In this document: in pieces, positions 1 through 64,000 of the stretch
Numbering within the stretch: position 1 is the first letter of the stretch
How the letters are laid out: every line of letters starts with the position of its first letter
From: Candidatus Hydrogenedentota bacterium
GTDB lineage: Bacteria > Hydrogenedentota > Hydrogenedentia > Hydrogenedentales > SLHB01
Length of the DNA: 64,000 nt
NCBI GenBank assembly: GCA_045863295.1
Contig: BTWA01000001.1
Coordinates: forward strand, 276,337 to 340,336
Direction: 5' to 3'
The notes under the pieces: generated by a model
Seen by the model: only the letters and a program-made list of their open reading frames with translations
What the model was told of the DNA's origin: nothing
Database searches by the model: none
Translations under genes and position numbers: made by a program

Positions 1-2
1 TT

Positions 3-449
3 CCGGTGAACGAAGGAGCGGGGAACTTTCAGGAATTTCCCGGCACGGCGGGTATCGAGAACATCCAGTTTTTCGTTCCCGACTGCACCATACAAGACAC
101 GTTCCTGTTGCCGGTGCCGGACGCGTTGGGCCTGTTGAACGTGGAGCTGATCGACGTCGACCCAGCGTTGACGGTGGTGCCGGTCGACTATCCCGGGTTT
201 CCCGTTACCCCAAGTGGGGATCACATCACGAACACGTATCCGGCGCATGTGTTTATGCCGTCGGGCGAGATGTTTACGGCCGTGAGCGATCGGGAGCGGT
301 ACGTAATTGAAGTCGGCCAAAAGCCCGACGCGTTGCTCTCGAAGCGGTTTATCGAGCCCTCCGGTCCCTACAACACCCTGGCCAACCGCATGGCGCCGGT
401 GGTGATTGAGCTGTATCGCGGCACCGGCCGATCGCGGATGACGCAATGA
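3..449 (+). CDS. 5'-truncated ORF, probably the C-terminus of a GspH/FimT-like minor pilin
   Basis: The frame is open from the window edge and its stop overlaps the next ATG (ATGA 446-449). The call rests mainly on its position before I/J/K-like pilins; the N-terminus is not visible. Confidence 0.45.
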   Translation, partial: PVNEGAGNFQEFPGTAGIENIQFFVPDCTIQDTFLLPVPDALGLLNVELIDVDPALTVVPVDYPGFPVTPSGDHITNTYPAHVFMPSGEMFTAVSDRERYVIEVGQKPDALLSKRFIEPSGPYNTLANRMAPVVIELYRGTGRSRMTQ

Positions 450-913
450 GAAACGAGATGGTCATGGAAATGCACGAAACCGGACGCGGAAACCTTGGCG
501 CCGCGCGGCCCCGCCGCGAGGCCGGCTTTTCGCTGGTGGAGATGTTGATCGCGCTGGCGATATTGCTGGTGGGCGTGGCGGGCGCGTTTCAGTTGTTTCC
601 GCGCAGCATGCGTCAGGCGCGCCAGGCGCAGGAGCTGCAGGCGATCTCCGAGTTGGCGGATTCCAATTTCGGTCGCGTGAAATTCAGCGGCGCTCGGTCG
701 TTGTGGCTGGGCAATCTGGAATTCGATACCGCGCTCCGGCTGGTGAACGGACAGGGCCAGTATCTGTACGACGGGTATGTGACCTCGGTGACCCGCGTGG
801 GCAACGCGGCGGAACAGTACGCGTCGAGCAACTATTTGCAGCGTGTGGTATTCAGCGTGGTGATGCCGGACGGTCGCCGCGAACAGTTCGTGACGTATGT
901 TACGGAACCGTAG
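446..913 (+). CDS. Prepilin-type minor pilin (GspI/PilV-like)
   Basis: Class III signal RREAG|FSLVEMLIALAILLVGVAGAF with Glu5; small size. Confidence 0.85.
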   Translation: MRNEMVMEMHETGRGNLGAARPRREAGFSLVEMLIALAILLVGVAGAFQLFPRSMRQARQAQELQAISELADSNFGRVKFSGARSLWLGNLEFDTALRLVNGQGQYLYDGYVTSVTRVGNAAEQYASSNYLQRVVFSVVMPDGRREQFVTYVTEP

Positions 914-923
914 GACGAACGAC

Positions 924-2078
924 ATGCGGCGGCATTCTTCATATGGTTTTACCCTGACCGAACTGCTGGTGGCCGTGGCCATTCTGGCGGTGGTGTTCAC
1001 GTCGATCGTCGCCATTTTTGTTGCCAGTGTGCGCGCCATGAAGACCAGCTTCGTGGCGATGGACGCCAACGAACTCGCGCGCACGTCATTCACGACGGTC
1101 GAGAAAGATTTGAAGACGCTCTATGCATCGCGCGATTTCGGCCAGTACTACCAATTTCACGGCACGCCCGTGGGGTTCAGCGGCATTGGCCTGATTCGCA
1201 ACACCCGCGCTTCCGCCGATACCTATTCGCAACTTGGCCGCGTGACCTATGCGCTGTTTCCCAACCCGCAGCCGAATGCGGGCACCGAAGGCGATTTCAG
1301 CGGGTTTGACGGCTACTACAGCTACAACGTGGACGCCACCGGCACGCCGCTGAACGTGACCACGATGTCGCTGGTACGTTTTGTGGAGCCGGGCATCACC
1401 TCGCTCGATCATTATCCCCCGGAATTCTGGGAGACGCTGATGACCGATCCCGAGTTCGGCACCGGCGTAGCGGCGGTCCTCTCGACGGCCTGCAACTGCG
1501 ATCCGTTGAATCCGGTCCAGGTGGCGAGCCTTACGCCCGAGCGCGAGACGTTGCTGAACGCCGCGAAGCGATCGCTGTGGGTAAACCTTATGGCATGGCA
1601 GTTCGAGCCCGGCGTGATTGACCCTGATCTGCAATCGCTGAATGTGTGGGACGGGTTGCTGCGGCCCACGTTTACACTCAATCCGGCGGATTACGTGATT
1701 ACGGAATCGATCCGTACGCCCAACCTGCTCGATCCCGCGTACAACCCGCTGGATACGAATCAAGCTTTTTTCTCGTACGGCGTTCAGTACGAAGGGAACA
1801 CGCTGGGCCAGGGGCTGGAGATGCGTCCCTTCTGGCCGCATTGGGCGCGGCTGGACAGTTGGTCCACGCTGGCCAATCTGAGCAATGCGCAGAATATGTT
1901 TGCGGTTCACAGTATTTACTACGGCAATTTGTCGCCGTTTGCGCCGCGCGTGCCCGAGATGGTCATGGTGCGATTCCCGATGACCTTCGCCAGCCCGTAT
2001 CCCGGCGCGCCGGAGTATTCACGAGAGTTGGAAATTATGGTGGATGTGCCCGTGGGGCAGATGCGGAATCCGCAATGA
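924..2078 (+). CDS. Prepilin-type minor pilin (GspJ/PilW-like)
   Basis: MRRHSSYG|FTLTELLVAVAILAVVF with Glu5. ATG 924 follows the upstream stop at 913. A C-terminal PEMVMVRF strand is typical of J-like pilins. Confidence 0.85.
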   Translation: MRRHSSYGFTLTELLVAVAILAVVFTSIVAIFVASVRAMKTSFVAMDANELARTSFTTVEKDLKTLYASRDFGQYYQFHGTPVGFSGIGLIRNTRASADTYSQLGRVTYALFPNPQPNAGTEGDFSGFDGYYSYNVDATGTPLNVTTMSLVRFVEPGITSLDHYPPEFWETLMTDPEFGTGVAAVLSTACNCDPLNPVQVASLTPERETLLNAAKRSLWVNLMAWQFEPGVIDPDLQSLNVWDGLLRPTFTLNPADYVITESIRTPNLLDPAYNPLDTNQAFFSYGVQYEGNTLGQGLEMRPFWPHWARLDSWSTLANLSNAQNMFAVHSIYYGNLSPFAPRVPEMVMVRFPMTFASPYPGAPEYSRELEIMVDVPVGQMRNPQ

Positions 2079-5000
2079 CGATGCAATACGAACATACCCG
2101 CAGGTCCAAGGCGGAGCTTTTCGGACGTGCGTTCCCAAGCAGAAGCTTGGGAACGAGGAAGGAAGGACGTGCGTTCCCAAGCAGAAGCTTGGGAATGAGG
2201 AAGGAAGGACGTGCGTTCCCAAGCAGGAGCTTGGGAACGAGGAAAGAAAATGGGCAGCGCGGGGCGGCCTTGCTGGTGGCCATTGGGATCCTGGCCGTGC
2301 TGCTGGCATTGGCGCTGGTGTTTTTCGGCACCAGCCGGGTGGAACTGCGCACCGCGCAGAACGCGAAGAACAGCGTTCAATCGGATTGGCTGGCGCAAGG
2401 CGCGAGCGCGATGGCCATGGCGACCCTGCAGAGCGACGGCGTGCTGCATCCGACCGCGACCTCGCTCGATCACAAATGGAAGACGCTGTATAACGGCCTG
2501 TGGTTTCTGGGCAAGGATTGGGCATTAAACCCGAGCGCGTCGCACCTTCCCAACGTGCGCGCGGATGTTTTGTACAGTACCCTGAGCGGTCCCGAGGCCA
2601 AGGCTCTGTGGGATCAGGATTTTCTATACATTCCCCGCGAACAGGGCAACTCCATTGCCAATTCCGTCGATTTTACCGGTCCGTTCCTGACGTCGTTCAA
2701 CTTCGCGGACGTGAACGCATTTACCATTGAAGAGCAGGTTCACCAGTGGCTTGGCGGCGATAATCCGCTCAGCAACTGGGGCGCGGACAACAACGGCGAC
2801 GGACTCCTCGATTCCTATTGGCTGCCGATGCCGCAAGACGTGTATTACGGCGGACTGGACGTCAACACCGATGGTTTCATCGACGCCAGCGAGGGCGGCG
2901 ACGGCATCGACAACGATCTCGACGGCGAGATTGACGAGGCTGACGAGTTGGCACTTTTTGTTTACTGGGGCGGGCGCGATCAACTCGACAACGACGGCGA
3001 CAGCCTTGTGGACGAAGGCGACGAACAACGTATCTTTGTGACGGCGCCCATTGTGCAACGCGTGTGGAATCCCGTCGCTGAAGTATGGCTCACCTATACA
3101 TTGCTGCAGGATTTTTCGCCGCTGGTGAACCCGGCCGTTCTTGAGGCCTATGCTGGCGGGACCGTCGGTTCCGCCGCGCTGAGCGTCAGCCCGGCCTACA
3201 ACTCGCCGACCGTCGACGTGCTCGACAACGATTACAGTATGATAGGGAATGATTCCTATGGATACATTTATCTTGACGCAGGAAATGAGGATGAATATAC
3301 GGCGAATACGACAGATGAAATCAACTATCCGAAGAAGTACCACAATATAGGGGACGCGTACAGGTCATTTTTTAATCAAGTTGCGATCAATGATTTGGCA
3401 GATTATTTCCGGCTTGCCAAGCAGTCTGGCTTGATAGATTTCGATCCGCTTGATCCGGATCACCTATTGGGACCGCCGGAGCGGTCGAATTCAGCATTCC
3501 AGGTCACGGCAAGCGGCGAAGCCGTCTGCTCATTGGCGGGGCGCGTGGCCGTGTTGATCACCGACGAATCCAGCCGGGTGAATCTGAATACCGCGTCAGG
3601 CCTTGCGTTGAACGACAACTTTCCCTCGCCATCCAATGCGAATGCGATTCAGTCGCCCGCGGATCCCACGGCGACGGAAGTTACTTTTGCGTCCAATCTG
3701 GGTGCGACGCCCTACGAATACGATTCCCGCGTATTGCCGTTGATCGGCCCGGATCGCGCCACGCGGTTTCCGCAGTTTCGCGGCGGCGTGAACAGCGGCA
3801 ACGGCTTTTCCACCACGACCGGTGGCCCCTATGCCGGCACGGCCGATTCCCTGGAATGGGACATGGCGTTTCCGGGCTTCGGCCGCGTGGACGACGACGG
3901 CAACGCCTTCTGGCTCAGCATCGACGGCATCGACAACGACGGCGATGGGCTTACGGACGAATTTTACGAAGGCATCGACGAACCGTCCGAGTTCCGGACG
4001 TTCCGTCCGTACCGTAACCGGATTGCGGAAAGCGACAACGATCTTTCGCTGCTCGACGACGACGAACTGGTGAACGAGATTGGGGAAGCCGGCGATCAGG
4101 CGTTTCTCATTCGCGACAACATGGAGCAGCTCGATGACATCGGCACGGCGATCACCAGCGGTCTGCGCGATCTCGTCACCGTGCATTCCCGCGATGCGAA
4201 CGAGCGCAATCGCATTTATAGTGGGCTGAACGAGACGCTGGGCGTGCAGGGCGGATCCTCCGACATCAGCGGGTTGAAGCTGGACACGAATTTCTCGTCG
4301 GGCGTCAACATCGCCCAGGCGATCCGCGAGAATTGGTTTTACCCGCGCAGCACCTTGATGATGCATGCAATCAACGTGGGTCAGTTCGGCAACCCAGATC
4401 CAATTCCACTAGTTGCAACGGATCCCCCGTTCACGTCGCCCTACTTCACGGTTGACGATATGCTAGTTGCGAATCCGGTGAATCCACCTACATCTGTACC
4501 AAGTTTTCACGAATTGGGGTCATTTGCTCGTGCGTTGCGTGTGTATGATCGCGCGCTTTTCAACACGCCGTTTGGCGAACTGGTGCGACACTATCCAGAT
4601 CCGGTAAATCCTTACTCTGCGCAAATTCCCTTTGATGGAGACGAACCCTATCATTACTGGATCAATGGTAATTCGCTGGACAACTACGCCGTAGGGTTCG
4701 ATGCGGACCCTGAATTGCGCGCGTTGCAGTTGGGGGCGAGCATTGAGGACTTCCGCGACTCCGACCACACGCGCACGGTGTTGACCTCGACCATGCTGGA
4801 CCATTGGTGGCAGGAAGCCGTGGCGCCGGCGGTGTTGCCGCAGATTGTGTACAAGGTTGCGGGCGTGGAGAGCGTGCGGATCACCGAATTCATGGCGCGT
4901 CCCGTGCGCCGGATGGAAGCGGAGGCGACGGTGAATCCGGTACAGGCCGGTTACTCCATCAATCTCGATCCCAACGTATTCACGGATGCGAGCGCGGGAG

Positions 5001-8000
5001 TGGGCCCGGATTTTGATTTTGCCATTGACTCCATGGCGGCCCGCACGGGGTTTGTGGTGCCCGCGGGCGGGCTTGCGTGGCAGCGCAGGCCCGTGGATCC
5101 GGCCAACCTGAACCCGTTCATCGGATCGGGCACCATGGTGAGCAGCAACGCGCAATTGATCGGCGACACCGATACCGCGCCGACAATTATCCGGCCCAAC
5201 ATTGTCCAATACGAATTTGCTCCGACCACGCAATTGCCCCCCGGCAAGTATTACCTGACCGTGAATACGACCGGCACGGCGGGCGTGAGCAACTCCGAGT
5301 TTTTGTTTGCGGTAAAGGTCGGTCTGAGTTCCTCCGATGGCGGCCAGAGCATTCTGGACGACGCATTGGCGTACTATGCCGATCCGTTGAATCCGAATCT
5401 GGTCGATCCGGTGGCGTTGTTTGGCACCGCGTTGCATGAATCGCCCATTGCGGGCCGCTATAACATGGACTTGCAGGCCGATCCGGTGGTGCCCGGCAAT
5501 TTGCCAAGCGGCTGGGTATTTCTGCCGACGACCGAAGGGCCGCTGAATGCGGAAACGCAATTAGGCGTCACTAACAACCGGTATGCCGGTTACGGCGGCT
5601 TCGTGGGCTACACCGTGGAAGTGCCGTCGTTTCAGCCGGTGGGCCAGCGTTTGAGCTTGTACGTGGCGGTGATGAAGTCGGTCAACAACACCAATGAACT
5701 GGCCCTCAACTTCTTCGACTTCAGCCAGGAACCCGATCACGAGTGGGTGGAGCTGACGAATATTGCCGAGACCGCGGTGGACGTGAGCAACTGGGATCTG
5801 CAAATCAGTCCCGGCGGTTCGCTGGCCGATGGCGGGGTGTTCTCCATTCCCCAGGGCACGACCATCGCGCCGAACGGGTCAATCCTGCTTGCGATGAACA
5901 AATTCGATGCACATGTCGCCGATATCGCGCAGGAGACCCCGGGTTCGGCCGCGTCAGACAACTTGACGGCGTTGTACAACTCCTCGCTGCTGAGTCATAC
6001 CGGCATCGCGCTTGCGCGCACTGTGGGAGGCGCGTTTGATTTCATAACGGAACCGCCCCTTCCGATGTACGATCCCATCGCAAGCGCGGTTGCGGCGTAT
6101 AGCACGGCCGTGCCCCCGAACAGCGTGCCCATAGCCGATGACATTGGCGCGCAAAGCATGTTCCTGCGCCGTTCGGATGCGGACTTTCTGGACAACGACG
6201 GCGACGGTCGCGACGATGGCGCCAATGCCGACGCCCTGATCGAGTCTTCGCCCAGCGGAGCGGGATCGGGTAATTTGAATTTCAACGGTCTGGCGACCGG
6301 CGGCACCAACAAGGCATGGGACCGGATCGTGCAGCTACAGTCCCCGGCATTGTCCGTGAATTCGCTGGAGCGGCTGGCGGCCGTGGTATTGGGTGGCGGA
6401 TTCCTGCCGAACTATCCGGAGTTCGACATCGTTGACAACGACAGCGACAACGGGTTGCTGGTGAACGACGGCATCGACAACGATGGCGACGGCGGGATCG
6501 ATGAGGCCGATGAAGGCGTTGAAGAAGGGCGCTTCCGGCGCATCACGGCGGGCCAGAGCGTGCCCGGTTCGTACAGCGCCACGCCCGTGGCCTATAACGT
6601 GCCCGGGTTCACCGATCGCGAGTATATGACGAACCTGGACGGGCCGCCGGAATTCAAGGCGTTCGTGGAACGGCGCTATTTCCCCGGCGAGAACGCCGTG
6701 GTCACCTTGTATCAGGGGGCCGAAGAACTGGGCCGCGTGGTGGATCGCGTCACCTACAACCAGAAAGACGTGGAGAACCGCGCGATCCACGACATCCTGG
6801 ATTGCCCGTATCCGTTGGCGGCCCGGTTGGACGGCGCGACGGCGGGATTCTGGCCGGATAATACGATGGGCGTGGATTTTTACCGTTCGCTGCAGCGCAA
6901 ACATCCGTTGTATCCCGGCGATATGTTTGCGACAAGCAACCGCTGGGAAGCGACGGACGGCAACTACGACGATTGGCACGAGGGCACGAACCGCTGGCAC
7001 TACAACGGCACGACGTTGGTGTCGCGTTTGCAGGGCGCGAGCAGCGGATTCGATTCGATCGACTACGCGCAGTTGTACGGGCATGGTTTCTCCGGCGCAC
7101 CGCTTCGCGCGAAGCATTTCCAGCGTGAGTTGATGCTGCATCAAATGGACTTTTTCCCGCTGGTCAATCCGGGGCAGGAATTCTGGGGCTTCCTGACGGC
7201 CAAAGTGCGGAACCGCACGCTGGGTTCGTCCGGCGATCTGCTTACGATGCCGCAGATGATTTTGTGGAAGTACATGGATTACCCGCAGGCGGCGACGCTG
7301 ACGGCATTCCCGATGGGGCTGGATGCTTTGCCGTTGAACGGGGCCGTGGGCGGGCGTTCCGGTCCGCTGCTGGGCAACGCCTATCCGAAGGATATCCGGT
7401 CGGTGTTGGCCGAAACCACGACCGATTCCATCACGCTGGCCGTGGGCACGGCGGGATTCTATCCGCTATGGCCGACGCCGTCGATGACTTTGGCCGATAA
7501 CGACGCCGTGTTGTGGGACGTGTCCGGCAACAACATCAACGCCGTGACGCGGGGCTGGGCTCCGGTATTCCTGTATTCACTGGACCCGGCGGGCACGGAA
7601 CCCCCCAACACCATCATCAGCAACGGGTCACGGTATCCGAATCTGCCTGCGTCGTATCCAATCCAACTGAATTTTCTGTTGAATCCGTCGTTGCCGCCGG
7701 CGTTCACAAATTTTGGAGACGTGGCGGCCAATCTCATTCCGCGTTGGCCGTTGCCGCAGCGCGCGGTGATGTATGTCGCGGCGAATCCGGCATCGTTCGA
7801 TCCGCGACTTGCGGAACAGGAAATGATCGCGTCCGGCGCGGGCGATGTGTTGAACGATCTCAGCATTCCGGCGGATTCGGGCGCACCGTTCAATGCGCGC
7901 ATGCCTTCGGAATCGCTGTTCACGTGGTCTGGCGATAACGCGGTGCCTAACGGTGAATACGACGTGTACGTGGCCTCGGGCAACTACCTCGATGGCAACC

Positions 8001-9067
8001 GCATGGTGAATTTCCAGGCTGGCGGCCGGTTATCTCTGTTCGGTCAGGCATTCGCCAACGTGGCGAGCGACGCGACCGCGCAATCCTTGTTCAATGCGGG
8101 CATGTTGTTCTCCCTGTTTCAGGCGGAGAACGCGGTGCCAACCGATCTGCGGGTAGACGTGGCGGTCTTTACCGATCGCGACGGCGACGGGCGTGTCTGG
8201 CAGGACGACGGCGACAACGAAGTCACGCGCGACGATTTGAATCCCGCCGAGAACATTGGCTTAAAGCGCGGGTTGGAGCCGAATTCCAACGGATACGAGA
8301 CGTATGTGCATTACGGCACGGTGCGGGTGGAGAACAATTTCCTGGCGGTGTTTGTGCGCAATTGGGCGGGGCCCAACCAGGTGAACCGGTTCTCGCGCGT
8401 GATTTTGTCGCCGCGGAGGCACACGCCGGGCCGCATCAACATCAATACAGCGATCACCAAGGTGCGGAATCTGGGCGGGTCGGCGATTCCGTTCAATCCG
8501 CTGTTGGGTATCCCGGGCGTTCTGGGCCAATACGACATTGCCACCGGGTTCAATGCGCGCCCGGTGTCCGACACGACGTTAATCAGTCCGCTGACCGTTG
8601 CCTGGCAGGAAGCGTATTTGCTGTTGACCGGTACGGCGAGCACGGAAGGCATCATGCAGACGCGTGGCGCGCGCGACAACAACGGCGTCTTCGAGTTTCG
8701 TCCGGACGGGCGGTATTACCTGTTCCCGTCGGAGTTGGTGGCGCGGGGCGATTTGGATGCGTATGCGCGGATGGATCGGTTGGAGCTGTATCCGCGGGTG
8801 TTGTCTCCGAACGCGCCGACGTTGGGCGGATCGGAAGATGTGGTCACTGGCAACGAGATCCTTGCGTCCCAATTCGAGGAAACCAAGGAGCGGTTTTCGC
8901 GCATGGCGGCGATGGTCACCACGCGATCGGACGTATTCGAAATTGTGGTGACCGCGCAAGCCGGGTTCGCGACGGATGAGAACGGCGACGGGGTGGCGGA
9001 TTGGACGAGCGACGAGTTTGTGGTGCTCGGCGAGAAGAAGTTGCGGACGGTGTATGAGCGGCCGTGA
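2075..9067 (+). CDS. Giant GspK/PilX-like minor pilin (~2330 aa) with DxDxDG Ca-binding loops and lamin-tail-like segments
   Basis: ATGA coupling at 2075. QRG|AALLVAIGILAVLLALAL lacks Glu5, as in GspK/PilX. GspK-type motifs ITDESSRVNLNTA, GRININTA and TTRSDVFEIVVTAQ; repeated DGIDNDGDG..DE; EWVELTN...VDVSNW. Confidence 0.85.
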   Translation: MTMQYEHTRRSKAELFGRAFPSRSLGTRKEGRAFPSRSLGMRKEGRAFPSRSLGTRKENGQRGAALLVAIGILAVLLALALVFFGTSRVELRTAQNAKNSVQSDWLAQGASAMAMATLQSDGVLHPTATSLDHKWKTLYNGLWFLGKDWALNPSASHLPNVRADVLYSTLSGPEAKALWDQDFLYIPREQGNSIANSVDFTGPFLTSFNFADVNAFTIEEQVHQWLGGDNPLSNWGADNNGDGLLDSYWLPMPQDVYYGGLDVNTDGFIDASEGGDGIDNDLDGEIDEADELALFVYWGGRDQLDNDGDSLVDEGDEQRIFVTAPIVQRVWNPVAEVWLTYTLLQDFSPLVNPAVLEAYAGGTVGSAALSVSPAYNSPTVDVLDNDYSMIGNDSYGYIYLDAGNEDEYTANTTDEINYPKKYHNIGDAYRSFFNQVAINDLADYFRLAKQSGLIDFDPLDPDHLLGPPERSNSAFQVTASGEAVCSLAGRVAVLITDESSRVNLNTASGLALNDNFPSPSNANAIQSPADPTATEVTFASNLGATPYEYDSRVLPLIGPDRATRFPQFRGGVNSGNGFSTTTGGPYAGTADSLEWDMAFPGFGRVDDDGNAFWLSIDGIDNDGDGLTDEFYEGIDEPSEFRTFRPYRNRIAESDNDLSLLDDDELVNEIGEAGDQAFLIRDNMEQLDDIGTAITSGLRDLVTVHSRDANERNRIYSGLNETLGVQGGSSDISGLKLDTNFSSGVNIAQAIRENWFYPRSTLMMHAINVGQFGNPDPIPLVATDPPFTSPYFTVDDMLVANPVNPPTSVPSFHELGSFARALRVYDRALFNTPFGELVRHYPDPVNPYSAQIPFDGDEPYHYWINGNSLDNYAVGFDADPELRALQLGASIEDFRDSDHTRTVLTSTMLDHWWQEAVAPAVLPQIVYKVAGVESVRITEFMARPVRRMEAEATVNPVQAGYSINLDPNVFTDASAGVGPDFDFAIDSMAARTGFVVPAGGLAWQRRPVDPANLNPFIGSGTMVSSNAQLIGDTDTAPTIIRPNIVQYEFAPTTQLPPGKYYLTVNTTGTAGVSNSEFLFAVKVGLSSSDGGQSILDDALAYYADPLNPNLVDPVALFGTALHESPIAGRYNMDLQADPVVPGNLPSGWVFLPTTEGPLNAETQLGVTNNRYAGYGGFVGYTVEVPSFQPVGQRLSLYVAVMKSVNNTNELALNFFDFSQEPDHEWVELTNIAETAVDVSNWDLQISPGGSLADGGVFSIPQGTTIAPNGSILLAMNKFDAHVADIAQETPGSAASDNLTALYNSSLLSHTGIALARTVGGAFDFITEPPLPMYDPIASAVAAYSTAVPPNSVPIADDIGAQSMFLRRSDADFLDNDGDGRDDGANADALIESSPSGAGSGNLNFNGLATGGTNKAWDRIVQLQSPALSVNSLERLAAVVLGGGFLPNYPEFDIVDNDSDNGLLVNDGIDNDGDGGIDEADEGVEEGRFRRITAGQSVPGSYSATPVAYNVPGFTDREYMTNLDGPPEFKAFVERRYFPGENAVVTLYQGAEELGRVVDRVTYNQKDVENRAIHDILDCPYPLAARLDGATAGFWPDNTMGVDFYRSLQRKHPLYPGDMFATSNRWEATDGNYDDWHEGTNRWHYNGTTLVSRLQGASSGFDSIDYAQLYGHGFSGAPLRAKHFQRELMLHQMDFFPLVNPGQEFWGFLTAKVRNRTLGSSGDLLTMPQMILWKYMDYPQAATLTAFPMGLDALPLNGAVGGRSGPLLGNAYPKDIRSVLAETTTDSITLAVGTAGFYPLWPTPSMTLADNDAVLWDVSGNNINAVTRGWAPVFLYSLDPAGTEPPNTIISNGSRYPNLPASYPIQLNFLLNPSLPPAFTNFGDVAANLIPRWPLPQRAVMYVAANPASFDPRLAEQEMIASGAGDVLNDLSIPADSGAPFNARMPSESLFTWSGDNAVPNGEYDVYVASGNYLDGNRMVNFQAGGRLSLFGQAFANVASDATAQSLFNAGMLFSLFQAENAVPTDLRVDVAVFTDRDGDGRVWQDDGDNEVTRDDLNPAENIGLKRGLEPNSNGYETYVHYGTVRVENNFLAVFVRNWAGPNQVNRFSRVILSPRRHTPGRININTAITKVRNLGGSAIPFNPLLGIPGVLGQYDIATGFNARPVSDTTLISPLTVAWQEAYLLLTGTASTEGIMQTRGARDNNGVFEFRPDGRYYLFPSELVARGDLDAYARMDRLELYPRVLSPNAPTLGGSEDVVTGNEILASQFEETKERFSRMAAMVTTRSDVFEIVVTAQAGFATDENGDGVADWTSDEFVVLGEKKLRTVYERP
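2123..2248 (+). repeat. 3 x 42-bp tandem palindromic (REP-like) repeat, in frame within the prepilin leader
   Basis: Unit GGACGTGCGTTCCCAAGCAGAAGCTTGGGAACGAGGAAGGAA starts at 2123, 2165 and 2207. It contains the stem CGTTCCCAAGC/GCTTGGGAACG and encodes GRAFPSRSLG(T/M)RKE x3. Confidence 0.95.
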
Positions 9068-9268
9068 AGACGGCCCGAGGCGGGATTTTGTCCGGCGCCT
9101 CGGCCTAAGGGAATTGCTTTAACCATTCGGGGATGGGCCGCGGTAGTGGCTCATGGGTTCGTGGGTTTCGTAGAGCAGGTCTGAGCCGATGGGCTGCAGG
9201 CCCGGGGCATAACGGCACTTCGCCGTGGATTGCCTCGGCCGCCGGACCTGAAACAGGAGTCGTAGTGC

Positions 9269-12200
9269 ATGCGCAAGGGGTATCGCAATCACACCGGGGG
9301 GTATTGGGCCGGGTGGATCGCCCTGCTGGCGCTTTGTTTTTCCGCATCGGTGGCGTGGCCGCAGGATGTCGTGGTGTGTCAGACCGGCGACTGCGGATCC
9401 TACACGCAGGACTTCGACAACCTGGAAGAAGGCGTCATCGAAGCGATCCGGCGCGCGCGCACGAGCGGCAATCAGTATGTGACGGTGTTTCTGGTCGAAC
9501 GGGCCGACGGCGCGGCGTGGGAAGGCGGGTTTGGCATCCCCGCGGATGCGAACATCGCGATCCTGGGTGTGCCGTTGGATGCCGACGGCGGCCGGTCGAA
9601 CGACATTGAGATTACGGGCACGGGTTCATTGCCGGCGTTGACGATCAGCACGGAACCCGGCGACTTGCCGGTTGACGCGCAGTATTTTGGCGGCGCGGGC
9701 ACCGGCCTTCGCATTGAAGGCGTGGCCTTGGTGAATAGCACCGAGGGGCTGGTCATCAAGGGCGATGTCGCGACCGGCGATTATATGCCCGTTATTTCAC
9801 GGTGCTATATCTCCGGCAACGCGAGTTCGATCGCCACCGAAGGCAATGGAGTTCGCGTCGAAGGCGAGGCATCGCCTTTGCTGGTCAATTGCAGCATCGT
9901 GAAGAACGAAAACGCAGGCGTGCTGGTGACCGGCACGGAAGGGGCGTTTGCCGAAATACTGCATTGTTCGATTCTCTACAATGAGATGTACGGCGTGCAC
10001 GTCACTGGAACGACGAACAATGCGCGGGTGCGCAATTCGCTGGTGTACCGCAATGGCAACGAGCCAGACGGTACCACGGATGCGAATGATCACGGCGGCC
10101 TCGTGTGGGACACGAATCCATTTATCGATCCCGACACGGGTCCTGTGGCGGGCGGCATTACCGTCATCATCAAAGGGTTTGATTTGACCAGCCCGCTAAT
10201 CAATCCCGGAAATTCGGATACCAATACCCATATCTTTTTCGGGCCAATGCACCATCCCGATACCGAGGCGGTTACATGGGTACTGACCTCGCGCGATGGC
10301 ACGACCGGGTTTGAAGTGCTGACGGTGACATTGCCGCCGTCCTATCTTGGCGCGCCGGGCCCGGTGGATGTGACCATTCAACGGGTTGACACGGGCCAGA
10401 TTCAGACCGTGCGCAACGGGTTTGTCTACGTGGCGGACGGGGGCGAAGCGCCGGTGGTGATGCAAGTGATTGCGGAGCACGGGCCGAGCGCGGGCGGCAA
10501 CATTGTCGCGGTGTACGGGGCGAACTTTGAAGAGCACTGCGACGTGTTCTTCGATTTTGAAGGGTCCATCGGTTCCATCAGCGTGGCGGAGCAATGCGAG
10601 TTTGTGGAATGGCTTTCGTCGGGCCATTTGATTGTGAAAGTGCCTGAATATATCGATCTTGGCGGCAACCGGCGCAAGGTGGATGTTCTGGTGCGCAACA
10701 ATACCACCGGCATCATCAGCGATACGGGCCAATATCGCGAGTACGAATACCGGATCGACGAAGACGATTTGTTGCGGCCTGTCGTGGTGCAGATCGTGCC
10801 GAATTACTTCCGCGACCTGGAGGGCACGGACGGCGCGCAGAACCTGTTGGCCGATGTGGAAGTGTGGGATGCGGAACCCGGCGCGACGATCAAGGTCGGG
10901 GGAATTCTGTGTCCTTACGAAGAGCGCGTGCGGATTTCGACCTCGGATACTCCGCCGGTGGATGTCACGGATCCCGAGAATGCGGAGTTGTGGGAGTTGC
11001 ACAACGTGCGCATTCCCGTGGCCGAATTCGGGTCGGGTGGATCGTACGACGTTGAAGTGACCAATCCGACCGGGTTGTACGATATTTTGCCGAGGGCGTT
11101 CACGTATTACCCCGACGGGGTCGAGCGATTTGAGCCCAACGAGCGGGGATGGCGCCCCTCGAACTTTGTCCGCCGCGACGGCGGCCTTTTGGGCACGCTT
11201 CCGTTCCGGTTGTTGGGCACGGGTTTCGATTGGGAGATCGCCATTCGGGTTCTGGGGAATTCCGGTTTTGGCGGATCGTTTCCGGTGCTTCCGAATCCGC
11301 CGTTGCGCGTATTTCCACACGAAGTCGATCCACCGCACGCACGCCATACGCAGCGCGAGGTGTTCTTCAATTTTCCGCCCGCGCCCGAGCAGGCTCCGTT
11401 TCTGTTCAATCCGGGCACCGGGTTCCTGAACGTCACCATAAACAACGTGGCGACGGCGACCGGCGATTATTCGTCCACGGACGTGCAGGACGTGGAAGAA
11501 CGGTTTTTCTATTCGTCGGCGTTGGAAGAGCCGACGGTGGGCGATCGGTCGCTCTATTTTGAAATCGAATTGCCGCTGGTGGTGGATGCGGGCAACGGCC
11601 CGAACGGCCGCGACATCATTACGATGACCGTGTTGAACTGGCGGAACGCGATGCGGGTGTACGTTGCGGATACCGCTGTAACGAAATACCTCGACGGCGG
11701 CGCGGACGGGTTTTCGGATACCGATCCGGACGCCGATCAGAATAATCCCAGCGACAACGTGCCCGATTTCGCGGAGCCCGCGGTCGGCACGACGGGAACG
11801 ATTCAGTTTGAAGCGCCGCGCCAACCGCAAGGCGTGGCGGGTCCCGTGGATGTGTGGATTCTATTGCCCGACGATGCAACGGCGCACAACACGCAAGCCG
11901 CCGATCTCTATTACTACGCGGAGAAGTCGTATAGCGTGCGGCCGGAGGCGCGACCGATCGTGCGCGCCGTCGTGCCGCGCACGCCGCCGGAAGACACGTT
12001 TACCGATGACAATCCTGTTCGGGTTCTGGGGTCCAACTTTGTTGGGCCGGTGGATCCCGCGGGTTGGTTTACCAACATTTGGCTGGACTGGGGCGACGGC
12101 ACCAATCTCACCGATGGCAACGAGATCTCGCTTGGACCGGTCAGCGGGGCCCCCGGCGCGGGAGCGCCTCCGACGGGCACCTATCAGGTGAATTCGTTTA

Positions 12201-15200
12201 ACGAGATCGAGTTCACGTTGGATCTGCCCACGTTGCGTTCGACGAATCCGTTGTTGTTGTCCGACGTGCCGGTTACGGTGGTGGCGGCGCTGATGAATGC
12301 GGCGGGCGCGGTGTATCAATACAACGGTTCCGATCTCAGCTTTATCCTGACCGATGCGCTTTCGTTCGAGTCGCTCGCGCCCATCATCGATGACGTGACG
12401 CCGTTGGATGGTCCCGTGGAAGGCGGCACGACCGTGACCATCACGGGCCGCAACTTCTTCCCCGACGGCACGACGCCGCCTTATGTGCGGTTCGGCGGCC
12501 GGGAAGCGCGGGTTCTCACCGCGACGCCCGGCGTTTCGGGTTCCCCTGATGTGATCGAAGTGGAATCGCCGCCGGCGCATTTGAATTTGCCGGCGACCGT
12601 CGCGATTCAGTTGATCTCGGTTGACAGCACGGTGCCTAAATTGCGCGAAGCGGTCTCCGAGAAGGAATGGTGGTTCACCTACTTCATGGACGGCAAGCCG
12701 CAGTTGCGGTCCATGTCGCCCAATCACATGGCGTTTGACGACACCTTCACGCAATACGCAACCCTTACGGGATTGAATTTCGACGATGTAGTAATCGTGC
12801 GCTTCTTGGATGCCGCGGATCCGACTGATATTCGCGCGGAACGCACGATGTACAGTGAATCGCCGACGACCATTCAGGTGAAGTTGCCGTTGCCCGGGGA
12901 ACTGGTGACCGAATCCGAAGTGAACGGATTCAACAAGGCCTTGCTGGTGACGGTGCAGAACGACAGTTCGAAAACGCTCGTCGATGCGCAAGCGCAGGAT
13001 CTGATCAGCAATCCGGTTTTGTTTACGGTGTTCGACGACTCCATCGGCGATCTCGAACCGCAAACCGCGACGCTGCTGTTTAATGACGTGTTCTGGAATC
13101 AGCAGGACTATGTAAACGTGCATCCCGGCGAGGGGAGCATTTCCGTCGATCCGTTGCTGGACCCCGGACCGGACGGCGAAGTCGGACCGCGTCTGGTGTT
13201 GACCGATTCGGATACGTGGTGGCTGGGCAAGTTGGCGCTGGGCCGCGAATCGATTTCGGGCATCGTCGACAATCCCTTGCGCGACAAGGCGGGTGAATTT
13301 ACGTTGGTGCCGTTCTCCAGCGAGGATCTCGAATTAGAAGTGCGCCCCGATAGCGCCAATGGTTTCGGCACGCAGGGCAACGGCGAATTCGGATCGCAGG
13401 ATACCGCGCAGCGCGGCCTGCCGGATATTGGCGCGGACGAAATCAACGACTTCCCCGACGATCAATGCTTGTGGTACTACGCGCGCGTGTTTCCGAGTCC
13501 GGTGGGCCGGTTGGATGCGGGCGAATTGCAGATCGACATCCGGTTGATTGGTTCGACCGATGCACCTGAAGTGTACATTGTTCCCCAAGGGTTCCTGCCG
13601 GCGGATGTGGTGGCGGATCCGCCCATTCCGCTCAGCCTGCAGGCGACCCTGGGTGAGAACGCATACCGCTACACCAACGACGAGCCGATCCCGCTCGCGG
13701 AAGACGGCAATCTGGCGAATCCCGACGATCCGGATGAGCCAATTGTGGACGGTCACGCCACGCTCATCATCACGTGTGGCGGCACCATCATCGGCGCCGA
13801 TCCCAGCGATCTGACCGAAGGCGGCTTGATCTTCGATCAGGCTATCACGGGCCGGCACTTCCTGATCGACACCGTGCCGCCGCGCATGTTTGTGGAATAC
13901 CTCGTGCCCGGCAATACCGCCGTGGGCGTGCAGCAATTGATCTTCGATGCGAGCGGCATCACGGTGGGCGGCCTGCCGAGTATCGACGTGTTCCCGCCGA
14001 CGACGGATTATACCGATCAGATCACCGCGCTGAGCGTGGAGCCGTTGTACCACCCGTTCCCCGCGACACCGGCCGTGCTCGGCACCATTCCGCCGTTGAA
14101 CTGGACGCCGGCCACCGATTTCATGCCGCAGGATTACGGCGGCGTGATCGATCTGGCGTTGCGAGGCACGCAGGGCGCGCAGGTATTTTTTAATCGCGGG
14201 TCGCAGGCGAATCCCGATTTTGCCGCGTCGCCGGTGTTGGTGGAATTTCCCATTGGTGTCCGGTTTGTCGATCCGCCGGTGACCAACGACGAGACATTGC
14301 CTCTGGATTCCGCGATGCGCATCAACGGCGACGACTTCTTCACGAGCAGTGACATCCGGCAAGTTTCCGGTTTCCCCGTGTTGGCCGAAGCGTACGCGCA
14401 GTACGCGCGCTTCCGAGTCGTGTCGTCCACCGGCCAGGAGCAATATTTCGTTGATCGTGCATCCGGTTCTCCGAGGCAGGATGTCGTGCCGCAGAATGGC
14501 ACGGCCGCCGATGCGGCGGAAGTGGCGGATGCGGTCATTGGCAACGAGGGCGTGTTCGATCCGGGCTTGGTGCCGGGCGATTCCGTGCCCGATCCGGCGA
14601 GCGTCGAAAATCCGGAAAACGATCAGATGCTTGGATTATGGAACATCCGTTGGGATCGTTCCTACGACACGTCCGCGGATCCGACGGGACCGTATCATGT
14701 GTCGCTGCAATTCGAGGCCGAGGATTTGGCGGGCAACGTGACCCGGCAGGAAATGCTGCTCGATCCGCTGCAACTGTGGTGGTTCCAAAACGTGCAGAGC
14801 CGCCTGTCGCCGAGCCGCGAAGGGCGCCGTGTGAACAGCGCGAATTTCACGCTGAGTCTCGAACGCACCGACGCGCCGATCGTGAACGGCGGTCCACCGC
14901 CAATTTTCATGTATCGCGTGTGGCAGGGCGGGCCTGATTTCGTCAACGACTACAACGCCGTTTACACGCCGGTTAGCGGGTGGAGCGTGTGGTCGCCGGA
15001 CCTGCTCATCAACACCGTCGAGGGATTGGTGCAGCCGGAGCATTGGGTGTTGGTCGTTGTGCAGAGCGCGGATGAAGCAGGCAACGTGGAACCATGGCCC
15101 AATTTCGACGTCGCGTCCGGCGGTCTGAGGCCGGATCCGGATGCGGCCATCGATTTCAGCGATCCCGATACATTGAACACGTATCTCTATCCTGAATACG

Positions 15201-15823
15201 TCGGCCTGACGTTGAGCCAGTTTGCCATCCAGGCGCCGAACTGGCAGCGGTTCTACCTGACCGGGGCGGCCGCGCCGGACACCATCGTGAAGCCGACGTT
15301 CTGGCACAACCAGATAAGCACGGGCAATCCCGAAGCGATTGATGGCGACGAGATCACGTTCGGCCAGTCCACCATCATACCCATGGTGCCGGAATCGCAG
15401 ATCGGGCAGCGGGAAGTGGAAGCGACCTTTGAGTTGTTGCCCGTCCGACCCAGGGACATGGAGCCGTCGAAGCGGATCTACATGGTGTGGCAGCTGCTTC
15501 AGAACGGCGTGGTCCTCATTCCGCCCGATTTTTCAAATCCGCTCACGCCGGAAGAACTGTTGGATCCGGATCTGAACCCAATTCGACTGGCCCTGGATGA
15601 AGGCGTCGCGTTGGGCGATCCAGCCCGGTTGCTGCCGTATACTTATGTCTTTCAGGCGGCGGCGTTTGTCGATGAGAACAACAACAGCCTGTTCGACAAC
15701 CAGGATTATGTGGATCCGAGTCCCGCCTCCGTGCTGTTTGTGGTGACTCCAACCGACATTGCCGGGTTTGTACGGCCGCCCGAAAGCGACGAGCAGCCCA
15801 TCAAAGAAACGGAAACGCAGTGA
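9269..15823 (+). CDS. Giant secreted protein with right-handed beta-helix and multiple IPT/TIG domains (adhesin-like)
   Basis: Sec signal (ALCFSASVAWP). Beta-helix repeats ISRCYISGN, LVNCSIVKN, ILHCSILYN, VRNSLVYRN. IPT starts PDTGPVAGGITVIIKG, HGPSAGGNIVAVYGANF, PLDGPVEGGTTVTITGRNF. Confidence 0.8.
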   Translation: MRKGYRNHTGGYWAGWIALLALCFSASVAWPQDVVVCQTGDCGSYTQDFDNLEEGVIEAIRRARTSGNQYVTVFLVERADGAAWEGGFGIPADANIAILGVPLDADGGRSNDIEITGTGSLPALTISTEPGDLPVDAQYFGGAGTGLRIEGVALVNSTEGLVIKGDVATGDYMPVISRCYISGNASSIATEGNGVRVEGEASPLLVNCSIVKNENAGVLVTGTEGAFAEILHCSILYNEMYGVHVTGTTNNARVRNSLVYRNGNEPDGTTDANDHGGLVWDTNPFIDPDTGPVAGGITVIIKGFDLTSPLINPGNSDTNTHIFFGPMHHPDTEAVTWVLTSRDGTTGFEVLTVTLPPSYLGAPGPVDVTIQRVDTGQIQTVRNGFVYVADGGEAPVVMQVIAEHGPSAGGNIVAVYGANFEEHCDVFFDFEGSIGSISVAEQCEFVEWLSSGHLIVKVPEYIDLGGNRRKVDVLVRNNTTGIISDTGQYREYEYRIDEDDLLRPVVVQIVPNYFRDLEGTDGAQNLLADVEVWDAEPGATIKVGGILCPYEERVRISTSDTPPVDVTDPENAELWELHNVRIPVAEFGSGGSYDVEVTNPTGLYDILPRAFTYYPDGVERFEPNERGWRPSNFVRRDGGLLGTLPFRLLGTGFDWEIAIRVLGNSGFGGSFPVLPNPPLRVFPHEVDPPHARHTQREVFFNFPPAPEQAPFLFNPGTGFLNVTINNVATATGDYSSTDVQDVEERFFYSSALEEPTVGDRSLYFEIELPLVVDAGNGPNGRDIITMTVLNWRNAMRVYVADTAVTKYLDGGADGFSDTDPDADQNNPSDNVPDFAEPAVGTTGTIQFEAPRQPQGVAGPVDVWILLPDDATAHNTQAADLYYYAEKSYSVRPEARPIVRAVVPRTPPEDTFTDDNPVRVLGSNFVGPVDPAGWFTNIWLDWGDGTNLTDGNEISLGPVSGAPGAGAPPTGTYQVNSFNEIEFTLDLPTLRSTNPLLLSDVPVTVVAALMNAAGAVYQYNGSDLSFILTDALSFESLAPIIDDVTPLDGPVEGGTTVTITGRNFFPDGTTPPYVRFGGREARVLTATPGVSGSPDVIEVESPPAHLNLPATVAIQLISVDSTVPKLREAVSEKEWWFTYFMDGKPQLRSMSPNHMAFDDTFTQYATLTGLNFDDVVIVRFLDAADPTDIRAERTMYSESPTTIQVKLPLPGELVTESEVNGFNKALLVTVQNDSSKTLVDAQAQDLISNPVLFTVFDDSIGDLEPQTATLLFNDVFWNQQDYVNVHPGEGSISVDPLLDPGPDGEVGPRLVLTDSDTWWLGKLALGRESISGIVDNPLRDKAGEFTLVPFSSEDLELEVRPDSANGFGTQGNGEFGSQDTAQRGLPDIGADEINDFPDDQCLWYYARVFPSPVGRLDAGELQIDIRLIGSTDAPEVYIVPQGFLPADVVADPPIPLSLQATLGENAYRYTNDEPIPLAEDGNLANPDDPDEPIVDGHATLIITCGGTIIGADPSDLTEGGLIFDQAITGRHFLIDTVPPRMFVEYLVPGNTAVGVQQLIFDASGITVGGLPSIDVFPPTTDYTDQITALSVEPLYHPFPATPAVLGTIPPLNWTPATDFMPQDYGGVIDLALRGTQGAQVFFNRGSQANPDFAASPVLVEFPIGVRFVDPPVTNDETLPLDSAMRINGDDFFTSSDIRQVSGFPVLAEAYAQYARFRVVSSTGQEQYFVDRASGSPRQDVVPQNGTAADAAEVADAVIGNEGVFDPGLVPGDSVPDPASVENPENDQMLGLWNIRWDRSYDTSADPTGPYHVSLQFEAEDLAGNVTRQEMLLDPLQLWWFQNVQSRLSPSREGRRVNSANFTLSLERTDAPIVNGGPPPIFMYRVWQGGPDFVNDYNAVYTPVSGWSVWSPDLLINTVEGLVQPEHWVLVVVQSADEAGNVEPWPNFDVASGGLRPDPDAAIDFSDPDTLNTYLYPEYVGLTLSQFAIQAPNWQRFYLTGAAAPDTIVKPTFWHNQISTGNPEAIDGDEITFGQSTIIPMVPESQIGQREVEATFELLPVRPRDMEPSKRIYMVWQLLQNGVVLIPPDFSNPLTPEELLDPDLNPIRLALDEGVALGDPARLLPYTYVFQAAAFVDENNNSLFDNQDYVDPSPASVLFVVTPTDIAGFVRPPESDEQPIKETETQ

Positions 15824-15943
15824 CATTCGCTTGCACAGGAACCCATATTGCGGTTTAATGTCATAAGCCGAGCGCAAGGCCGGAGTTGAGCGGGTCCGCC
15901 GTGCCCATCGTGGCTGTCGGACGGCGAAACAGCAAAAAGCAGT

Positions 15944-17362
15944 GTGAGGCTTATGAAGCGTCAGAGCAGGTATTTGCCAACCCGTCTGCTCGTGTGGGGT
16001 GTCGTGGCGGGTTTGGCGGCGTTGGTGTCCGCGTGCGGGGGCGAAAAACAGCCCCTGCTCAGCAATACCGTGGAAATTCACGCCGAACCCGAAGTGAATG
16101 CCGCCATCATTGTGGACGGAACGCAGATCGGGGAGACCCCCTTGACCCTCACCAATGCGGCCCCCGGACTCATTCTGCTTCAGTTGAAGAAGGAGGGGTA
16201 TCGCGATAAATGGGAATCGGTGGTGGTGCCGCCGGAAGGCAAGGCGGAAATCACGGTCCCGATGGAACTCATCCTCGGGTACCTTTCCATCACCACGGAG
16301 CCGCCTGGCGCTTCGGTGGTCCTCAGCGACGGTACGGAGTTGGGCACCACCCCCATCCTGCGCGCCGGTCTGCCGTTGGGGGAATACACCTACGAAATCA
16401 GGCTCGAAAATCACGAGACGCTTACCCATACCGTGATGGTGGACCGGGAGTCTCTGTTCAAGCTGGCGCACAACCTGAAACCGCGATCCGCCACGCTGGT
16501 GGTTTTCTCAGTGCCCACCGGGGCATCACTCTGGTTGAACAACCAATTGCAGGAAGAGCGCACGCCAGCCCGGCTTTCCGTGGCGCCGGGCACGTATACC
16601 GTGACCGTGCACTCCAAGGGCTACGTTATGTCCGAGGAGGTTGTTTCCGTGAATCCCAACACGGAAAAGCGCCTCGAACTGCGCATGAACGAGGGCAATG
16701 CCCCCCCGGGCATGCTGCTGATTCCCGGGGGTGAGTTCATCATGGGGTCGGATCAGGGGTCGCCCGACGAGCGCCCGGCCCGGAAGCTGTCCCTGGAGGC
16801 CTTTTATCTGGACAAGTACGAAGTCACCAACGAGCAATACAAAGCTGTCTACGCCGCGCACGAATTCGAAGAGGGAGAAGAGGACCACCCGGTTACCGGG
16901 GTCACGTGGCTGGAAGCGGTGAAATACGCGGAAACCGTTGGCAAGCGGCTGCCTACCGAGGCGGAATGGGAGAAAGCGGCCCGCGGAACCGACGGCCGGG
17001 AATATCCGTGGGGCCCCCTGTTTGACAAGACCCTCTGCAACTCCCTGGAGGGGTCCTTGAACAAGACCGAGACCGTCGGGACCTATTTGAACGGCGCCTC
17101 TCCGTATGGTGTAATGGATATGGCAGGAAATGTCTACGAATGGGTCGCCGACTGGTACAACCCCTATCCGGGCAACCAGGTTGTCGACAAGAACTACGGT
17201 CAAGTGTACCGTGTTCTTCGGGGTGGGTCGTTCAAGACCGGGGCTTACGAGGTCCGGTGTCTCCGGCGTACCTTTGATCGCCAGGATCTGGGCCGGAACG
17301 ATTACGGGTTTCGTTGTGCGCTGGATGTAAACGCGGCATCGGGCACGACGCGCGAGCCTTAA
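15944..17362 (+). CDS. PEGA-repeat + FGE-sulfatase (SUMF1-like) domain lipoprotein
   Basis: Lipobox LVSA|C. Three PEGA-like repeats (IGETPL; TEPPGASV..LGTTP; SVPTGASLWLN..RTP). FGE motifs FYLDKYEVTN, RLPTEAEWEKAARG, DMAGNVYEW, RGGS, GFRC. Confidence 0.9.
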   Translation: MRLMKRQSRYLPTRLLVWGVVAGLAALVSACGGEKQPLLSNTVEIHAEPEVNAAIIVDGTQIGETPLTLTNAAPGLILLQLKKEGYRDKWESVVVPPEGKAEITVPMELILGYLSITTEPPGASVVLSDGTELGTTPILRAGLPLGEYTYEIRLENHETLTHTVMVDRESLFKLAHNLKPRSATLVVFSVPTGASLWLNNQLQEERTPARLSVAPGTYTVTVHSKGYVMSEEVVSVNPNTEKRLELRMNEGNAPPGMLLIPGGEFIMGSDQGSPDERPARKLSLEAFYLDKYEVTNEQYKAVYAAHEFEEGEEDHPVTGVTWLEAVKYAETVGKRLPTEAEWEKAARGTDGREYPWGPLFDKTLCNSLEGSLNKTETVGTYLNGASPYGVMDMAGNVYEWVADWYNPYPGNQVVDKNYGQVYRVLRGGSFKTGAYEVRCLRRTFDRQDLGRNDYGFRCALDVNAASGTTREP

Positions 17363-17388
17363 AACAATTGTCAAAGGGGATTTTACTC

Positions 17389-17417
17389 TTGACAACGGCC
17401 TTTTTCTTTAATACACT
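17389..17417 (+). promoter_or_regulatory. Sigma70-type promoter for the pilMN-O-P-Q block
   Basis: TTGACA (17389-94), 17 bp, TACACT (17412-17), in an AT-rich gap 140 bp before the pilM ATG. Confidence 0.7.
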
Positions 17418-17556
17418 GGAATCAAAGATTTAGGTACCCTTTTTCTGGTGTTACAGGGCAGTATTTACCCTGTGGCTTGGGATTAGTCGTGAATGCTTGC
17501 ATGCCAAGGCGTTGAGTGGGGGACGTAACGGCCGCGAGCGCCGAAAAGGTGACACC

Positions 17557-19857
17557 ATGGCGAATCTTAAACGAACCCGGGCCAAGAAGCGGTTGGTGCT
17601 GGACGTAGGGGCCAGCGCGGTACGGCTTTGCGAGCTTTCGCAGACCAAGACGGGTTACCAACTCACGCGCTACATGCAACGTGAGTTTCCCATCACGCCC
17701 GACATGAGCGAAGAAGATCAGCTCGCCGCGCGCGTCGAAGTGGTGAAGGCGCTATTGAAAGAATCCAAAGTGCGCCACAAGAAAACCGTGTTCGGCGTTC
17801 CCGGTCAATCGGTGTTCACGCGTACCCGCATGTTGCCTCCCGTCCCTGAGTTTAAACTTACGCAAATCGTTCGTTACGAAATCCAACAGCAAATTCCTTT
17901 CGCGCTCGATCAGATCGCCCATGATTTCCAGGTATTGGAACGCACTGAAGCCGGCGGATACGACGTGCTGATGGCGGCAATCAAAGTGGACGTCGTCGAG
18001 AAGCGCCTCGAATTGGTCAAGCAGATCAAGCGTCAGATCGACATTGTCGATGTAAGCCCATTGTCCGCGTACAACTGGCTGAAGTCGACCGGCGAATTTG
18101 GCGAACAGGGCGAATGCGTCGCCCTGGTGGATGTGGGCGCCGCGACCACCGACATTGTGATTGAGCGCGAAGGCAAATTCCGCTTTACGCGCAGCCTGAA
18201 TATCGGCGGCAACGACGTGACCTCCGCGCTGGCGCGCGAATTCAACATGGAATGGCCCAAGGCCGAACAGTTGAAACGCGAACGCGGTTTCGCACCCTCG
18301 GGCGACGCGCAAAAAGACGGCAAGGGCGGCGAAGTCATAGGCTCGGTGCTGAACCGGCTGGTTTCCGAAGTCAACCGGTCGTTTGCCTATTTCCGTTCGC
18401 AACCCGGCGGCGGTCCAGTATCTCGCGTGATATTGACTGGTGGCGGCGCGTGCCTTCGTAACATCGTGCCGTTCCTGCAGCGGCAATTGGGCGTGGAAGT
18501 GCGCATTGCCCAGCCGCTCGCGGGCCTGGCCATCGCGCCCGGCGCGCAAGAGGCCAACGATCATCCCGAACAAGCGGCCGTGGCATTGGGCTTGGCCTTG
18601 CGCTGCCGTCAGGCGGTGGCGCTTGAGCTGAATCTCATTCCGCCGCGCATCCTCGAAGCGGCGCGCACGCGCGAGCAGGTTTTCTATTGGGCATTGTCCG
18701 CCACCACGCTTGCGCTCATCATGCTTTCGATTATTCCCGTGGAAGCGCAGAAGAACAAGCAGGTCAATGAAAACATCGACCTGTTGAAGCGCACCATGTT
18801 CCAGTACGATCCCGATTTTCAGGCCCAGCAGAATCAGAATCCCTCGGTGTGGAATACCAAGTACGAAGCGCAACTCTCCGCGGCCAAGGCGGAAGTCGAT
18901 CGATACAAGGTTGACGTGGTCACGCTGGATAACTTCTACCGCGAGCGCGTGCCGTGGGTGCGCTACATGGGCATCATTAACGATGCGCGTCCCCGCGGCC
19001 AGATGATGGTATTCGATACCATGGAATCGAGCCTGATGCGCTCCCGCGCGGAGATGGTGCGTCAGGTGGCCCGCCGCAAGGCCAGCGGCCTTGGCAACGT
19101 GCAATTAAGCGCGGGCGACATGGCCGCGCTCAGCGGCGGGTCCGGATCGCTGATTCCCAAAGGCAAGGAGCAGATTTGGGAAGCCGTGCCGTTCGACAAT
19201 ATCGCAGCCGGCGTACCGCTGGATTACGGCCAGCCGGGCGTGGAGGGTTTGACGAGCACCCGCGGCGGATCGAGTTCGTCTTCCTCAGAAGAGAAGCCGC
19301 TCCCCAAGCCGGATCTGGTGAACGCGATTTCCATTTACGGGTACGCACAGAACAACCAGGTGGTGCTCGAATTCGTGGAGAACATCAAGAAGTCGGGCGA
19401 GTTTCTCGGTGGCCAGGGCGTGTACTTCGATCCGGCCACGGTGAATCCGGTTCCGGTTTCCGCGTTGTACAACGCCGGTTCCGAGCGTGCCGGCGCCCAA
19501 CCCAAGCCCGGCACGGGGCTCGGCGATTCCACGGCCTCGGTAAACGATGAAGACGAAGATCGGCGCGAAGGACGCCGGGGCGGCCTTCTGGGCGGCGGCG
19601 GCAGCAGCAGCAGCAGTTCCGGCCCAAGGTCGTATACCGAAAAGGATCTGGCGTTTTACAACCTGGAACAGAGCATTGTGACGTTTGAGGTTCATTTGCA
19701 GTTCAAGGACGAGGTGATTACCGAACAGAAAGTGCTTACTGCCGCGGATGAAGCCATTGCATCCGGCACCGCGGACAGCTATGGCGCTGCAAACGATGAA
19801 GAGGGAATGGACGAGGAGACGATGGAGCGCGAGCAGCGCCGTTTCCGGGGCCGGTAA
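17557..19857 (+). CDS. pilM: Type IV pilus assembly protein PilM fused to a PilN-like region
   Basis: Actin-fold PilM motifs LVLDVGASAVRL, LVDVGAATTDIVI, VILTGGGACL, AVALGLALR. These run in frame into the PilN-type LNLIPP, a TM helix and a coiled coil. AAAGGTGA precedes ATG 17557. Confidence 0.9.
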   Translation: MANLKRTRAKKRLVLDVGASAVRLCELSQTKTGYQLTRYMQREFPITPDMSEEDQLAARVEVVKALLKESKVRHKKTVFGVPGQSVFTRTRMLPPVPEFKLTQIVRYEIQQQIPFALDQIAHDFQVLERTEAGGYDVLMAAIKVDVVEKRLELVKQIKRQIDIVDVSPLSAYNWLKSTGEFGEQGECVALVDVGAATTDIVIEREGKFRFTRSLNIGGNDVTSALAREFNMEWPKAEQLKRERGFAPSGDAQKDGKGGEVIGSVLNRLVSEVNRSFAYFRSQPGGGPVSRVILTGGGACLRNIVPFLQRQLGVEVRIAQPLAGLAIAPGAQEANDHPEQAAVALGLALRCRQAVALELNLIPPRILEAARTREQVFYWALSATTLALIMLSIIPVEAQKNKQVNENIDLLKRTMFQYDPDFQAQQNQNPSVWNTKYEAQLSAAKAEVDRYKVDVVTLDNFYRERVPWVRYMGIINDARPRGQMMVFDTMESSLMRSRAEMVRQVARRKASGLGNVQLSAGDMAALSGGSGSLIPKGKEQIWEAVPFDNIAAGVPLDYGQPGVEGLTSTRGGSSSSSSEEKPLPKPDLVNAISIYGYAQNNQVVLEFVENIKKSGEFLGGQGVYFDPATVNPVPVSALYNAGSERAGAQPKPGTGLGDSTASVNDEDEDRREGRRGGLLGGGGSSSSSSGPRSYTEKDLAFYNLEQSIVTFEVHLQFKDEVITEQKVLTAADEAIASGTADSYGAANDEEGMDEETMEREQRRFRGR

Positions 19858-19921
19858 ACCGTGTTGATGTCCAAGGCAGACCGTTTGTCGTGGCCGGTTT
19901 AATGCGAGTGGTCAAACTGAC

Positions 19922-20953
19922 ATGAAGCGTTCGCAGATAATGATGATAGTCGCCATCGTGGCCGTAGCGGCCGCGCTGGGTGCGGTATACAAATTCTACG
20001 TGCTCGAACGGCTGACCAAATTCGCCTCGGACGAGAAGTATCTGACCGCGCTCAAGACCAAGTACGAAAACATCAGCAAGACCTTTCACGGCACCAAGCC
20101 CGAAGTGGTGGTCGAGGCCTACGCCAACAAAGTACAGCCGTGGCTGGCCGCACTGGATGCCCGGACGGATTACTACACCCTTGGCGGCATCCGCGACATT
20201 GAACCGATTCCCGAGGGCGAAGACGCCCGCTGGTATTACATTCGCAAGGCCCCGGACATGGTGAGGACGATCCAGGAGACGGCGTACAAGCAGAACATCG
20301 GCGTGCCGCCCGATCTCTGGTTTCAATCGCCCCAGCCTCCCCGGCTGCAGGGCATCACCGTGGAAAAGCAGCACGTAGAACGCTGGCTCCAGAACATTCA
20401 AATGGGTTCCGGCATTGTGCAGCAGTTGCTCGATGCCAAGGCTCTGCGGGTCGATGCCATTGAACTGTGGCCCCGCCGGGAAGGATCGTTGCTGTACATC
20501 TATCACGTAGGCGTGAAGATGTGGATGAACATGGAGCAACTGGCCACGTTTCTCAACGATATGCTCAGCGATCGCCGCCGTTGTTTCTTTGTCGACAACA
20601 TCCGTATCCGGAATCCGTACGTGTTGTACGAGAATCCTCCGCTCCAGATCGATCTCGTGTATACCATGTACGAACTGAAACCGACGGCAGACAAAACCAA
20701 GCTTGCCGCTCCGGCCGCGGCTGCGCCGATGATTGCCAGTGCGGCACCGGTTACGCCTGCGCCGGCCGCGACGACGCCGGGCGTCACGCTTCCGGGCGCC
20801 ACGCCGCCCCCGGCCGCCGTGCCGGGTCTGAATCCGGAAGCGGCCGCGGCGCTGCAACAGGCGGCAAGCAGCCGCGATGAAGAGCGGACCGCGCGCCAAA
20901 GCCAGGGCAGCGGCGACTTTTTGGATTGGATATTGTCCTTCTTCCCGTTCTAA
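19922..20953 (+). CDS. PilO/GspM-like inner-membrane assembly protein
   Basis: N-terminal TM and coiled coil; MNMEQLATFLNDM...FFVDNIRI ferredoxin-like pattern; position after pilMN; Ala/Pro-rich tail. Confidence 0.6.
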   Translation: MKRSQIMMIVAIVAVAAALGAVYKFYVLERLTKFASDEKYLTALKTKYENISKTFHGTKPEVVVEAYANKVQPWLAALDARTDYYTLGGIRDIEPIPEGEDARWYYIRKAPDMVRTIQETAYKQNIGVPPDLWFQSPQPPRLQGITVEKQHVERWLQNIQMGSGIVQQLLDAKALRVDAIELWPRREGSLLYIYHVGVKMWMNMEQLATFLNDMLSDRRRCFFVDNIRIRNPYVLYENPPLQIDLVYTMYELKPTADKTKLAAPAAAAPMIASAAPVTPAPAATTPGVTLPGATPPPAAVPGLNPEAAAALQQAASSRDEERTARQSQGSGDFLDWILSFFPF

Positions 20954-21025
20954 TCGGGAAGCAGGTTGAACGATGGAACACAGTACAGATAGCGCGTACG
21001 GCGGAAAAACCGGGCCAAGGTAGCC

Positions 21026-21562
21026 ATGGACCAGATACAAAAATTCGGATTGATGCTGTGGGCGGTCAAGGAAAAGATCGTCCTGGCCTGCCTGGTCGCG
21101 ATCCTGAGTTGGCAGGTGTACAAGGTGGTCATGAGCGCCAACGGCGCCGATGCCGGAGTATCCGTCGGGCCGGTGACGCCGCCAAAGCCGGAGTTGACCG
21201 ATTTGCAGGCGATCGGAGCGGAATCGCCGGGGCCGCCCCCGGAGCCGATTCGGGTGCAGGAATTTACGGCCCTGGTCCGGCGCAACCCGTTTACGGTGTA
21301 TGGCAATGAGGCTGGCGAATCCAGCGGCTCCACGCAAGTGGAAGAAAAGCTGGATCTGACGCTTGAACGCATTGTTCCCTGGAGGGACAACACGGTACGG
21401 GCACAGATACGCACCAAGACATCGCGCGCAGAACCTTATTACGAAGGTCAGTCCGTGGAGGACTTCAGAGTGGACAAGATCGATGCGGAGAAGCAGGAAG
21501 TGACCATCTTTTCCTTCAAGCATCAAAAGCAGTTCGTTTTGAAAGTCGGACAGACCAGTTGA
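21026..21562 (+). CDS. PilP/GspC-like protein
   Basis: TM anchor, Pro-rich linker, RRNPF motif and YEGQSVEDFRVDKIDAEKQEVTI beta domain; directly before the secretin. Confidence 0.65.
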   Translation: MDQIQKFGLMLWAVKEKIVLACLVAILSWQVYKVVMSANGADAGVSVGPVTPPKPELTDLQAIGAESPGPPPEPIRVQEFTALVRRNPFTVYGNEAGESSGSTQVEEKLDLTLERIVPWRDNTVRAQIRTKTSRAEPYYEGQSVEDFRVDKIDAEKQEVTIFSFKHQKQFVLKVGQTS

Positions 21563-21619
21563 GCGGAAGCAGAATCTTTTTGTAGTATTGACCGATAATC
21601 GCGGGAGGAATGTAATCCA

Positions 21620-24600
21620 ATGAATGGTCGACGGATGCGGAAGGCCGCCGGAATGTCGTTGCTGTGCCTGCTCGTGGCGGCAATGACGGTATACGGCGGA
21701 GCGTTGACTGCCCAGGCGCAGGGGGCATCGGGCGCCGTGGAAGCTCCAATTGTTACCGAGCCCCAACCCACCGCCGCGGAGAGCGGTCCCGAACCCCAGG
21801 GCGTGAGCCCGGCGGACGAGGCCTACAATGAAGGGGTGGCTCTCTACAACCGGGGCATGTTCCTGGAGGCCTTGAACAGTTTTAACAGGGCCCTTGCGAA
21901 CGATCCCAATCATCCTCACGCGAAGACCATGGCGGAACGCGCCCAGACGAAGTTACAGACCACGGCCGTAGGCCAGGAACCGGCTGTGCTTCAGACGTTC
22001 GAAACCTTCGAAGCCAAGCCCGCGGAATCGGAGACGACTTCCGATGCAGGCATTCCCGAATCGGCCGAAGAACTCCGCTACCAGACGGTGAAGGAACTGC
22101 TTGAGCAAGGCCAATTCCTGCTGGAGAACCGCAAGTTCGAACGTGCCCAGAAATTATTCGAGCGCGCCCTGATTATCGATCCCGAGAACAAGACCGCGGC
22201 CCGTCTGCTGCAAGAAGCGACAATCGGCACCTTTGACGAACGGCTTCCCCGCGAATGGCAGAAACTGGAAATCGACCGCCTCCGCATTCGCGAAAAGAGC
22301 GAACAAATCAAGCAACTCCCCGACGGCGCGGACGCATACGGCATCAAGGACATCACCATCAGCGTTCCGGTCGCCGAAGAAGAATTTGTCCGTGAAGAAG
22401 AAAAGACCGACATCGAAAAAGCGCTGGATGAATTCGTCTCCATTGAATTCGAAGAGGAACACATCAGCAATATTCTCGATTACATCGCGGAATACGCGAG
22501 CATCAACATCGTGCTCGACAGCCGCGTCGTAGACCCGCCGCGCCAACCGGTGCCGCAGGTCCAACCCGGCGTACCGGGCACAGTTCCCGGCGGCGTTCCC
22601 GGAATTCCCGGGCAGCCCGGTTTTGGCGCGCCCCAACCGTTCGGCGTTCCGGGTCAAGGATTTCAGCAACCAGTTCCCGTGCAACAGCCGGCCTTCGAAC
22701 CGACCGGCGATCCCGATGAAGATCGCCGGGCGTCTCGTCGAGGCGGCGGCCTCGGCAACATTCAGTTGCAGGGCGTCAACGGCCAGTTTGCGACCGGCCC
22801 CGGCGGCCAGCCTGTGTCGGATATCGTTTCCGACGGGTACACGGGCATCTTGAAATTGGATGACGTGCCTCTTCGCGATGCCCTCAAGGCTGTGCTCCGC
22901 CCCCTGAATCTTGATTTCAGCGTGCAACCTGGTTTCCTGTGGGTGAGCACGGCCGAAAAGATTCGGACCGAATCGTTCGAAGAAATGGAAACCCGCATCT
23001 ACGAACTGAAAAATGCGGGCGCGGAAACGCTCTTCAAGATTGTCGTGCAGAACCCCGGCGGACTTTCCGGCGGCGGCGGTGGCGGCTTCGGCGGCCAAGG
23101 CGGCGGTTTTGGCGGCCAGGGTGGTTTTGGCGGCGGTCAAGGCGGTTTTGGTGGCGGTGGCTTTGGTGGTCAAAGCGGCGGTTTTGGTGGCGGTGGTTTT
23201 GGCGGCCAAGGTGGCGGTGGCTTCGGCGGCGGTGGCTTTGGCGGTCAAAGCGGTGGTTTTGGCGGCGGTGGTTTTGGCGGCCAAGGTGGTGGTGGTTTTG
23301 GCGGCGGTGGCTTCGGCGGCGGTGGCTTTGGCGGCGGTCAGGGTGGTTTTGGCGGCGGTCAAGGCGGTGGCTTTGGCGGCGGTCAAGGCGGTTTTGGCGG
23401 TGGCCAGGGCGGTTTCGGCGGCGGCTCCATCCAGGTCTCCAATATCTCCCAACTGTTCTCCAACATTAACGACCAACTCGTCGGTGAACCGCCTGCGGTC
23501 ATTGGCATCAGCACGGTTGGCACAGGGCTCGATGCGCGCCAGGGTCAGCAAGGAGCGGGTTTGGGTGCAGGCGGCCGGCGTGACGACGAGTTGGGCGGCG
23601 GCGGCCTCGGCGGCGGCGGTCTTAGCGGCGGCCAGACGGTCGGTACTTCCGGCACGGGATCCAGCTTGGGCAGCTCCGGCGGCTTGGGCGGATTCCAGGG
23701 TCAAGCTGAATTGCTGACCATATTGCAGAGCGCCATTCCCGAGATTGTCGAACCGTTCACCGACGAAGTGTTGTCGTGGATGATCTTCAATCCCACAACC
23801 AACCAACTCATCGTGCACAACACGCCCAGCAATCTGAAGAAAATGGAAGCGATGATCCAGGATCTGGACATTACGCCGAAACAGGTCAGCATCGAAGCGA
23901 AGTTTTTGGCCATATCCGTGACGGATCTCGACAAGATCGGCTTCACGTGGGACCTGACCCTGAGCGATCAGAACAGCCGCAATCGCGTTATTGACGCCAT
24001 CGAAACGCCCGGCGTCTCCGATGCGGACGGCAACCCCGGCTATTTTGCCGATGTCAACGGCGACGGATCGAACGAGATTCTCCCGTTCTATACGCGTCCC
24101 GACGGCACCAACGTAATTAACAACACCGTATCCACCCTTACCGGTACAGGCGCGGTGAATCCCGGACCCGACGGCACGTTTGACCTGAATGCGGTCATCC
24201 TGCAAAACGAGGACGGCGATCAATTGAGCGTTATGATGGACTACCTCAACAGCCTGACGGAGACCGAGTTGTTGAGCGCGCCGCGCGTGACCACGATGAA
24301 CCGCAAACCGGCGGTCATCGCGGATATCCTGACGCAGACGTTCCAGACTCAGGTCTTCCAAGAAATCATTGTGAGCGATTCCGGGTTTGGCGGCGGCGAA
24401 ACGACTGCCTCGGTGCAGCAACCACAATTCTCCACCTTTACGTTCGGTATCGTGTTGTCCGTTACACCGCAAATCAGCGGCAGCAATCAGGTCCGGTTGT
24501 GGCTGAACCCGCAGGTGACCACGCAACAGGGACAAGACGAATTCATCGCGACGTCCACGGTGGACGGAAACACGCAAACCGCGACCATCCGTTTCCCGCG

Positions 24601-24847
24601 CGTGTCGATTCAATCCGTCTGGACCAACGTCATCGTGAACGACGGCGACACGCTTGTGCTGGGCGGGCTCATCACGGATCGCACGACGCGCGGCAAGACC
24701 AAGATGCCGTACGTGGCGGACATTCCGGTGATCGGCTACTTCTTCCGTGGCAAGTCGACGGAAATCACGCAATCGAGCCTGTTGATCTTCACCACGGTGA
24801 ACATCATCGATCCGACCGGTGCACGCTTCTTCGAAGCGGGCGCATAG
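21620..24847 (+). CDS. Outer-membrane secretin (PilQ/GspD family) with N-terminal TPRs and a Gly/Phe-rich insertion
   Basis: Signal peptide and TPR helices. N3 motifs ETRIYEL and LIVHNTPSNLKKMEAMIQDLD-PKQVSIEAKF. Secretin motifs LLSAPRVTTMNRKPAVI, VLSVTPQI, GDTLVLGGLI, VADIPVIGYFF. Confidence 0.93.
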   Translation: MNGRRMRKAAGMSLLCLLVAAMTVYGGALTAQAQGASGAVEAPIVTEPQPTAAESGPEPQGVSPADEAYNEGVALYNRGMFLEALNSFNRALANDPNHPHAKTMAERAQTKLQTTAVGQEPAVLQTFETFEAKPAESETTSDAGIPESAEELRYQTVKELLEQGQFLLENRKFERAQKLFERALIIDPENKTAARLLQEATIGTFDERLPREWQKLEIDRLRIREKSEQIKQLPDGADAYGIKDITISVPVAEEEFVREEEKTDIEKALDEFVSIEFEEEHISNILDYIAEYASINIVLDSRVVDPPRQPVPQVQPGVPGTVPGGVPGIPGQPGFGAPQPFGVPGQGFQQPVPVQQPAFEPTGDPDEDRRASRRGGGLGNIQLQGVNGQFATGPGGQPVSDIVSDGYTGILKLDDVPLRDALKAVLRPLNLDFSVQPGFLWVSTAEKIRTESFEEMETRIYELKNAGAETLFKIVVQNPGGLSGGGGGGFGGQGGGFGGQGGFGGGQGGFGGGGFGGQSGGFGGGGFGGQGGGGFGGGGFGGQSGGFGGGGFGGQGGGGFGGGGFGGGGFGGGQGGFGGGQGGGFGGGQGGFGGGQGGFGGGSIQVSNISQLFSNINDQLVGEPPAVIGISTVGTGLDARQGQQGAGLGAGGRRDDELGGGGLGGGGLSGGQTVGTSGTGSSLGSSGGLGGFQGQAELLTILQSAIPEIVEPFTDEVLSWMIFNPTTNQLIVHNTPSNLKKMEAMIQDLDITPKQVSIEAKFLAISVTDLDKIGFTWDLTLSDQNSRNRVIDAIETPGVSDADGNPGYFADVNGDGSNEILPFYTRPDGTNVINNTVSTLTGTGAVNPGPDGTFDLNAVILQNEDGDQLSVMMDYLNSLTETELLSAPRVTTMNRKPAVIADILTQTFQTQVFQEIIVSDSGFGGGETTASVQQPQFSTFTFGIVLSVTPQISGSNQVRLWLNPQVTTQQGQDEFIATSTVDGNTQTATIRFPRVSIQSVWTNVIVNDGDTLVLGGLITDRTTRGKTKMPYVADIPVIGYFFRGKSTEITQSSLLIFTTVNIIDPTGARFFEAGA
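23069..23425 (+). repeat. Low-complexity coding repeat (GGFGG/GGQ)n in the secretin
   Basis: 119 codons of almost only G/F/Q/S, with 18 FG dipeptides. Confidence 0.95.
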
Positions 24848-24914
24848 GACAGACTCCAAAGTCGAAACGGACGTGGGCGGCTTCCAAACCGGGAGCCGCC
24901 CCGCTTTTTTGATC

Positions 24915-26186
24915 ATGGCGACGTGGATTTACAATGCAGCGATGTCGGCGGCGGCACCCTTGGGTGCGGCCTATCTGGCGCTGCACCCGAAATACAAACC
25001 GCTGCTTGGCCGGTTCCACCCGCGCCTGCCCGAAGGCGCGCGCATGGAGCGCCCCCTCCTGTTGCACGCATGCAGTGTCGGCGAAGTGAATGTGGCCGCC
25101 ACGTTACACGCGGCGATCGCCCGGCGCTGGCCGGGGATACCCGTTGCCGTGACGGTTTCGACAGTCACGGGGCGCGCTTTGGCCCATCAGAAATTGCCAT
25201 CCGTGCCGGTTCTATGGTTTCCCTTTGATCATTCCCGCGTTGTCCGCCGTTTTTTCCGGGAGATCAATCCTCGGGCAGTATTCCTGCTCGAAACGGAGCT
25301 TTGGCCCAACGCGATTGCGACGGCGGATCGCCACCGGATTCCGGTGGCGGTCTTGAACGGGCGGATTAGCGATCGGGCCTATCCCCGGTACCGGCGCTAC
25401 AAAGGCTGGATCCGGCCTGTGGTGGAACATATTCAGTTGGTCTGCGCGCAGACCGAGGAGCATGCCGGGCGGTTTCGTGAATTGGGAGTTTGCAGCGATT
25501 CGGTCGGAGTGACCGGCAATATGAAATTCGATGGCGTGCGCACCGCCTATACGCCCGGTGAAATGGCGGCCATCCGCGCGTCGTTTGGCTTCGCGGCGGA
25601 TGACCTTGTCCTCGTCTACGGCAGCCTGCGTGCCGGAGATGAACACACCGCGGTTGCGCTGTGGCGGGCCGTCCGGGACTCCCATCCGAGAATTCGGTTT
25701 GTGGTGGCGCCCCGCCATCCGGAGTTTGTGGATACGGTTGCGAATGCGTTTGGCGAGCCCGTGGCGCGGCGAACGCAACCGGCCGAGGATTCCCATTCCG
25801 GTTCGAGCCGCGTGCTCGTGTTGGACACCGTGGGAGAGTTGGCGGGCCTGTACAGCGTTGCCTCGGTCGCGGTTGTCGGCGGCAGCTTTCATCCCGGCGT
25901 GAACGGGCACAATCCTATCGAATCGGCTGCACTCGGCGTGCCCACGCTATTCGGTCCGTACATGAGGAATTTCGCGGATTCCGCGGATGCGCTCCTCCGG
26001 GCGGGCGGTGCCGTTCAGACTCCTGCGGAAGCGTTGGAGGCGGAGGTCCTGCGCCTGATCGCGCACCCGGATCGCGCCTCGCGCCTTGCGGCGAACGGCA
26101 AAGCCGCCATTGCATCCGCCCAGGGGGCGGTGGAACGAACGCTGCGCGCCGTGGAAGAATCAATGCCGGCGGTGTTTCGCGAGTGA
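24915..26186 (+). CDS. waaA: Kdo transferase (GT30)
   Basis: LHACSVGEV, ETELWPN, LNGRISDR, TGNMKFD, APRHPE, LDTVGEL, GHNPIE. Confidence 0.93.
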   Translation: MATWIYNAAMSAAAPLGAAYLALHPKYKPLLGRFHPRLPEGARMERPLLLHACSVGEVNVAATLHAAIARRWPGIPVAVTVSTVTGRALAHQKLPSVPVLWFPFDHSRVVRRFFREINPRAVFLLETELWPNAIATADRHRIPVAVLNGRISDRAYPRYRRYKGWIRPVVEHIQLVCAQTEEHAGRFRELGVCSDSVGVTGNMKFDGVRTAYTPGEMAAIRASFGFAADDLVLVYGSLRAGDEHTAVALWRAVRDSHPRIRFVVAPRHPEFVDTVANAFGEPVARRTQPAEDSHSGSSRVLVLDTVGELAGLYSVASVAVVGGSFHPGVNGHNPIESAALGVPTLFGPYMRNFADSADALLRAGGAVQTPAEALEAEVLRLIAHPDRASRLAANGKAAIASAQGAVERTLRAVEESMPAVFRE

Positions 26187-26278
26187 ATGCGCACTCGTTG
26201 CGGGAGGCCCGTTCGCTGAACATCGAGTGACCCGAATCAAACCGGATCCGCCAGACGGCCCAGGATATCCCTGACCTC

Positions 26279-27322
26279 ATGCCCTATGTGTTGACGATCG
26301 CCTTGATGATCACGGTTGCCGCGTTGCAGCGGCGGCGATTGATTGCCTTTGCGGATTGGTGCCTGGAACGCGCGGATCAATCGCTCGACGCCGTGCGCAC
26401 ACGCCGCGGGGGCGATTGGCCGGTGGCGCTGGTCTTGCTGTTGCCCGCGCTGGCGGTGTTGGGCGTGTTTGGTGCTGCGCCGTTCGCTTATGCGCTTTAC
26501 CTGAGCGTGCGCACGCTTGAATTGGGCGAGTGGCATTATGTGGGTCTGGATCATTACCGCGAGGCCATTGGCAGTCAGGAAGTCTGGCGGGCCCTGCTCG
26601 TCACGACCTACTACGCGGCGTCCACCATTCCCATCGGGCTGCTGCTGAGCCTTTCCATCGCGTGGCAACTGTATCGCATGCAGTTCGGGAGGACGTTTTT
26701 TCGCACGGCCTATTTCCTGCCGTACGTCACCTCGGCGGTCGCGGCGGCCACGGTCTGGCGCGTTTTGCTTCGCCCGCAACTGGGCGGCGTCAACGGATTT
26801 CTCGAGTCGGTTGGGTTGGAGCCGCAGCGTTGGCTTCTGGAACCGCGGGGCGTGCTGTCTCTTCTAACCGACGGCTGGGCGCCGCACTGGTTCGGCCCCA
26901 GCCTTGGGCTTGCCTGCATCGTTGCCTTCGAGATCTGGCACAGTGCGGGCTTCATGATCGTAGTCTTGCTCGCCGCGTTTACGGCGATACCCCGCGAATT
27001 GGAAGAAGCCGCCCTGATCGACGGCGCAAGCCGGTTACAGGTATTCCGGCACGTGGTGGCGCCGCTGCTTTCGCCGGTCATTTTCTTTCTATTGATCGTC
27101 GGCGTGATTTGGGCGTTTCAGGCGTTCAATAGTTTCTACGCGCTTACCGTGGGCATGCGCCGGCCGGACACACAGAATCTCATCATGCTGATCTACGCGC
27201 AGATCTATGAAAATCAGCGCTACGGGTACGGTTCGGCCATTGCCGTGTTGTTGAGCCTGGGGATTATGCTGCTGTCGTTGGCGCAATGGCGATTGGCCGG
27301 CCGCCGGGTACACTACGAATGA
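26279..27322 (+). CDS. Carbohydrate ABC transporter permease (CUT1)
   Basis: FFRTAYFLPYVTSAVA; EAA loop IPRELEEAALIDGAS; multiple TMs. Confidence 0.92.
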   Translation: MPYVLTIALMITVAALQRRRLIAFADWCLERADQSLDAVRTRRGGDWPVALVLLLPALAVLGVFGAAPFAYALYLSVRTLELGEWHYVGLDHYREAIGSQEVWRALLVTTYYAASTIPIGLLLSLSIAWQLYRMQFGRTFFRTAYFLPYVTSAVAAATVWRVLLRPQLGGVNGFLESVGLEPQRWLLEPRGVLSLLTDGWAPHWFGPSLGLACIVAFEIWHSAGFMIVVLLAAFTAIPRELEEAALIDGASRLQVFRHVVAPLLSPVIFFLLIVGVIWAFQAFNSFYALTVGMRRPDTQNLIMLIYAQIYENQRYGYGSAIAVLLSLGIMLLSLAQWRLAGRRVHYE

Positions 27323-28131
27323 TCTGCCGCGCGATCACCGTTGGCCTTCTTTTGTCCGGCGCAATTATTACACTCTACCCTTTTGCGTGGATGATCGGCA
27401 CGGCGTTTCAGAGCGAAACGCAATCCGCGCTCACAAGGCTATGGTTCTGGCCGGCCGATTGGCACTGGGAAAACGTGGCGGAGACCTTTCGCGCGGCGCC
27501 CTTTGGCCGCTATTTCTACAATACGATGATCACGTCCGTTGTGGTGACCGTTAGCGTTGTCCTCACCTCGCTGTCCGCGGGGTATGCGTTTGCGCGGCTT
27601 CAATTTCCGGGGCGGCGCGGGCTGTTCGCGCTCATCCTCGTCACCATGATGATTCCGTTCGAAGTGGCGCTGATTCCCAACTTCCTGCTCATTCGCGCGT
27701 TGAACTGGTATGACACGTTTGCCGCGCTCATCGTCCCGTGGTGCGCCAACGCATTTTCCATCTTTCTGTTGCGTCAGGCGTTTCTGGGTTTGCCGCGCGA
27801 TTACTTCGACGCCGCGCGTGTCGATGGATGCGGCCACCTGCGTTTCCTCGCGCGGATTGCCGCTCCGCTGGTCAAGCCCATGCTTTCCACCGTGGGCCTC
27901 TTCACCTTTTTGGGAAGCTACAATGCGCTGCTCTGGCCGATCATCGTCACGCAGAGCGAATCGATGCGGGTCGTGCAGTATGGCCTCACCGTATTCTGGG
28001 GATCGGCCGGCGTGCAGATGAATTTGCTCATGTGCGCATCCGCGATTGTGACCGCTCCGACCGTGGCGTTATACTTCCTCGCACAACGCCATTTTGTGGA
28101 CAGTGCCCTCAACGCGGGTATCAAGGGGTAG
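27319..28131 (+). CDS. Carbohydrate ABC transporter permease (CUT1)
   Basis: ATGA overlap; AGYAFARLQFPGR, TMMIPFEV, LPRDYFDAARVDGC. Confidence 0.92.
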   Translation: MICRAITVGLLLSGAIITLYPFAWMIGTAFQSETQSALTRLWFWPADWHWENVAETFRAAPFGRYFYNTMITSVVVTVSVVLTSLSAGYAFARLQFPGRRGLFALILVTMMIPFEVALIPNFLLIRALNWYDTFAALIVPWCANAFSIFLLRQAFLGLPRDYFDAARVDGCGHLRFLARIAAPLVKPMLSTVGLFTFLGSYNALLWPIIVTQSESMRVVQYGLTVFWGSAGVQMNLLMCASAIVTAPTVALYFLAQRHFVDSALNAGIKG

Positions 28132-28157
28132 CCCACCACCTTAATCGGGACTGCACT

Positions 28158-29480
28158 ATGCGCCAAACCATTGCCGGCACGCTCACGGTCTTGTGTCTTG
28201 CTCTCCCGGGTTGCGGCGGATCCGGTACAGGGTCCGGACCTGCATCGGAGGATGCGCCGTTTAAGTCGATTGACCCTGCCGCGGTTGTGTTGTGGGACCG
28301 GCAAACACAAGAGTTTTCCGATCTCATCAAAAACATCGCGGATACGTTTAATAAAGACCGCGAAGGATTGCCCGTACGCGTCGAGTACATGGGCGACTAC
28401 AGCGATATCTACCGCAAGGTGACGCTGAGCATTCAAGCGGGCGAACTCCCCTCCATGGCCGTCGGGTACGAAAGCATGACCGCCGAATACGTGCGGTTGG
28501 GCGCGGTCCGGCCCTTGGGCGAGTTCATTCGCGATCCGGAATTGGGTTTTTCGGAAGAGGAGATTGCCGATTTCTTCCCCGGTGTCGTCGACACGAACCG
28601 GTACGGCCAGTTTGGCGGCGAGTACTACTCGTTTCCCTTCTGCAAAAGCGTGCTCACCCTGTTTTTCAACAAGCGCGTGTTGAAGAAGGCCGGTTTCGAC
28701 GGACCGCCGCAAACATGGGACGACTTCCTGGAGCAATGCCGCGCCGTACGGGCCAAGACCGGCAACTACGGGTACGCCCTCAATGCCGACTGTTCCACGC
28801 TCAATGGCATGATCTTCAGCCGGGGCGGCGACATTGTCTCGGGCAATCAATCGCTGTACGACTCGCCCCAATCAATTGCCGCATTCGAATTCCTTGAAAC
28901 GCTCGCGAAAGAAAAACTCGCCTATCAAATCACGCCAGGCACCTACGACGACCGCGAAGCCTTTGCCCAGGACAAAGCGGCCTTCTTCTTCCGGTCAAGT
29001 GTTCACAGACCGTTCACGCAAAAGTTGATGCAGGGCGATCAGGACGCGTGGGGTCTTGCCATGATTCCGCAGGCCGATCCGGCCAATCCGTCCACAGTGT
29101 TGTATGGGCCGAATGTGATGGTCTTCAAAACGGGGAATGAACAAGAACGCGTTGCGTGGGAGTTTATCCGGCACTTCACCTCTCCGGAAATTTCTTCGAA
29201 TTGGGCGCTGATCACTGGGTACATCCCGATGCACAAATCGTCGGCAGCGGACCCGCGCGTTCAGGCCTACTGGAAAGAATGGGAATACAACCGCGTGCCG
29301 TTCGACAGCTTGGCCGTGGCCCGTGCCGAGCCCAATCTCGTGGGCTGGCAGGAAGTACGATCACTGGTGGAACGGGCTTGGTCCGATGTGATGTCTGAAG
29401 TCAAAACAGGCCGGGAAGCCGCGTTGGAATTGAAACAGCAGGCGGATGCGGTGCTCGCACGGTTCCAATCTGCGCGCTGA
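28158..29480 (+). CDS. ABC transporter sugar/sugar-phosphate-binding lipoprotein (UgpB-like)
   Basis: Lipobox LPG|C; YSFPFCKSVLTLFFNK, PPQTWDD, AWEFIRHF, TGYIP. Confidence 0.88.
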   Translation: MRQTIAGTLTVLCLALPGCGGSGTGSGPASEDAPFKSIDPAAVVLWDRQTQEFSDLIKNIADTFNKDREGLPVRVEYMGDYSDIYRKVTLSIQAGELPSMAVGYESMTAEYVRLGAVRPLGEFIRDPELGFSEEEIADFFPGVVDTNRYGQFGGEYYSFPFCKSVLTLFFNKRVLKKAGFDGPPQTWDDFLEQCRAVRAKTGNYGYALNADCSTLNGMIFSRGGDIVSGNQSLYDSPQSIAAFEFLETLAKEKLAYQITPGTYDDREAFAQDKAAFFFRSSVHRPFTQKLMQGDQDAWGLAMIPQADPANPSTVLYGPNVMVFKTGNEQERVAWEFIRHFTSPEISSNWALITGYIPMHKSSAADPRVQAYWKEWEYNRVPFDSLAVARAEPNLVGWQEVRSLVERAWSDVMSEVKTGREAALELKQQADAVLARFQSAR

Positions 29481-29485
29481 CCCTG

Positions 29486-30247
29486 CTACTTCGGCTCTTC
29501 AAGACCCATAATCGGCTTCAGCCAGAGCATGATTTGATCGGGCACCGTGGGCACGCCGTCGAGCAGGTCGTGGCCCTGATAGGTGCCCGCATATTCGCGA
29601 AACTCGCACTGACCCTCGGCCTCCTCTTTCAATACCATGCACGTCGATGCCGCGTACGTGTCGCCCTGGGAAGCCATCAGCAGGACCGGCCGGTTGCCGT
29701 ATGCGCTCATGAGACCCGTGCTGGGCACGCCTTTGAGCGATTTGCCAGGAGAGATCATCACCAGCGCCACAATATCCGGTTGATCCAGGGCAAAGTGCAG
29801 GGCAAGGTTCGCGCCTATGTCGACGCCGATAACCGCCATATTGTCAGCGGATACCCCCTCCGCTTCCAATGCGCTCCGCGCCGCGCCGATGTCGCCCAAC
29901 GTTTGAAGCCAATCTTCGGCGTCAAAATCGCGATACGCGCCTCCTTCGTGACCCCGCAAGGTCAGTGACATGACGGCATAGCCGGTTCGTTGCGCCAGCA
30001 GCGCGAGCGGCGTCATTGCATTCAAATCGCGGCCATAGCCATGAATCAGAATCAGGCCGGGAGCGTCGGGCCGCGCGGATTGGAAGTATTCGATGGGCAC
30101 GGGCGCCCCATCCGCGGCAAGAATCTGCCGCTGTTGTCCAGCCGCCGGGCCTCTCGCACTTCGATTGCCGCATCCCGCGCACAACAGGCACGTGAATACC
30201 GCCAATGCAAAGGCGATTCGAGTAGAGTTGGCGATGAGTCGTTTCAT
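29486..30247 (-). CDS. Alpha/beta-hydrolase-fold lipoprotein with an atypical nucleophile elbow
   Basis: Lipobox CAG|C; LIHGYG, LRGH, elbow GVDIGANLA, PVLLMASQGD. Confidence 0.75.
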   Translation of the reverse strand: MKRLIANSTRIAFALAVFTCLLCAGCGNRSARGPAAGQQRQILAADGAPVPIEYFQSARPDAPGLILIHGYGRDLNAMTPLALLAQRTGYAVMSLTLRGHEGGAYRDFDAEDWLQTLGDIGAARSALEAEGVSADNMAVIGVDIGANLALHFALDQPDIVALVMISPGKSLKGVPSTGLMSAYGNRPVLLMASQGDTYAASTCMVLKEEAEGQCEFREYAGTYQGHDLLDGVPTVPDQIMLWLKPIMGLEEPK

Positions 30248-30286
30248 AAACAACCGAGGGGATCGGCCATGAGTCCGATCCCCTCG
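30248..30286 (-). terminator. Intrinsic terminator-like hairpin downstream of the SCP2 gene
   Basis: Perfect 12-bp stem CGAGGGGATCGG (30255-66)/CCGATCCCCTCG (30275-86), followed on the minus strand by GTTGTTT. Confidence 0.6.
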
Positions 30287-30313
30287 TCACATGATTCCGT
30301 ACAAAGGCCCCAA

Positions 30314-30637
30314 TTAGATCTTGAAAATGCTCTGGAGTTTCATGGCCAGGCTCATATCGCCTTTGATCTTCAGCTTTCCCGTCAAGAAGGCTGTTTGACC
30401 GTTTAGTTGTCCGGATACGATCTTCAACCAGTTTTCATCCGTTGTGGTCAACGTGATGTTTGGCGTGTCCGCCGTGCCCTGGACAATATCCACAGAACCA
30501 TCGGCCAGCTTCACGTACCACTGCCCGCCGTTGTCGCCGGAGATGTCGAATTGATAAATGCTGTTCATGCCTGCGGTCTTCGCAGGGTCAATCTTGCTGG
30601 AAAGCTCGGAAAAGAACTGTGCAACAGAGTCTGCCAT
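30314..30637 (-). CDS. SCP2 sterol/lipid-binding domain protein
   Basis: YQFDISGDNGGQWYV, LNGQTAFLTGKLKIKGDMSLAMKL; RBS GGAGGGAG. Confidence 0.93.
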   Translation of the reverse strand: MADSVAQFFSELSSKIDPAKTAGMNSIYQFDISGDNGGQWYVKLADGSVDIVQGTADTPNITLTTTDENWLKIVSGQLNGQTAFLTGKLKIKGDMSLAMKLQSIFKI

Positions 30638-31739
30638 GTCGAAAACTCCCTCCTGGTTTTTTTAGGACCGCACCGATGGCCTTGCAATCGGTTGTCGTGC
30701 CTTGCCCCTGAGTCAAACCCTTCCAACCGTTACGCGCCGGCCCCTCCTGAATGGATTGAAACTGCGCGTGTCACCCGCTGTAAGCAAAGGCGCCGCCTAT
30801 GCTTGGACGTGTTACTCTACCACAGGCGCCGGATCTGGTCAATCTGTATACCTAGCGGTAGGAAGGGGTTCCGCCGGATTGTGGCCGTCTGCGCGTCCCG
30901 CATCCCACGCCCAACCGGAACGCGCTTGCCCTTCTGAAAACCTCGGGCGTTCCCCATCCGGCGCGCCGCGGGCCCGTTCCGTGACGGCCGGTTTCCCTCG
31001 GCCAAAAGCATTCGGAAATCATAGCGCTCTCCAGAGTTTTTTTGTCCGTGACGTGCGCAATTTGGAGACGAGAATCGCGTGCACCTGAATGTGAATCGAA
31101 CGTACATTCTTTCCTCAATCCGAAACCTCGATTTGGATCGCAGTCGCGATCCAAACTCGCACTCGATCGCGTCGAATTTTACAACCGCGAACACACACGA
31201 TTCAGGCGCGACGATTTCCGCGCGCGAGCATGCAAGCGATGCCAAAACTGTCGTTTGCCGTCTTTTTCAAAAAAATTTTTTCAGCCGGGATGAACGCCTG
31301 AAAACCGTTCTTTGCACCCTTTCGAAGGTTGGATCCGGCGATCGCAATTGGACGATCGCATCGTTCGTGATCGCAGATCGGCCTTATTTTATAGGGTGAT
31401 CCACGATCGACGCCGCATTCGCACGCACGAACAAACGGGGAGCGATAACCACTTTGAGCGGTCTCGAATGGTCGTGATCGGGGATAGTCGTAAAGAAATA
31501 AAAAACAAGAAAATGCTTGCTATTTTTTACGTTCTCTGCTACACAAATACTAGTCGGTTGTACAACGGAGCGTCGATGAGGTCTCAAAAGACGACGCAAC
31601 GGTGCCAACGACACGAGCGGAAGGAACAAAAATCCGCTTCCGAAAATTGAATCAAAGTGACGATGCGAACGAAAAATCTTTGCGGTCCAGGTTGGCCAAT
31701 GAACCTATGTCGGAGTGCTGGTCCCACATCGACCCTGGC

Positions 31740-31767
31740 TTGCGAAAGATGCGTTTCCGGGTACAAT
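31740..31767 (+). promoter_or_regulatory. Candidate sigma70 promoter upstream of the H1-like gene
   Basis: TTGCGA, 16 bp, TACAAT. A second candidate, TTGCTA-17-TACACA with an A-rich upstream tract, lies at 31517-31545. Confidence 0.45.
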
Positions 31768-32098
31768 TGAGAAGTGAATCGCCGGAAGGCAGTTTGCATC
31801 ACGTGAATGCATGAAGAGTCTCGGAGGAAGGCCGTACGCTCGGTGACAGTGAGCGCAAGATGGCCTTTTCGTGGGGTAGTAGGGAGCAATACGGGGTTCG
31901 ACACGGCAATCTGGACGGGTTGCCGGGCGCCATTTCCCAATTTCCCAATGAAATACCCCGGGATTTCTGTGTACAACGGGCGTCTGAGGCCGCCCGTGCC
32001 GTCAACCCAGCGCACGTCGGGAGGCAGGGAATCGCGTTCCAAGCCCCTTCCTTCCGTCGTAATACGTGGCAGAGGCATAACGAAAGGAGGAATCTGTA

Positions 32099-32278
32099 AT
32101 GGCAATGGCGAAGAAGAAGGCTGCAAAGAAGAAGGCCGCTCCGAAGAAGAAGGCGGCGCCGAAGAAGAAAGCAGCCCCGAAGAAGAAGGCCGCCCCGAAG
32201 AAGAAAGCGGCTCCGAAGAAAAAAGCGGCCCCGAAGAAAAAAGCCGCCGCGAAAAAGAAGACCGTCGCGAAAAAGTAA
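32099..32278 (+). CDS. 59-aa histone H1-like Lys/Ala/Pro-rich protein (absent from the ORF track)
   Basis: AAGGAGG RBS 8 nt before ATG 32099. Translation is MAMAKKKAA(KKKAAP)6KKKAAAKKKTVAKK*. Codons vary synonymously among the repeats. Confidence 0.88.
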   Translation: MAMAKKKAAKKKAAPKKKAAPKKKAAPKKKAAPKKKAAPKKKAAPKKKAAAKKKTVAKK

Positions 32279-32618
32279 CCCGTAGCTTCTACGGTCTGCT
32301 TTGACATTTGAACCATCCCGACTGCCAGAGGTTGCGCTTCACGGCGCCGGCTCTACGACGTAGAGCCACGGGCAGAAAAGATGGTCAAATTCACACGATT
32401 CGAGCGGTCACGCATCTGAGGCACGTTGGATTTTCCAAAAGAATTCCGGCGTGCCTCATTCTTTTAACTCGCGCACTGGATCGGCCGCCACCGTTTGTGG
32501 CATTCCTAGGGCGTACCAAGAACAACTGAACCCAACGCAACCCAACGTCCAAAGAACCGGACGGACTGCGGCTTCCCGGCCCGGCAGGCGTTGCGCGCAT
32601 TTTAGAACGAGGTAAATC

Positions 32619-34814
32619 GTGCCAACCACCCCTAACCCCGACAAACTTCGAGCCGGCTTGTTACAGGCCATTGCCGAAGCCAAAGCGCCGGGTGCATGCG
32701 CCATTATCGGAGACGCCGAACACACCTATCTGCACGACGCGCAGGGAGCGCGGCAGTTGATTCCCACCCGGCTTCCGGTGGAAACCTCCACCCTGTACGA
32801 CTTGGCGTCACTTACCAAAGTCATTGCCACTACGACGGCTCTCATGCAGCTTTATGAAGCCGGCGAAATCGATCTCGACCAGCCGGTATCCGATATCTAT
32901 CCGATTCCAGCCTTTTCCGCATTTACCATCAGGCATTGCCTGACTCACACCACGGGCTTGTCCGCCGGTCTGCCGTATTACAAAGACGCCAAGAGCATTG
33001 ACGAAATGCTGCAGCGCTACTCCGCCCTCCCGCTCAAGTGGACGCCGGGTTCGCGCTGGTTGTACTCCGATGTCGGGTTCATGCTCCTCGGCCGCATTGT
33101 GGAACTCAAGGCCCGTGACTCCATTGATTCGTACTGCAAACGCCACATTTTCGATCCCCTGGAAATGACCCGAACCCTGTACACGCCGCCCAAGGATCTC
33201 GCGCCGCTCTGCGCGGCGACAGAGCAATGTGCGTGGCGCAAACGCGTCATCGCAGGCGAAGTCCACGATGAAAATTGTTCGGCCGTGGGCGGCGTGGCCG
33301 GGCACGCGGGCCTGTTTGGAACCGCTGAGGATCTCGCCAGATTCTGCCGGGCGCTACTTACGGGAAGGCTGCTCAAGAGCAAGACAGTCAGTCAAATGAC
33401 CGCGTTTGGCCAAACGATTCCGTACCCATGGCAGGGACTGGGCTGGCAAATTGATCCGTGGGCCAGCAAAAACCAGGGCTATTTGCCGTCGCGAACCGCC
33501 ATCGGTCACACGGGCTGGACGGGAACCAGCATTTGGATGGACACCGCAACCGGGCTGTTTGCCGTGTTATTGGGCAACACATGCCATCCCAGCCGGACAG
33601 AGCGCGACAACGGTCTCTATCGCCGCGTCTTCTACACCGCGGTCGCAAAAGAATTCTACGTCAACACCACGACCCACTCTGGACTGGATCGCCTCCTGCG
33701 GGAAGACTTCGCCGAATTGCGCGGTCACCGTATTGCGCTCTTGACCAACCATGCCGCCGTGGATCAACAGGGCCGCCACGCGTTGGACGTGCTCAAAATC
33801 GCGCCCGATGTCCGTATTGCCACCTTGTACAGTCCGGAACATGGCATTCGCGGCCATGCCGAAGCGGGCGAATCCGTCGCGTCGGAGAACGGCCCCATAC
33901 CCGTCGTCAGTCTTTACGGCGACCGGAAATTCCCGTCCAAGGAAGAACTGGAATCCATCGATTATTTTGTCGTCGACCTTCAGGACATCGGCTCGCGATA
34001 CTACACCTACATGTCCACCATGAAGGATTGTCTGGCCGCATGTGCCGCCATGAAAAAGACCGCGCTCATTTTGGACCGCCCCAATCCCGTGGGCGGCGCC
34101 GTATTGGAAGGGACCATCGCTCAGACCGTGGGATCCCCGGTCTGTTGCGCCCCGATTCCCGTGCGCCATGGCATGACCATGGGAGAATTAGCGCTGTACT
34201 TTCTCCAAACAGAGTTCTCGGCCACTCCGCTTCGCGTTCTGGTCAGTCCGTTGGACAATTGTGAGCGCGCTCGCTTCTTCGACGAATGCACGCTCCCGTG
34301 GGTTCCCCCTTCTCCCAACATGCCCACAGCGGAAACAGCGTTGTTATATGTGGGCACGTGCCTGTTTGAAGGCGTCAACGTCAATGAAGGCCGGGGCACC
34401 GACACGCCGTTTCATGTAATGGGATCGCCATGGATGGATGCAAAGCGCATCGTCGAAAACGTCCACCCCGAAGATCGTCCCGGTATCGATTTGGAGCCCG
34501 TCCGCTATACGCCCAAAGCCATCCCCGGCAAGGCGGCCAATCCCGCCTATCGCGATGAGGCATGCGAAGGCGTTCGTCTGATTGTGCGCGACAAGCGATC
34601 GGCGCGGCCCTTTCGCACGGCAATCGCCCTGCTCGCCGCCCTGCGCGAACTACATCCCCGAAAGCTCGAATTCAAACCCATGTTCGATGTACTGGCCGGA
34701 GGCGACGCTTTGCGCACCCGCATCCAAAACGGCGACGCCGCTTCCGCCATCGTACTGGACAGCGAAGCGGCGCTGGCGGCATTTGACGCAGTCCGGCCCA
34801 AACGCTACGAATAA
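32619..34814 (+). CDS. Beta-lactamase-family serine hydrolase (AmiE-like) fused to DUF1343 exo-beta-N-acetylmuramidase (NamZ-like)
   Basis: N-half: DLASLTK (SxxK), YSD, GHAGLF, GHTGWTG. C-half: SPEHGIRG, DLQDIGSRYYTY, LDRPNP, RHGMTMGELA, PPSPNMPT, EGRGTDTPF. Confidence 0.9.
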   Translation: MPTTPNPDKLRAGLLQAIAEAKAPGACAIIGDAEHTYLHDAQGARQLIPTRLPVETSTLYDLASLTKVIATTTALMQLYEAGEIDLDQPVSDIYPIPAFSAFTIRHCLTHTTGLSAGLPYYKDAKSIDEMLQRYSALPLKWTPGSRWLYSDVGFMLLGRIVELKARDSIDSYCKRHIFDPLEMTRTLYTPPKDLAPLCAATEQCAWRKRVIAGEVHDENCSAVGGVAGHAGLFGTAEDLARFCRALLTGRLLKSKTVSQMTAFGQTIPYPWQGLGWQIDPWASKNQGYLPSRTAIGHTGWTGTSIWMDTATGLFAVLLGNTCHPSRTERDNGLYRRVFYTAVAKEFYVNTTTHSGLDRLLREDFAELRGHRIALLTNHAAVDQQGRHALDVLKIAPDVRIATLYSPEHGIRGHAEAGESVASENGPIPVVSLYGDRKFPSKEELESIDYFVVDLQDIGSRYYTYMSTMKDCLAACAAMKKTALILDRPNPVGGAVLEGTIAQTVGSPVCCAPIPVRHGMTMGELALYFLQTEFSATPLRVLVSPLDNCERARFFDECTLPWVPPSPNMPTAETALLYVGTCLFEGVNVNEGRGTDTPFHVMGSPWMDAKRIVENVHPEDRPGIDLEPVRYTPKAIPGKAANPAYRDEACEGVRLIVRDKRSARPFRTAIALLAALRELHPRKLEFKPMFDVLAGGDALRTRIQNGDAASAIVLDSEAALAAFDAVRPKRYE

Positions 34815-34824
34815 AGGAGCGAGA

Positions 34825-35022
34825 TTAGTCTACTGGCGCATCCGCCTTGTACATGACGACAAATACCAAGTCCCCGGAACCCGCTCGGCCACCCGGTTCG
34901 TGGGACATACACACCTTGATATCCACCACGTCAACCCGCGATTGCTGAAGCCAGCCGTTCACCGCGCCGTCCAGAATATGAATCTTGTCCTCGTAACCCT
35001 TGAATGACTTCACAAATACCAC
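34825..35022 (-). CDS. Small hypothetical protein (65 aa)
   Basis: GGAGGGG RBS before GTG; globular beta-alpha-beta pattern (VKSF..LDGAVNGWL..VDVVDIK..VFVVMY). Confidence 0.65.
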   Translation of the reverse strand: MVFVKSFKGYEDKIHILDGAVNGWLQQSRVDVVDIKVCMSHEPGGRAGSGDLVFVVMYKADAPVD

Positions 35023-35369
35023 GATGAATCCCCTCCAGTTAGGCCGTCAACCCGCATTTTGCATCACGCTTAAAGCGAGCGTGGAAGACTGAAGTACAGT
35101 CTCCGTGGTGCAAAATGCACACACAGAATAGTTTGGGCTTGAAACGCAAAGAAAATTTCACGAGCACTGCACTTGCATCGGATTGGTCAATGGCCCGGCA
35201 GTATAGTTGTTCCACAGTTAGTTGGACAAAGTCGTGAAATATACGGGTTAATCGTTGCCGGCGTCTTCCGCGCCCGGTCTCGATGCGCCGTCATTCCCAA
35301 ACCAGCCGAATCGTTATACCACAGAAATCCAACGCACTCCGAAACCGGACGTCACGCCGCGATTCCGCA

Positions 35370-36311
35370 TCAGAATAACTCCGCCTGCCGCGGGTCACCA
35401 TGCTGACGGATCGAGGCCGCGCCCGTTATCCGATTCGGATCGAATTGACCATCCGGTCCCAAAAGCGGCACCGCACCGGCGGCCTGAAGCAATCGGGCTC
35501 CCTCGGGAAACGACGGCGCCGGATACACCAGCACGGGCTTGCCTTGTTCAATGGCCGCGCGCCCTGTGCGGATGCTTCCGCCCTTCTTCTTGGGCTCAAT
35601 GACACACACCAAATCCGAGAGTCCACTGATAAACGCGTTACGTTCTACCGCGGCGTGGGTTTGCCATTCCATGTCGGGTGGACACGCGCTGATCAACGCC
35701 AGCCGCCCTTCGTCCATGGCCTCAAGCGCTTCACGCGGCGGACGAAACGTCAGCACACCTTGCGGAAGTACCATCGCCGTGACGCCGCCACCCCCAATCG
35801 CAGCCGAATGCGCCGCCATGTCCACCCCTTGTGCGCCACCGCTTACGACCGTCATCGCGGCCTCAACAAGTGCCTCCGCGCAGGCTTGCGCCAACAGCAA
35901 CCCGCGCTCGCCCGCGTCGCGCGCACCCACGACCGCGCCGCACGGCGCCGCCAACACATCCATGTTGCCCGCAATCCAGAGCAATACCGGCGCGCTTTCC
36001 CCGAGCGATGACAAGAGTCCGCGCGGATAATCGTCGCTCTGTACCGTGACCGCTTGCGCACCCGCGTGAGTCGCTTTGAGGTATATCCGCTCCGCCTGTT
36101 CCCTGTGAGAAACAGCTGCCGCAAGAGAACTCACGACGCGCGCATCCGTATTCACGGGCAACGCCTCGGTCAATTGCCGGGGAGGCAATTGAAGCAGCGA
36201 ATCCAGCGGCATGCCCGCGGCCATCCCCGCGGCAAGTGCTTGCCGCGCTATCGCATTGCCTGCGCCCGGCGTGTTCAACACGGCAAGCAGCGCGATCGCA
36301 TCAAAAGACAT
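35370..36311 (-). CDS. dprA: DNA-processing protein DprA/Smf
   Basis: DDYPRGL, APVLLWIAGN, AVVGAR, VVSGGAQGVDMAAH, RNAFISGLS, GGSIRT. Confidence 0.88.
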   Translation of the reverse strand: MSFDAIALLAVLNTPGAGNAIARQALAAGMAAGMPLDSLLQLPPRQLTEALPVNTDARVVSSLAAAVSHREQAERIYLKATHAGAQAVTVQSDDYPRGLLSSLGESAPVLLWIAGNMDVLAAPCGAVVGARDAGERGLLLAQACAEALVEAAMTVVSGGAQGVDMAAHSAAIGGGGVTAMVLPQGVLTFRPPREALEAMDEGRLALISACPPDMEWQTHAAVERNAFISGLSDLVCVIEPKKKGGSIRTGRAAIEQGKPVLVYPAPSFPEGARLLQAAGAVPLLGPDGQFDPNRITGAASIRQHGDPRQAELF

Positions 36312-36597
36312 GATTCCTTGTCGCCTCCGCCTGCCAATTGCCTCGCCTCACATACACGCCAGGCTACCCTCGACGCCACGGAAACAACGGAATTCTACAT
36401 GCGGGCAGCCTATCCGGCATGGTACCATGCTGCGCCGGTCTGTATCATGGCCGGAAACATCCATTACGCGCGCCGGTTGGTGTAGCCCAATTGCAAGGTG
36501 CGCAATGGGGCTCGCGGGACGGGCCACCGGCCGGACTGAATCCAGTGGACATACTGCGACTTTCTCCGGCCCTTTGCACCGTCGAAGGAAAGCGTCT

Positions 36598-38436
36598 ATG
36601 TCCGACAAACTTATACTTGCAGTAGACGGAGGCGGAACCGCCACACGCGCCGCGCTCTACAGCAGTGATGGCCAATTGATTGCGGAAGTGTCCGGCAGCG
36701 CCTCCAACCCGGTTACGCAAGGCGTGGACCGCAGCATTGCGGTGATTGCCGGTTTGTGCAGACAACTCCTCCAAGACCAGTCCGGTGAAGTCGCATGTCT
36801 GGCCGCGGGTCTGTCCGGGGCCGGACGTTCGGGACTTCGCGGCGCGGTGTCTCGCGGTCTGGCCAATGCCCTGCGCTTGTCACGCGTGGTAGTCACCGAC
36901 GATCTGCGGCCCATGCTGCATGCCAACCTTGGATCGCGCTCGGGCATTCTCGTGATTAGCGGTACCGGGTCCAGTGTCTTGGGACAGACGAGTGATGGAC
37001 GCGTGCTGACCGTGGGTGGACGGGGCACGCTGTTCGGGGACTATGGTAGCGCGTTTCATATCGCGCAAATCGCGCTGCGCGCCGCGGCCGATGCGCTCGA
37101 CGGATTGGAGGAGCGCACGACTCTCGAAGATGCGCTGCTCCAGGCCGCCAACCTCGTCCGGTTTGATGATTTTGTCGATTGGACCCAGAAAGCCGACAAG
37201 GAAACCGTGGCAAACCTCGCGCAAGTCGTGGGCGACACAGCTTCGAAGGGCGATGTCGTTGCCAAGCGTTGTGTGGAACAGGCTGCGGATGCCCTGGCGC
37301 GGCAAGCCGCCGCCGCGGCGCACCGCCTGGGCTTGTCCGGTGGGTTGGTCATTCTATGTCACGGCGGGTGTTTCGACTACATATCCGGTTACTTCGAAGC
37401 GTTCGAAACGGCGGCCATTCGGATGCACGGCAGCGCCATTATTCAACGGTCGCCGGTATACGGCCACCGCGCCGTGGCATCTATGGCCTTGGCCGATCAA
37501 TTGCGCCCCGCCATTATGGAAGGCGTGTCCGAAGCCGCTTACGTGGAGCAGGCCGGCCCGTCTGCGCCCATTACCTCCACGGACAAACAATCCTTTTTCG
37601 ATGCACTCAACGCCGAAGACATGATCGAGCGGATGCTGATAGGCGATCGACAGGTGGTCAATGCCGTGGCGCGCCAAAAGCGGCCCATTGCGGCGCTGAT
37701 TGATCGCATCGCTGACTCATTCCAGAACGGAGGCCGGCTTATCTACGCCGGCGCGGGCACCAGTGGCCGCCTCGGCGTGCTCGACGCATCCGAATGCCCG
37801 CCCACTTTTGGCGTCGATCCCGACAGGGTGATTGGCCTCATCGCCGGTGGTGATACCGCACTGCGTGCCAGCATTGAAGGCGCCGAAGACAATGTCGATC
37901 AGGGCGAAGCCGATATCGAATCCCTCAACGTGGACGAACAGGATGTGGTCGTGGGCATCGCCGCCTCGGGAACCACACCATACACCGTCGCCGTGTTGGA
38001 ACATGCCAAGGCGCGCGGCGCATTCACCGCACTCATCCACTGCTCCGAAAATGTTCCCACCGAAGCGGACATTGTCGTGGCCCTTCCCACCGGCGCGGAA
38101 ATCGTGGGAGGCTCTACAAGGCTCAAAGCCGGCACAGCCACCAAATTGGTCTTGAACATGCTTTCGACGTGCGCCATGGCCATTGCAGGCCGCGTATTCG
38201 AAGGCTATATGGTCGGTGTCAAACCGCAGAATGCAAAATTGAAGAAGCGCGCCGTCCATATCGTGGCCACGTTGTGTTCCTGTTCCACCGACGAGGCGCA
38301 ACAAGCGCTCGATCAAAGTGGCGGCCGGGTCGATGTCGCCGTGATCATGGGAAGAAAAGGCATTCCCGCGGACGAGGCATCGGCCATTCTCGCGAAGCAC
38401 AATGGCAATCTCCGGCGGGCCTTGCATGCTTCGTGA
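36598..38436 (+). CDS. murQ: BadF-family amino-sugar kinase (MurK-like) fused to MurNAc-6-P etherase
   Basis: N-half: AVDGGGTAT, AGLSGAG, ISGTGS, VGGRGTLFGDYGS. C-half: GAGTSGRLGVLDASECPPTFG, EGAED, GIAASGTTPY, GSTRLKAGTATKLVLNMLST. Confidence 0.92.
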   Translation: MSDKLILAVDGGGTATRAALYSSDGQLIAEVSGSASNPVTQGVDRSIAVIAGLCRQLLQDQSGEVACLAAGLSGAGRSGLRGAVSRGLANALRLSRVVVTDDLRPMLHANLGSRSGILVISGTGSSVLGQTSDGRVLTVGGRGTLFGDYGSAFHIAQIALRAAADALDGLEERTTLEDALLQAANLVRFDDFVDWTQKADKETVANLAQVVGDTASKGDVVAKRCVEQAADALARQAAAAAHRLGLSGGLVILCHGGCFDYISGYFEAFETAAIRMHGSAIIQRSPVYGHRAVASMALADQLRPAIMEGVSEAAYVEQAGPSAPITSTDKQSFFDALNAEDMIERMLIGDRQVVNAVARQKRPIAALIDRIADSFQNGGRLIYAGAGTSGRLGVLDASECPPTFGVDPDRVIGLIAGGDTALRASIEGAEDNVDQGEADIESLNVDEQDVVVGIAASGTTPYTVAVLEHAKARGAFTALIHCSENVPTEADIVVALPTGAEIVGGSTRLKAGTATKLVLNMLSTCAMAIAGRVFEGYMVGVKPQNAKLKKRAVHIVATLCSCSTDEAQQALDQSGGRVDVAVIMGRKGIPADEASAILAKHNGNLRRALHAS

Positions 38437-40111
38437 CGAGAACCCCCTCCGCCAACTTGCCATTCGCCGATACCGGAAACATGCCTGGGCGAGTTTTATC
38501 CTGGGGTCGGTCGTGGCCCTGTCGGCCGGGTGCGTCACCGAACCGGCCCCGCTACCGTCTCCGGCACGCCCGACCACACCGCCCCCGGCCCCTGTCCAGC
38601 GGCCGCTGCCTCCTCCCCCGGTGGAAGTGCCGACACCGATGGATGCCGATGCCGCCAGCAGCAATCCAATGTTGAAAATACAATTGCTGGCGGGCGTGAA
38701 GACGATTGCCTTCGAATCGGCCTCGCCCGTAAACGTGACTGCCGGTCAAGTGAAACAGACCTTGCCTGCAGGCCGCTTTCAATGCCGACTCGGACAGGCA
38801 ATGCCCGCCCGGTACCGGTACGGTGCTTACATCAAAAGCTTCAAACCCGCCGAATTCGCGGAGGCCGAAACGCTTGCCGCCGCGTGGCGTGCGCAAGGAT
38901 TTCAGTCCAGCGTGGTCACCCTGGGGCAGACCCATCAGACCGCGGAGGGCCGCACACTCGACGGCCGCACGTTCTGGGTTACCGTAGGTCACTTTGCGTC
39001 GCAGCAGGAAGCGGACGCCGTCAAGTCTCTGCTTGCCAATCGAGGTCAGTCGGTTTGGGTCCGTCCGGAGCAGGTGGAAACGGGCAAGGGCGAAGTCGCA
39101 ATCGCCGTCTCGCAAGGCGCAACCTATGCAGCACAAGCGCCGTTGCGATTGAAGGGGACCGGAGTCATTGCACTATCCAGCCACCCGGATGGAAAATCCC
39201 GGGCGTACAGAGGCGAAATGGAACTCGCCGTGGGAAAAGACGGAACGCTGGAAGTCTACGAGCACATAGACATGGAATCGTATCTTGCTGGCGTGCTCCC
39301 CGCCGAGATGCCCGCGCTTTGGCCCGAGGAAGCACTGAAAGCGCAGGCGATCGCCGCCCGCAGCGATGTGCTCAAGCACATGGCCGAGAAGAGAATCCTC
39401 GAGGGGTTCCATTTCCTGGCCACCGTGGCCGATAGGGCGTACTCCGGATCCGGAGGCCGCCATCCTCGTACTGACGCCGCCGTGTCGGCAACCTGCGGAG
39501 AAGTAGCCACGGACGGTCTTCGTATCTTGCCGGGCGTGTTCAGCTCTAATTGCGGTGGTTGGACTGAAGCAAATGAAACCGCATGGACCGGTCCGCCGGA
39601 CGCTGCGTTGCGATCGGTCAACGACGCACCCGGTTCCGAAGGTCCTTCTCCCATGAATGTAAATATTGCGCGATGGCTGGAACACGATGGAAATGCATAC
39701 TGTGCAGCCGATGCGACCGGGTACCGCTGGATCAAACGCTTGACACAAGCGGAAGCGACCCGCCTGGTCAACCAGAAGTACGCCGTAGGCACTGTGCAGC
39801 GTATCGATCTCGGCGAACGAGGAACCGGAGGCAGACTTCTGTCCCTAAAGGTATCCGGCACAAAGGGCGCCGTCACCATTCAGCGCGAACTGCCCATCCG
39901 GCAGGCATTTGGCGGATTGCCCAGTGCGATGTTTATAATCAATGGAGGACAATCCGCCTCCGGTACGGCCTTTACATTTGAAGGGGGCGGCCGGGGGCAT
40001 GGCGTGGGACTGTGCCAACATGGGGCGCGGGGAATGGCCGAAGCCGGATTGGACTGCCGCGCCATTATTCGCCACTACTATGTAGGCGCAAGCGTCGTGA
40101 AGTTGCGATAG
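38426..40111 (+). CDS. SpoIID/LytB-family lipoprotein with a SPOR-like insertion
   Basis: Lipobox LSAG|C; YRGEM, YLAGVLPAEM, EALKAQAIAARS, FSSNCGG, GHGVGLCQHGA; FWVTVGHFASQQEA is SPOR-like. Confidence 0.88.
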   Translation: MLRDENPLRQLAIRRYRKHAWASFILGSVVALSAGCVTEPAPLPSPARPTTPPPAPVQRPLPPPPVEVPTPMDADAASSNPMLKIQLLAGVKTIAFESASPVNVTAGQVKQTLPAGRFQCRLGQAMPARYRYGAYIKSFKPAEFAEAETLAAAWRAQGFQSSVVTLGQTHQTAEGRTLDGRTFWVTVGHFASQQEADAVKSLLANRGQSVWVRPEQVETGKGEVAIAVSQGATYAAQAPLRLKGTGVIALSSHPDGKSRAYRGEMELAVGKDGTLEVYEHIDMESYLAGVLPAEMPALWPEEALKAQAIAARSDVLKHMAEKRILEGFHFLATVADRAYSGSGGRHPRTDAAVSATCGEVATDGLRILPGVFSSNCGGWTEANETAWTGPPDAALRSVNDAPGSEGPSPMNVNIARWLEHDGNAYCAADATGYRWIKRLTQAEATRLVNQKYAVGTVQRIDLGERGTGGRLLSLKVSGTKGAVTIQRELPIRQAFGGLPSAMFIINGGQSASGTAFTFEGGGRGHGVGLCQHGARGMAEAGLDCRAIIRHYYVGASVVKLR

Positions 40112-40165
40112 CCCGAATCGCTGCAGGCAGTCACTGCCCGTGGGCTGGAGCCAACAGGAGCCAAC

Positions 40166-41326
40166 ATGGTTGATGCAATTCGAAAAAAACCAACCCGCTT
40201 TGCCATCGGCCTTACGGCTGGGGCCGCGGCGCGCGGCATCGATGCCGTGTTGGTTCGCATAAAGGGTTCCGGACCCGGTTCCCACATCAAACTCGTCCGG
40301 TCAAAACATTTCCCGCATTCGCAGTCGCTTCGAGCGCGAATGTTGGTAAGCCGAAAGGATGCGCGCGAGGTCGCATTGCTCAGTTTCGACCTCGGCGATG
40401 CCTTGGCGGATGCGGCCGAAGAAATGCAACGGCTCGCGCATAAGGAACTTGTGGAAGTCGACTTTGTGGCCTCCGCCGGCCACACGGTCGCGCACAATCC
40501 CGCTAGAGGATATGAAACCGCGGCCGTGGGCACTCTGCAAGTGGGCGAATCCGCGGTTATTGCGGAGCGTACCCAGTTGCCTGTCGTATCCGATTTTCAA
40601 GCGCGCGACATGGCCGCCGGTGGACAGGGCGGACCCATTACAACCTACGGCGATTGGATACTGTTCTCCCGGCCGGATCGAACGATCCTAAGGCTGCACC
40701 TGGGCGGAAATACCAGCATGACGGTCGTCTCGCCCGCGTTCGAAATGATCACTTCCTTCGACACAGGACCCGGTATGACCGCGCTCGACGGCACCGTGCG
40801 TATTCTTACCGGCGGCACGGCGGATCTCGATGAGGACGGCGAAGCCGCTTCCAAAGGCATGGTTATCGACGAATTCCTGGAATACCTGCTTGATCAGCCA
40901 TTCTTTTCGAAAGTCCCGCCAAAGAGCACGGCCTACGGCGAGTTCGGCACAGAGCACTATCTGCGCGATGCGCTCACCGGGCGCCGAGTACATTCGTTCG
41001 AAGACTTGACGGCAACCGTGACCGCCGCGGTCAGTTACAGCATTGTCCGCGCCTACAACCGGTTTGTAAAACCGCAATTTGGAATCTCACGCGTGGTCGT
41101 CAGCGGCGGCGGGGTGAACAACGGGGCGCTGATGCAGCGATTGCGCAACGCAATTCCAGAAGCCACCTTCCGGTCCAGCGATGAATATGGCCTGCCCCAC
41201 CAATGCGTCGACGCCATGGCCATCGCCATTCTCGGAAACGAAACCCTGTGCGGAAAGGCGTCCAATGTACCTCATGCGACCGGTGCGCAAAAGCCCGTGC
41301 CATTGGGCCGGATAACGCCCGCATAG
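40166..41326 (+). CDS. anmK: Anhydro-N-acetylmuramic acid kinase homolog with divergent motifs
   Basis: GIDAVLV, TLQVGE, VVSDF, DMAAGGQG, FDTGPG, PPKST, SGGGVNN, NVPHATGA. Confidence 0.8.
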   Translation: MVDAIRKKPTRFAIGLTAGAAARGIDAVLVRIKGSGPGSHIKLVRSKHFPHSQSLRARMLVSRKDAREVALLSFDLGDALADAAEEMQRLAHKELVEVDFVASAGHTVAHNPARGYETAAVGTLQVGESAVIAERTQLPVVSDFQARDMAAGGQGGPITTYGDWILFSRPDRTILRLHLGGNTSMTVVSPAFEMITSFDTGPGMTALDGTVRILTGGTADLDEDGEAASKGMVIDEFLEYLLDQPFFSKVPPKSTAYGEFGTEHYLRDALTGRRVHSFEDLTATVTAAVSYSIVRAYNRFVKPQFGISRVVVSGGGVNNGALMQRLRNAIPEATFRSSDEYGLPHQCVDAMAIAILGNETLCGKASNVPHATGAQKPVPLGRITPA

Positions 41327-41340
41327 TCCCAATTGGCGAA

Positions 41341-44013
41341 TCAATTCGCCAGTGCCTTGTCCATCTCCACAATCAGCGATCCCAGTTCCGATCGTTTGGA
41401 TTGGAGCACCGCGAAGTCGCGGCTGAACGAAACGAGACTGGGCACCAGCGAGTGCATGTTGTACCCTTGCTGCACGCGGGCGAGCAGTGACGCGTGTCCG
41501 CCTTTCTTCTCCAACGCCTCCATGCGTTCGCGAAACATCACAAGATAGTCATAGTCCTCGACACCATCTCGAATGGTCTCCCATCGGATGGACCGGACCG
41601 GACCTTCCGCGCTGGGGTACAAGAGAAATCCATCGCCGTTCACCGGTGTGATGTCGAGCAGCCCCTTGTATGGGTCGTCCTGCGGAGGTGTATAGCTCAC
41701 GTTCCAATAGTGAAACCCTTTCACACCCAGCACCCAAGCCTGCCAAAATAAAATACGGTGCTCCAAGGCGGCGAAATCGAGAAAAAAATTGCCGTACGGC
41801 CGCGGCGGCGCGTGATTCACATACCACCACACTTCTCCGCCGCTCTTGATCCGGTCGAGCACTACCCGGTTGTTGGGCGTGTCAAACACAGGGACATGGA
41901 CTGCCCAGATATCCGCCGCGTCGCTTAAGAACGGTTCCAATCCCATCGTCGCCACCATAACGGGGATATCCGGCGCAATGTCGCGCCACTGCTGGATGCG
42001 TTCGAACACACGCGGCCATGTGGCGGGTTTGGGTTCGCTCGCCACCAAAGTAAATGCGGATTCTTGGAGATTTGATCGGACAACCGCCGCATTCGCCAAT
42101 TTCAACTGATCGGGGAATTCCAGAAGCGATTGCGAAGCCGAGTGCGTTGTGGCGTGATGCGCGCGCAGTGTATCCAGGCCGCGTTCGAACGTAGCCAAGG
42201 CGGCGCCGTAATCCGGACTCTCTTTAGGCAACTGCGCGGTATCGCGAAGCGTAATTCGGGACTCCGCACCCAATGCGAGATATTGTTCACGCAGCGAATC
42301 CGCGGACCCCTTGAAACCAAACCGTTTCATCAGCGCAAGGGCCTCGGAAATGTCCAGCCCGAAGTCCGACTTGAGCGCGGGTGTGGCCGGTAACGCGAAA
42401 TCGAGCACCTCCACTTCTACCCGTATGGGGATGGCCCCTGTCGCGTCCGTAGCCAGTTCTATTCCTCCAATGTACTTTCCCGCCGGCGTGTTCTCCGGAA
42501 TCCGTACCGTCACCCAGATGGGCTGATTGCGTCCTCCGGACATGTCGAACGGTTGAAAGGGCAGCAAGGCGTCCGGCCACTCTCCCGACGGTCCTTCGTA
42601 GTAGCTTGGCACGGCAACCGGCGTGTACAGCACGTTGAAAACCGAAATACTGTCAGGTCGTATCTCCGCTTGCGCGGAAACATGTTTCATAGGCAGAACC
42701 CGGACGGACTGGACAGAGAGCAGGCTGTCATCAGGTGGGCGAACCACAAGTTGAAAAGACTCGGCCTCATTTCGCGCCAGGATCAGGCGTACCCCATCGC
42801 GAATTGTACCCGATGCAACCGGAATGTCTTCCGCAAACACTTTCTCCAATGCGGGCTCAATCCATACTGCGGCTGCATTGTCGACCGCCATATCGCGCTT
42901 GATTTGGAGCGGCCGTCGTCTTAATGCGACGGCTGCGTCGGTCCAGGGCTCCATCGACGCATCACGGGGCTTTCCCACAATGAACTGCGCGTCAATGCCG
43001 CCGTGAGGCGTGTGAACAGTCCGCCCAAGGTCCACATTTGTTTCGTCTCGCTTCACCAATGCGAGAAAATCGTACGCGCCATCGGCTGGTGCGGCCCACG
43101 GATAATTGAATGTCGTAACGCCGCCCGCGACAAGATCGAAATCCTGAGCCGGCAGGCGGTTTACCTTTCCATTGGGTTCCATAATGCTGGCATGCAATGA
43201 CAAACCGGAAATCGATTTCGCGCCTGCAATAGCAACGCGCAGTTCGCCGGTCGCGTAATCCAATTGGACAGCCAGTTCTTCGGAAGCGAAGTCCACATGA
43301 GTCAAGCCGCGTACCATCGTCAGGATATACGAGGTCTCCCACGAATCGCCCGGCCTCATGAGAAACGGAAGAAACGCAGTCTGCAATCCCGCATAAGGTT
43401 GCTTGGGCGCGATGTGCGTGACGAACGCATGGGTCTGTTCCGCGTTGTATATCGCGCATAGCGACTCTTTGGTGGACGGGTCCGTGGCGGCAATCCAATT
43501 GCGGGATGCAACCTGATAGCCGCTGAAGGTCGCGCGTACGATGCCGTGAACACTCGGCACATCCACGCGATCCTTGTCATCCAACGCGCCGCCCGGCGCA
43601 ACGTCGTGCCGCACCCAGGGAGCCACCCATTGATCTTCCTTGCCCTTGTGTTCGACGCGCCAGCCCACCTTCAGGGCCGTCGAATCCGTCACCGGCTCCA
43701 ACGTGCGTGTCGCGTGAAGACCGGTAATGTTCGGGCCGTCGCAATCGTAATCGTAGGCTAATCCTGAACCCGCGGTTTTGACGGTTTCGTTCAAGTGACG
43801 GTTCGGCACATAGTAACTGCCCACGCCGAATCCTTCCCATGCCACGCCCAGACCCGCCGCCCAATTCTTGCCGTTGAACGTCAACTCATGCGCGGGGGCG
43901 CCTTCACCGGGATCCAACTTCAACAGAAATCCATTTCCAGTAACGACCCGCTCCTGTCCGTACGCCGAGCAAACGGACCACAAACAGACCCAACATACAA
44001 CCCTAAAAAGCAT
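41341..44013 (-). CDS. Secreted DUF4091/GH123-like glycoside hydrolase with an N-terminal beta-sandwich region
   Basis: Signal peptide from ATG 44013; LARNEAESFQLVV, VWWYVN, GFHYWN, GDGFLLYP, SIRWETIRDGVEDYDYL. Confidence 0.8.
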   Translation of the reverse strand: MLFRVVCWVCLWSVCSAYGQERVVTGNGFLLKLDPGEGAPAHELTFNGKNWAAGLGVAWEGFGVGSYYVPNRHLNETVKTAGSGLAYDYDCDGPNITGLHATRTLEPVTDSTALKVGWRVEHKGKEDQWVAPWVRHDVAPGGALDDKDRVDVPSVHGIVRATFSGYQVASRNWIAATDPSTKESLCAIYNAEQTHAFVTHIAPKQPYAGLQTAFLPFLMRPGDSWETSYILTMVRGLTHVDFASEELAVQLDYATGELRVAIAGAKSISGLSLHASIMEPNGKVNRLPAQDFDLVAGGVTTFNYPWAAPADGAYDFLALVKRDETNVDLGRTVHTPHGGIDAQFIVGKPRDASMEPWTDAAVALRRRPLQIKRDMAVDNAAAVWIEPALEKVFAEDIPVASGTIRDGVRLILARNEAESFQLVVRPPDDSLLSVQSVRVLPMKHVSAQAEIRPDSISVFNVLYTPVAVPSYYEGPSGEWPDALLPFQPFDMSGGRNQPIWVTVRIPENTPAGKYIGGIELATDATGAIPIRVEVEVLDFALPATPALKSDFGLDISEALALMKRFGFKGSADSLREQYLALGAESRITLRDTAQLPKESPDYGAALATFERGLDTLRAHHATTHSASQSLLEFPDQLKLANAAVVRSNLQESAFTLVASEPKPATWPRVFERIQQWRDIAPDIPVMVATMGLEPFLSDAADIWAVHVPVFDTPNNRVVLDRIKSGGEVWWYVNHAPPRPYGNFFLDFAALEHRILFWQAWVLGVKGFHYWNVSYTPPQDDPYKGLLDITPVNGDGFLLYPSAEGPVRSIRWETIRDGVEDYDYLVMFRERMEALEKKGGHASLLARVQQGYNMHSLVPSLVSFSRDFAVLQSKRSELGSLIVEMDKALAN

Positions 44014-44388
44014 GAAACATCGTCTCCAAAGTGAATAAAACCCCGATGGGGATGAAGAGTCACGAAGAATCGGAATTGTACACAACCACGAGAGAGAGAC
44101 GAAACGGCCCCCGATAATTTCTGTACAAGAATCAGATTGCACTGTAAGAAAGTTGGACAGATCAGCGGGGCTGCTCGCCATGCGCCGGAGACATATTCCT
44201 GTAAGTGATTAGCTGAGACAGAATTACGAATATTCCCTGATTTGGGTATGCCGGTTGCTTTCCATACCCTCGTGCGTTTTGCTTAAGGCGAATGCCCCGG
44301 CGGGCGCAGGTTTCTTGTGGTATGATACAGAAATGCATTCATCCCTGCTTGCAGGCAGGGTGGGTCGCATGCAAGGAGAGCAGTGAAA

Positions 44389-44997
44389 ATGTTCAACGGG
44401 TACAAGGGATTGCTGAAAGTGACGGTTGCGGCCGCACTGGCCGTGCTTGCCATCCTGGCGCAAGGTTGCCCCTTTGCATCCACCATGTCCGAACCGTATT
44501 TGTATACGGTCTCAGGGAAAGTGACGAGCATTGAAGACAACGGTCTGACGCCTGCTGGTGTTCAAGTAGGTGATGCATTTACCGCCAAGATCCTGATCGA
44601 TCTGAAAAGGACCCCGGTCACCGCGTTCTTCATACCCAGTTTTGTCAGCGTGACCAACGATCCGGAGAACAATCTGGAGGTGCGCTTCCTGTATACCGAA
44701 TATGATTCCACGGGGTTTGACCCGATGCTGGAGTCATGGGGCATGGCATCCATGGTCGGTGTCATCGGCGTGGGTACGCAGGGCGAGCTGACCATTGGTG
44801 GCACCCCGTACATTTACGGTCAAGCTAGTGCCGGCGCGCTTACTCTGGCCACGTTGGGCGCCAAAGTGGAAGACTGGGCCGTTGGAACGAATGTGAAGGC
44901 GTCTTTCGACATACCGAGCGCGGATCCCGAAGCCGATGAGCCGCTCGCCAGCATTATCAGCAGCGATACCGTCATTACGGCTATCGATCCCCTGTAG
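44389..44997 (+). CDS. Hypothetical lipoprotein
   Basis: AAGGAG RBS; lipobox LAQG|CP; beta-rich mature part; TGGTATGAT extended -10 candidate at 44318-26. Confidence 0.7.
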   Translation: MFNGYKGLLKVTVAAALAVLAILAQGCPFASTMSEPYLYTVSGKVTSIEDNGLTPAGVQVGDAFTAKILIDLKRTPVTAFFIPSFVSVTNDPENNLEVRFLYTEYDSTGFDPMLESWGMASMVGVIGVGTQGELTIGGTPYIYGQASAGALTLATLGAKVEDWAVGTNVKASFDIPSADPEADEPLASIISSDTVITAIDPL

Positions 44998-45198
44998 GGA
45001 TTGGCCGGTATTCCGTTCGCTTCGAAACTGAAAACTCGACTCCCGCCCGCATCGGAAAGCATGTGTGCGGGAGTCTGTATTTGCCTCGCGAATGGATGAT
45101 CGGCAAAAATGAAGAGCCGCACCACGGAACGCCAAACAGTTCCGGGTGCGGCGTCGGCTTACTCTTCGTTGTTCCCGCTTTGCGACTGAGAGAAGGCC

Positions 45199-45381
45199 TC
45201 AGGTCGCAGGCGTTTCGGTCTCGCTGAGGCCGAGCAACTCAAGAATGATGTTGATCAAAAATATGATCAACGCGATCAGAGAATCGAGCGAAGCGCCGCT
45301 CACTCCGCCATGGTCGTCATCGTCATCGTCGCGATCTGCTTTGGCTGGAATCGTGAACCGTGTGAACTTGCAAGCCTTCAT
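45199..45381 (-). CDS. Small 60-aa peptide: basic leader ending PAKA, Asp run, hydrophobic helix
   Basis: AGGAGG RBS 7 nt before ATG; upstream TTGCCA-17-TATACA on the minus strand (45455-45427). Confidence 0.7.
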   Translation of the reverse strand: MKACKFTRFTIPAKADRDDDDDDHGGVSGASLDSLIALIIFLINIILELLGLSETETPAT

Positions 45382-45702
45382 TGTTCAGCCTCCTACGCTG
45401 TTTGCCCCACAAGCACTCCGCTGTTATGTATAACACACAAACTCAATCTTGGCAATAAGTTGTGTGACCGGTTTTCTCTCTTTTCTCACAGGTTTTCACT
45501 TTGAGCAGTTTTCTTCGACGGTGCCTCCGTCGGCCCGAAATTACAGACTTTGTGCGTACGGTGCACACTGCGATCAACCACAAAAATCCCATCCATCGCG
45601 CGGAACAGGTTGTGCCGACTCGATTTCGCAAGGTTGATGCCTCGGCATCTGGCCGCTATCATGCGGTGCTTCGAGGGGCGGAGCCAGGGAGCATGTGGCG
45701 GC

Positions 45703-45927
45703 ATGGATTGGGCACGCGTATTACCCATTGTGTGTGAATTTGGCGTAGGGGCCATACTCTGCGGGTTAGGCCTGTGGTCTGGCTGGCGCAGCGGCTTTCT
45801 GGACCCAAAGCTTCCAGACGACCGCCGCATGATCGGTTGGATCGTGGGAGGTTATTTGGGCCTGTTGGCGTTCTACTGCGCATTTACCTTCTGGCTGCCG
45901 TTTGTGCCTCGTGAGGCCGCGCCATGA
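45703..45927 (+). CDS. Small two-TM protein coupled to the SSS symporter
   Basis: Two hydrophobic segments; its stop overlaps the symporter ATG (ATGA 45924-27). Confidence 0.7.
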   Translation: MDWARVLPIVCEFGVGAILCGLGLWSGWRSGFLDPKLPDDRRMIGWIVGGYLGLLAFYCAFTFWLPFVPREAAP

Positions 45928-47774
45928 GTGGTTGGTTTGATCTGAGCCACGTAAAGGGCGCGCCGATCGATTTCGCCGTCATCGCAGTCTATTTCGTTGC
46001 CATTGTTGCATTCGGCCTCTGGTTCGGGAAATACACACGTAACACGAGCGATTTCTTTTTTGGTGGCCAGCGATTTGCCTGGTGGCTCATCGCATTTTCG
46101 GGAATCGCCACCACCGTCGGCAGTTACAGCTTCGTCAAGTACAGTGAAGTGGGCTACGAATACGGAATCAGCAGCACGCAATCGTATCTCAACGACTGGT
46201 TCTGGATTCCTATTCTGCTCTTGCTGTGGTTGCCTATCCTCTACTTTGGCCGGATTCAATCCGTTCCCGAATACTTTCTCAGGCGGTTCGGACCCGAAGC
46301 ACGGTTTGCATCGCTCATCGCCATCCTCATCTATCTGGTGGGATATGTCGGCGTAAATCTGTACACGTTGGGTACGGTTATGGAAGGCATTATAGGCGTA
46401 CCCGTATTGCTGGGCGCCACGATGACGGCATTCGTCGTCATGCTGTATATGTTTGCCGGCGGCCAAACATCCGTCATCATGACGGATTTGGCGCAGGGCA
46501 TCATCCTATTGATTGCCGGATTGGGATTGCTCGTATTGGGGGTGGCCCATGTGGGCGGCGTGGTCAATTTCTGGGCGTTGCTGCCGGAATCGCATCGCTA
46601 TGGCTTTTCAGAATTCAGCGCACCGGACAAGTTCAGCTTCGTCGGCATCTTCGCCCAGGATGGCTTGGCCAACACAGGCGCTTTCGTGTTGATGAATCAA
46701 GGCATGATCATGCGCTTTCTATCCATGCGCAGCGTGCGTGACGGCCAAAAGATGGCGGTGTTCTGGATCCTGGTCCTTGCGCCATTGGCCGCAATTGCCG
46801 TCAGCAGCGGCGGATGGGTGGCCAAGGTCCTGGTGGAAAACGGCGAAATCGAGACCACCGCCAAGACTGCCTTCGTCGACGCATCGCACTATCTTGCCGT
46901 CCCCGGCGTTTTCGGTTTTATCCTCGCCGCCTTGACCGCCGCGCTGATGAGTACCGCCGATACATTGGTGTCCGCCGTAAGCGCCATCTTCATCAACGAC
47001 ATTTACCGTCCCTACCTCGTTAAAGGCAGGCCCGACAAGCACTACCTGAAAGTCGCCCGCGTGTCGAGCACGGTTACCGTAATCGTCGGTCTAGTGTTGG
47101 TCGTCATTTATATGAAACAAGACAGCATCTATCAGGTCCACGGCCAGTTCACGGCTGCTGTCACGCCGCCCATAGTCATGTCCATATTCCTGGGCATCTT
47201 TTGGAAGCGCTATACTTCCGCCGCCGCAATCGCCACGATTGTCGTGGGGGGCGTCGCAGTCGGACTATCTTTCGTACCTTCATTGGAGTCCGTTCTAATC
47301 AAACCGTTCGCTTTTGGAATGGGTGAAGCCAGTTACGGCTTTATGCGTGCGTTGTACGGACTTGTCGCTTGCGGCGTAATTGGCCTGGTGGTATCGCTCT
47401 TCACCCGTCCCAAAAGCGATAAAGATCTGGTTGGCCTGGTCCACGGTACGCAATTGCAGGCCATGGAACTTTTTAAGGGAAGTCCTGTGAATCGCACTCC
47501 AGGCACAAAGGTGACGTTGCGCGTTATTGCAGATGCGTCGCTGCCAATAGCCGACGTGGCGGTATGCCCGCAGAGCGCGTTATCGGCCATGGCCGCTTCC
47601 GAGGGGGATATGCTCTACGCCTGCGATACGCGTTGGTGGTTCGGCGGACTCCGATCCGTGCATCTCAGGGCAGGAGAGCCGGGAAGTGACGATGCAGTTC
47701 GAATGAGTCCAGAAGCGATTGCAGACGCGCACTTTACAGATGGTCAATGGGTTGTCGTCGAAAAGCTGCTCTGA
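45924..47774 (+). CDS. Sodium:solute symporter (SSS) with a C-terminal soluble domain
   Basis: DFFFGG, SVPEYFLRRFG, AGGQTSVIMTDLAQ, AALMSTAD, FINDIY, LGIFWKR. Confidence 0.9.
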   Translation: MSGWFDLSHVKGAPIDFAVIAVYFVAIVAFGLWFGKYTRNTSDFFFGGQRFAWWLIAFSGIATTVGSYSFVKYSEVGYEYGISSTQSYLNDWFWIPILLLLWLPILYFGRIQSVPEYFLRRFGPEARFASLIAILIYLVGYVGVNLYTLGTVMEGIIGVPVLLGATMTAFVVMLYMFAGGQTSVIMTDLAQGIILLIAGLGLLVLGVAHVGGVVNFWALLPESHRYGFSEFSAPDKFSFVGIFAQDGLANTGAFVLMNQGMIMRFLSMRSVRDGQKMAVFWILVLAPLAAIAVSSGGWVAKVLVENGEIETTAKTAFVDASHYLAVPGVFGFILAALTAALMSTADTLVSAVSAIFINDIYRPYLVKGRPDKHYLKVARVSSTVTVIVGLVLVVIYMKQDSIYQVHGQFTAAVTPPIVMSIFLGIFWKRYTSAAAIATIVVGGVAVGLSFVPSLESVLIKPFAFGMGEASYGFMRALYGLVACGVIGLVVSLFTRPKSDKDLVGLVHGTQLQAMELFKGSPVNRTPGTKVTLRVIADASLPIADVAVCPQSALSAMAASEGDMLYACDTRWWFGGLRSVHLRAGEPGSDDAVRMSPEAIADAHFTDGQWVVVEKLL

Positions 47775-48354
47775 CCGTCCCCGTCGTGACTCTTCCTGTT
47801 CCAATTCTTCCTTGTGACGATTGACGCTATTCTTCCTTCGGTGCACTCGTGCCCTTGTATCTGAAAACGAGGCATGTCACAATCGGACTTGGGCCTCCTT
47901 CGCCCGGGCTTTAGGGGATTTATAGAATCTGCTAGACATACTTAGATAAAAATGCTAAACTATGCCCGTTGCGGGTATTTTCGTAATGAATTTATCCGCG
48001 ACCGTACGACTAAAGTCAGTCGTGCCGCGCGTGAAGTTAGGTATTCGCTTTGGAACTACTTTGACAGCAGCACGTTGCGTCACATTGACACGCATGGGTA
48101 TGCACGACTTTCAGGTGATTTTGGCGAGTAGAACAAGTGAAGGCCAGTCACAAAAGTCTGTTCGCAACCACTTGCAAAAAAAGAGTTTATGGAGAGGAGT
48201 CCGATTCTAAATCCTCTCGGCGGGATGTCATACACACGGAGCTGAAGGGCACCGGGACGTCCACAGTGATTGACCCATTGAGCAGTACGCTTCCTATGAC
48301 CCCTGATGGGTGACCGAGGGCATGCCCCAGAACCACAGGAGACCGGGGACGGAC

Positions 48355-49776
48355 ATGGCAACGAAGGCGAAATCCAAAGGCAAAACGGCTTCCAAGGTCC
48401 AGGCGAAGTCGGGCCGCGACAGGTCCAAATCGGGTTTGCGCGCGGGCGGATTGGCCAAGTCCAAGAAGGGCGTGGCCGCCAAGGAATCGGCCAAGTCGAA
48501 GGATTCCGGCAAGAACAAGTCCGCCCGGAAGGCCAAGGCGCCAGCGCCCAAGAAGTCCGTGCCAAAGCCTGCCAAGCCCAAAACGGCGGCGAAGGCCCAG
48601 AAGAGTCCCCCAAAAACCAAAGCGGTAGCCGTGAAAAAACAAGCAGTAAAAGCGGAATCCAAGAAAGCAGTTCCAAAGACCGCGGCCGCCAAGGCTGCTC
48701 CCGTCGCTGCGGCGAAGCCCGCAAAACAGGTCACTCCGGGGCCGGTGCCGGCGCCGGTCATTCCGCCGAAGCCGCCCGCGCCAAAGACCAAGATGCTGGA
48801 AAAAGAGTTGCTTTTTGGTTTGGCCAAGGCGATCAAAGACTCGGTCGAGCCGCTCGTACGCAGCGTTCGTGGCAGGGAAGTCACCGGTACGGCTCAGAGC
48901 GGCGACGCCACGTTTCAGTTGGACAAGGTGGCCGAAAAGGCCCTGATGACCTATTTGCGCGATGCCAAAGCGCCCGTGGCTTATTACTCCGAGGACTCCG
49001 GCTATTCCACGTTTACCAGCGGTGCGCCCCAGCACTTGCTCATTGTCGATCCGGTGGATGGCAGCCGGGCGGCCAAGAGCGGTTTCGAATCGTGCGTGGT
49101 GTGCATTGGCAGCACGCGTGTCATTGAGCGGCCTCGCATCGGCGACATCGACAACGCCGTCGTGTTGGAGATAATCGGTCCGCGGATGTTTTACGCCGAA
49201 CGCGGCAAGGGCACCCGCGTGTACGTGGAGGACGGGATTAAGAAACCGAAGTTGTCCACCAATACGTACCTGGAGTCGCTTACCTGGGCCATGACGGTGC
49301 CCGCACGGCCAGCGGAATTAATCTTCCCGACCGCCGCCAAACTGATTGACTTGTCCAGCCTCAAGGGCGGGTTTTTTGCGTGCAACAGTTCTTCGTACAG
49401 CCTTACGCGGCTTGTGACGCAACAGTTGGACGCCTGCGTCGATATTGCCAATCGGTACTTGCGCGACATTCCGGAGGCCGTGAAAGATCAGTTCATCAAT
49501 GCGGGCCGCGGCGCGGTGCTGGGCATTGCGCCGTACGATATCGCCGCGTCGCTGCTGGTGGCGCTCGAGGCCGGCTGCGTCGTCACCGATGCGTACGGGA
49601 AGAGTTTGGAAGATGTGTTGTTGCTGGACAGCTCCGAAGCGAATCACCAGTCGATGATTGCCGCCAGCAACAAAGAGTTGCACGAAAAGCTCATGATCTT
49701 CTTCGACACCCGGATCAAACAGATCGAACATCTCTGGAAGCGGCGGCTTCAGATCGCGGGTGGCGACGACGCCTGA
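48355..49776 (+). CDS. Inositol monophosphatase/FBPase-family enzyme with a Lys/Ala-rich N-terminal extension
   Basis: LDKVAE, SEDSG, IVDPVDGS, YDIAASLLVALEAGCVVTD. The first ~146 aa are K/A/P/S-rich. Confidence 0.85.
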   Translation: MATKAKSKGKTASKVQAKSGRDRSKSGLRAGGLAKSKKGVAAKESAKSKDSGKNKSARKAKAPAPKKSVPKPAKPKTAAKAQKSPPKTKAVAVKKQAVKAESKKAVPKTAAAKAAPVAAAKPAKQVTPGPVPAPVIPPKPPAPKTKMLEKELLFGLAKAIKDSVEPLVRSVRGREVTGTAQSGDATFQLDKVAEKALMTYLRDAKAPVAYYSEDSGYSTFTSGAPQHLLIVDPVDGSRAAKSGFESCVVCIGSTRVIERPRIGDIDNAVVLEIIGPRMFYAERGKGTRVYVEDGIKKPKLSTNTYLESLTWAMTVPARPAELIFPTAAKLIDLSSLKGGFFACNSSSYSLTRLVTQQLDACVDIANRYLRDIPEAVKDQFINAGRGAVLGIAPYDIAASLLVALEAGCVVTDAYGKSLEDVLLLDSSEANHQSMIAASNKELHEKLMIFFDTRIKQIEHLWKRRLQIAGGDDA

Positions 49777-49807
49777 CACCGGGATCTACCCAGTGAAGAT
49801 TGTCACG

Positions 49808-49845
49808 CCGGGGGAACAAATGAACGGTTCCCCCGGTTTTCTTTT
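49808..49845 (+). terminator. Intrinsic terminator
   Basis: Perfect 10-bp stem CCGGGGGAAC/GTTCCCCCGG followed by TTTTCTTTT, about 30 nt after the stop. Confidence 0.7.
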
Positions 49846-49946
49846 CTATGGGGCTTCTTGCTCCACGCCCCTCTCGCCCCCGATGCCGTATACTCGTGTT
49901 TACAAGGCCTTCGCAAGAGAACAACCGAAGCAAGGAGTACGCCGCC

Positions 49947-51497
49947 GTGTCCGGTAAGGCAGAGACTCGATTTCAAGAGAAACCCACAGCGCCCGATACC
50001 TCCATCTTCTGCATTCCCGAAGAGGCCATGGCCACGGTCGTCATATTCGGGGCCACCGGCGATTTGGCCCAGCGCAAGCTGGTGCCCGCGATGTACAATT
50101 TGTGGAAGTGTGGATATTTGCCCAAGCGTATCGCCGTCGTGGGGGTTGCGCGAAAACCGAAAACGGACAACGAATTCCGCGAAGAAATGTGCGAAGCGCT
50201 CAAAAAGCATTCGCGTACCAAGGACGGCCTCGGCGACGCCTGCGATCCGTTCGTGGGTAACCTCTATTATCAGCAACTCGAATTCTCCGACGACACCGGC
50301 TTCCGTCGCCTTGGCGAACGGTTGACCGAATTGGAGAAGAACATTGGTTTGCCGGGCCACCGGTTGTTTTATCTCAGCGTGGGTCCGGAATTCTTCGGAC
50401 CCATCGTGGAAGATCTGGGCCGCGCCGGGTTGGTGACACCACACGGCTCGTCGCCTTGGACCCGGGTCGTGTTCGAAAAACCGTTTGGCCAGGATCTGGC
50501 CTCGGCGCGCGAGCTGAATGCCTGCGTATCCACCGTGCTCAATGAAGAGCAGATTTTCCGCATCGACCACTATCTGGGCAAGGAGACCGTGCAGAACATC
50601 TTCTCGTTCCGGTTCGGCAACGCCATTTTCGAACCCCTGTTCAACCAGAAATACGTGGACCACGTGCAGATCACGATGTCCGAAGCGTTTGGCATGGAAG
50701 GCCGCCGCGGCGCGTTTTACGACAAGGTGGGCGCCATGCGCGACGTAGTGCAGAACCACGTCCTCCAATTGATGAGCCTCGTTGCGATGGAGCCGCCCGC
50801 CGTATTCGGCGCCAAAGAGATTCGCGACGAAAAGGTAAAAGTGTTGTGTTCCGTCGATGTCCCGCTGGATGAAGATCCCAGTGACTGGTGCGTGCGCGGA
50901 CAATACGCGGAAGGCCCGAACGCGCCGGGATACTTGTCCGAGGAAGGCGTGGCGCAAGACTCGCAAACAGAAACGTTTGTTGCGCTCAAACTGTATGTGA
51001 ACAATTGGCGTTGGGCCGGCGTGCCGTTTTTTCTGCGATCCGGCAAGAACCTGAAATCGCGTGTGACCGAAATTGCGGTCCAATTCAAATCGCCGCCAAC
51101 CCACTTCTTCGCCGATTTGGGCGTGCCGCCGCCGGTCGCCAATACGTTGGTATTCCGCATTCAGCCCGACGAAGCCATATCGCTCCGTTTCAACGCCAAA
51201 CCACCCGGATTGGCCATGGGCACTAAGCCCGTGGATATGGAATTCAAATACGAAAGTGGATTCGGCGAGGCCCTTCCGGAAGCCTACGAGCGGTTGCTGC
51301 TGGACGCGATTCGCGGCGATTCGACCTTGTTCATGCGGTCCGACGAAATTGACTACGCCTGGCGCATCGTAACGCAGGTCATGGACACCTGGAAAGATGC
51401 GGCTGCTCCGGAGTTGTACCGGCCGGGCACATGGGGTCCCCGCGAATCCGATCGTCTTTTCCAGGGCGTGGAAGGCAAATGGCGGAATCAGGCGTGA
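49947..51497 (+). CDS. zwf: Glucose-6-phosphate 1-dehydrogenase
   Basis: IFGATGDLA, EKPFG, RIDHYLGKETVQN, DVVQNH, WAGVPFFLRSGK, AYERLL. Start is GTG 49947 (AAGGAG RBS) or ATG 50028. Confidence 0.97.
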   Translation: MSGKAETRFQEKPTAPDTSIFCIPEEAMATVVIFGATGDLAQRKLVPAMYNLWKCGYLPKRIAVVGVARKPKTDNEFREEMCEALKKHSRTKDGLGDACDPFVGNLYYQQLEFSDDTGFRRLGERLTELEKNIGLPGHRLFYLSVGPEFFGPIVEDLGRAGLVTPHGSSPWTRVVFEKPFGQDLASARELNACVSTVLNEEQIFRIDHYLGKETVQNIFSFRFGNAIFEPLFNQKYVDHVQITMSEAFGMEGRRGAFYDKVGAMRDVVQNHVLQLMSLVAMEPPAVFGAKEIRDEKVKVLCSVDVPLDEDPSDWCVRGQYAEGPNAPGYLSEEGVAQDSQTETFVALKLYVNNWRWAGVPFFLRSGKNLKSRVTEIAVQFKSPPTHFFADLGVPPPVANTLVFRIQPDEAISLRFNAKPPGLAMGTKPVDMEFKYESGFGEALPEAYERLLLDAIRGDSTLFMRSDEIDYAWRIVTQVMDTWKDAAAPELYRPGTWGPRESDRLFQGVEGKWRNQA

Positions 51498-52159
51498 CGG
51501 TTCACGTATCGGAGAATCCTGCCCTCGCGGCGGCCGAGCGACTGGTGCGGCTGGCGGGCGAGAGCGGCTCATTCAGCGTCGCCGTCTCGGGCGGTTCGAC
51601 GCCCCGCGCGCTGTTTACATTGCTTGCGGGAGAGTTCCGGTCCCGCATGCCTTGGAGCCGCGTTGCCGTATTTCAAGTCGACGAGCGCTGCGTTCCCCCG
51701 GATAATCCGCTGTCCAACTGGAAAATGCTGCAGGAGACGCTGTTGGACATCGTGCCCGAGATCAGGGCTTACCGTATGGAAGCGGAGCGGGGTGTACGTG
51801 GAGCAGAAGATTATGCCCGCGTGCTGCGCGAACACATCGGCGGAGGCAACGCCATACCGGTCTTCGACGTCGTGCTGCTAGGCATGGGTGCGGACGGGCA
51901 TACGGCCTCGCTGTTTCCAGGAGCCGACGCGCTGCACGAACAAGCCAAAGCGGTCGTCTATACCGAGCCGCCGAACATCACGCCTGATCGGGTCACATTG
52001 ACATTTCCTGTGATCAACGCGGCGAAACACAAGTGGTTTCTCGCGACCGGCTCCGACAAAGCGCCGGCTTTTCAGAGGGCACAACGCGGCGAAGTGCCCG
52101 CCGGACTCGTAACCGGCGCTGAATGGTTCGTGGATAGTGCGGTGGTGGCCTCGAAGTAG
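51479..52159 (+). CDS. pgl: 6-phosphogluconolactonase
   Basis: SGGSTP, DERCVP, LLGMGADGHTASLFP, RVTLTFP; overlaps the end of zwf. Confidence 0.95.
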   Translation: MAESGVTVHVSENPALAAAERLVRLAGESGSFSVAVSGGSTPRALFTLLAGEFRSRMPWSRVAVFQVDERCVPPDNPLSNWKMLQETLLDIVPEIRAYRMEAERGVRGAEDYARVLREHIGGGNAIPVFDVVLLGMGADGHTASLFPGADALHEQAKAVVYTEPPNITPDRVTLTFPVINAAKHKWFLATGSDKAPAFQRAQRGEVPAGLVTGAEWFVDSAVVASK

Positions 52160-52197
52160 CGCGTATCACTTTTCAGTATGGCGCCCGTTGCCGTTCC

Positions 52198-53379
52198 TTA
52201 GGTTGGCGGATTGAGGAAGCGACGCTCGACCGTCATGTGGAATAGCCAGCCCGCCACGAGCGTGCAGCCCACACACGCGGGGATCGTGAGAAACGCCGTC
52301 CATGCCGAACTCTGGAGCCCCGCCAGAAATGCCGCATGACTGAGCGCAAGCACGATGGGAAAATGGACAAGATAGAGGCTATAGCACATGCGCCCACACG
52401 CCAAAAGCGGTGGAGCGATTTTCAACGCGCAGATCGCCGAATCAAACCGGTGAAGGGCCAGGGCAAGCAGCGCGAAGCCGTACGCGCATAAGGGTTCGTT
52501 CCGGTGCATTCCCGAGAAGACCCAGGGCGGATCGAGCCAGCCGTTCAATTTGCAGAGATCGTGCAGAATGCCTGCGGTCAGCAGCGCCGCGATTATGCAT
52601 TGTCCACGATGGTCCGCATAGTTGAGGGCATAGTAGACGCCGACTCCCGCCGCGAACAAGAGCCAGCGGCCATCCCAGAAGAATCCGCTCGCGGCCCATC
52701 CCAAGGGGGTGCACGCAACAACGGCGACGGAAACCAGCGCAACACCCAGGAAGAAGCGGCGCGGCGCTGCAAGCAGCAGTATCCCGGTGACCGCATAGAA
52801 TTGCTCTTCGTAACACAACGTCCACGCGTGGCCCAATAGAAGTTTGGATCCCGGCGGAACGAGATGCATGCGCCACGTTTCGGTCAGCGTCACATTCCCA
52901 AACCATTGCCATGGATGAAGCGAACCGGGATGGGGGATGGCGTTGATGTCCTCGAAGTTACCGGTGATCCAATGCGCGTGGCCGGACCCATACAGCAAGT
53001 ACACAAACACCAGACTGCACGCGAGCACAGCCCAATACGGAGGGTAAATGCGGCGAAACCGCCGGATGAAGTATCGGGACACCGGGTGACCCCTGCGCCG
53101 TGCAGCGTCCGCCGTGGCGGAAATGCAGTATCCCGAGATCACGAAAAACAGCGGAACGCCGATCCAACCCCGTGCGCAGACCGCCACAATCCATCCCGAC
53201 AGTCCGGCCAATTGGCCGGATTGGTAACAGAACAACGAGGCGTGAAAGACCACCACGATCAAGCAGGCAACGCCGCGCCACAGGTCTAGCGAAGGATAGC
53301 GGGGGTGGCGGGGGAGTGTGGCGTAGACCGGCGCGCTTTCAATGGCCACCAACGCCGCTTCCGTTGGCGAGTGCGCCAA
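52198..53379 (-). CDS. Acyltransferase-3 (OafA-like) membrane O-acyltransferase
   Basis: LDLWRGVA, GVPLFFVISGY, RRFRRIYP, WTLCYEEQFY, YSLYLVHFP, VERRF. Confidence 0.92.
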   Translation of the reverse strand: MAHSPTEAALVAIESAPVYATLPRHPRYPSLDLWRGVACLIVVVFHASLFCYQSGQLAGLSGWIVAVCARGWIGVPLFFVISGYCISATADAARRRGHPVSRYFIRRFRRIYPPYWAVLACSLVFVYLLYGSGHAHWITGNFEDINAIPHPGSLHPWQWFGNVTLTETWRMHLVPPGSKLLLGHAWTLCYEEQFYAVTGILLLAAPRRFFLGVALVSVAVVACTPLGWAASGFFWDGRWLLFAAGVGVYYALNYADHRGQCIIAALLTAGILHDLCKLNGWLDPPWVFSGMHRNEPLCAYGFALLALALHRFDSAICALKIAPPLLACGRMCYSLYLVHFPIVLALSHAAFLAGLQSSAWTAFLTIPACVGCTLVAGWLFHMTVERRFLNPPT

Positions 53380-54988
53380 TGTCGGATTCGCTCAATGCCT
53401 CCCGGTATATGCGGACATCCTTGATGCGGCCGTTAAAGTAATCGTGTTGGCCGAAGCCGATTCGCAGCGGCGCGGAGTTGTCGAAAAGCAGATCCGAGTG
53501 CGACAACTGATTCCTCATCGCACCGTTGATGAACAATTGCAGCATACCGGTCTTGCGTTGCACGGCCAGATGAACCCAGCCCGCAGGGAGTTCATCGCTC
53601 CGGCTCATGCAGCGGCCCGTCTGGTAGCTGTAGACATGGCCCGACGGAAGCACGCCGCAAAACAGCTTCCCTTCATGCACGGCCATGCTCCACGCCCGGC
53701 GGTACTGCACGTCCGGCGTCTTGTCGAGTTGGCCCGTGTTGAACCAGCTTGTGCCGCCGTCGTACCGGTAGACTTGCGCGAGCGGCAGCGTGCCCCCATA
53801 GAGCATGCCGTTATACACGGCCATGCCCATGCTTTCCTTCTCCTCGCCCAGACGTCCGCGATCCTCCCATCGTCCGGGTTCATGCAGCACGAACACCTTG
53901 CCCGATGGCCACGACCCCACGAACAACTCGCCCCGGTATTGCATGAACGAGTAGGTTTGCGTCGTTTCCGGCGGTGCGCCGAAATCCGTCCAGCCTGGAT
54001 CGTCGAAACGGTAGACGCCCGCAAAATGCTCGTCAAATCCTGTGCCGAGCAACTGGCCGTTGTGTACACCCAGCGCCTCGACGCGCCCGCCGGGGTTGCC
54101 CACGTCGGTCCACGTGGCCCCGCCTTCGTAGCGGAAAAGTCCGGCCGGCGCGTAGAGCGACGAGGCATACAGTTTGTCTTTGTACACGGCTAGTCCGTAC
54201 ACTGCTTCGATCTCGCCGAGCTTGCCGCAGTAGGTCCACTCCTTACCGCCCGCGTATTTGTAGACGCGCCCTCCGGGTAACGTGTTTTCTGAATCGCCCA
54301 TGGCCGAACCGCGGGATCGATAGTGCGATGCCGCCACGTACAGTTCGCCTTGATAGACCGCCATCGCCGACACGGCATTGCTGGGATACGGGGAACCGCA
54401 GTCTTCCCATTGGGCATTGCCCGCGTATTTGTACACGTGGCCCGATTCGTCCTTGCCCAGTTCGAATGTGCCCGCGTAAAGCCCGCCTTTATATGTGCAG
54501 AGCGACATAGGGTAGACCGCGTTGCCCGGCCGCCCGCAATCGGTCCAATCCACGGTCGCAATACCGTCGTCAATTCCGAAGAACAAATTGCGGTAGTTGG
54601 ATTGCGCGTTGACCACGCCGTGGTAGTTCATGACCGAGAAGTTGAGGCCCTTGCGCCGCGCGAGATCAAACTTGCCCAGGATATCGCCGATGGTGTCGTC
54701 GAGTACCGATTCCGTGTGAACCCATGCCGCAATCGTGAAATCCGTGACGCCAAGGTCCAACGATTCGTTGTGCGGCACTTCGATAAATGCGCCGCGCCCG
54801 TCGAAATGCGCGCCGCCGGTCGCGTCGAACGCCACGTAGTGGGCAGTGCCGTTGTTGCCCTTGCCCGAGATGTCAGACGCATCGGATGTCAATGGCCAGT
54901 GGCCGACGAGGTAACTTTCCGCGTATACCGATGCGGCCAGGGCGCCAAAGGCTACGCATGAGGCGGTCAACGCACGCACAAGAATCAC
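53339..54988 (-). CDS. Secreted LamG-like jellyroll protein with an inserted beta-propeller
   Basis: Signal peptide. DFTIAAWV and WVHLAV..LFING..FNGRIKDVRIYREALS flank about 7 repeats of W.D.G....V..L.VY.G.LY.G. Confidence 0.8.
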   Translation of the reverse strand: MILVRALTASCVAFGALAASVYAESYLVGHWPLTSDASDISGKGNNGTAHYVAFDATGGAHFDGRGAFIEVPHNESLDLGVTDFTIAAWVHTESVLDDTIGDILGKFDLARRKGLNFSVMNYHGVVNAQSNYRNLFFGIDDGIATVDWTDCGRPGNAVYPMSLCTYKGGLYAGTFELGKDESGHVYKYAGNAQWEDCGSPYPSNAVSAMAVYQGELYVAASHYRSRGSAMGDSENTLPGGRVYKYAGGKEWTYCGKLGEIEAVYGLAVYKDKLYASSLYAPAGLFRYEGGATWTDVGNPGGRVEALGVHNGQLLGTGFDEHFAGVYRFDDPGWTDFGAPPETTQTYSFMQYRGELFVGSWPSGKVFVLHEPGRWEDRGRLGEEKESMGMAVYNGMLYGGTLPLAQVYRYDGGTSWFNTGQLDKTPDVQYRRAWSMAVHEGKLFCGVLPSGHVYSYQTGRCMSRSDELPAGWVHLAVQRKTGMLQLFINGAMRNQLSHSDLLFDNSAPLRIGFGQHDYFNGRIKDVRIYREALSESDIGALANGSGVGGH

Positions 54989-55225
54989 GGGCTATCTCCT
55001 TCGGACTGACGACCTACTTGCGACAAAACACGATACCGTGTTCGCCACTGTGAATTCACATCGGAATGAATGCGCAAATGGACAGCGATTTCCGCCCGTG
55101 GACGGGTGGAGTGCTTTGTGATATAGTACAGACATGAACAACAGTTGTGGCACGAAATTGAGCAAGATCGACAACCTGCTGTTCGTGGGTCAACAGCAGA
55201 TTGCCTTGCAATGAGGCCAGCGTGT

Positions 55226-55801
55226 ATGGGCGAGACGAAGCGCGTAGTGCCGAATGGCATCATCTTTCGCCGGTATGCGCAAGGCCTTTTGTGCATGCTC
55301 GTACTGCTTGCCGTGTTCATTAGCTGCCTGTCTATACAGACAGCGTATGAATTGTATGCCACCGAGTTCTTTCCGTCCGAACTGATTTCTCTCGGGTGCT
55401 TTGCGGGTATGTCTGTTTGGTTGACATGGTTGTTGATCACTCGGAGCCGTCATTTTGCATTGCCCGAGAATGCGCAACAGGACGTTATTCGTCTCAGTGG
55501 ACACATATCTGAATTCACGGTCTTCGTCTTGTTTCTCACCCTATTTACGGTTCCCGTGGCCAATATGCTTGCAGAAGTGATTGCCGGTGGATTCGCGATG
55601 GCGCTCCTCGCGGTAGATTTGGAATTCGTCCGTGTGCGACAAGGGGATAGCTTCTTTGTGGCGTGGTCTCGCCAATTTGGTTTCGATTTGCTCCTTTTTG
55701 CGATTGCACTGCGTTGCTGGCAGGCGCTACTCCGTCGGTACGCTTCAACGGGCACGACCCCCTCAACACAGTCTGCCAATCCGGAAGTGACGAACGCCTG
55801 A
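55226..55801 (+). CDS. Hypothetical multi-TM membrane protein
   Basis: Several hydrophobic segments; lower GC than its neighbours; start uncertain. Confidence 0.5.
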   Translation: MGETKRVVPNGIIFRRYAQGLLCMLVLLAVFISCLSIQTAYELYATEFFPSELISLGCFAGMSVWLTWLLITRSRHFALPENAQQDVIRLSGHISEFTVFVLFLTLFTVPVANMLAEVIAGGFAMALLAVDLEFVRVRQGDSFFVAWSRQFGFDLLLFAIALRCWQALLRRYASTGTTPSTQSANPEVTNA

Positions 55802-55946
55802 TTTTGTTCAAATGCCTCTGTCACCATGCCGTCTTCCTCGCCTTTTTCGCTGGCGTTCATCTGTTGTAGGATACGCCCGCGAATCCGGTGCATCCGGGTG
55901 GGGTGTGGGTCCGGCCGCAATTCTGTCGCCTTCACAGGAGTCTGTC

Positions 55947-56363
55947 ATGAACTATCTGCGCTACTTTCCGCTGATGGCCGTGTTGTTCGCGGTGTACAAC
56001 ATCGCGATGCTGGCGGGGGTGAACTTTGAAGAGAATCCGGCGTTGTTCGGCATTCCCCATCTGACGCGGGAAGCGCCCATACCCTTCGGGGCATCGGACC
56101 TGCTCATCGGCATCGCCGCCATTCTCTTGTACCTCGAAATCATGAAGGCGTCGCGGGTGTCGCGATCCACGGTCGTGGATCACATGTTGTCCATGTTCGT
56201 GTTCATTGCTTTTCTGGTGGAGATGATCACGGTTGCCGGCGCGGGCACGGCGACATTCATATTGCTCACTCTGATTTCGCTTATCGATGTGATCGCCGGG
56301 TTCACCATCAGCATTGCCACGGCGCGCCGCGATTTCACCGTGGGCAATGATGGGATGGGATGA
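55947..56363 (+). CDS. Hypothetical four-TM membrane protein
   Basis: CAGGAG RBS; LYLEIMKA, DHMLSM, DVIAGFTISIATARRD. Confidence 0.8.
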   Translation: MNYLRYFPLMAVLFAVYNIAMLAGVNFEENPALFGIPHLTREAPIPFGASDLLIGIAAILLYLEIMKASRVSRSTVVDHMLSMFVFIAFLVEMITVAGAGTATFILLTLISLIDVIAGFTISIATARRDFTVGNDGMG

Positions 56364-56379
56364 AACCGGAGAGACAAGT

Positions 56380-57285
56380 TTACCGCTTAACGCCGTGGGT
56401 GACGATGGCGGCGGCGTAAGGCCATACGTACCGGCCGCCGGTCATCGCGCGCAAGGCAATCCCGGGCGCTTTTACCGCCCATATGGCGTAGGCACCCAGT
56501 TTCGACGGGCTGGCGTAAGGCCGAGCGATGTCGGTTTCGATTTCCGTGTAGCCGGCTTCCCGGAAATACCGGGGCAATGTGCGTGGGGAGAAATCGTAGA
56601 GGTGGCGCGGGGCTTCGAAGGCAATCTTCGGCCCAAACGGCAATCGGCGCGACAACGTGAAGAAGTGCTGGATATACGGCACCTGAATCAGCAACAGCCC
56701 GCCGGGCTTGATCCACCGCGATACACGGTCCATGGTGGCGCGCGGATCCTTCACGTGCTCGTATACGGCAATCAACGTCACGCAATCCATGCTTTCCGGG
56801 GCGATGTCCGCTTCTTCAATCGTGGCCTGTTGAATGACGGCTCCGTGCACGTTCGTACGCGCATAGGCCGCCGCATTGCCGCTGACTTCGAGGCCGTGCA
56901 GCGTCCAGTTGCCGCCCGCCATGGATTTCAGGAAGTTGCCGTAGCCGCAACCGACATCCAGCAACTGGCCGCCTTGCGGTTTGCGTCTGTTCACGATTCC
57001 GCGGAGATGCCGCTCCACCGCGCCCAGCGAAGCGACCTTTGCTGCTTCGTCGCCCGCTTCGAGATACATGCCCTCGTAGAATTTGGGCAGGGCATCGAAC
57101 GTGGGTTGCGGATTCACGTATACCAGCGCGCACTTCACACACCGGCGAATCTGGTAGCCCGACTCTTCACCCAACAGACGGTACTGATCGCTGCCGCACA
57201 GATTGCAGTTGACAGGTTCTGTGTCCACATTCTCAAACGGATGATCGAATGCGGTGTAAAACGACTTCTTGACGGATTGCGGCAT
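56380..57285 (-). CDS. Class I SAM-dependent methyltransferase with an N-terminal Zn ribbon
   Basis: CNLCG..CVKC; LLDVGCGYG; VYEHVKDP; KPGGLLLIQVP; PRHLYDF. Confidence 0.9.
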   Translation of the reverse strand: MPQSVKKSFYTAFDHPFENVDTEPVNCNLCGSDQYRLLGEESGYQIRRCVKCALVYVNPQPTFDALPKFYEGMYLEAGDEAAKVASLGAVERHLRGIVNRRKPQGGQLLDVGCGYGNFLKSMAGGNWTLHGLEVSGNAAAYARTNVHGAVIQQATIEEADIAPESMDCVTLIAVYEHVKDPRATMDRVSRWIKPGGLLLIQVPYIQHFFTLSRRLPFGPKIAFEAPRHLYDFSPRTLPRYFREAGYTEIETDIARPYASPSKLGAYAIWAVKAPGIALRAMTGGRYVWPYAAAIVTHGVKR

Positions 57286-57437
57286 GGCCCTATGGTAGCG
57301 TGTATCCCCATGTGCGGGCAATGAACGTATACGCGACATCCTGTCGCGTCCGTGGACCTGCATGCGGATGGGATGTCTATGGGCAAATACACTTGCCTGA
57401 CCGCGAAGGGTTCTGCGGAAGCGGCAGGATGCCGCTT

Positions 57438-59684
57438 CTACTTCGGGTCCTCGTCATTCTGGCTTGACCGGCAGATGAGCATGGGGGCGGAGAGCTCGGG
57501 TATCTCGAAGCCGATTCGCCAGAGACAAAGCGAACCGTCCGCGCCGGGGGAGAGCGCGGTATTTTCATCGCCACTCAAGCTGATGGGCGACGACCCGGCA
57601 AAAGTATGGAGGCAGCGGCCCGAACGAATTTCCCACAGTCGCATGGTGGCATCGGTGGTGCCCGTGACCGCGTAGCGGCCCTTCTTGCTCAGGCAGATGG
57701 ATGTCAGCGGCGTGCTGTGCAGCCGCCGCGATGCCATGTGTTTGCCGGTGGAGAGTTCCCAGATGTCGATGTACCCTTTGTCTGTGCCCGAAGCCAAGTA
57801 GCGCCTGTCACCGCTCACGGCCACGCAATGGGGATAGCCGGACTTCGTTCTGTATTCGCGCACGCAGTTCCCGGTCTCCAGTTCCCAGAGCCGCAATGCG
57901 CCGTCTTTTCCCGCGGACACGATGGTGCGATTGTATTCACCGATGGCCATGGCCGTCACGCCGTTGGCGTGAGCCACGATTGTCTTTAAGGTACGGCCCG
58001 ACTGCCGGTCCCATACGCGGATCGTTCCATCCACACTGCCCGATACCACGGCGCGTCCATCCTCCGTGAACAGCACGGCGAGCACCGGCTTCGAGTGATC
58101 TTTCAACACATGCTCGTCGCCGATTGCGCTCATCGGCCACAGGCGCACCACGCCATCCTTGCCACCGCTGGCCGCCTGCATGCCGTCGGCGCTGAGTTCG
58201 ATGCATCGCACCTGGCCCTTGTGCCCGGTGAAGCTTTGGATGAGCGTGCCGTCGTTTACGTTCCAAACGTTGATCTCTCCCGGCCCCTCCGAGGGCCCTC
58301 CCGCGGACAGGGCAAGGGCGCCATCCCAACTTAGTTTCAAAGCTTTGACCACTTTGCCGGATTCGCCGAATTTTTTTTGCAGTTTGCGGGAGGTGTCGAT
58401 GTTGGCCTCGGCGGTTTGAATGGCCTCCTGAATTTCGTGTCCTTGCAGTTCGCGCACTTCCAGATGCTTGAGAACGTTCGTGGCGCTTTCACAGTCGCCG
58501 CGCTCCAGGTGTACGTGAGCGAGCATGTAATGCGGCATCCAGGATTTCGGATACCGCTCGTGCAAGCCTTTGATATGTTTCAACAAGGTCAAATCGGTGA
58601 TTTTGCCGGTGCGCCAACAGTGCAGGGCCTGGTTGTAAGACGCTTCAAGGTGATGGGGTGTCAAATCGAGGGCTTGTTTCCAGAGCTTCGCCGCTTCTTC
58701 CCGGTTTCCAAGGTCCAACAGCGACACGGCCCGGTTGTTGACCTCGTCGGCCGTGTTGACCTTGGCCTCGGGAACGATCCGCGGATATGGTTTTCCCGTG
58801 TGCTCCTCGTAGAGATCCTTGAGTGACTCCACCAGTACCGGCATGCCTTGCGGACGATTTGCAGGGTTGATCTCAAAGCATTGCCTCAAAATCAGCATCA
58901 GCTTCTCCGGCATGGGCGGAATGTAGTCCCGCTCGGGTCCCAACTCCAGATATCCATCCAGAACCTGCGGCGCGGTTTGCCCGGCCATCCAGGTAACCTC
59001 GCCCATGAACATCTCGAGTATGAGCAGACCGAAACTCCAGACGTCCGTGGCTACGGTAATGGGATCGCGGGTGGCATGTTCCGGCGAGAAATAGACTGGT
59101 GTGCCCTGGGGCGCACTGGTGCGTTCCGTACCGGTGGCCGCTTGCAATGCGCGGGCCAATCCGAAATCGGTGACCTTGGCCATGCCTTCCGGCGACATGA
59201 GCACGTTGGCGGGCTTGACGTCCTGATGCACAATCCCATGGGCGTGGGCATGCTGGAGGCCCCACGCGACTTGAATCATGAGATCGAACATGCGCGGGAG
59301 GGCCTGCCGCGCCCCGCCCCGGTACAGGTAGCCCCGGCTAATCCACGTGTGGATCGTACCCCCTGAAACGAACTCCGCGAACACGCGCGGAATGCCGCCC
59401 AGGCGCCGGACGTAGAAGCAACTCACGACGTGTGGATGCAGCCCAAGGCTGACCCAGGTGGAACATTCACGCTCGAACAACTCCGCGCCCCGGCTGTGGC
59501 CAATAACGTCCGGATGCGGGCTCTTGACGGCCAATTCGGTGTCCCAGCCGCGATGGCGGACACGGTAGACCGTGCCCATGCCGCCGCGTCCTAGAACCGA
59601 CTTCACCTCGTAGAGATTGAGGATCACATCGCCCGGTTTCCATTCAGCCGGGGCTCTATCTTCCACGGTATTTAGATTTGGCAT
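57438..59684 (-). CDS. Hanks-type Ser/Thr kinase with TPR and WD40 repeats
   Basis: LGRGGMGTVY, AVKS, HQDVKPANVL, DFG, SPE, DVWSFG; TPR helices; GH..V...SG..DG..R.W repeats. Confidence 0.93.
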   Translation of the reverse strand: MPNLNTVEDRAPAEWKPGDVILNLYEVKSVLGRGGMGTVYRVRHRGWDTELAVKSPHPDVIGHSRGAELFERECSTWVSLGLHPHVVSCFYVRRLGGIPRVFAEFVSGGTIHTWISRGYLYRGGARQALPRMFDLMIQVAWGLQHAHAHGIVHQDVKPANVLMSPEGMAKVTDFGLARALQAATGTERTSAPQGTPVYFSPEHATRDPITVATDVWSFGLLILEMFMGEVTWMAGQTAPQVLDGYLELGPERDYIPPMPEKLMLILRQCFEINPANRPQGMPVLVESLKDLYEEHTGKPYPRIVPEAKVNTADEVNNRAVSLLDLGNREEAAKLWKQALDLTPHHLEASYNQALHCWRTGKITDLTLLKHIKGLHERYPKSWMPHYMLAHVHLERGDCESATNVLKHLEVRELQGHEIQEAIQTAEANIDTSRKLQKKFGESGKVVKALKLSWDGALALSAGGPSEGPGEINVWNVNDGTLIQSFTGHKGQVRCIELSADGMQAASGGKDGVVRLWPMSAIGDEHVLKDHSKPVLAVLFTEDGRAVVSGSVDGTIRVWDRQSGRTLKTIVAHANGVTAMAIGEYNRTIVSAGKDGALRLWELETGNCVREYRTKSGYPHCVAVSGDRRYLASGTDKGYIDIWELSTGKHMASRRLHSTPLTSICLSKKGRYAVTGTTDATMRLWEIRSGRCLHTFAGSSPISLSGDENTALSPGADGSLCLWRIGFEIPELSAPMLICRSSQNDEDPK

Positions 59685-59730
59685 ACCCAGTCGCTTGCAT
59701 TCCGTGCCGGTAGCATCAATCGCGTATATG

Positions 59731-60558
59731 CTACGTCAATCCGACAGCCGGATACACATCGGCCACGTCCGGCCAGGGTTGCTTTGCGACAACCCGCACA
59801 TGCGAACCGCGCGGCGCCCACACTGTGGGGTTGGTTGGACCGAAGAGGGCGACGGTGGGGCAGCGCACGGCGGCCGCCAGGTGCGTGATGCCGCTGTCGT
59901 TTCCCACATAGACCCGAGCGTCCGCGAGGCGCTGTGCGAGGGCTTCCAGATTGGATTCGCGGATGACCTTGGCCAGGGGCGGATACCGAAGGTCCGTCTC
60001 GGCCGGACCCGCGATAAATGCCACGGAATGGCCCATGGCATCAATCCCCGCGGCCAACTCTTCGAATCGCTCCATGGGCCAGTTCTTCTTCGGCGAACCA
60101 CTGCCCGGGTGAATCAGCACTTCGCCGGAAGGGTGCCTGTCGAGTTCTATGAACGCGTCAACCGAGTGCACAATCTCCAACTTCGAGAGGTAGTACTCTG
60201 ACGCGTGCCGGGTCCAGTCTTGAGGGGGCAGGCCGGGGTGTATGTGCACGCGGCTCACGCCGGTTTCTCCGCAGCCTCGCGCAATGGCGCAATCGTCGTC
60301 CCGCATCCACACAACAATCCGATCGAAGCGGCTGGCGAATTGTTTCCAGCGCTTACCCGGTGTCGCAAAGATTGATTCAAAACCAGTGCTGCCCAAATTG
60401 TGCGCCGCGTCCGCCCATCCGGCCAGCACGGCGATTTGCAGGCGCTCCGGCTGTCCGGCCAGTTCCACAGGGCCTTCTCTTCGAAGCGCTGCCATGGAGG
60501 GGCCGCACAGGATTAAGTCGCCGATGGCGCCGGTGTGCACGACCAGCGAACGGATCAT
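59731..60558 (-). CDS. GT9 (heptosyltransferase-like) glycosyltransferase
   Basis: GAIGDLIL, IHPGSGSPKKNWP, GNDSGITHLAAA, ALFGPT. Confidence 0.92.
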   Translation of the reverse strand: MIRSLVVHTGAIGDLILCGPSMAALRREGPVELAGQPERLQIAVLAGWADAAHNLGSTGFESIFATPGKRWKQFASRFDRIVVWMRDDDCAIARGCGETGVSRVHIHPGLPPQDWTRHASEYYLSKLEIVHSVDAFIELDRHPSGEVLIHPGSGSPKKNWPMERFEELAAGIDAMGHSVAFIAGPAETDLRYPPLAKVIRESNLEALAQRLADARVYVGNDSGITHLAAAVRCPTVALFGPTNPTVWAPRGSHVRVVAKQPWPDVADVYPAVGLT

Positions 60559-62027
60559 GGCGCTACGATTTCGTAGATGACAATGCGTGCTTCCGCCAAC
60601 GGCGACAGGCCCGCTTCCACCAGTTTAAGTTCGGGCGGGGCGTGGGCGGGATCGAGCAGGGGCTTCAGCGAAGGCACCATCTGCGTGGAGTATCGTTCAT
60701 CCACGACGAAGTAGCGGGCGCCCGCCGCTTGGGCGCGATCGATCGCTTGGTCGAGCGTGTCGGTCTGCGCAGGGCCGGTGGTGGGCATGCCGGCATAGTA
60801 GCCGACTTGCGGCTTGCGCGTGAAGACGAGCCCGGGTTCGAGATGGGCCTTCATCCATTCCCCGGCAATCTTGTATTCAATGGGCTGGTAGGACATGCGG
60901 CCCATCCAGCGCGGTGCCGCCACCGCGGCCATGCCCGCCACAAGCAGGAGTGCGAGCACCCAGACGGGCGCGCGGCGCAGCAGATGATGCTTGTGGCCCC
61001 AGGCGTCTCCGGCGATGATCATGCCACGGCAGGCGAAGATCGAAAGCGCGACGGTGGTTGCCATGAGGTACCGGGGTTCGGCGTGCGTGCTGAGACCCGC
61101 AACAACAAACTGAGCAGACGCCATGAGCAAGAGAAAACATTCGAGCCGGAAGTCGCGTCGAATGGCTGGGTGGGTATGGAGCAGGCCGAATCCCGCGAGG
61201 CAGAGCAGGTAAGGCCCAAGCATAACCGGTAGCGTATGTGAAAAGAGTTGAAGAAACGCTTTGGCCGTGTCTTTACCGCGATCGACAAGCGCGTACTGGA
61301 GCGCTTCGGCGGGTTGACCAATGCGAGGGCTCAATACAAATTCGCCGGTAGCAGCGCGCATCCAGAGGAGATATCCCGCGAACATAGTGGCGAATAACAG
61401 AAGGCCGCTGGCCCAACGGAGTGGGCGTGCTCCGAGTGTTGTGCGGGTTTCACGATCAATCAAGGCAACCGAGGCGGCACAAGACGCAACCGCAATGAGT
61501 ACTCCTTCGGGACGCGTGAGGTGTAACAAGAAATAGAGCACGGCCGGCTTCCAGAATGATCCTTCGCCACGAACGGCTTTCGCGAACGCCAGCAGGCCTG
61601 AGAACCACAGGAGGATTGCCAGTGCATCCGGCGATACGCGGGCGGCACAGTCGACAAGCCACGGCCACAGGATGAACAGCAAGGCCATCACGCGCGCCGA
61701 GGACGGGCCATGCAGCTTGCGCGCGATACCGCAGATGGGCACGAGCGCAAGCGACCCGGCTGCCAGCGAAATGAGGCATGCGGCTGTTTCGAGATGTACC
61801 TGCAAGAGGCCGCCAAGACACGCGGTCAACAGCGGGTACAGAGGAGGGATGCGTGGGTCCGCGCTGAGGAAACCGCCTTCGGCGAAGGTCTGCGCGGCGT
61901 TGAGGTAGTGGATTGCGTCGGCCGTATCAATCACGCGACCCAACAGCAGCCAGTAGGCAATGCGGTACGCGAACGCCGCGAGGACCAGCGCGGCCATTTC
62001 CTTCCACGGTAGACGCGGTTCAGTCAT
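60555..62027 (-). CDS. GT-C fold membrane glycosyltransferase (ArnT/PMT-like)
   Basis: DAIHY, PPLYPLL, LTRPEG, EPRYL; many TMs plus a soluble C-terminal domain. Confidence 0.8.
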   Translation of the reverse strand: MTEPRLPWKEMAALVLAAFAYRIAYWLLLGRVIDTADAIHYLNAAQTFAEGGFLSADPRIPPLYPLLTACLGGLLQVHLETAACLISLAAGSLALVPICGIARKLHGPSSARVMALLFILWPWLVDCAARVSPDALAILLWFSGLLAFAKAVRGEGSFWKPAVLYFLLHLTRPEGVLIAVASCAASVALIDRETRTTLGARPLRWASGLLLFATMFAGYLLWMRAATGEFVLSPRIGQPAEALQYALVDRGKDTAKAFLQLFSHTLPVMLGPYLLCLAGFGLLHTHPAIRRDFRLECFLLLMASAQFVVAGLSTHAEPRYLMATTVALSIFACRGMIIAGDAWGHKHHLLRRAPVWVLALLLVAGMAAVAAPRWMGRMSYQPIEYKIAGEWMKAHLEPGLVFTRKPQVGYYAGMPTTGPAQTDTLDQAIDRAQAAGARYFVVDERYSTQMVPSLKPLLDPAHAPPELKLVEAGLSPLAEARIVIYEIVAP

Positions 62028-62145
62028 GTGTGCCCTTTGATCGAAGTTCACCCCGTGCCCATCGCGGAACTGGGCTATCCTTGAACAGAATGCCTGAAAT
62101 GAATTGACGGAAGCACATCGCGATGCGTGGGGCATTTCGCGCGGG

Positions 62146-63114
62146 TCAGAAGGTCAGCAATATCTTCATGGCCTCCGGCGCCGCGGCCTGACGCAACGCG
62201 GATACCGCTTCACCAAAGGCGAAGCGATGGGTGATCAGCGGTTTCACCGCGACATTGCCCATGGCGAGGGCTTCGAGCGCGGGCTTGAATGGGCCGCACC
62301 GGGAGCCGGCAATCGTTATTTCGTTGATGACAGGCACGCTCAAGTCGGCCTGGGTTTCGCCCGCCACGGTTGTCTTCAATACGATTACGCCTTGCGGCCG
62401 GACCAGTTCCAAGGCCCGGCGCAGGCCGGTTTCGGATCCCGTGGCCTCCACGACATAGTCCGCGCCCGGATCGACGGCGTCGCTGGCAAGCGCGGTGGCG
62501 ATGTTCAGGCGTTGGAGCAAATCGAGTTTCCATGAATGCTTGCCAATGCAGAGCAGCCGCTTGGTTCGCAGCCAGAGTACCTGCGCGATCAATTGCGCGA
62601 GTTTACCGTCTCCGAGAACGATGACGCGATCGGAATCGGAGATAGTGAATTGTTCGAGGATTCGAAAGGCGGCGGCGATGGGTTCTGTGAACACAGCGGT
62701 TTCGTCGTCCACCGCGTCAGGCACGAGGTGCAGATTCTCTTCGGGAAGACTGACGTATTCCGCGAAAGCGCCTTGCCGTTTAAAGATGCCCAGAACGGTC
62801 CGGTTCGCGCAATGGTGCGACATGCCGCGACGGCAAAAGTCGCACTGATGGCACACGCAGTTAATCTCGCCGACGACTCGTTTACCGAGTAGCGCGGGGT
62901 TTTCACATGCTTCCACCACGCCTACAAACTCGTGACCGGGGATGCCCTTGAATCCCATGTAGCCTCGCGCAAGCTCGAGATCGGTGTTGCAGATGCCCGC
63001 TTTGGTGATGCGCAGCATCGCTTCCCCCGGTTGTGGACGAGGGCGGCGTGTTTGGATCATGCGAGGGCCGTCGTTGAACTCTAGGGCGCGCATGGCTGTG
63101 TCTGGTATGGGCAT
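62146..63114 (-). CDS. Zn-dependent medium-chain dehydrogenase
   Basis: GICNTD, GHEFVG, CHQCDFC..HC, VLGDGKLA, GSRCGPF. Confidence 0.92.
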   Translation of the reverse strand: MPIPDTAMRALEFNDGPRMIQTRRPRPQPGEAMLRITKAGICNTDLELARGYMGFKGIPGHEFVGVVEACENPALLGKRVVGEINCVCHQCDFCRRGMSHHCANRTVLGIFKRQGAFAEYVSLPEENLHLVPDAVDDETAVFTEPIAAAFRILEQFTISDSDRVIVLGDGKLAQLIAQVLWLRTKRLLCIGKHSWKLDLLQRLNIATALASDAVDPGADYVVEATGSETGLRRALELVRPQGVIVLKTTVAGETQADLSVPVINEITIAGSRCGPFKPALEALAMGNVAVKPLITHRFAFGEAVSALRQAAAPEAMKILLTF

Positions 63115-63133
63115 TTTGCTACGTCTCCGCCCG

Positions 63134-64000
63134 TTACCGGAATTGAATCCGTCCGAAGGCGCTTTCGCCCGGCGCCCATTGAGAGACTTCTCTTTTCACG
63201 TTGGTGCGATAGCGGATGAACTGCGCTTTCCATTCGCTTCCAGGGGATGGCTCGCCGCCCAACAGGGCAAACGGGATGCGGAATTCCGCGGACCACCCCG
63301 CCGGATACTTACGGCATTCGACTTGCCAGTCGCCGTTCCACAGGGGGTCCCCGCCCCGGCTGTCGTATCGGGCGCCGACCGGGCTGGCCAAAATGCGCAC
63401 GGCAGGCTGGGATCCGTTTTGCAGAACGATTTCGACGGCTTCCTCGGTCCACAGCGGATCGTCGCGATTCAACAAGTCCGCGACGACGGTGTCCATGCGC
63501 GGTTCGCGCGCGTAGATGCCGATGTACAGTGCGTCGGTTGTATGCCTGAGCCAACCGGTGGTTTCCGCTTCCGCGTAGGTGTCGCCGTTGGCCATTCCGA
63601 AGATTTGCGGTTGTTTCGTCCAACCGCTTTCCTTGAAGGTGCCGTCCATGACGGGCGCGTCCGCGGTGAAGCGGGATTCGGCGACGGCCGATTCCTTCAA
63701 TGCGAATAGTCGGATGTTTCTCAGGACAGCTGTTTCTGGTTCGGACGTAACCTTGATGCGAAGAAACTTGGGGCGCACCCCGCTCTTCAACACAATGGGC
63801 CCTTTAATTCCTTCAATCGTTTTGGCGACGCTCATGTCCACGGTCGAATATTGTTTGCCGTCTTCGCTGACGGCCACTTCCGCGGACTGGGAGCCGACCG
63901 TGTCGAAGTCGATGCGAAAGATTGGCCCCGGTGCGGCTTGGAATTCGTAAATGGCGGTGCTTTCGTGGGGTTGATCCTGGAATTCGGGCGTGGCGAACAG
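63134..64000 (-). CDS. 5'-truncated protein with a C-terminal CBM9/DOMON-like sugar-binding domain
   Basis: The frame is open to the window end; APVMDG..E..W, LYIGIYAREP, DDPLWTEEAVEI, WSAEFRIPF. Confidence 0.75.
   Translation of the reverse strand: MFATPEFQDQPHESTAIYEFQAAPGPIFRIDFDTVGSQSAEVAVSEDGKQYSTVDMSVAKTIEGIKGPIVLKSGVRPKFLRIKVTSEPETAVLRNIRLFALKESAVAESRFTADAPVMDGTFKESGWTKQPQIFGMANGDTYAEAETTGWLRHTTDALYIGIYAREPRMDTVVADLLNRDDPLWTEEAVEIVLQNGSQPAVRILASPVGARYDSRGGDPLWNGDWQVECRKYPAGWSAEFRIPFALLGGEPSPGSEWKAQFIRYRTNVKREVSQWAPGESAFGRIQFR

Follow-up and report, generated by a model that had tools for sequence, protein, structure and literature searches.

According to one study of type IV filaments (PMC13533445), PilY1, PilC, and MshQ each add a C-terminal strand at the interface between the K and J pilins, and filaments that lack a tip adhesin tend to carry a K homologue with large insertions. 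The same study describes enlarged K homologues in Thermus and V. cholerae competence T4aP. Here, we analyze a pilus cluster of an uncultured Hydrogenedentota MAG, part of which lies in the 64,000-nucleotide stretch analyzed (i.e., the window).

The window contains the distal two-thirds of a ~32.5-kb cluster encoded on a single strand (G000:C1:268652-301180). The gene order is PilB1, PilT, PilB2, PilC, a 265-aa pilin, the H, I, and J pilins, the giant K pilin, a giant secreted protein (BH), a PEGA-FGE lipoprotein, PilMN, a PilO-like protein, a PilP-like protein, and a TPR-secretin (Table 1). The first-pass annotation had described one co-oriented run from the pilins to the secretin; all ten genes (positions 3 to 24847, plus strand) were confirmed where it had placed them. 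Its remark that the ATPase, PilC, major pilin, and peptidase genes are outside the window is literally correct, but two PilB-like ATPases, PilT, PilC, and the 265-aa pilin are encoded directly upstream on the same strand, at a distance of 0.7 to 7.7 kb. A single prepilin peptidase was detected, encoded on contig C25. The machine is not incomplete, with its motor, platform, and pilin genes just beyond the window edge. A canonical T2SS precedes the PilB/PilT/PilC genes, and the secretin gene forms the 3' boundary of the locus, followed by KdtA and an ABC transporter.

Table 1. Features of the pilus cluster, in window positions
Feature	Position	Strand	Basis or remarks
GspH/FimU-like minor pilin (H), C-terminal 148 aa of 303	3..449	+	N_methyl 21.1 bits; weak GspH (E 0.0075) on full ORF
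GspI/PilV-like minor pilin (I), 155 aa	446..913	+	Cleavage motif G|FSLVEM; N_methyl 36.2 bits
GspJ/PilW-position minor pilin (J), 393 aa	897..2078	+	Cleavage motif G|FTLTEL; N_methyl 25.5 bits
GspK-homologous tip pilin K (predicted), 2330 aa	2075..9067	+	Hydrophobic N-terminal helix without Glu5; conserved end ...RTVYER
Palindromic REP-like element, three tandem 42-nt copies	2118..2250	+	In frame within K leader peptide
K residues 58-135, pilin helix and 'TSLDHxW' block	2246..2479	+	Homologous to GspK 10-108; hhalign 95%, E 3.4e-8
K residues 491-506, VAVLITDESSRVNLNT	3545..3592	+	GspK strand and NxN motif ahead of alpha-domain; hhalign E 4.4e-4
Lamin-tail (Ig-like) domain, K residues 1217-1303	5723..5983	+	PF00932 35.1 bits (cut-off 34.3)
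Beta jelly-roll, K residues ~1783-2115	7421..8419	+	Confident model; resembles carbohydrate-binding modules
K residues 2111-2149, GRININTA...FNPLLGIPGV	8405..8521	+	GspK helix-hairpin-helix motif; hhalign 78%, E 1.8e-5
K residues 2287-2328, two long terminal beta-strands with DENGDG loop between	8933..9058	+	Model and conservation
BH, secreted adhesin-like protein, 2184 aa	9269..15823	+	Signal peptide, right-handed beta-helix, IPT/TIG, C-terminal Ig-like sandwiches
BH extreme C-terminal tail, SDEQPIKETETQ	15785..15820	+	Conserved peptide after variable acidic linker; candidate beta-strand donor
PEGA-FGE lipoprotein, 472 aa	15944..17362	+	Lipobox VSAC; three PEGA domains; FGE-sulfatase 182 bits
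PilM-PilN fusion, 786 aa	17497..19857	+	PilM_2 168.5 bits; TIGR01175 176.8 bits; long low-complexity C-terminal region
PilO-position bitopic protein, 343 aa	19922..20953	+	N-terminal TM helix; sub-threshold T2SSM_b, E 0.15
PilP-position bitopic protein, 178 aa	21026..21562	+	Position and TM helix only
Secretin with N-terminal TPR region, 1075 aa	21620..24847	+	Secretin 105.8 bits; TPR_2

The giant K was detected in 74 of the 81 genomes sampled across the phylum (E <= 1e-10) and in 38 of 41 relatives' genomes. One K fragment was labeled 'FCB group', while every named homologue belonged to Hydrogenedentes, which agrees with the lineage-specific filament machine proposed in the first-pass annotation. 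The order from PilB1 through BH was kept in all eight relatives examined, and the PilMN-to-secretin genes came after BH in six of them. Of 22 relatives with a match, 18 encoded BH directly 3' of K, without a change of contig or strand; these include both genomes in which the pilMNOPQ half has moved off. The first-pass annotation had regarded a loss of synteny of the two non-pilin genes (BH and the PEGA-FGE lipoprotein) as evidence against its reading, and likewise a clean fit to a described T2SS/T4aP subtype with characterized giant K pilins; both genes are syntenic in relatives, and neither contrary outcome was seen. The 155-aa and 393-aa pilins were present in 8/8 relatives, an H-like pilin was present at the same place in 7/8 (tblastn), and tblastn homologues of the PilO- and PilP-position proteins were each found in 5/8. 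The C-terminal region of BH was recognizable from sequence in just 1 of 16 genomes of other families. Judging from gene content and conservation, the cluster probably specifies all parts of a type IVa-like pilus capable of retraction, a machine that would be a hallmark of the Hydrogenedentota.

The mixture of T2SS- and T4aP-type components noted earlier was borne out. K is GspK-like and PilC exceeded the GspF cut-off (429 versus 424 bits), yet the cluster also encodes PilT (TIGR01420, 468.5 bits; cut-off, 319) and PilM, and the secretin scored highest on the PilQ model (149.9 bits, under the cut-off of 284). Both PilB-like ATPases matched TIGR02538 (604 and 603 bits), and NF053729, the c-di-GMP motif of the MshE type, was present in each (55.8 and 62.1 bits; cut-off, 38). 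None of the cluster proteins reached the equivalog cut-offs for PilB, PilQ, or GspD. In the PilM-PilN fusion (Amuc_1101 family, 245 bits; cut-off, 650), an 'NLIPP' motif and a TM helix come after PilM_2, together with a weak match to PilN (E = 0.0019). The PilO-like and PilP-like labels denote position and predicted topology only: T2SSM_b matches were sub-threshold and restricted to three of seven PilO-position sequences (E = 0.009 to 0.15), and family matches were absent from all seven PilP-position sequences searched. The secretin gene product also has a weak PilW match and a Gly/Phe-rich low-complexity stretch, which is dense at residues ~470 to 600 and glycine rich until ~700. The full ORF of the H-like pilin (L010:18875-19786) starts outside the window, at G000:C1:275874, and the 265-aa pilin matched the GspG N terminus. 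PilV and GspI matches of the 155-aa pilin were confined to its N terminus. The likeness to Verru_Chthon is indeed only loose, as previously judged, with the B model (155-aa pilin) and the C model (393-aa pilin) matching N-terminal helices far under their cut-offs.

The unusual size of K extends to relatives, in which open frames of 2000 to 3339 aa were found. The K gene follows those of I and J, its ATG overlaps the J stop codon, and the mature N terminus predicted from the cleavage site QRG|AALLV lacks Glu5. The REP-like copies stand upstream of this site, and their ~30-nt core occurs elsewhere on contigs C61, C32, C2 (twice), C8, C9, and C62; leaders of K homologues are ~8 aa long. No GspK Pfam model matched K, and NF037980 (GspK) scored 40.4 bits on residues 61 to 137, far under its cut-off of 130. 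Against the phylum's own canonical GspK family, K gave four collinear hhalign matches (E = 3.4e-8, 4.4e-4, 1.8e-5, and 0.097), the second of which has a probability of 34% and is collinear with the other three. Such profile comparisons identify K as homologous to GspK, the cap pseudopilin of the T2SS, with three insertions (~355, 1600, and 130 aa). Searches of PDB chains with the K-family profile found none, and the fold matches for the C-terminal half of K did not include GspK. The structure models were of modest quality (mean pLDDT, 64.8 and 57.6), and the K pilin core was not obtained in one piece. For the lamin-tail region, the fold matches included a weak one to a lamin Ig fold (E = 0.07; probability, 0.99; 54 columns). 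The jelly-roll block (pLDDT mostly 64 to 92, with dips of 38 to 55) matched CBM86 best (6sgf_A; Z = 8.1; rmsd, 3.0 Å; 126 aligned residues), with many further CBM6/35/36/61 rows among the fold matches; at Z near 8, this likeness can be a common fold only. The first-pass annotation proposed a Ca-binding tip complex for adhesion, prey contact, or uptake; strict DxDxDG motifs, which are putative calcium-binding loops, number seven in K and zero in BH. The terminal region, which has a weak anchor to GspK 306-318, is conserved in 9/9 loci and in a 31-sequence consensus. In 21/21 sequences, canonical GspK closes with a variable loop and then a conserved strand at its very C terminus. The modeled K chain stops immediately past the second of its two terminal strands (model positions 1157-1169 and 1185-1198; pLDDT, 72 to 80).

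The position of PilY1 is occupied by an unrelated architecture, as the first reading held: BH has no match to PF05567, and its conserved C-terminal 925 aa were modeled as Ig-like sandwiches. The Beta_helix domain is at residues 147 to 264, and the N terminus is variable among homologues (1044 to 2214 aa in total). The last ~10 aa, disordered in the model (pLDDT < 50), are conserved in all 29 aligned homologues (23 to 42% identity), and each of these has its Gln at position -8 to -11 relative to the C terminus. Since this conserved tail ends all 29 homologues, BH may attach to the tip in the manner of PilY1 and MshQ. By analogy with PilY1, PilC, and MshQ, BH would be carried at the tip, where the K/J interface would gain a beta-strand from its tail, a proposal whose chances we regard as even.

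A somewhat unlikely alternative is that K, like GspK, CpaL, and ComZ, gives all terminal strands in cis and is the sole tip adhesin. BH would then be a separate adhesin, secreted or on the surface and possibly cargo of the adjacent T2SS, that merely shares regulation with the pilus. Because about equal numbers of residues follow the 'VFEI' anchor in K and in canonical GspK (40 versus 37), K may hold all of these strands, and the slot for the BH tail would therefore be lost. A complete T2SS, directly upstream here, was present in 41/41 genomes and was within ~20 kb of K on the same contig in at least seven relatives. The signal peptide of BH is of the ordinary Sec type and its architecture is that of a beta-helix/Ig adhesin, and large K insertions are typical of filaments free of tip adhesins in the study cited above (PMC13533445). 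However, the K model has just two terminal strands, the invariant disordered tail has no obvious role in a T2SS cargo, and BH remains right behind K even where the pilMNOPQ half is elsewhere. We consider it quite improbable that the cluster serves DNA uptake as a competence pilus, or secretion as a pseudopilus, with the giant K binding DNA or cargo. The retained helix-hairpin-helix-type 'NINTA' motif, the GspF-type PilC, the GspG-like N terminus of the 265-aa pilin, and the enlarged K of competence pili (PMC13533445) are compatible with such a function, as is dprA, 10.5 kb downstream (window positions 35370 to 36311). This dprA gene is, however, on the minus strand past unrelated genes, comEA and comEC were not found in the cluster, and a separate canonical T2SS is already there. 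Moreover, a dedicated PilT between both PilB genes was kept in 8/8 relatives, and the modeled K insertions resemble Ig/CBM-type binding modules rather than DNA-binding folds.

The strong FGE-sulfatase domain of the lipoprotein, its nearest PDB/NCBIfam matches (including FGE, EgtB, OvsA, and CalU17), and a Cys ('RC') conserved in five of six orthologues could point to a periplasmic enzyme that modifies K, BH, or pilin (e.g., by oxidative or thiol-based chemistry), which we find doubtful. The window protein has neither of the two FGE catalytic cysteines at the aligned positions, and the CxxxxC pair is missing from 6/6 orthologues, all of which have the lipobox Cys. The lipoprotein also lacks the N-terminal DinB domain that EgtB-type enzymes require. 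Non-catalytic FGE-fold lipoproteins are known (PorK/GldK and GldJ), and the lipoprotein matched PorK chains (62.7 bits). Its gene moves with pilMN rather than with K and BH, and it adjoins pilMN in both genomes with a split cluster. We tentatively suggest, at somewhat less than even chances, that it serves the PilMNOP-secretin conduit as a periplasmic accessory without catalytic activity, perhaps forming a ring as PorK does. A full-length orthologue was not found in one relative (G010), and the lipoprotein is thus dispensable at least there.

The cluster represents a genuine variant of a type IVa-like pilus that occurs across the phylum and whose function we infer. In the proposed mechanism, pilins would be cut by the shared prepilin peptidase, and the PilC/PilMN(O,P) platform would carry a priming complex of I, J, and K, the last being the apical subunit. 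The two c-di-GMP-binding PilB paralogues would extend the fiber via the secretin, and PilT would retract it. The domains inserted in K (i.e., DxDxDG loops, lamin-tail Ig, and CBM-like jelly-roll) would form a large adhesive head that probably binds glycans or cell surfaces. A giant pilin, predicted to sit at the tip, together with a second giant adhesin-like protein represents a design that has been kept phylum-wide.

The region at positions 3 to 24847 of the window contains ten open reading frames (ORFs), all co-oriented, and ORF calling with Pfam and NCBIfam searches confirmed the locus described in the first-pass annotation, in which pilins, a giant GspK-like pilin (K), a secreted beta-helix/IPT protein (BH), a PEGA-FGE lipoprotein, a PilM protein, and a secretin are encoded on one strand. 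That annotation was also right in placing the ATPase, PilC, major pilin, and peptidase genes outside the window; the first three lie directly upstream, and the window cuts through the cluster. Since the motor, platform, and pilin genes were found there and one prepilin peptidase gene is located on another contig (C25), the machine is complete. Both PilB-like ATPases missed the cut-off of the PilB equivalog TIGR02538 (604 and 603 bits; cut-off, 675.65) and scored nearly equally against the GspE model (586 and 588 bits; cut-off, 630), and each has in its N terminus an MshE-type motif for c-di-GMP binding (scores of 55.8 and 62.1 bits against a cut-off of 38). The two ATPases flank PilT, and this PilB-PilT-PilB trio is kept in 8/8 relatives at 65 to 90% identity.

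Features of the pilus cluster and its surroundings. Positions refer to the window, except those marked L010 (the stretch upstream of the window) or G000 (the source genome; C1 and C28 are contigs). The window itself corresponds to G000:C1:276337-340336.
Feature	Position	Strand	Remarks
Canonical T2SS (gspD-E-F-G-H-I-J-K-L-M)	L010:1-11217		complete; head-to-tail before pilus cluster
PilB-PilT-PilB trio	L010:11653-16418 = G000:C1:268652-273414	+	the three genes of the next three rows
PilB-like ATPase, 628 aa	upstream of window	+	
PilT, 372 aa	upstream of window	+	TIGR01420, 468.5 bits (cut-off of 319.1 exceeded)
Second PilB-like ATPase, 583 aa	upstream of window	+	
PilC, 417 aa	upstream of window	+	GspF cut-off just passed (429 vs 424 bits)
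Pilin, 265 aa	upstream of window	+	candidate major pilin
H-like pilin, 303 aa	starts upstream; end at 3-449	+	
Two small pilins, I and J positions	446-913, 897-2078	+	N-terminal methylation motif (Pfam/NCBIfam)
K, giant GspK-like pilin, 2330 aa	2075-9067	+	similarity to the first part of GspK and of Verru_Chthon protein A at residues 61-137; one lamin-tail domain
Tandem repeats in K leader	2118-2250		three 42-nt palindromic copies, in frame
BH, 2184 aa	9269-15823	+	signal peptide, right-handed beta-helix, IPT/TIG domains
PEGA-FGE lipoprotein, 472 aa	15944-17362	+	three PEGA domains; FGE-sulfatase domain, 182.4 bits (PF03781)
PilM protein (PilMN), 786 aa	17497-19857	+	PilM, 168.5 bits; then NLIPP motif, TM helix, weak PilN match
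Two bitopic proteins, PilO and PilP positions	between PilMN and secretin	+	no accepted family match
Secretin, 1075 aa	21620-24847	+	N-terminal TPRs, Secretin domain
kdtA/waaA (Kdo transferase)	24819-26186		overlaps secretin gene end
Cell-wall sugar recycling block	32619-44181		
dprA (DNA_processg_A)	35370-36311	-	10.5 kb downstream of secretin
Ser/Thr protein kinase-WD40 beta-propeller fusion, 748 aa	57438-59684	-	
Second PilM (415-aa frame) and secretin (1122-aa frame) locus	G000:C28:75139-81507		

The GspK of the type II secretion system (T2SS) that precedes the pilus cluster is ~355 aa long, with both of the T2SSK domains in Pfam; in at least seven relatives (e.g., G005, G010, G011, G015, G017, G035, and G039), the T2SS GspK gene lies within ~20 kb of the giant K gene on the same contig. 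K and BH are each single-copy in the source genome, which also holds a second PilM and secretin locus. Genome-wide, nine PilT-like and nine PilB/GspE-like genes were counted, including those of this cluster, which indicates that the organism has several type IV filament systems. Downstream, kdtA follows the secretin gene in all five relatives' loci that reach that far, and unrelated genes lie beyond it. One block of these encodes a beta-lactamase-fold/NamZ exo-muramidase fusion (731 aa), a BadF-type kinase-SIS (etherase-like) fusion (741 aa), a SpoIID-SPOR protein, AnmK, and a 946-aa GH123-like protein, with NagB/Pgl-like and acyltransferase genes beyond them, and suggests scavenging of peptidoglycan fragments.

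Profile comparisons indicate that K is homologous to GspK and carries huge insertions. Its N terminus (QRG/AALLVAIGIL) is a hydrophobic pilin helix after a prepilin-type cleavage site (slash), with Val at +5 and no Glu, and the consensus at this site among 31 homologues is RGAALxIAxAI. The GspK model NF037980 matched K at the N terminus only (40.4 bits; cut-off, 130), and the GspK Pfam models PF21687 and PF03934 gave no match to K even at an E value of ≤5. Canonical GspK genes were found in 41/41 relatives' genomes; the family used for comparison consisted of 21 sequences, i.e., 20 full-length sequences from 30 loci (10 were dropped) and the source genome's own. When this family was aligned by hhalign with the two terminal portions of the K family, four matches were obtained (K 58-135 with GspK 10-108, probability of 95%, E = 3.4e-8; K 491-506 with GspK 122-137, 34%, E = 4.4e-4; K 2111-2149 with GspK 237-269, 78%, E = 1.8e-5; and K 2278-2290 with GspK 306-318, probability not meaningful, E = 0.097). 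The last two are short, and all four are collinear; K is thus a GspK with insertions of ~355, 1600, and 130 residues, and ~2000 residues separate the parts of its core. This family-versus-family comparison supersedes an alignment of the whole K family with one GspK sequence, in which the helix alone was matched (probability, 11%). A profile of the 31 K homologues gave 0 matches to PDB sequences at an E value of ≤1.

The motifs of K occur in the same order as in the T2SS cap pseudopilin GspK/XcpX, i.e., an N-terminal helix without Glu5, a strand with an NLN motif, a NINTA helix-hairpin-helix motif, and an S-D-V-F terminal strand, and K likewise follows I and J. The two differ in length (2330 aa for K versus ~355 aa for the GspK of the same genome) and in setting, as K sits in a PilM/PilT machine. 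In the K leader, the tandem palindromic repeats are translated into three copies of GRAFPSRSLG(T/M)RKE, and their ~30-nt core, which is REP-type-like, recurs at seven other genome sites (contigs C61, C32, C2 [twice], C8, C9, and C62). Since the leaders of K homologues have ~8 residues, the K gene of the source genome may start at a later TTG, or the repeats may be removed with the leader.

The insertions of K contain seven strict DxDxDGxxD motifs (BH has none) and the lamin-tail domain. An AlphaFold2 model of K residues 1131 to 2330 (46-row alignment; mean pLDDT, 57.6; the N-terminal partner lies outside the modeled span) predicts a terminal hairpin and includes a well-modeled jelly-roll, also within the insertions (residues ~1783 to 2115). 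The jelly-roll is similar to carbohydrate-binding modules (best Z, 8.1; rmsd, 3.0 A; 126 aligned residues), although a Z near 8 may mean a common fold only. Foldseek returned no match to this model at an E value of ≤0.001, GspK was not among the fold matches listed for it, and an ESM Atlas search with K residues 1400 to 1700 gave no usable match.

Enlarged apical subunits are known from other systems. CpaL/TadG of Tad pili, ComZ of Thermus, and the K homologue of the Vibrio cholerae competence pilus resemble K in that inserted domains have enlarged them and that their two terminal segments are expected to come together in one pilin fold. According to a recent article (Ellison et al., PMC13533445), these proteins have ~550 to 600 residues, and their systems have no separate tip adhesin; K exceeds them in size four- to fivefold, and the gene after it encodes a second giant protein. 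Modular pilins, as covered in a 2021 survey (Raynaud et al., bioRxiv 10.1101/2021.01.27.428410), also combine a pilin module with grafted binding modules and are expected at the tip, but K and its homologues have 2000 to 3300 residues and hold the modules inside the pilin fold rather than appended to it. K lacks an IPR012902/N_methyl match and would therefore go undetected in that survey, in which 860 residues is the greatest length named for a modular pilin. The K proteins are the largest cap pilins of which we found mention.

In the Verru_Chthon cassette (A to D), too, the last of several successive pilin-like genes encodes a K-like protein of very large size. Of the 1296 positions of the protein A model, K matches only positions 1 to 58 (the N-terminal helix), and the cut-offs of TIGR02600, TIGR02599, TIGR02598, and TIGR02596 were all missed (39.2 versus 332.3, 24.2 versus 256.5, 17.5 versus 51.4, and 25.5 versus 70, respectively). 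With scores below the cut-offs and matches to N-terminal helices only, K was rejected as a member of this cassette. A literature search for the cassette found no paper, and one for lamin tail domains with pilins found nothing on this system.

The gene following K encodes BH, whose homologues (1044 to 2214 aa) have a variable N terminus and a conserved C-terminal region of ~900 aa. The model of its last 925 residues (29-row alignment; pLDDT, 64.8) is a chain of Ig-like beta-sandwiches, and no propeller was seen. Foldseek gave 97 matches to this model at an E value of ≤0.001, all with the low TM-scores expected of flexible chains, and these include multi-Ig adhesins (e.g., CfaE, cadherins, PrgB Ig domains, SiiE, and RTX-adhesin extenders). 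The PilY1 beta-propeller model PF05567 did not match BH; searched genome-wide, it also gave no match, and control genomes were equally silent. The lack of a PF05567 match to BH and the beta-sandwich model support the first-pass statement that an unrelated architecture occupies the PilY1 position. BH resembles PilY1/PilC and MshQ in being a large secreted protein encoded right after K, with a variable N terminus, a conserved C terminus, and a conserved peptide of ~10 residues at the extreme C terminus; it differs from PilY1/PilC in having Ig-like sandwiches instead of a beta-propeller. In its tail (pattern, Q-P-[I/F/V]-x-x-x-E-x-x, preceded by a variable acidic linker), a Gln lies 8 to 11 residues from the C terminus in 29/29 aligned homologues at an identity of just 23 to 42%, and the model shows the final 14 residues as disordered.

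Ellison et al. (PMC13533445) show that the last ~10 residues of PilC/PilY1 complete the PilK beta-sheet in trans, predict the same completion for MshQ, and show that GspK and CpaL provide the final strand in cis. All 21 canonical GspK sequences of Hydrogenedentota carry a conserved FRILDWRVIR-like last strand after a variable loop. K appears to have no strand of this type, and its sequence (...RTVYER) stops where the second of its two long terminal strands does. As judged from sequences and models, this ending and the BH tail would fit a strand donated in trans by BH. The residues after the shared anchor (40 in K versus 37 in GspK) count against a missing cis strand. The K segment EFVVLGEKKLRTVYER is a possible hairpin by sequence and one long strand in the model of residues 1131 to 2330. 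A complex prediction with K 58-520, K 2020-2330, and the BH tail domain gave ipSAE values of 0.00 and 0.00 (mark, 0.32), which speak neither way on binding.

The PEGA-FGE lipoprotein may belong to the envelope conduit. The lipobox Cys is present in 6/6 orthologues. The protein contains an FGE-sulfatase domain but not the active site of a formylglycine-generating enzyme: the CxxxxC pair is absent in 6/6 orthologues, and Thr and a gap are aligned with the two catalytic Cys positions of solved FGE structures (6muj/2q17). PorK chains (PDB 9mzu and 9ots) match it at 62.7 bits, and TIGR03525 (PorK/GldK) scores 96.8 bits, far below the cut-off of 350. Like the type IX secretion system ring protein PorK/GldK, it is a lipoprotein whose FGE fold lacks FGE chemistry and whose gene lies within the cluster of an envelope-spanning machine, but it has PEGA domains, has no PorN-like partner, and belongs to a different machine. 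Two relatives (G024 and G018) have the cluster in two pieces, with the break after BH, and there the PEGA-FGE gene lies directly upstream of pilMN on another contig; its genetic link is thus to pilMN and not to K/BH. A full-length orthologue is absent from G010. We regard the lipoprotein, with moderate confidence, as a structural accessory of the envelope conduit.

The PilN part of PilMN, with its NLIPP motif and TM helix, gave a weak match (18.7 bits; cut-off, 22.8), the protein at the PilO position gave sub-threshold T2SSM_b matches only, and the protein at the PilP position had no family match. The Secretin domain scored 105.8 bits, and the PilQ (TIGR02515) and GspD models gave 149.9 bits (cut-off, 284) and 140.4 bits (cut-off, 351), respectively. 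As in the Akkermansia Amuc_1098-Amuc_1102 cluster, the PilM-like protein extends into a PilN-like part; NF045709 (Amuc_1101 family) matched PilMN over positions 5 to 486 of 608 (245 bits; cut-off, 650), and NF042912 (Amuc_1098 family) matched the secretin at 122.6 bits (cut-off, 750). We know of no giant K in that Akkermansia cluster. Residues ~470 to 700 of the secretin form a Gly/Phe repeat (GGFGGQ-like; up to 75% Gly over 60 residues). A like region occurs in 5/5 relatives' secretins with other partner residues (G/M/Y, G/S/Y, and G/N/F), which indicates that composition and not sequence is conserved there.

The cluster is conserved across the phylum. K was detected in 38/41 relatives' genomes (open frames, 2000 to 3339 aa; the three genomes without a match are 85%, 95%, and 63% complete) and in 74 of the 81 phylum genomes sampled (E ≤ 1e-10), including 63/68 of the high-quality ones; outside the order, it was found in one of two genomes. 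All named K homologues are from Candidatus Hydrogenedentes, except one "FCB group" fragment, and the full-length ones are annotated as "lamin tail domain-containing" or hypothetical. Shorter K relatives (37 matches) were mostly on short contigs, with several labeled partial, and among those checked (five on long contigs fell outside the check) no complete normal-sized form was recognized. The gene order PilB1-PilT-PilB2-PilC-pilin-H-I-J-K-BH is kept in 8/8 relatives with long contigs (in G039, H and BH were counted as ORFs in place only), and the PilMN-to-secretin block comes next in six of them. The BH C-terminal region was detectable in 21/24 same-family genera versus 1/16 genomes of other families. 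Among the 22 relatives in which BH was matched, 18 have it immediately downstream of K, with contig and strand shared; in the other four, which are fragmented assemblies, K and BH do not occur together on a contig, and one of the four has no K match.

By analogy with type IV pilus and T2SS biology, H-I-J-K, which stand in this order here and in 8/8 relatives (H in G039 as an ORF only), would prime the fiber with K at its apex, the PilB paralogues would extend it under c-di-GMP control, and PilT, found within the cluster in 8/8 relatives, would retract it. The inserted modules of K, together with BH if it is tip-bound, would then form a very large adhesive head. On the same analogy, the most economical function would be twitching or attachment, the latter to cell surfaces or polysaccharide. 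Less economical options are prey contact and DNA uptake; a dprA gene lies downstream on the opposite strand, but this link is too weak for calling the system a competence pilus. We also offer one joint interpretation tentatively and think it rather unlikely to hold in full: a two-protein head of about half a megadalton, in which K has lost its own donor strand and is completed in trans by the invariant ~10-residue BH tail, and a PorK-like FGE-fold lipoprotein that forms a new structural component of the PilMNOP-secretin conduit and is required for the passage of this head.

The concept of large or modular tip pilins is well established. What is new here is the phylum-wide combination of a K of 2000 to 3300 residues, with insertions within a GspK scaffold, and a PilT-bearing machine, a non-PilY1 giant with a conserved tail encoded after K, and an FGE-fold lipoprotein beside the conduit genes. 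A literature search for Hydrogenedentes/Hydrogenedentota with pili found no paper on this system; in the Hydrogenedentota genome papers checked, the main text does not discuss pili, and KEGG pilus genes (e.g., pilQ, 152 genomes) appear only in one supplementary table. The FGE-fold lipoprotein is a possible new pilus accessory. If the trans completion is true, a second adhesin family, independent of PilY1 and unrelated to it, would have taken on beta-strand addition at the tip. The system is a natural setting for testing the cis-versus-trans model of beta-strand addition that appeared in 2026: the same genomes encode both a canonical GspK, whose last strand is conserved, and a giant paralogue, which appears to stop one strand short and precedes a non-PilY1 protein whose tail is conserved. 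Hydrogenedentota is a widespread, uncultured phylum, and the almost phylum-wide conservation of the cluster suggests that it is probably central to the attachment or movement of these bacteria.

Follow-up and report, generated by a model that had tools for sequence, protein, structure and literature searches.

A glycine-rich tract with spaced hydrophobic residues in the N3 domain of Hydrogenedentota secretins: a candidate soft channel seal

The outer membrane is pierced by secretins, which form wide holes, and how their tightness arises is only partly understood. Two sealing solutions have been described so far, namely gate loops and, for P. aeruginosa, the periplasmic plug proteins SlkA and SlkB, which are encoded separately from PilQ and are reported to occlude it close to the gate as long as the inner-membrane complex has not docked (PMC13392014). 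A disordered insertion that follows the first helix of N3 and precedes its second strand is described for other secretins, and in closed InvG it is the likely source of the periplasmic constriction. A short helix near the end of the InvG insertion anchors between subunits, the insertion moves once the needle fills the lumen, and in the open state the loop threads outwards between N3 and N1 (PMC6155069). In PulD, the loop comprising residues 288–303 was left unresolved, and the constriction sites in the channel were assigned to N3 (PMC6882859). The vestibule of PilQ from V. cholerae is 60–90 Å wide (PMC7545093).

The secretin described here (P0001) is encoded in a 64,000-nucleotide stretch of DNA, referred to below as the window, from an uncultured sludge bacterium of the Hydrogenedentota. 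An initial annotation of this DNA had stated that disordered N3 loops and a periplasmic constriction are known in secretins, and the two reports on InvG and PulD (PMC6155069, PMC6882859) describe just that.

A PilQ-like secretin with a predicted disordered insert in N3

Table 1. Features of the secretin locus; positions are those of the window.
Feature	Residues	Positions	Strand	Basis
Upstream assembly genes		17497..21562	+	family matches and position
PilM-PilN-like fusion		17497–19857	+	PilM_2 2.4e-49, PilN 0.0019
Two small membrane-anchored ORFs		19922–20953, 21026–21562	+	located where PilO/PilP would be
Secretin gene, PilQ-like (P0001)	1075 aa	21620..24847	+	ORF list and translation
TPR/helical N-terminal region	64–231	21809..22312	+	Pfam TPR families; AF2 helices, pLDDT 85–97
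N0 (STN-like) domain	264–450	22409..22969	+	AF2 model, profile
N3 first strand and short first helix (TRIYEL, NAGAETL)	457–470	22988..23029	+	AF2 strand 457–462, helix 464–470
G/F/Q tract	484–602 (119 aa)	23069..23425	+	composition, shuffles, AF2 pLDDT ~30
Conserved, non-repetitive island in the loop, SIQVSNISQLFSNINDQLVGEPPAVIGI	603–630 (28 aa)	23426..23509	+	alignment A1
Second Gly-rich stretch (G/S/L/Q/T)	631–695	23510..23704	+	composition; AF2 pLDDT <50 over 626–693
N3 remainder		23708..23866	+	AF2 helix 697–705, strands 720–724 and 729–734, helix 736–749
Secretin β-barrel and gate region	755–1064	23882..24811	+	AF2 strands 755–1063; PF00263

P0001 starts with a signal peptide, followed by a TPR region (TPR_2, 7.5e-11 in Pfam), N0, N3 with its insert, and the Secretin domain; an AMIN domain was not found by Pfam. 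The earlier assignment of the protein as a secretin is confirmed by the match of residues 877–1064 to PF00263 (105.8 bits, cut-off 27.5, E 2.5e-30; Pfam). PilQ from V. cholerae (6w6m) is the top solved relative by profile (2.2e-38), with residues 385–569 aligned to the barrel region of P0001 and N0 aligned to residues ~258–301, and the same entry comes first in a Foldseek search with the P0001 model (1.8e-17, among 40 PDB matches at E<=0.001). The modelled C-terminal barrel matches solved secretins, and P0001 is a member of the Secretin family. TIGR02515 (PilQ) is its best NCBIfam match, although the score of 149.9 bits lies under the curated cut-off of 284.35; the runners-up are GspD (140.4, cut-off 351.35), MshL (132.1, cut-off 250.2), and Amuc_1098_fam (122.6, cut-off 750).

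Among the upstream genes, the PilM-PilN-like fusion scores 176.8 bits with TIGR01175 (pilM), above the cut-off of 133, and also matches Amuc_1101_fam (1.9e-72), below the cut-off of that family. The two small ORFs have no family match in Pfam or NCBIfam; their position would be consistent with PilO and PilP roles. Just upstream lie two giant ORFs whose products look exported. A prepilin motif was searched for in the giant ORF at 9269 and is absent, the start of this protein resembling an ordinary signal peptide. On the opposite strand, an ORF of 920 aa (22154–24916) was rejected as a by-product of the GGC-rich frame, without support of its own.

N0 is interrupted by a disordered P/G/Q-rich insert (residues 305–398, positions 22532–22813), with pLDDT <50 across residues 315–399. 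In the AF2 model this insert is preceded by strand 272–277, helix 282–293, and strand 296–299, and followed by strand 411–417, helix 418–429, strands 432–436 and 439–443, and helix 445–450.

The motif ETRYYELRNAGAETLFKIV at the start of N3 is kept across the alignment of secretins (A1). After it, an insert of ~220 residues, extending up to residue 695, is predicted to be disordered. In the AF2 model the disorder spans residues 473–693, flanked by strand 457–462 and helix 464–470 on one side and by helix 697–705 and strand 720–724 on the other, which fits the original placement of the insert after the first N3 strand (ETRIYEL). No secondary structure is predicted over residues 473–608, where pLDDT is ~30 despite 85 aligned sequences. 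Which of the two flanking helices, 464–470 or 697–705, corresponds to the canonical first helix of N3 is ambiguous in the model. Pfam Secretin_N matches residues 722–755 with positions 36–69 of its 69-position profile (E 7.3e-05, under the cut-off). In the explanation preferred here, the insert would be an enlarged form of the variable N3 loop, bulging from the ring domain of a type-IV-pilus-like secretin.

Composition and conservation of the tract and its counterpart in a short paralogue

The G/F/Q tract is composed of 88 Gly, 18 Phe, 11 Gln, and 2 Ser, with no charged residues. It contains 18 FG motifs, each in a GFG context, with a Phe-to-Phe spacing of 5–8. Both this tract and the further Gly-rich stretch had been pointed out in the initial annotation (23069–23700, corresponding to residues 484–694) and are recovered here as described. 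Downstream of the tract, Gly accounts for 29 of the 93 residues 603–695. When the tract was shuffled 200,000 times, 18 FG motifs were reached in 512 cases, whereas 18 GFG motifs, or spacings that all fall within 5–8, were reached in none. A tandem DNA array that has decayed would be expected to leave such regularity of Phe; in the tract DNA, TRF detected a period of 75 nt with 3.3 copies (83% matches), one of 45 nt (90%), and one of 21 nt.

The island that separates the two Gly-rich segments has the consensus SNISDLFxxIxDxxVGExPA among the secretins (A1), and AF2 assigns to it just a four-residue helix (609–612, pLDDT 41–55). The mass of the tract is 9.3 kDa and that of the whole insert 19.1 kDa. 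With 14–15 subunits, as in the PilQ entries 6ve2, 6ve4, and 6w6m, a complex would carry 252–270 FG motifs, in line with the more than 200 estimated earlier, and their bulk amounts by arithmetic to 130–267 kDa per 14-mer, from the tracts alone to the whole inserts.

The tract is not an assembly artefact, because exact contig pieces from the runs of three other studies span positions 22815–23722, which they tile with 0 differences. High-depth pieces and the many "joints" within 23069–23632 derive from GGC-rich repeats of other organisms and from short contigs, and were rejected as signs of length polymorphism or expression. An RNA library contains one exact 251-nt contig (22842–23092, depth 2.2), which is not proof of transcription. 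Because the tract breaks many metagenome assemblies, database entries for P0001-type secretins are frequently split or truncated. A six-frame scan of the whole 6.3 Mb genome revealed a total of only 3 such Gly-rich tracts of at least 30 aa, and the remaining 6 Secretin-domain matches of the same genome lack the Gly tract.

P0001-type secretins are present in 117 of the 121 genomes of the phylum (E<=1e-40). A Gly-rich window at the site of the insert is found in 87 of 92 close relatives and in none of the 5 outgroup proteins (P0095–P0099); as judged by this comparison, the Hydrogenedentota secretins have the insert as a trait of their family. Tract length among the relatives varies from 29 to 183 aa, with P0043 and P0069 having only ~29 aa. 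Long tracts (Gly 50% or more, F/Y/M/L/W 8% or more) of 40–156 aa are present in 63 of the 70 relatives in which both flanking anchors are preserved, with a median of 1 acidic residue per tract. A conserved Phe periodicity, considered in the initial annotation, was not found: the dominant hydrophobic class of these 63 tracts is Phe in 26, Tyr plus Met in 32, and Leu in 5, and the mean spacing of hydrophobic residues ranges from 2.8 to 13.2. Many of the Y+M tracts, including those of P0052 and P0060, contain plain GGM repeats, and the tract of P0060 is made of Gly and Met only. In the aligned relatives, then, the maintained feature is the composition of the tract and not its sequence: Gly-rich, nearly uncharged, with spaced hydrophobic residues.

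A matching tract occurs in a second protein, a short periplasmic paralogue of 373 aa (P0254), encoded in the same genome on another contig (C77). P0254 repeats a module of the secretin that comprises half of N0, the strand and helix, the tract, and the island. Its layout is that of a family (22 members in alignment A2) in which a signal peptide and a small β domain are followed by a module resembling the second half of N0, the segment ETRxY...TLPKIVV, the Gly tract, and the island, after which the protein ends. The island of this family reads SNISxLFSTIDDRLVGExPAVIG, with N323, I324, S325, L327, F328, I331, D333, V336, G337, and E338 invariant. The AF2 model of P0254 includes a β domain (40–75), a helix (90–127), and an N0-like part (179–211), and its weak matches are to N0 of PilQ (4ar0, E 0.017) and to STN (4.1e-06, below the cut-off). 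No NCBIfam family was found for P0254; in a Foldseek search of the PDB, 0 matches reached E<=0.001 and nothing beyond weak similarity to small SH3-like barrels emerged, and a search of the ESM Atlas gave no usable feature match, the structure rows having TM <0.5. In its own genome and in 5 relatives no pilus genes are located near the paralogue gene; genes for a MoxR AAA protein and for an aldo/keto reductase are each its neighbor in 3 of these 6 genomes.

The secretin and the short paralogue agree in their dominant hydrophobic class (F, Y+M, or L) in 26 of 28 genomes, the two exceptions being mixed tracts, and the share of Phe in the two tracts is correlated with a Pearson r of 0.92 (28 genomes, with 10 of the 28 secretin tracts partial, ended at contig ends). 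In a tree of the flanks, the secretins (15 rows) and the short proteins (16 rows) lie on opposite sides of one branch (SH-aLRT 84), without clustering by genome; on this tree the two lineages are old paralogues. The longest DNA word shared by the two tracts does not exceed the longest between-genome value in 11 of 13 genomes (in G000, 18 nt vs. up to 24), and is slightly longer within the genome in G041 (27 vs. 20 nt) and G058 (26 vs. 22 nt). In G028, the Leu codons differ between the secretin and paralogue genes (CTC vs. TTG/CTG/CTA). The match between the tracts therefore lies at the amino-acid level, and gene conversion as its origin is mostly rejected by the word lengths and codon choice, with local exchange conceivable in G041 and G058. 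Independent contrasts of residue type comprise only ~4 changes on weakly supported branches and 1 on a starred branch, leaving the sign test powerless. Two periplasmic proteins could also share their composition through a common environment. A complex prediction with residues 400–760 of the secretin and 150–373 of the paralogue gave a score of 0.04 (mark 0.32, controls not run), which carries no weight either way.

A possible cohesive mesh in the vestibule and alternative explanations

We propose, at a probability of roughly 0.4, that the N3 loops of P0001, probably joined by the short paralogue, form a cohesive, deformable mesh acting as a plug or gasket of the secretin vestibule. In favor of this count the position of the disorder in N3, the retention of the tract across the phylum and its rarity within the genome, the residue type shared with the paralogue, the behavior reported for FG and Y/G phases, and the plugging of PilQ by SlkA and SlkB. 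That the loops may reach the lumen of the channel is suggested by the reports on InvG and PulD. Each loop would contribute, in this order, its uncharged Gly tract of 119 aa, in which 18 Phe residues are spaced evenly, the 28-aa island, and the second Gly-rich stretch, and the 14–15 loops of a 14–15-mer would stick together through their spaced hydrophobic residues, the tracts of the short paralogue probably joining them. The resulting soft dense mesh, positioned in the periplasmic vestibule beneath the gate, would shut the channel to small solutes at rest, and during the passage of a fibre or cargo it would be pushed aside or threaded out between the N rings, as is the loop of InvG. Bulk speaks against such a mesh: the tracts alone would occupy a large share of the vestibule and could not remain there beside a pilus. 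The island probably serves as an anchor by docking onto a folded domain.

Such a mesh might work like an FG/YG selective phase, with no kinship to nucleoporins being claimed. The cohesive plug resembling FG nucleoporins that was put forward in the initial annotation stands in part: a conserved Gly tract with spaced hydrophobic residues fits a cohesive phase, whereas specificity for FG does not hold. The matching loops in the secretin and in the small protein suggest an undescribed soft channel seal. A built-in disordered cohesive plug, if true, would represent a third solution to sealing, next to gate loops and separate plug proteins, and the first bacterial case of the selective-phase principle of nuclear pores and peroxisomes. 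Because the family comprises F, Y/M, and L variants in nature, along with a partner protein of matched type, the idea can be tested directly with peptides.

We can speculate further, while considering it rather unlikely, that in at least one bacterial phylum the gate is a two-component cohesive phase in which the tracts of the N3 ring (14–15 copies) mix with those of the soluble truncated paralogue, their chemistries (F, Y/M, L) co-evolving because they must mix. This would be, if true, a prokaryotic counterpart of the FG phase of nuclear pores and the peroxisomal YG phase of PEX13, by which a wide channel would stay tight even as a pilus, or folded cargo of very large size, moves through it.

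The alternative that survives best, itself rather improbable, places the loops outside. After leaving between N3 and N0, they would form, with the short paralogue, a cohesive layer around the periplasmic part of the channel, stabilizing the multimer, linking it with peptidoglycan or with the alignment complex of the inner membrane, or clustering the machines. The calculated loop mass would fit more easily there than inside, the helix that ends the loop (697–705) and the conserved island within it would be compatible with such a collar, and so would a soluble periplasmic paralogue with a signal peptide, encoded apart from the pilus operon. What weakens this explanation is that, for closed InvG as well as for PulD, the published accounts connect a constriction of the lumen with the unresolved loop of N3 (PMC6155069, PMC6882859), and that peptidoglycan-binding domains (LysM, SPOR, OmpA, AMIN) were found by Pfam and NCBIfam neither in the secretin nor in the paralogue.

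It is distinctly less likely that the tract is a tolerated low-complexity expansion, a free loop inflated by replication slippage that is functionless or serves merely as an entropic bristle, itself inert. Unit duplication in the decayed tandem array would account for the regular Phe spacing, and the wide range of tract lengths, the two relatives with very short tracts, and the 5 of 92 without a Gly-rich window would all be expected of it. Against this stand the retention of the tract across the phylum, the near absence of acidic residues together with the presence of hydrophobic residues throughout, the lack of a tract in the other secretin-domain genes of the same genome, the conserved island in the middle of the loop, and a residue type equal to that of an old paralogue with differing codons.

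A flexible, weakly hydrophobic lining that holds or lubricates pilins or exported proteins in the vestibule, and does not seal it, is slightly less probable still. The secretin tracts are 5–10 times the length of the tails of GroEL, which are much shorter, and P0001 is not known to export unfolded chains. In favor of a lining, Y+M tracts are carried by 32 of the 63 relatives, plain GGM repeats occur in many of them, the products of two giant ORFs just upstream look exported, and Gly-Met-rich chaperonin termini are described as protruding into the central cavity (PMC4379175, PMC11978752). Such a lining overlaps with the plug, and sequence cannot separate the two.

Very improbable is an ordered glycine structure, polyglycine-II bundles or amyloid-like sheets, that would stiffen the ring: the Gly-Met tails of GroEL are reported to form polyproline-II helices (PMC12571646), but the low pLDDT without secondary structure in a model built with 85 aligned sequences, a Phe spacing that is not a period of three, and the free variation of length and residue type among relatives speak against it.

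Comparison with secretins, selective phases, and chaperonin tails

The loop of P0001 has its closest known counterparts in the N3 insertions of InvG (217–267) and PulD (288–303), which are disordered and are located in the same domain and, going by the AF2 model of P0001, in the same or an adjacent connection. The insert of P0001 is much larger (~220 residues vs. 16–51) and differs from both in having a Gly tract with spaced hydrophobic residues and a conserved island, mirrored in a second protein. A search of the openly accessible literature returned no report of FG or Gly-aromatic tracts in secretins or in pili of Hydrogenedentes. PilQ (6w6m from V. cholerae, 6ve2 from P. aeruginosa) shares with P0001 the order N0-N3-secretin and is the best match in both sequence and fold, and a PilM-like gene is located upstream of P0001, whereas P0001 is distinguished by an N-terminal TPR region and by long disordered inserts in both N0 and N3.

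By its composition and low pLDDT (~30), the tract of P0001 is uncharged, predicted to be disordered, and built on repeated FG, as is a cohesive FG domain. FG domains of the Nup98 type are similarly uncharged and disordered, with FG motifs on flexible spacers, and are present in many copies around a ring-shaped channel. Their phases are reported to tolerate changes of the motif when hydrophobicity is kept, which parallels the F, Y/M, and L variants of the secretin tracts, and to form a tighter barrier with shorter spacers (PMC9918544). Unlike those of nucleoporins, the spacers of P0001 are almost pure Gly and short (5–8), the compartment is the periplasm, and no transport receptors comparable to those of nucleoporins are known for the tract; nucleoporin families are absent from the Pfam matches of P0001 (E<=0.01).

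The Y/G domain of PEX13 is described as a selective hydrogel in the conduit for folded proteins of the peroxisomal import pore (PMC9795577). The G/Y relatives of the secretin (e.g., P0032, P0102-type tracts, G102) resemble it in composition, although PEX13 is eukaryotic, membrane-sited, and unrelated in sequence, and the hydrophobic residue of P0001 itself is Phe. Phase separation of a Gly-rich protein through aromatic and Arg residues is also reported for a tick protein (PMC11794139).

For the task of a plug, proposed here for the loop and the short paralogue, SlkA and SlkB provide a precedent. Unlike these two proteins, the proposed plug would be disordered and would consist of a part of the secretin itself together with a truncated secretin paralogue. 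The tails of GroEL, of the GGM type, extend one per subunit into the cavity of a ring, and the M-type relatives of the secretin carry GGM repeats as well; the GroEL tails are cytoplasmic and terminal, whereas the secretin tracts are loops.

Identity and architecture of the secretin

The window's protein is a secretin. Among the solved chains ranked with a profile of its family, V. cholerae PilQ (6w6m) comes first (2.2e-38), followed by GspD and then P. aeruginosa PilQ, and a fold search with the AF2 model (mean pLDDT 63.7, alignment of 85 rows) returns the same secretins, with 6w6m at 1.8e-17 and 40 matches at E≤0.001. PilQ is also the top NCBIfam match (149.9 bits, under its cut-off of 284), and the next ones, GspD, MshL, and the Amuc_1098 family, each fall below their own cut-offs; judged by sequence, the protein appears PilQ-like, though under the curated cut-offs. 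The genome of origin (6.3 Mb) has seven Secretin-domain matches, including that of the window, with a further one ~18 kb upstream of the window (contig C1, C1:258425–258943); a Gly tract with hydrophobic residues at intervals is absent from the other six. The antisense ORF opposite the gene contains much Ala, Thr, and Lys and seems to be a side effect of the GGC-rich frame.

Features of the secretin gene and its surroundings
Feature	Position	Strand or place	Remarks
Prepilin-like N terminus GFSLVE	about 524	same strand, ahead of pilM	
Giant ORF 1	1646–9067	same strand, ahead of pilM	2473 aa, Lamin Tail Domain
Prepilin-like N terminus GFTLTE	about 945	same strand, ahead of pilM	
Giant ORF 2	9269–15823	same strand, ahead of pilM	2184 aa, beta-helix and TIG domains
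PEGA and FGE-sulfatase protein	15944–17362	same strand, ahead of pilM	
PilM-PilN-like fusion	17497–19857	+	786 aa; TIGR01175, 176.8 bits, above cut-off of 133
Two small ORFs		upstream of secretin, after PilM-PilN-like fusion	no family assignment
Secretin ORF	21620–24847	+	1075 aa; contains the whole Gly/Phe feature
TPR repeats	residues 66–197		Pfam
N0	residues 264–450		AF2
N0 insert	residues 305–398 (22532–22813)		disordered, P/G/Q/V-rich
Gly/Phe tract	residues 484–602 (23069–23425)		G88 F18 Q11 S2
Island	residues 603–630		non-repetitive
Second stretch	residues 631–695		G/S/L/Q
Secretin_N, second half	residues 722–755		Pfam
Secretin domain	residues 877–1064		Pfam, 105.8 bits vs cut-off of 27.5
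Antisense ORF	22154–24916	−	920 aa

In NCBIfam, the PilM-PilN-like fusion matches the Akkermansia Amuc_1101 family best (1.9e-72, below cut-off), a sign of kinship with the Amuc_1098–1102 type of pilus cluster. The N terminus of giant ORF 2 resembles an ordinary signal peptide, and the link of the loop to a tip complex, made in the initial annotation, is not supported.

In the AF2 model, N0 is split by an insert with pLDDT <50 across residues 315–399; in three relatives (P0009, P0059, and P0077) this insert is Gly-rich with F or M, resembling their own N3 tracts. N3 starts with a strand (457–462) and a short helix (464–470), after which disorder extends over residues 473–693 (pLDDT ~30), with a single four-residue helix located within the island. 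N3 then resumes with a helix (697–705), two strands (720–724 and 729–734), and another helix (736–749), followed by the barrel. The site of the loop appears to be the connection carrying the N3 insertion of InvG, or an adjacent one, and this insertion is disordered in other secretin structures, according to Hu et al. (PMC6155069). The insert appears to be this known variable loop of N3, taken to an extreme.

The G/F/Q tract reported in the initial annotation is found exactly where it had been placed. It contains 18 FG motifs, with Gly on either side of every Phe and a Phe spacing of 5–8; among 200,000 shufflings, none had all spacings within 5–8 and none had 18 GFG. The regular spacing is explained by the underlying DNA, a degraded tandem array whose periods are 75, 45, and 21 nt. 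Exact contig pieces (runs from three other studies) tile positions 22815–23722, and the tract is therefore real DNA, not an assembly artefact. A six-frame scan of the genome of origin yielded only three such Gly-rich tracts, namely that of the secretin, a 62-aa one (contig C77), and an RGG tail of 36 aa (contig C51).

Conservation of the tract among Hydrogenedentota

The secretin is present in 117 of the 121 sampled Hydrogenedentota genomes (E≤1e-40), and all 10 close relatives with an organism name are Candidatus Hydrogenedentes, Hydrogenedentota, or Hydrogenedens. In the assemblies of many relatives the gene is split at contig ends exactly within the tract, with open frames of ~500 aa ending at query positions about 500–590; since assemblies break there, database entries for this family are often truncated.

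A Gly-rich window, defined as at least one window of 40 aa with at least 45% Gly, occurs at the matching place in 87 of the 92 close relatives (P0003–P0094) and in none of the five outgroup proteins (P0095–P0099). The relatives without it are P0043, P0069, P0082, P0088, and P0089, two of which have a 29-aa mini-tract. Two flanking motifs delimited the tract in 70 of the 92 relatives (22 that missed a regular expression were dropped), and in 63 of these 70 it spans 41–156 aa (median 112), Gly making up 50% or more and F/Y/M/L/W 8% or more. These 63 long tracts have a median of one acidic and three basic residues, and their mean hydrophobic-residue spacing ranges from 2.8 to 13.2. Phe dominates in 26 of them, Tyr plus Met in 32, and Leu in five, so that Phe is not the conserved element and the FG specificity initially proposed is not supported. 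The island, SNISDLFxxIxDxxVGExPA, is kept throughout the aligned relatives.

A short paralogue with a matching tract

Many proteins of 310–430 aa emerged from an exhaustive protein search; they match the secretin only over residues about 400–630, with 50–70% identity. Their layout, read from an alignment of 22 rows, starts with a signal peptide whose end is of the AxA type, with DSITV directly after it; next are a small β domain, a long helix, a linker, and a duplicate of N0's second half; then come the strand-helix ETRxY...TLPKIVV and a Gly tract in which hydrophobic residues are spaced, and the chain terminates after the island, SNISxLFSTIDDRLVGExPAVIG. Two of these proteins, P0158 and P0186, contain a tandem pair of tract-plus-island units, which suggests that tract and island form one evolutionary unit.

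The genome of origin encodes one short paralogue (P0254, 373 aa, contig C77, L001:1429–2550), with a G/F/Q tract resembling that of the secretin. In its AF2 model, a small barrel (40–75) and a helix (90–127) are confident, an N0-like part (179–211) is moderately so, and disorder extends from residue 216 onward. P0254 has no NCBIfam family and only weak matches to STN and PilQ N0, and a fold search against solved structures gave none at E≤0.001. No pilus genes lie alongside the short paralogue in the six genomes examined; P0254 adjoins a divergent MoxR-type AAA ATPase. In G030 and G024 the flanking genes also encode MoxR, together with a Ser/Thr kinase; in G022, G074, and G005 an aldo/keto reductase gene is found there.

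Both tracts are readable in 28 genomes, 10 of the secretin tracts being partial with contig ends inside, and the dominant hydrophobic-residue class is equal in 26 of these genomes: F with F, Y/M with Y/M, L with L (G028 and G075), and Y plus R in both (G102). The two mismatches, G068 and G010, concern tracts of mixed type and almost equal composition (4F 3Y vs 4F 3Y 2M in G068), and the share of F among hydrophobic residues is correlated between the two proteins (r = 0.92). In a tree built from the flanking sequences only, one branch (SH-aLRT 84) separates 15/15 secretin modules from 16/16 short-protein modules, with no clustering by genome; accordingly, the duplication is an old one, and homogenisation is not acting on the flanks. 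In 11 of 13 genomes, the longest DNA word common to the two tracts does not exceed the longest one shared between genomes (18 nt vs up to 24 in G000); in G041 and G058 it is slightly longer. In G028 the Leu codons of the two genes differ. Thus, the tracts match at the amino-acid level. With only ~4 changes of class on a tree of weak support, a test corrected for phylogeny lacks power; the shared composition may stem from the shared environment of two periplasmic proteins.

Possible role of the loop and related systems

The loop shows the marks of cohesive disordered domains, being uncharged, rich in flexible residues, and equipped with regularly spaced hydrophobic residues that may vary in chemistry while staying hydrophobic. 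Judging from secretin papers such as PMC6155069, it would be directed inwards, and 14–15 subunits, as in PilQ entries 6ve2, 6ve4, and 6w6m, would give 252–270 FG motifs and 130–267 kDa of loop. Our tentative preference, with a probability of roughly 0.4, is a mesh, soft and cohesive, that occupies the vestibule below the gate. Such a mesh would seal the channel at rest and be displaced by a passing fibre or cargo, with the InvG loop as a model; the island would serve as the docking element of the loop, and the short paralogue would probably be a further component of the mesh. Hu et al. (PMC6155069) had earlier proposed that the closed channel owes its periplasmic constriction to the N3 insertion, which in needle-bound InvG threads outward between N3 and N1, its short helix anchoring between subunits. 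The FG-nucleoporin-like plug of the initial annotation remains plausible in its site and in the idea of a soft plug, without its FG specificity.

The main rival, which we consider doubtful, places the same loop material outside the ring, as a collar or gasket; by our own arithmetic, the loop mass would crowd a vestibule of 60–90 Å (PMC7545093), in keeping with such an arrangement. Neutral expansion of the tract is unlikely in view of its conservation, specificity, and co-variation, and an inter-domain spacer is excluded, both ends of the loop being anchored in one small domain.

For the favoured mesh, several papers offer comparisons. Nup98 FG phases tolerate changes of motif if hydrophobicity is preserved, and are tightened by shorter spacers (PMC9918544), the Y/G domain of PEX13 forms a hydrogel that is selective, within a conduit through which folded proteins pass (PMC9795577), a tick protein rich in Gly forms condensates via aromatic and Arg residues (PMC11794139), and P. 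aeruginosa deals with the same leak by means of SlkA/B, which are separate plug proteins (PMC13392014). Pfam finds no nucleoporin family in the window's secretin, and searches of the literature outside subscription papers turned up no account of such tracts in secretins. The likeness of the insert to FG and YG phases is one of design only, and the FG motif itself is not conserved among the Hydrogenedentota tracts. What is new here is the phylum-wide switching of the hydrophobic-residue type, matched in an old paralogue.
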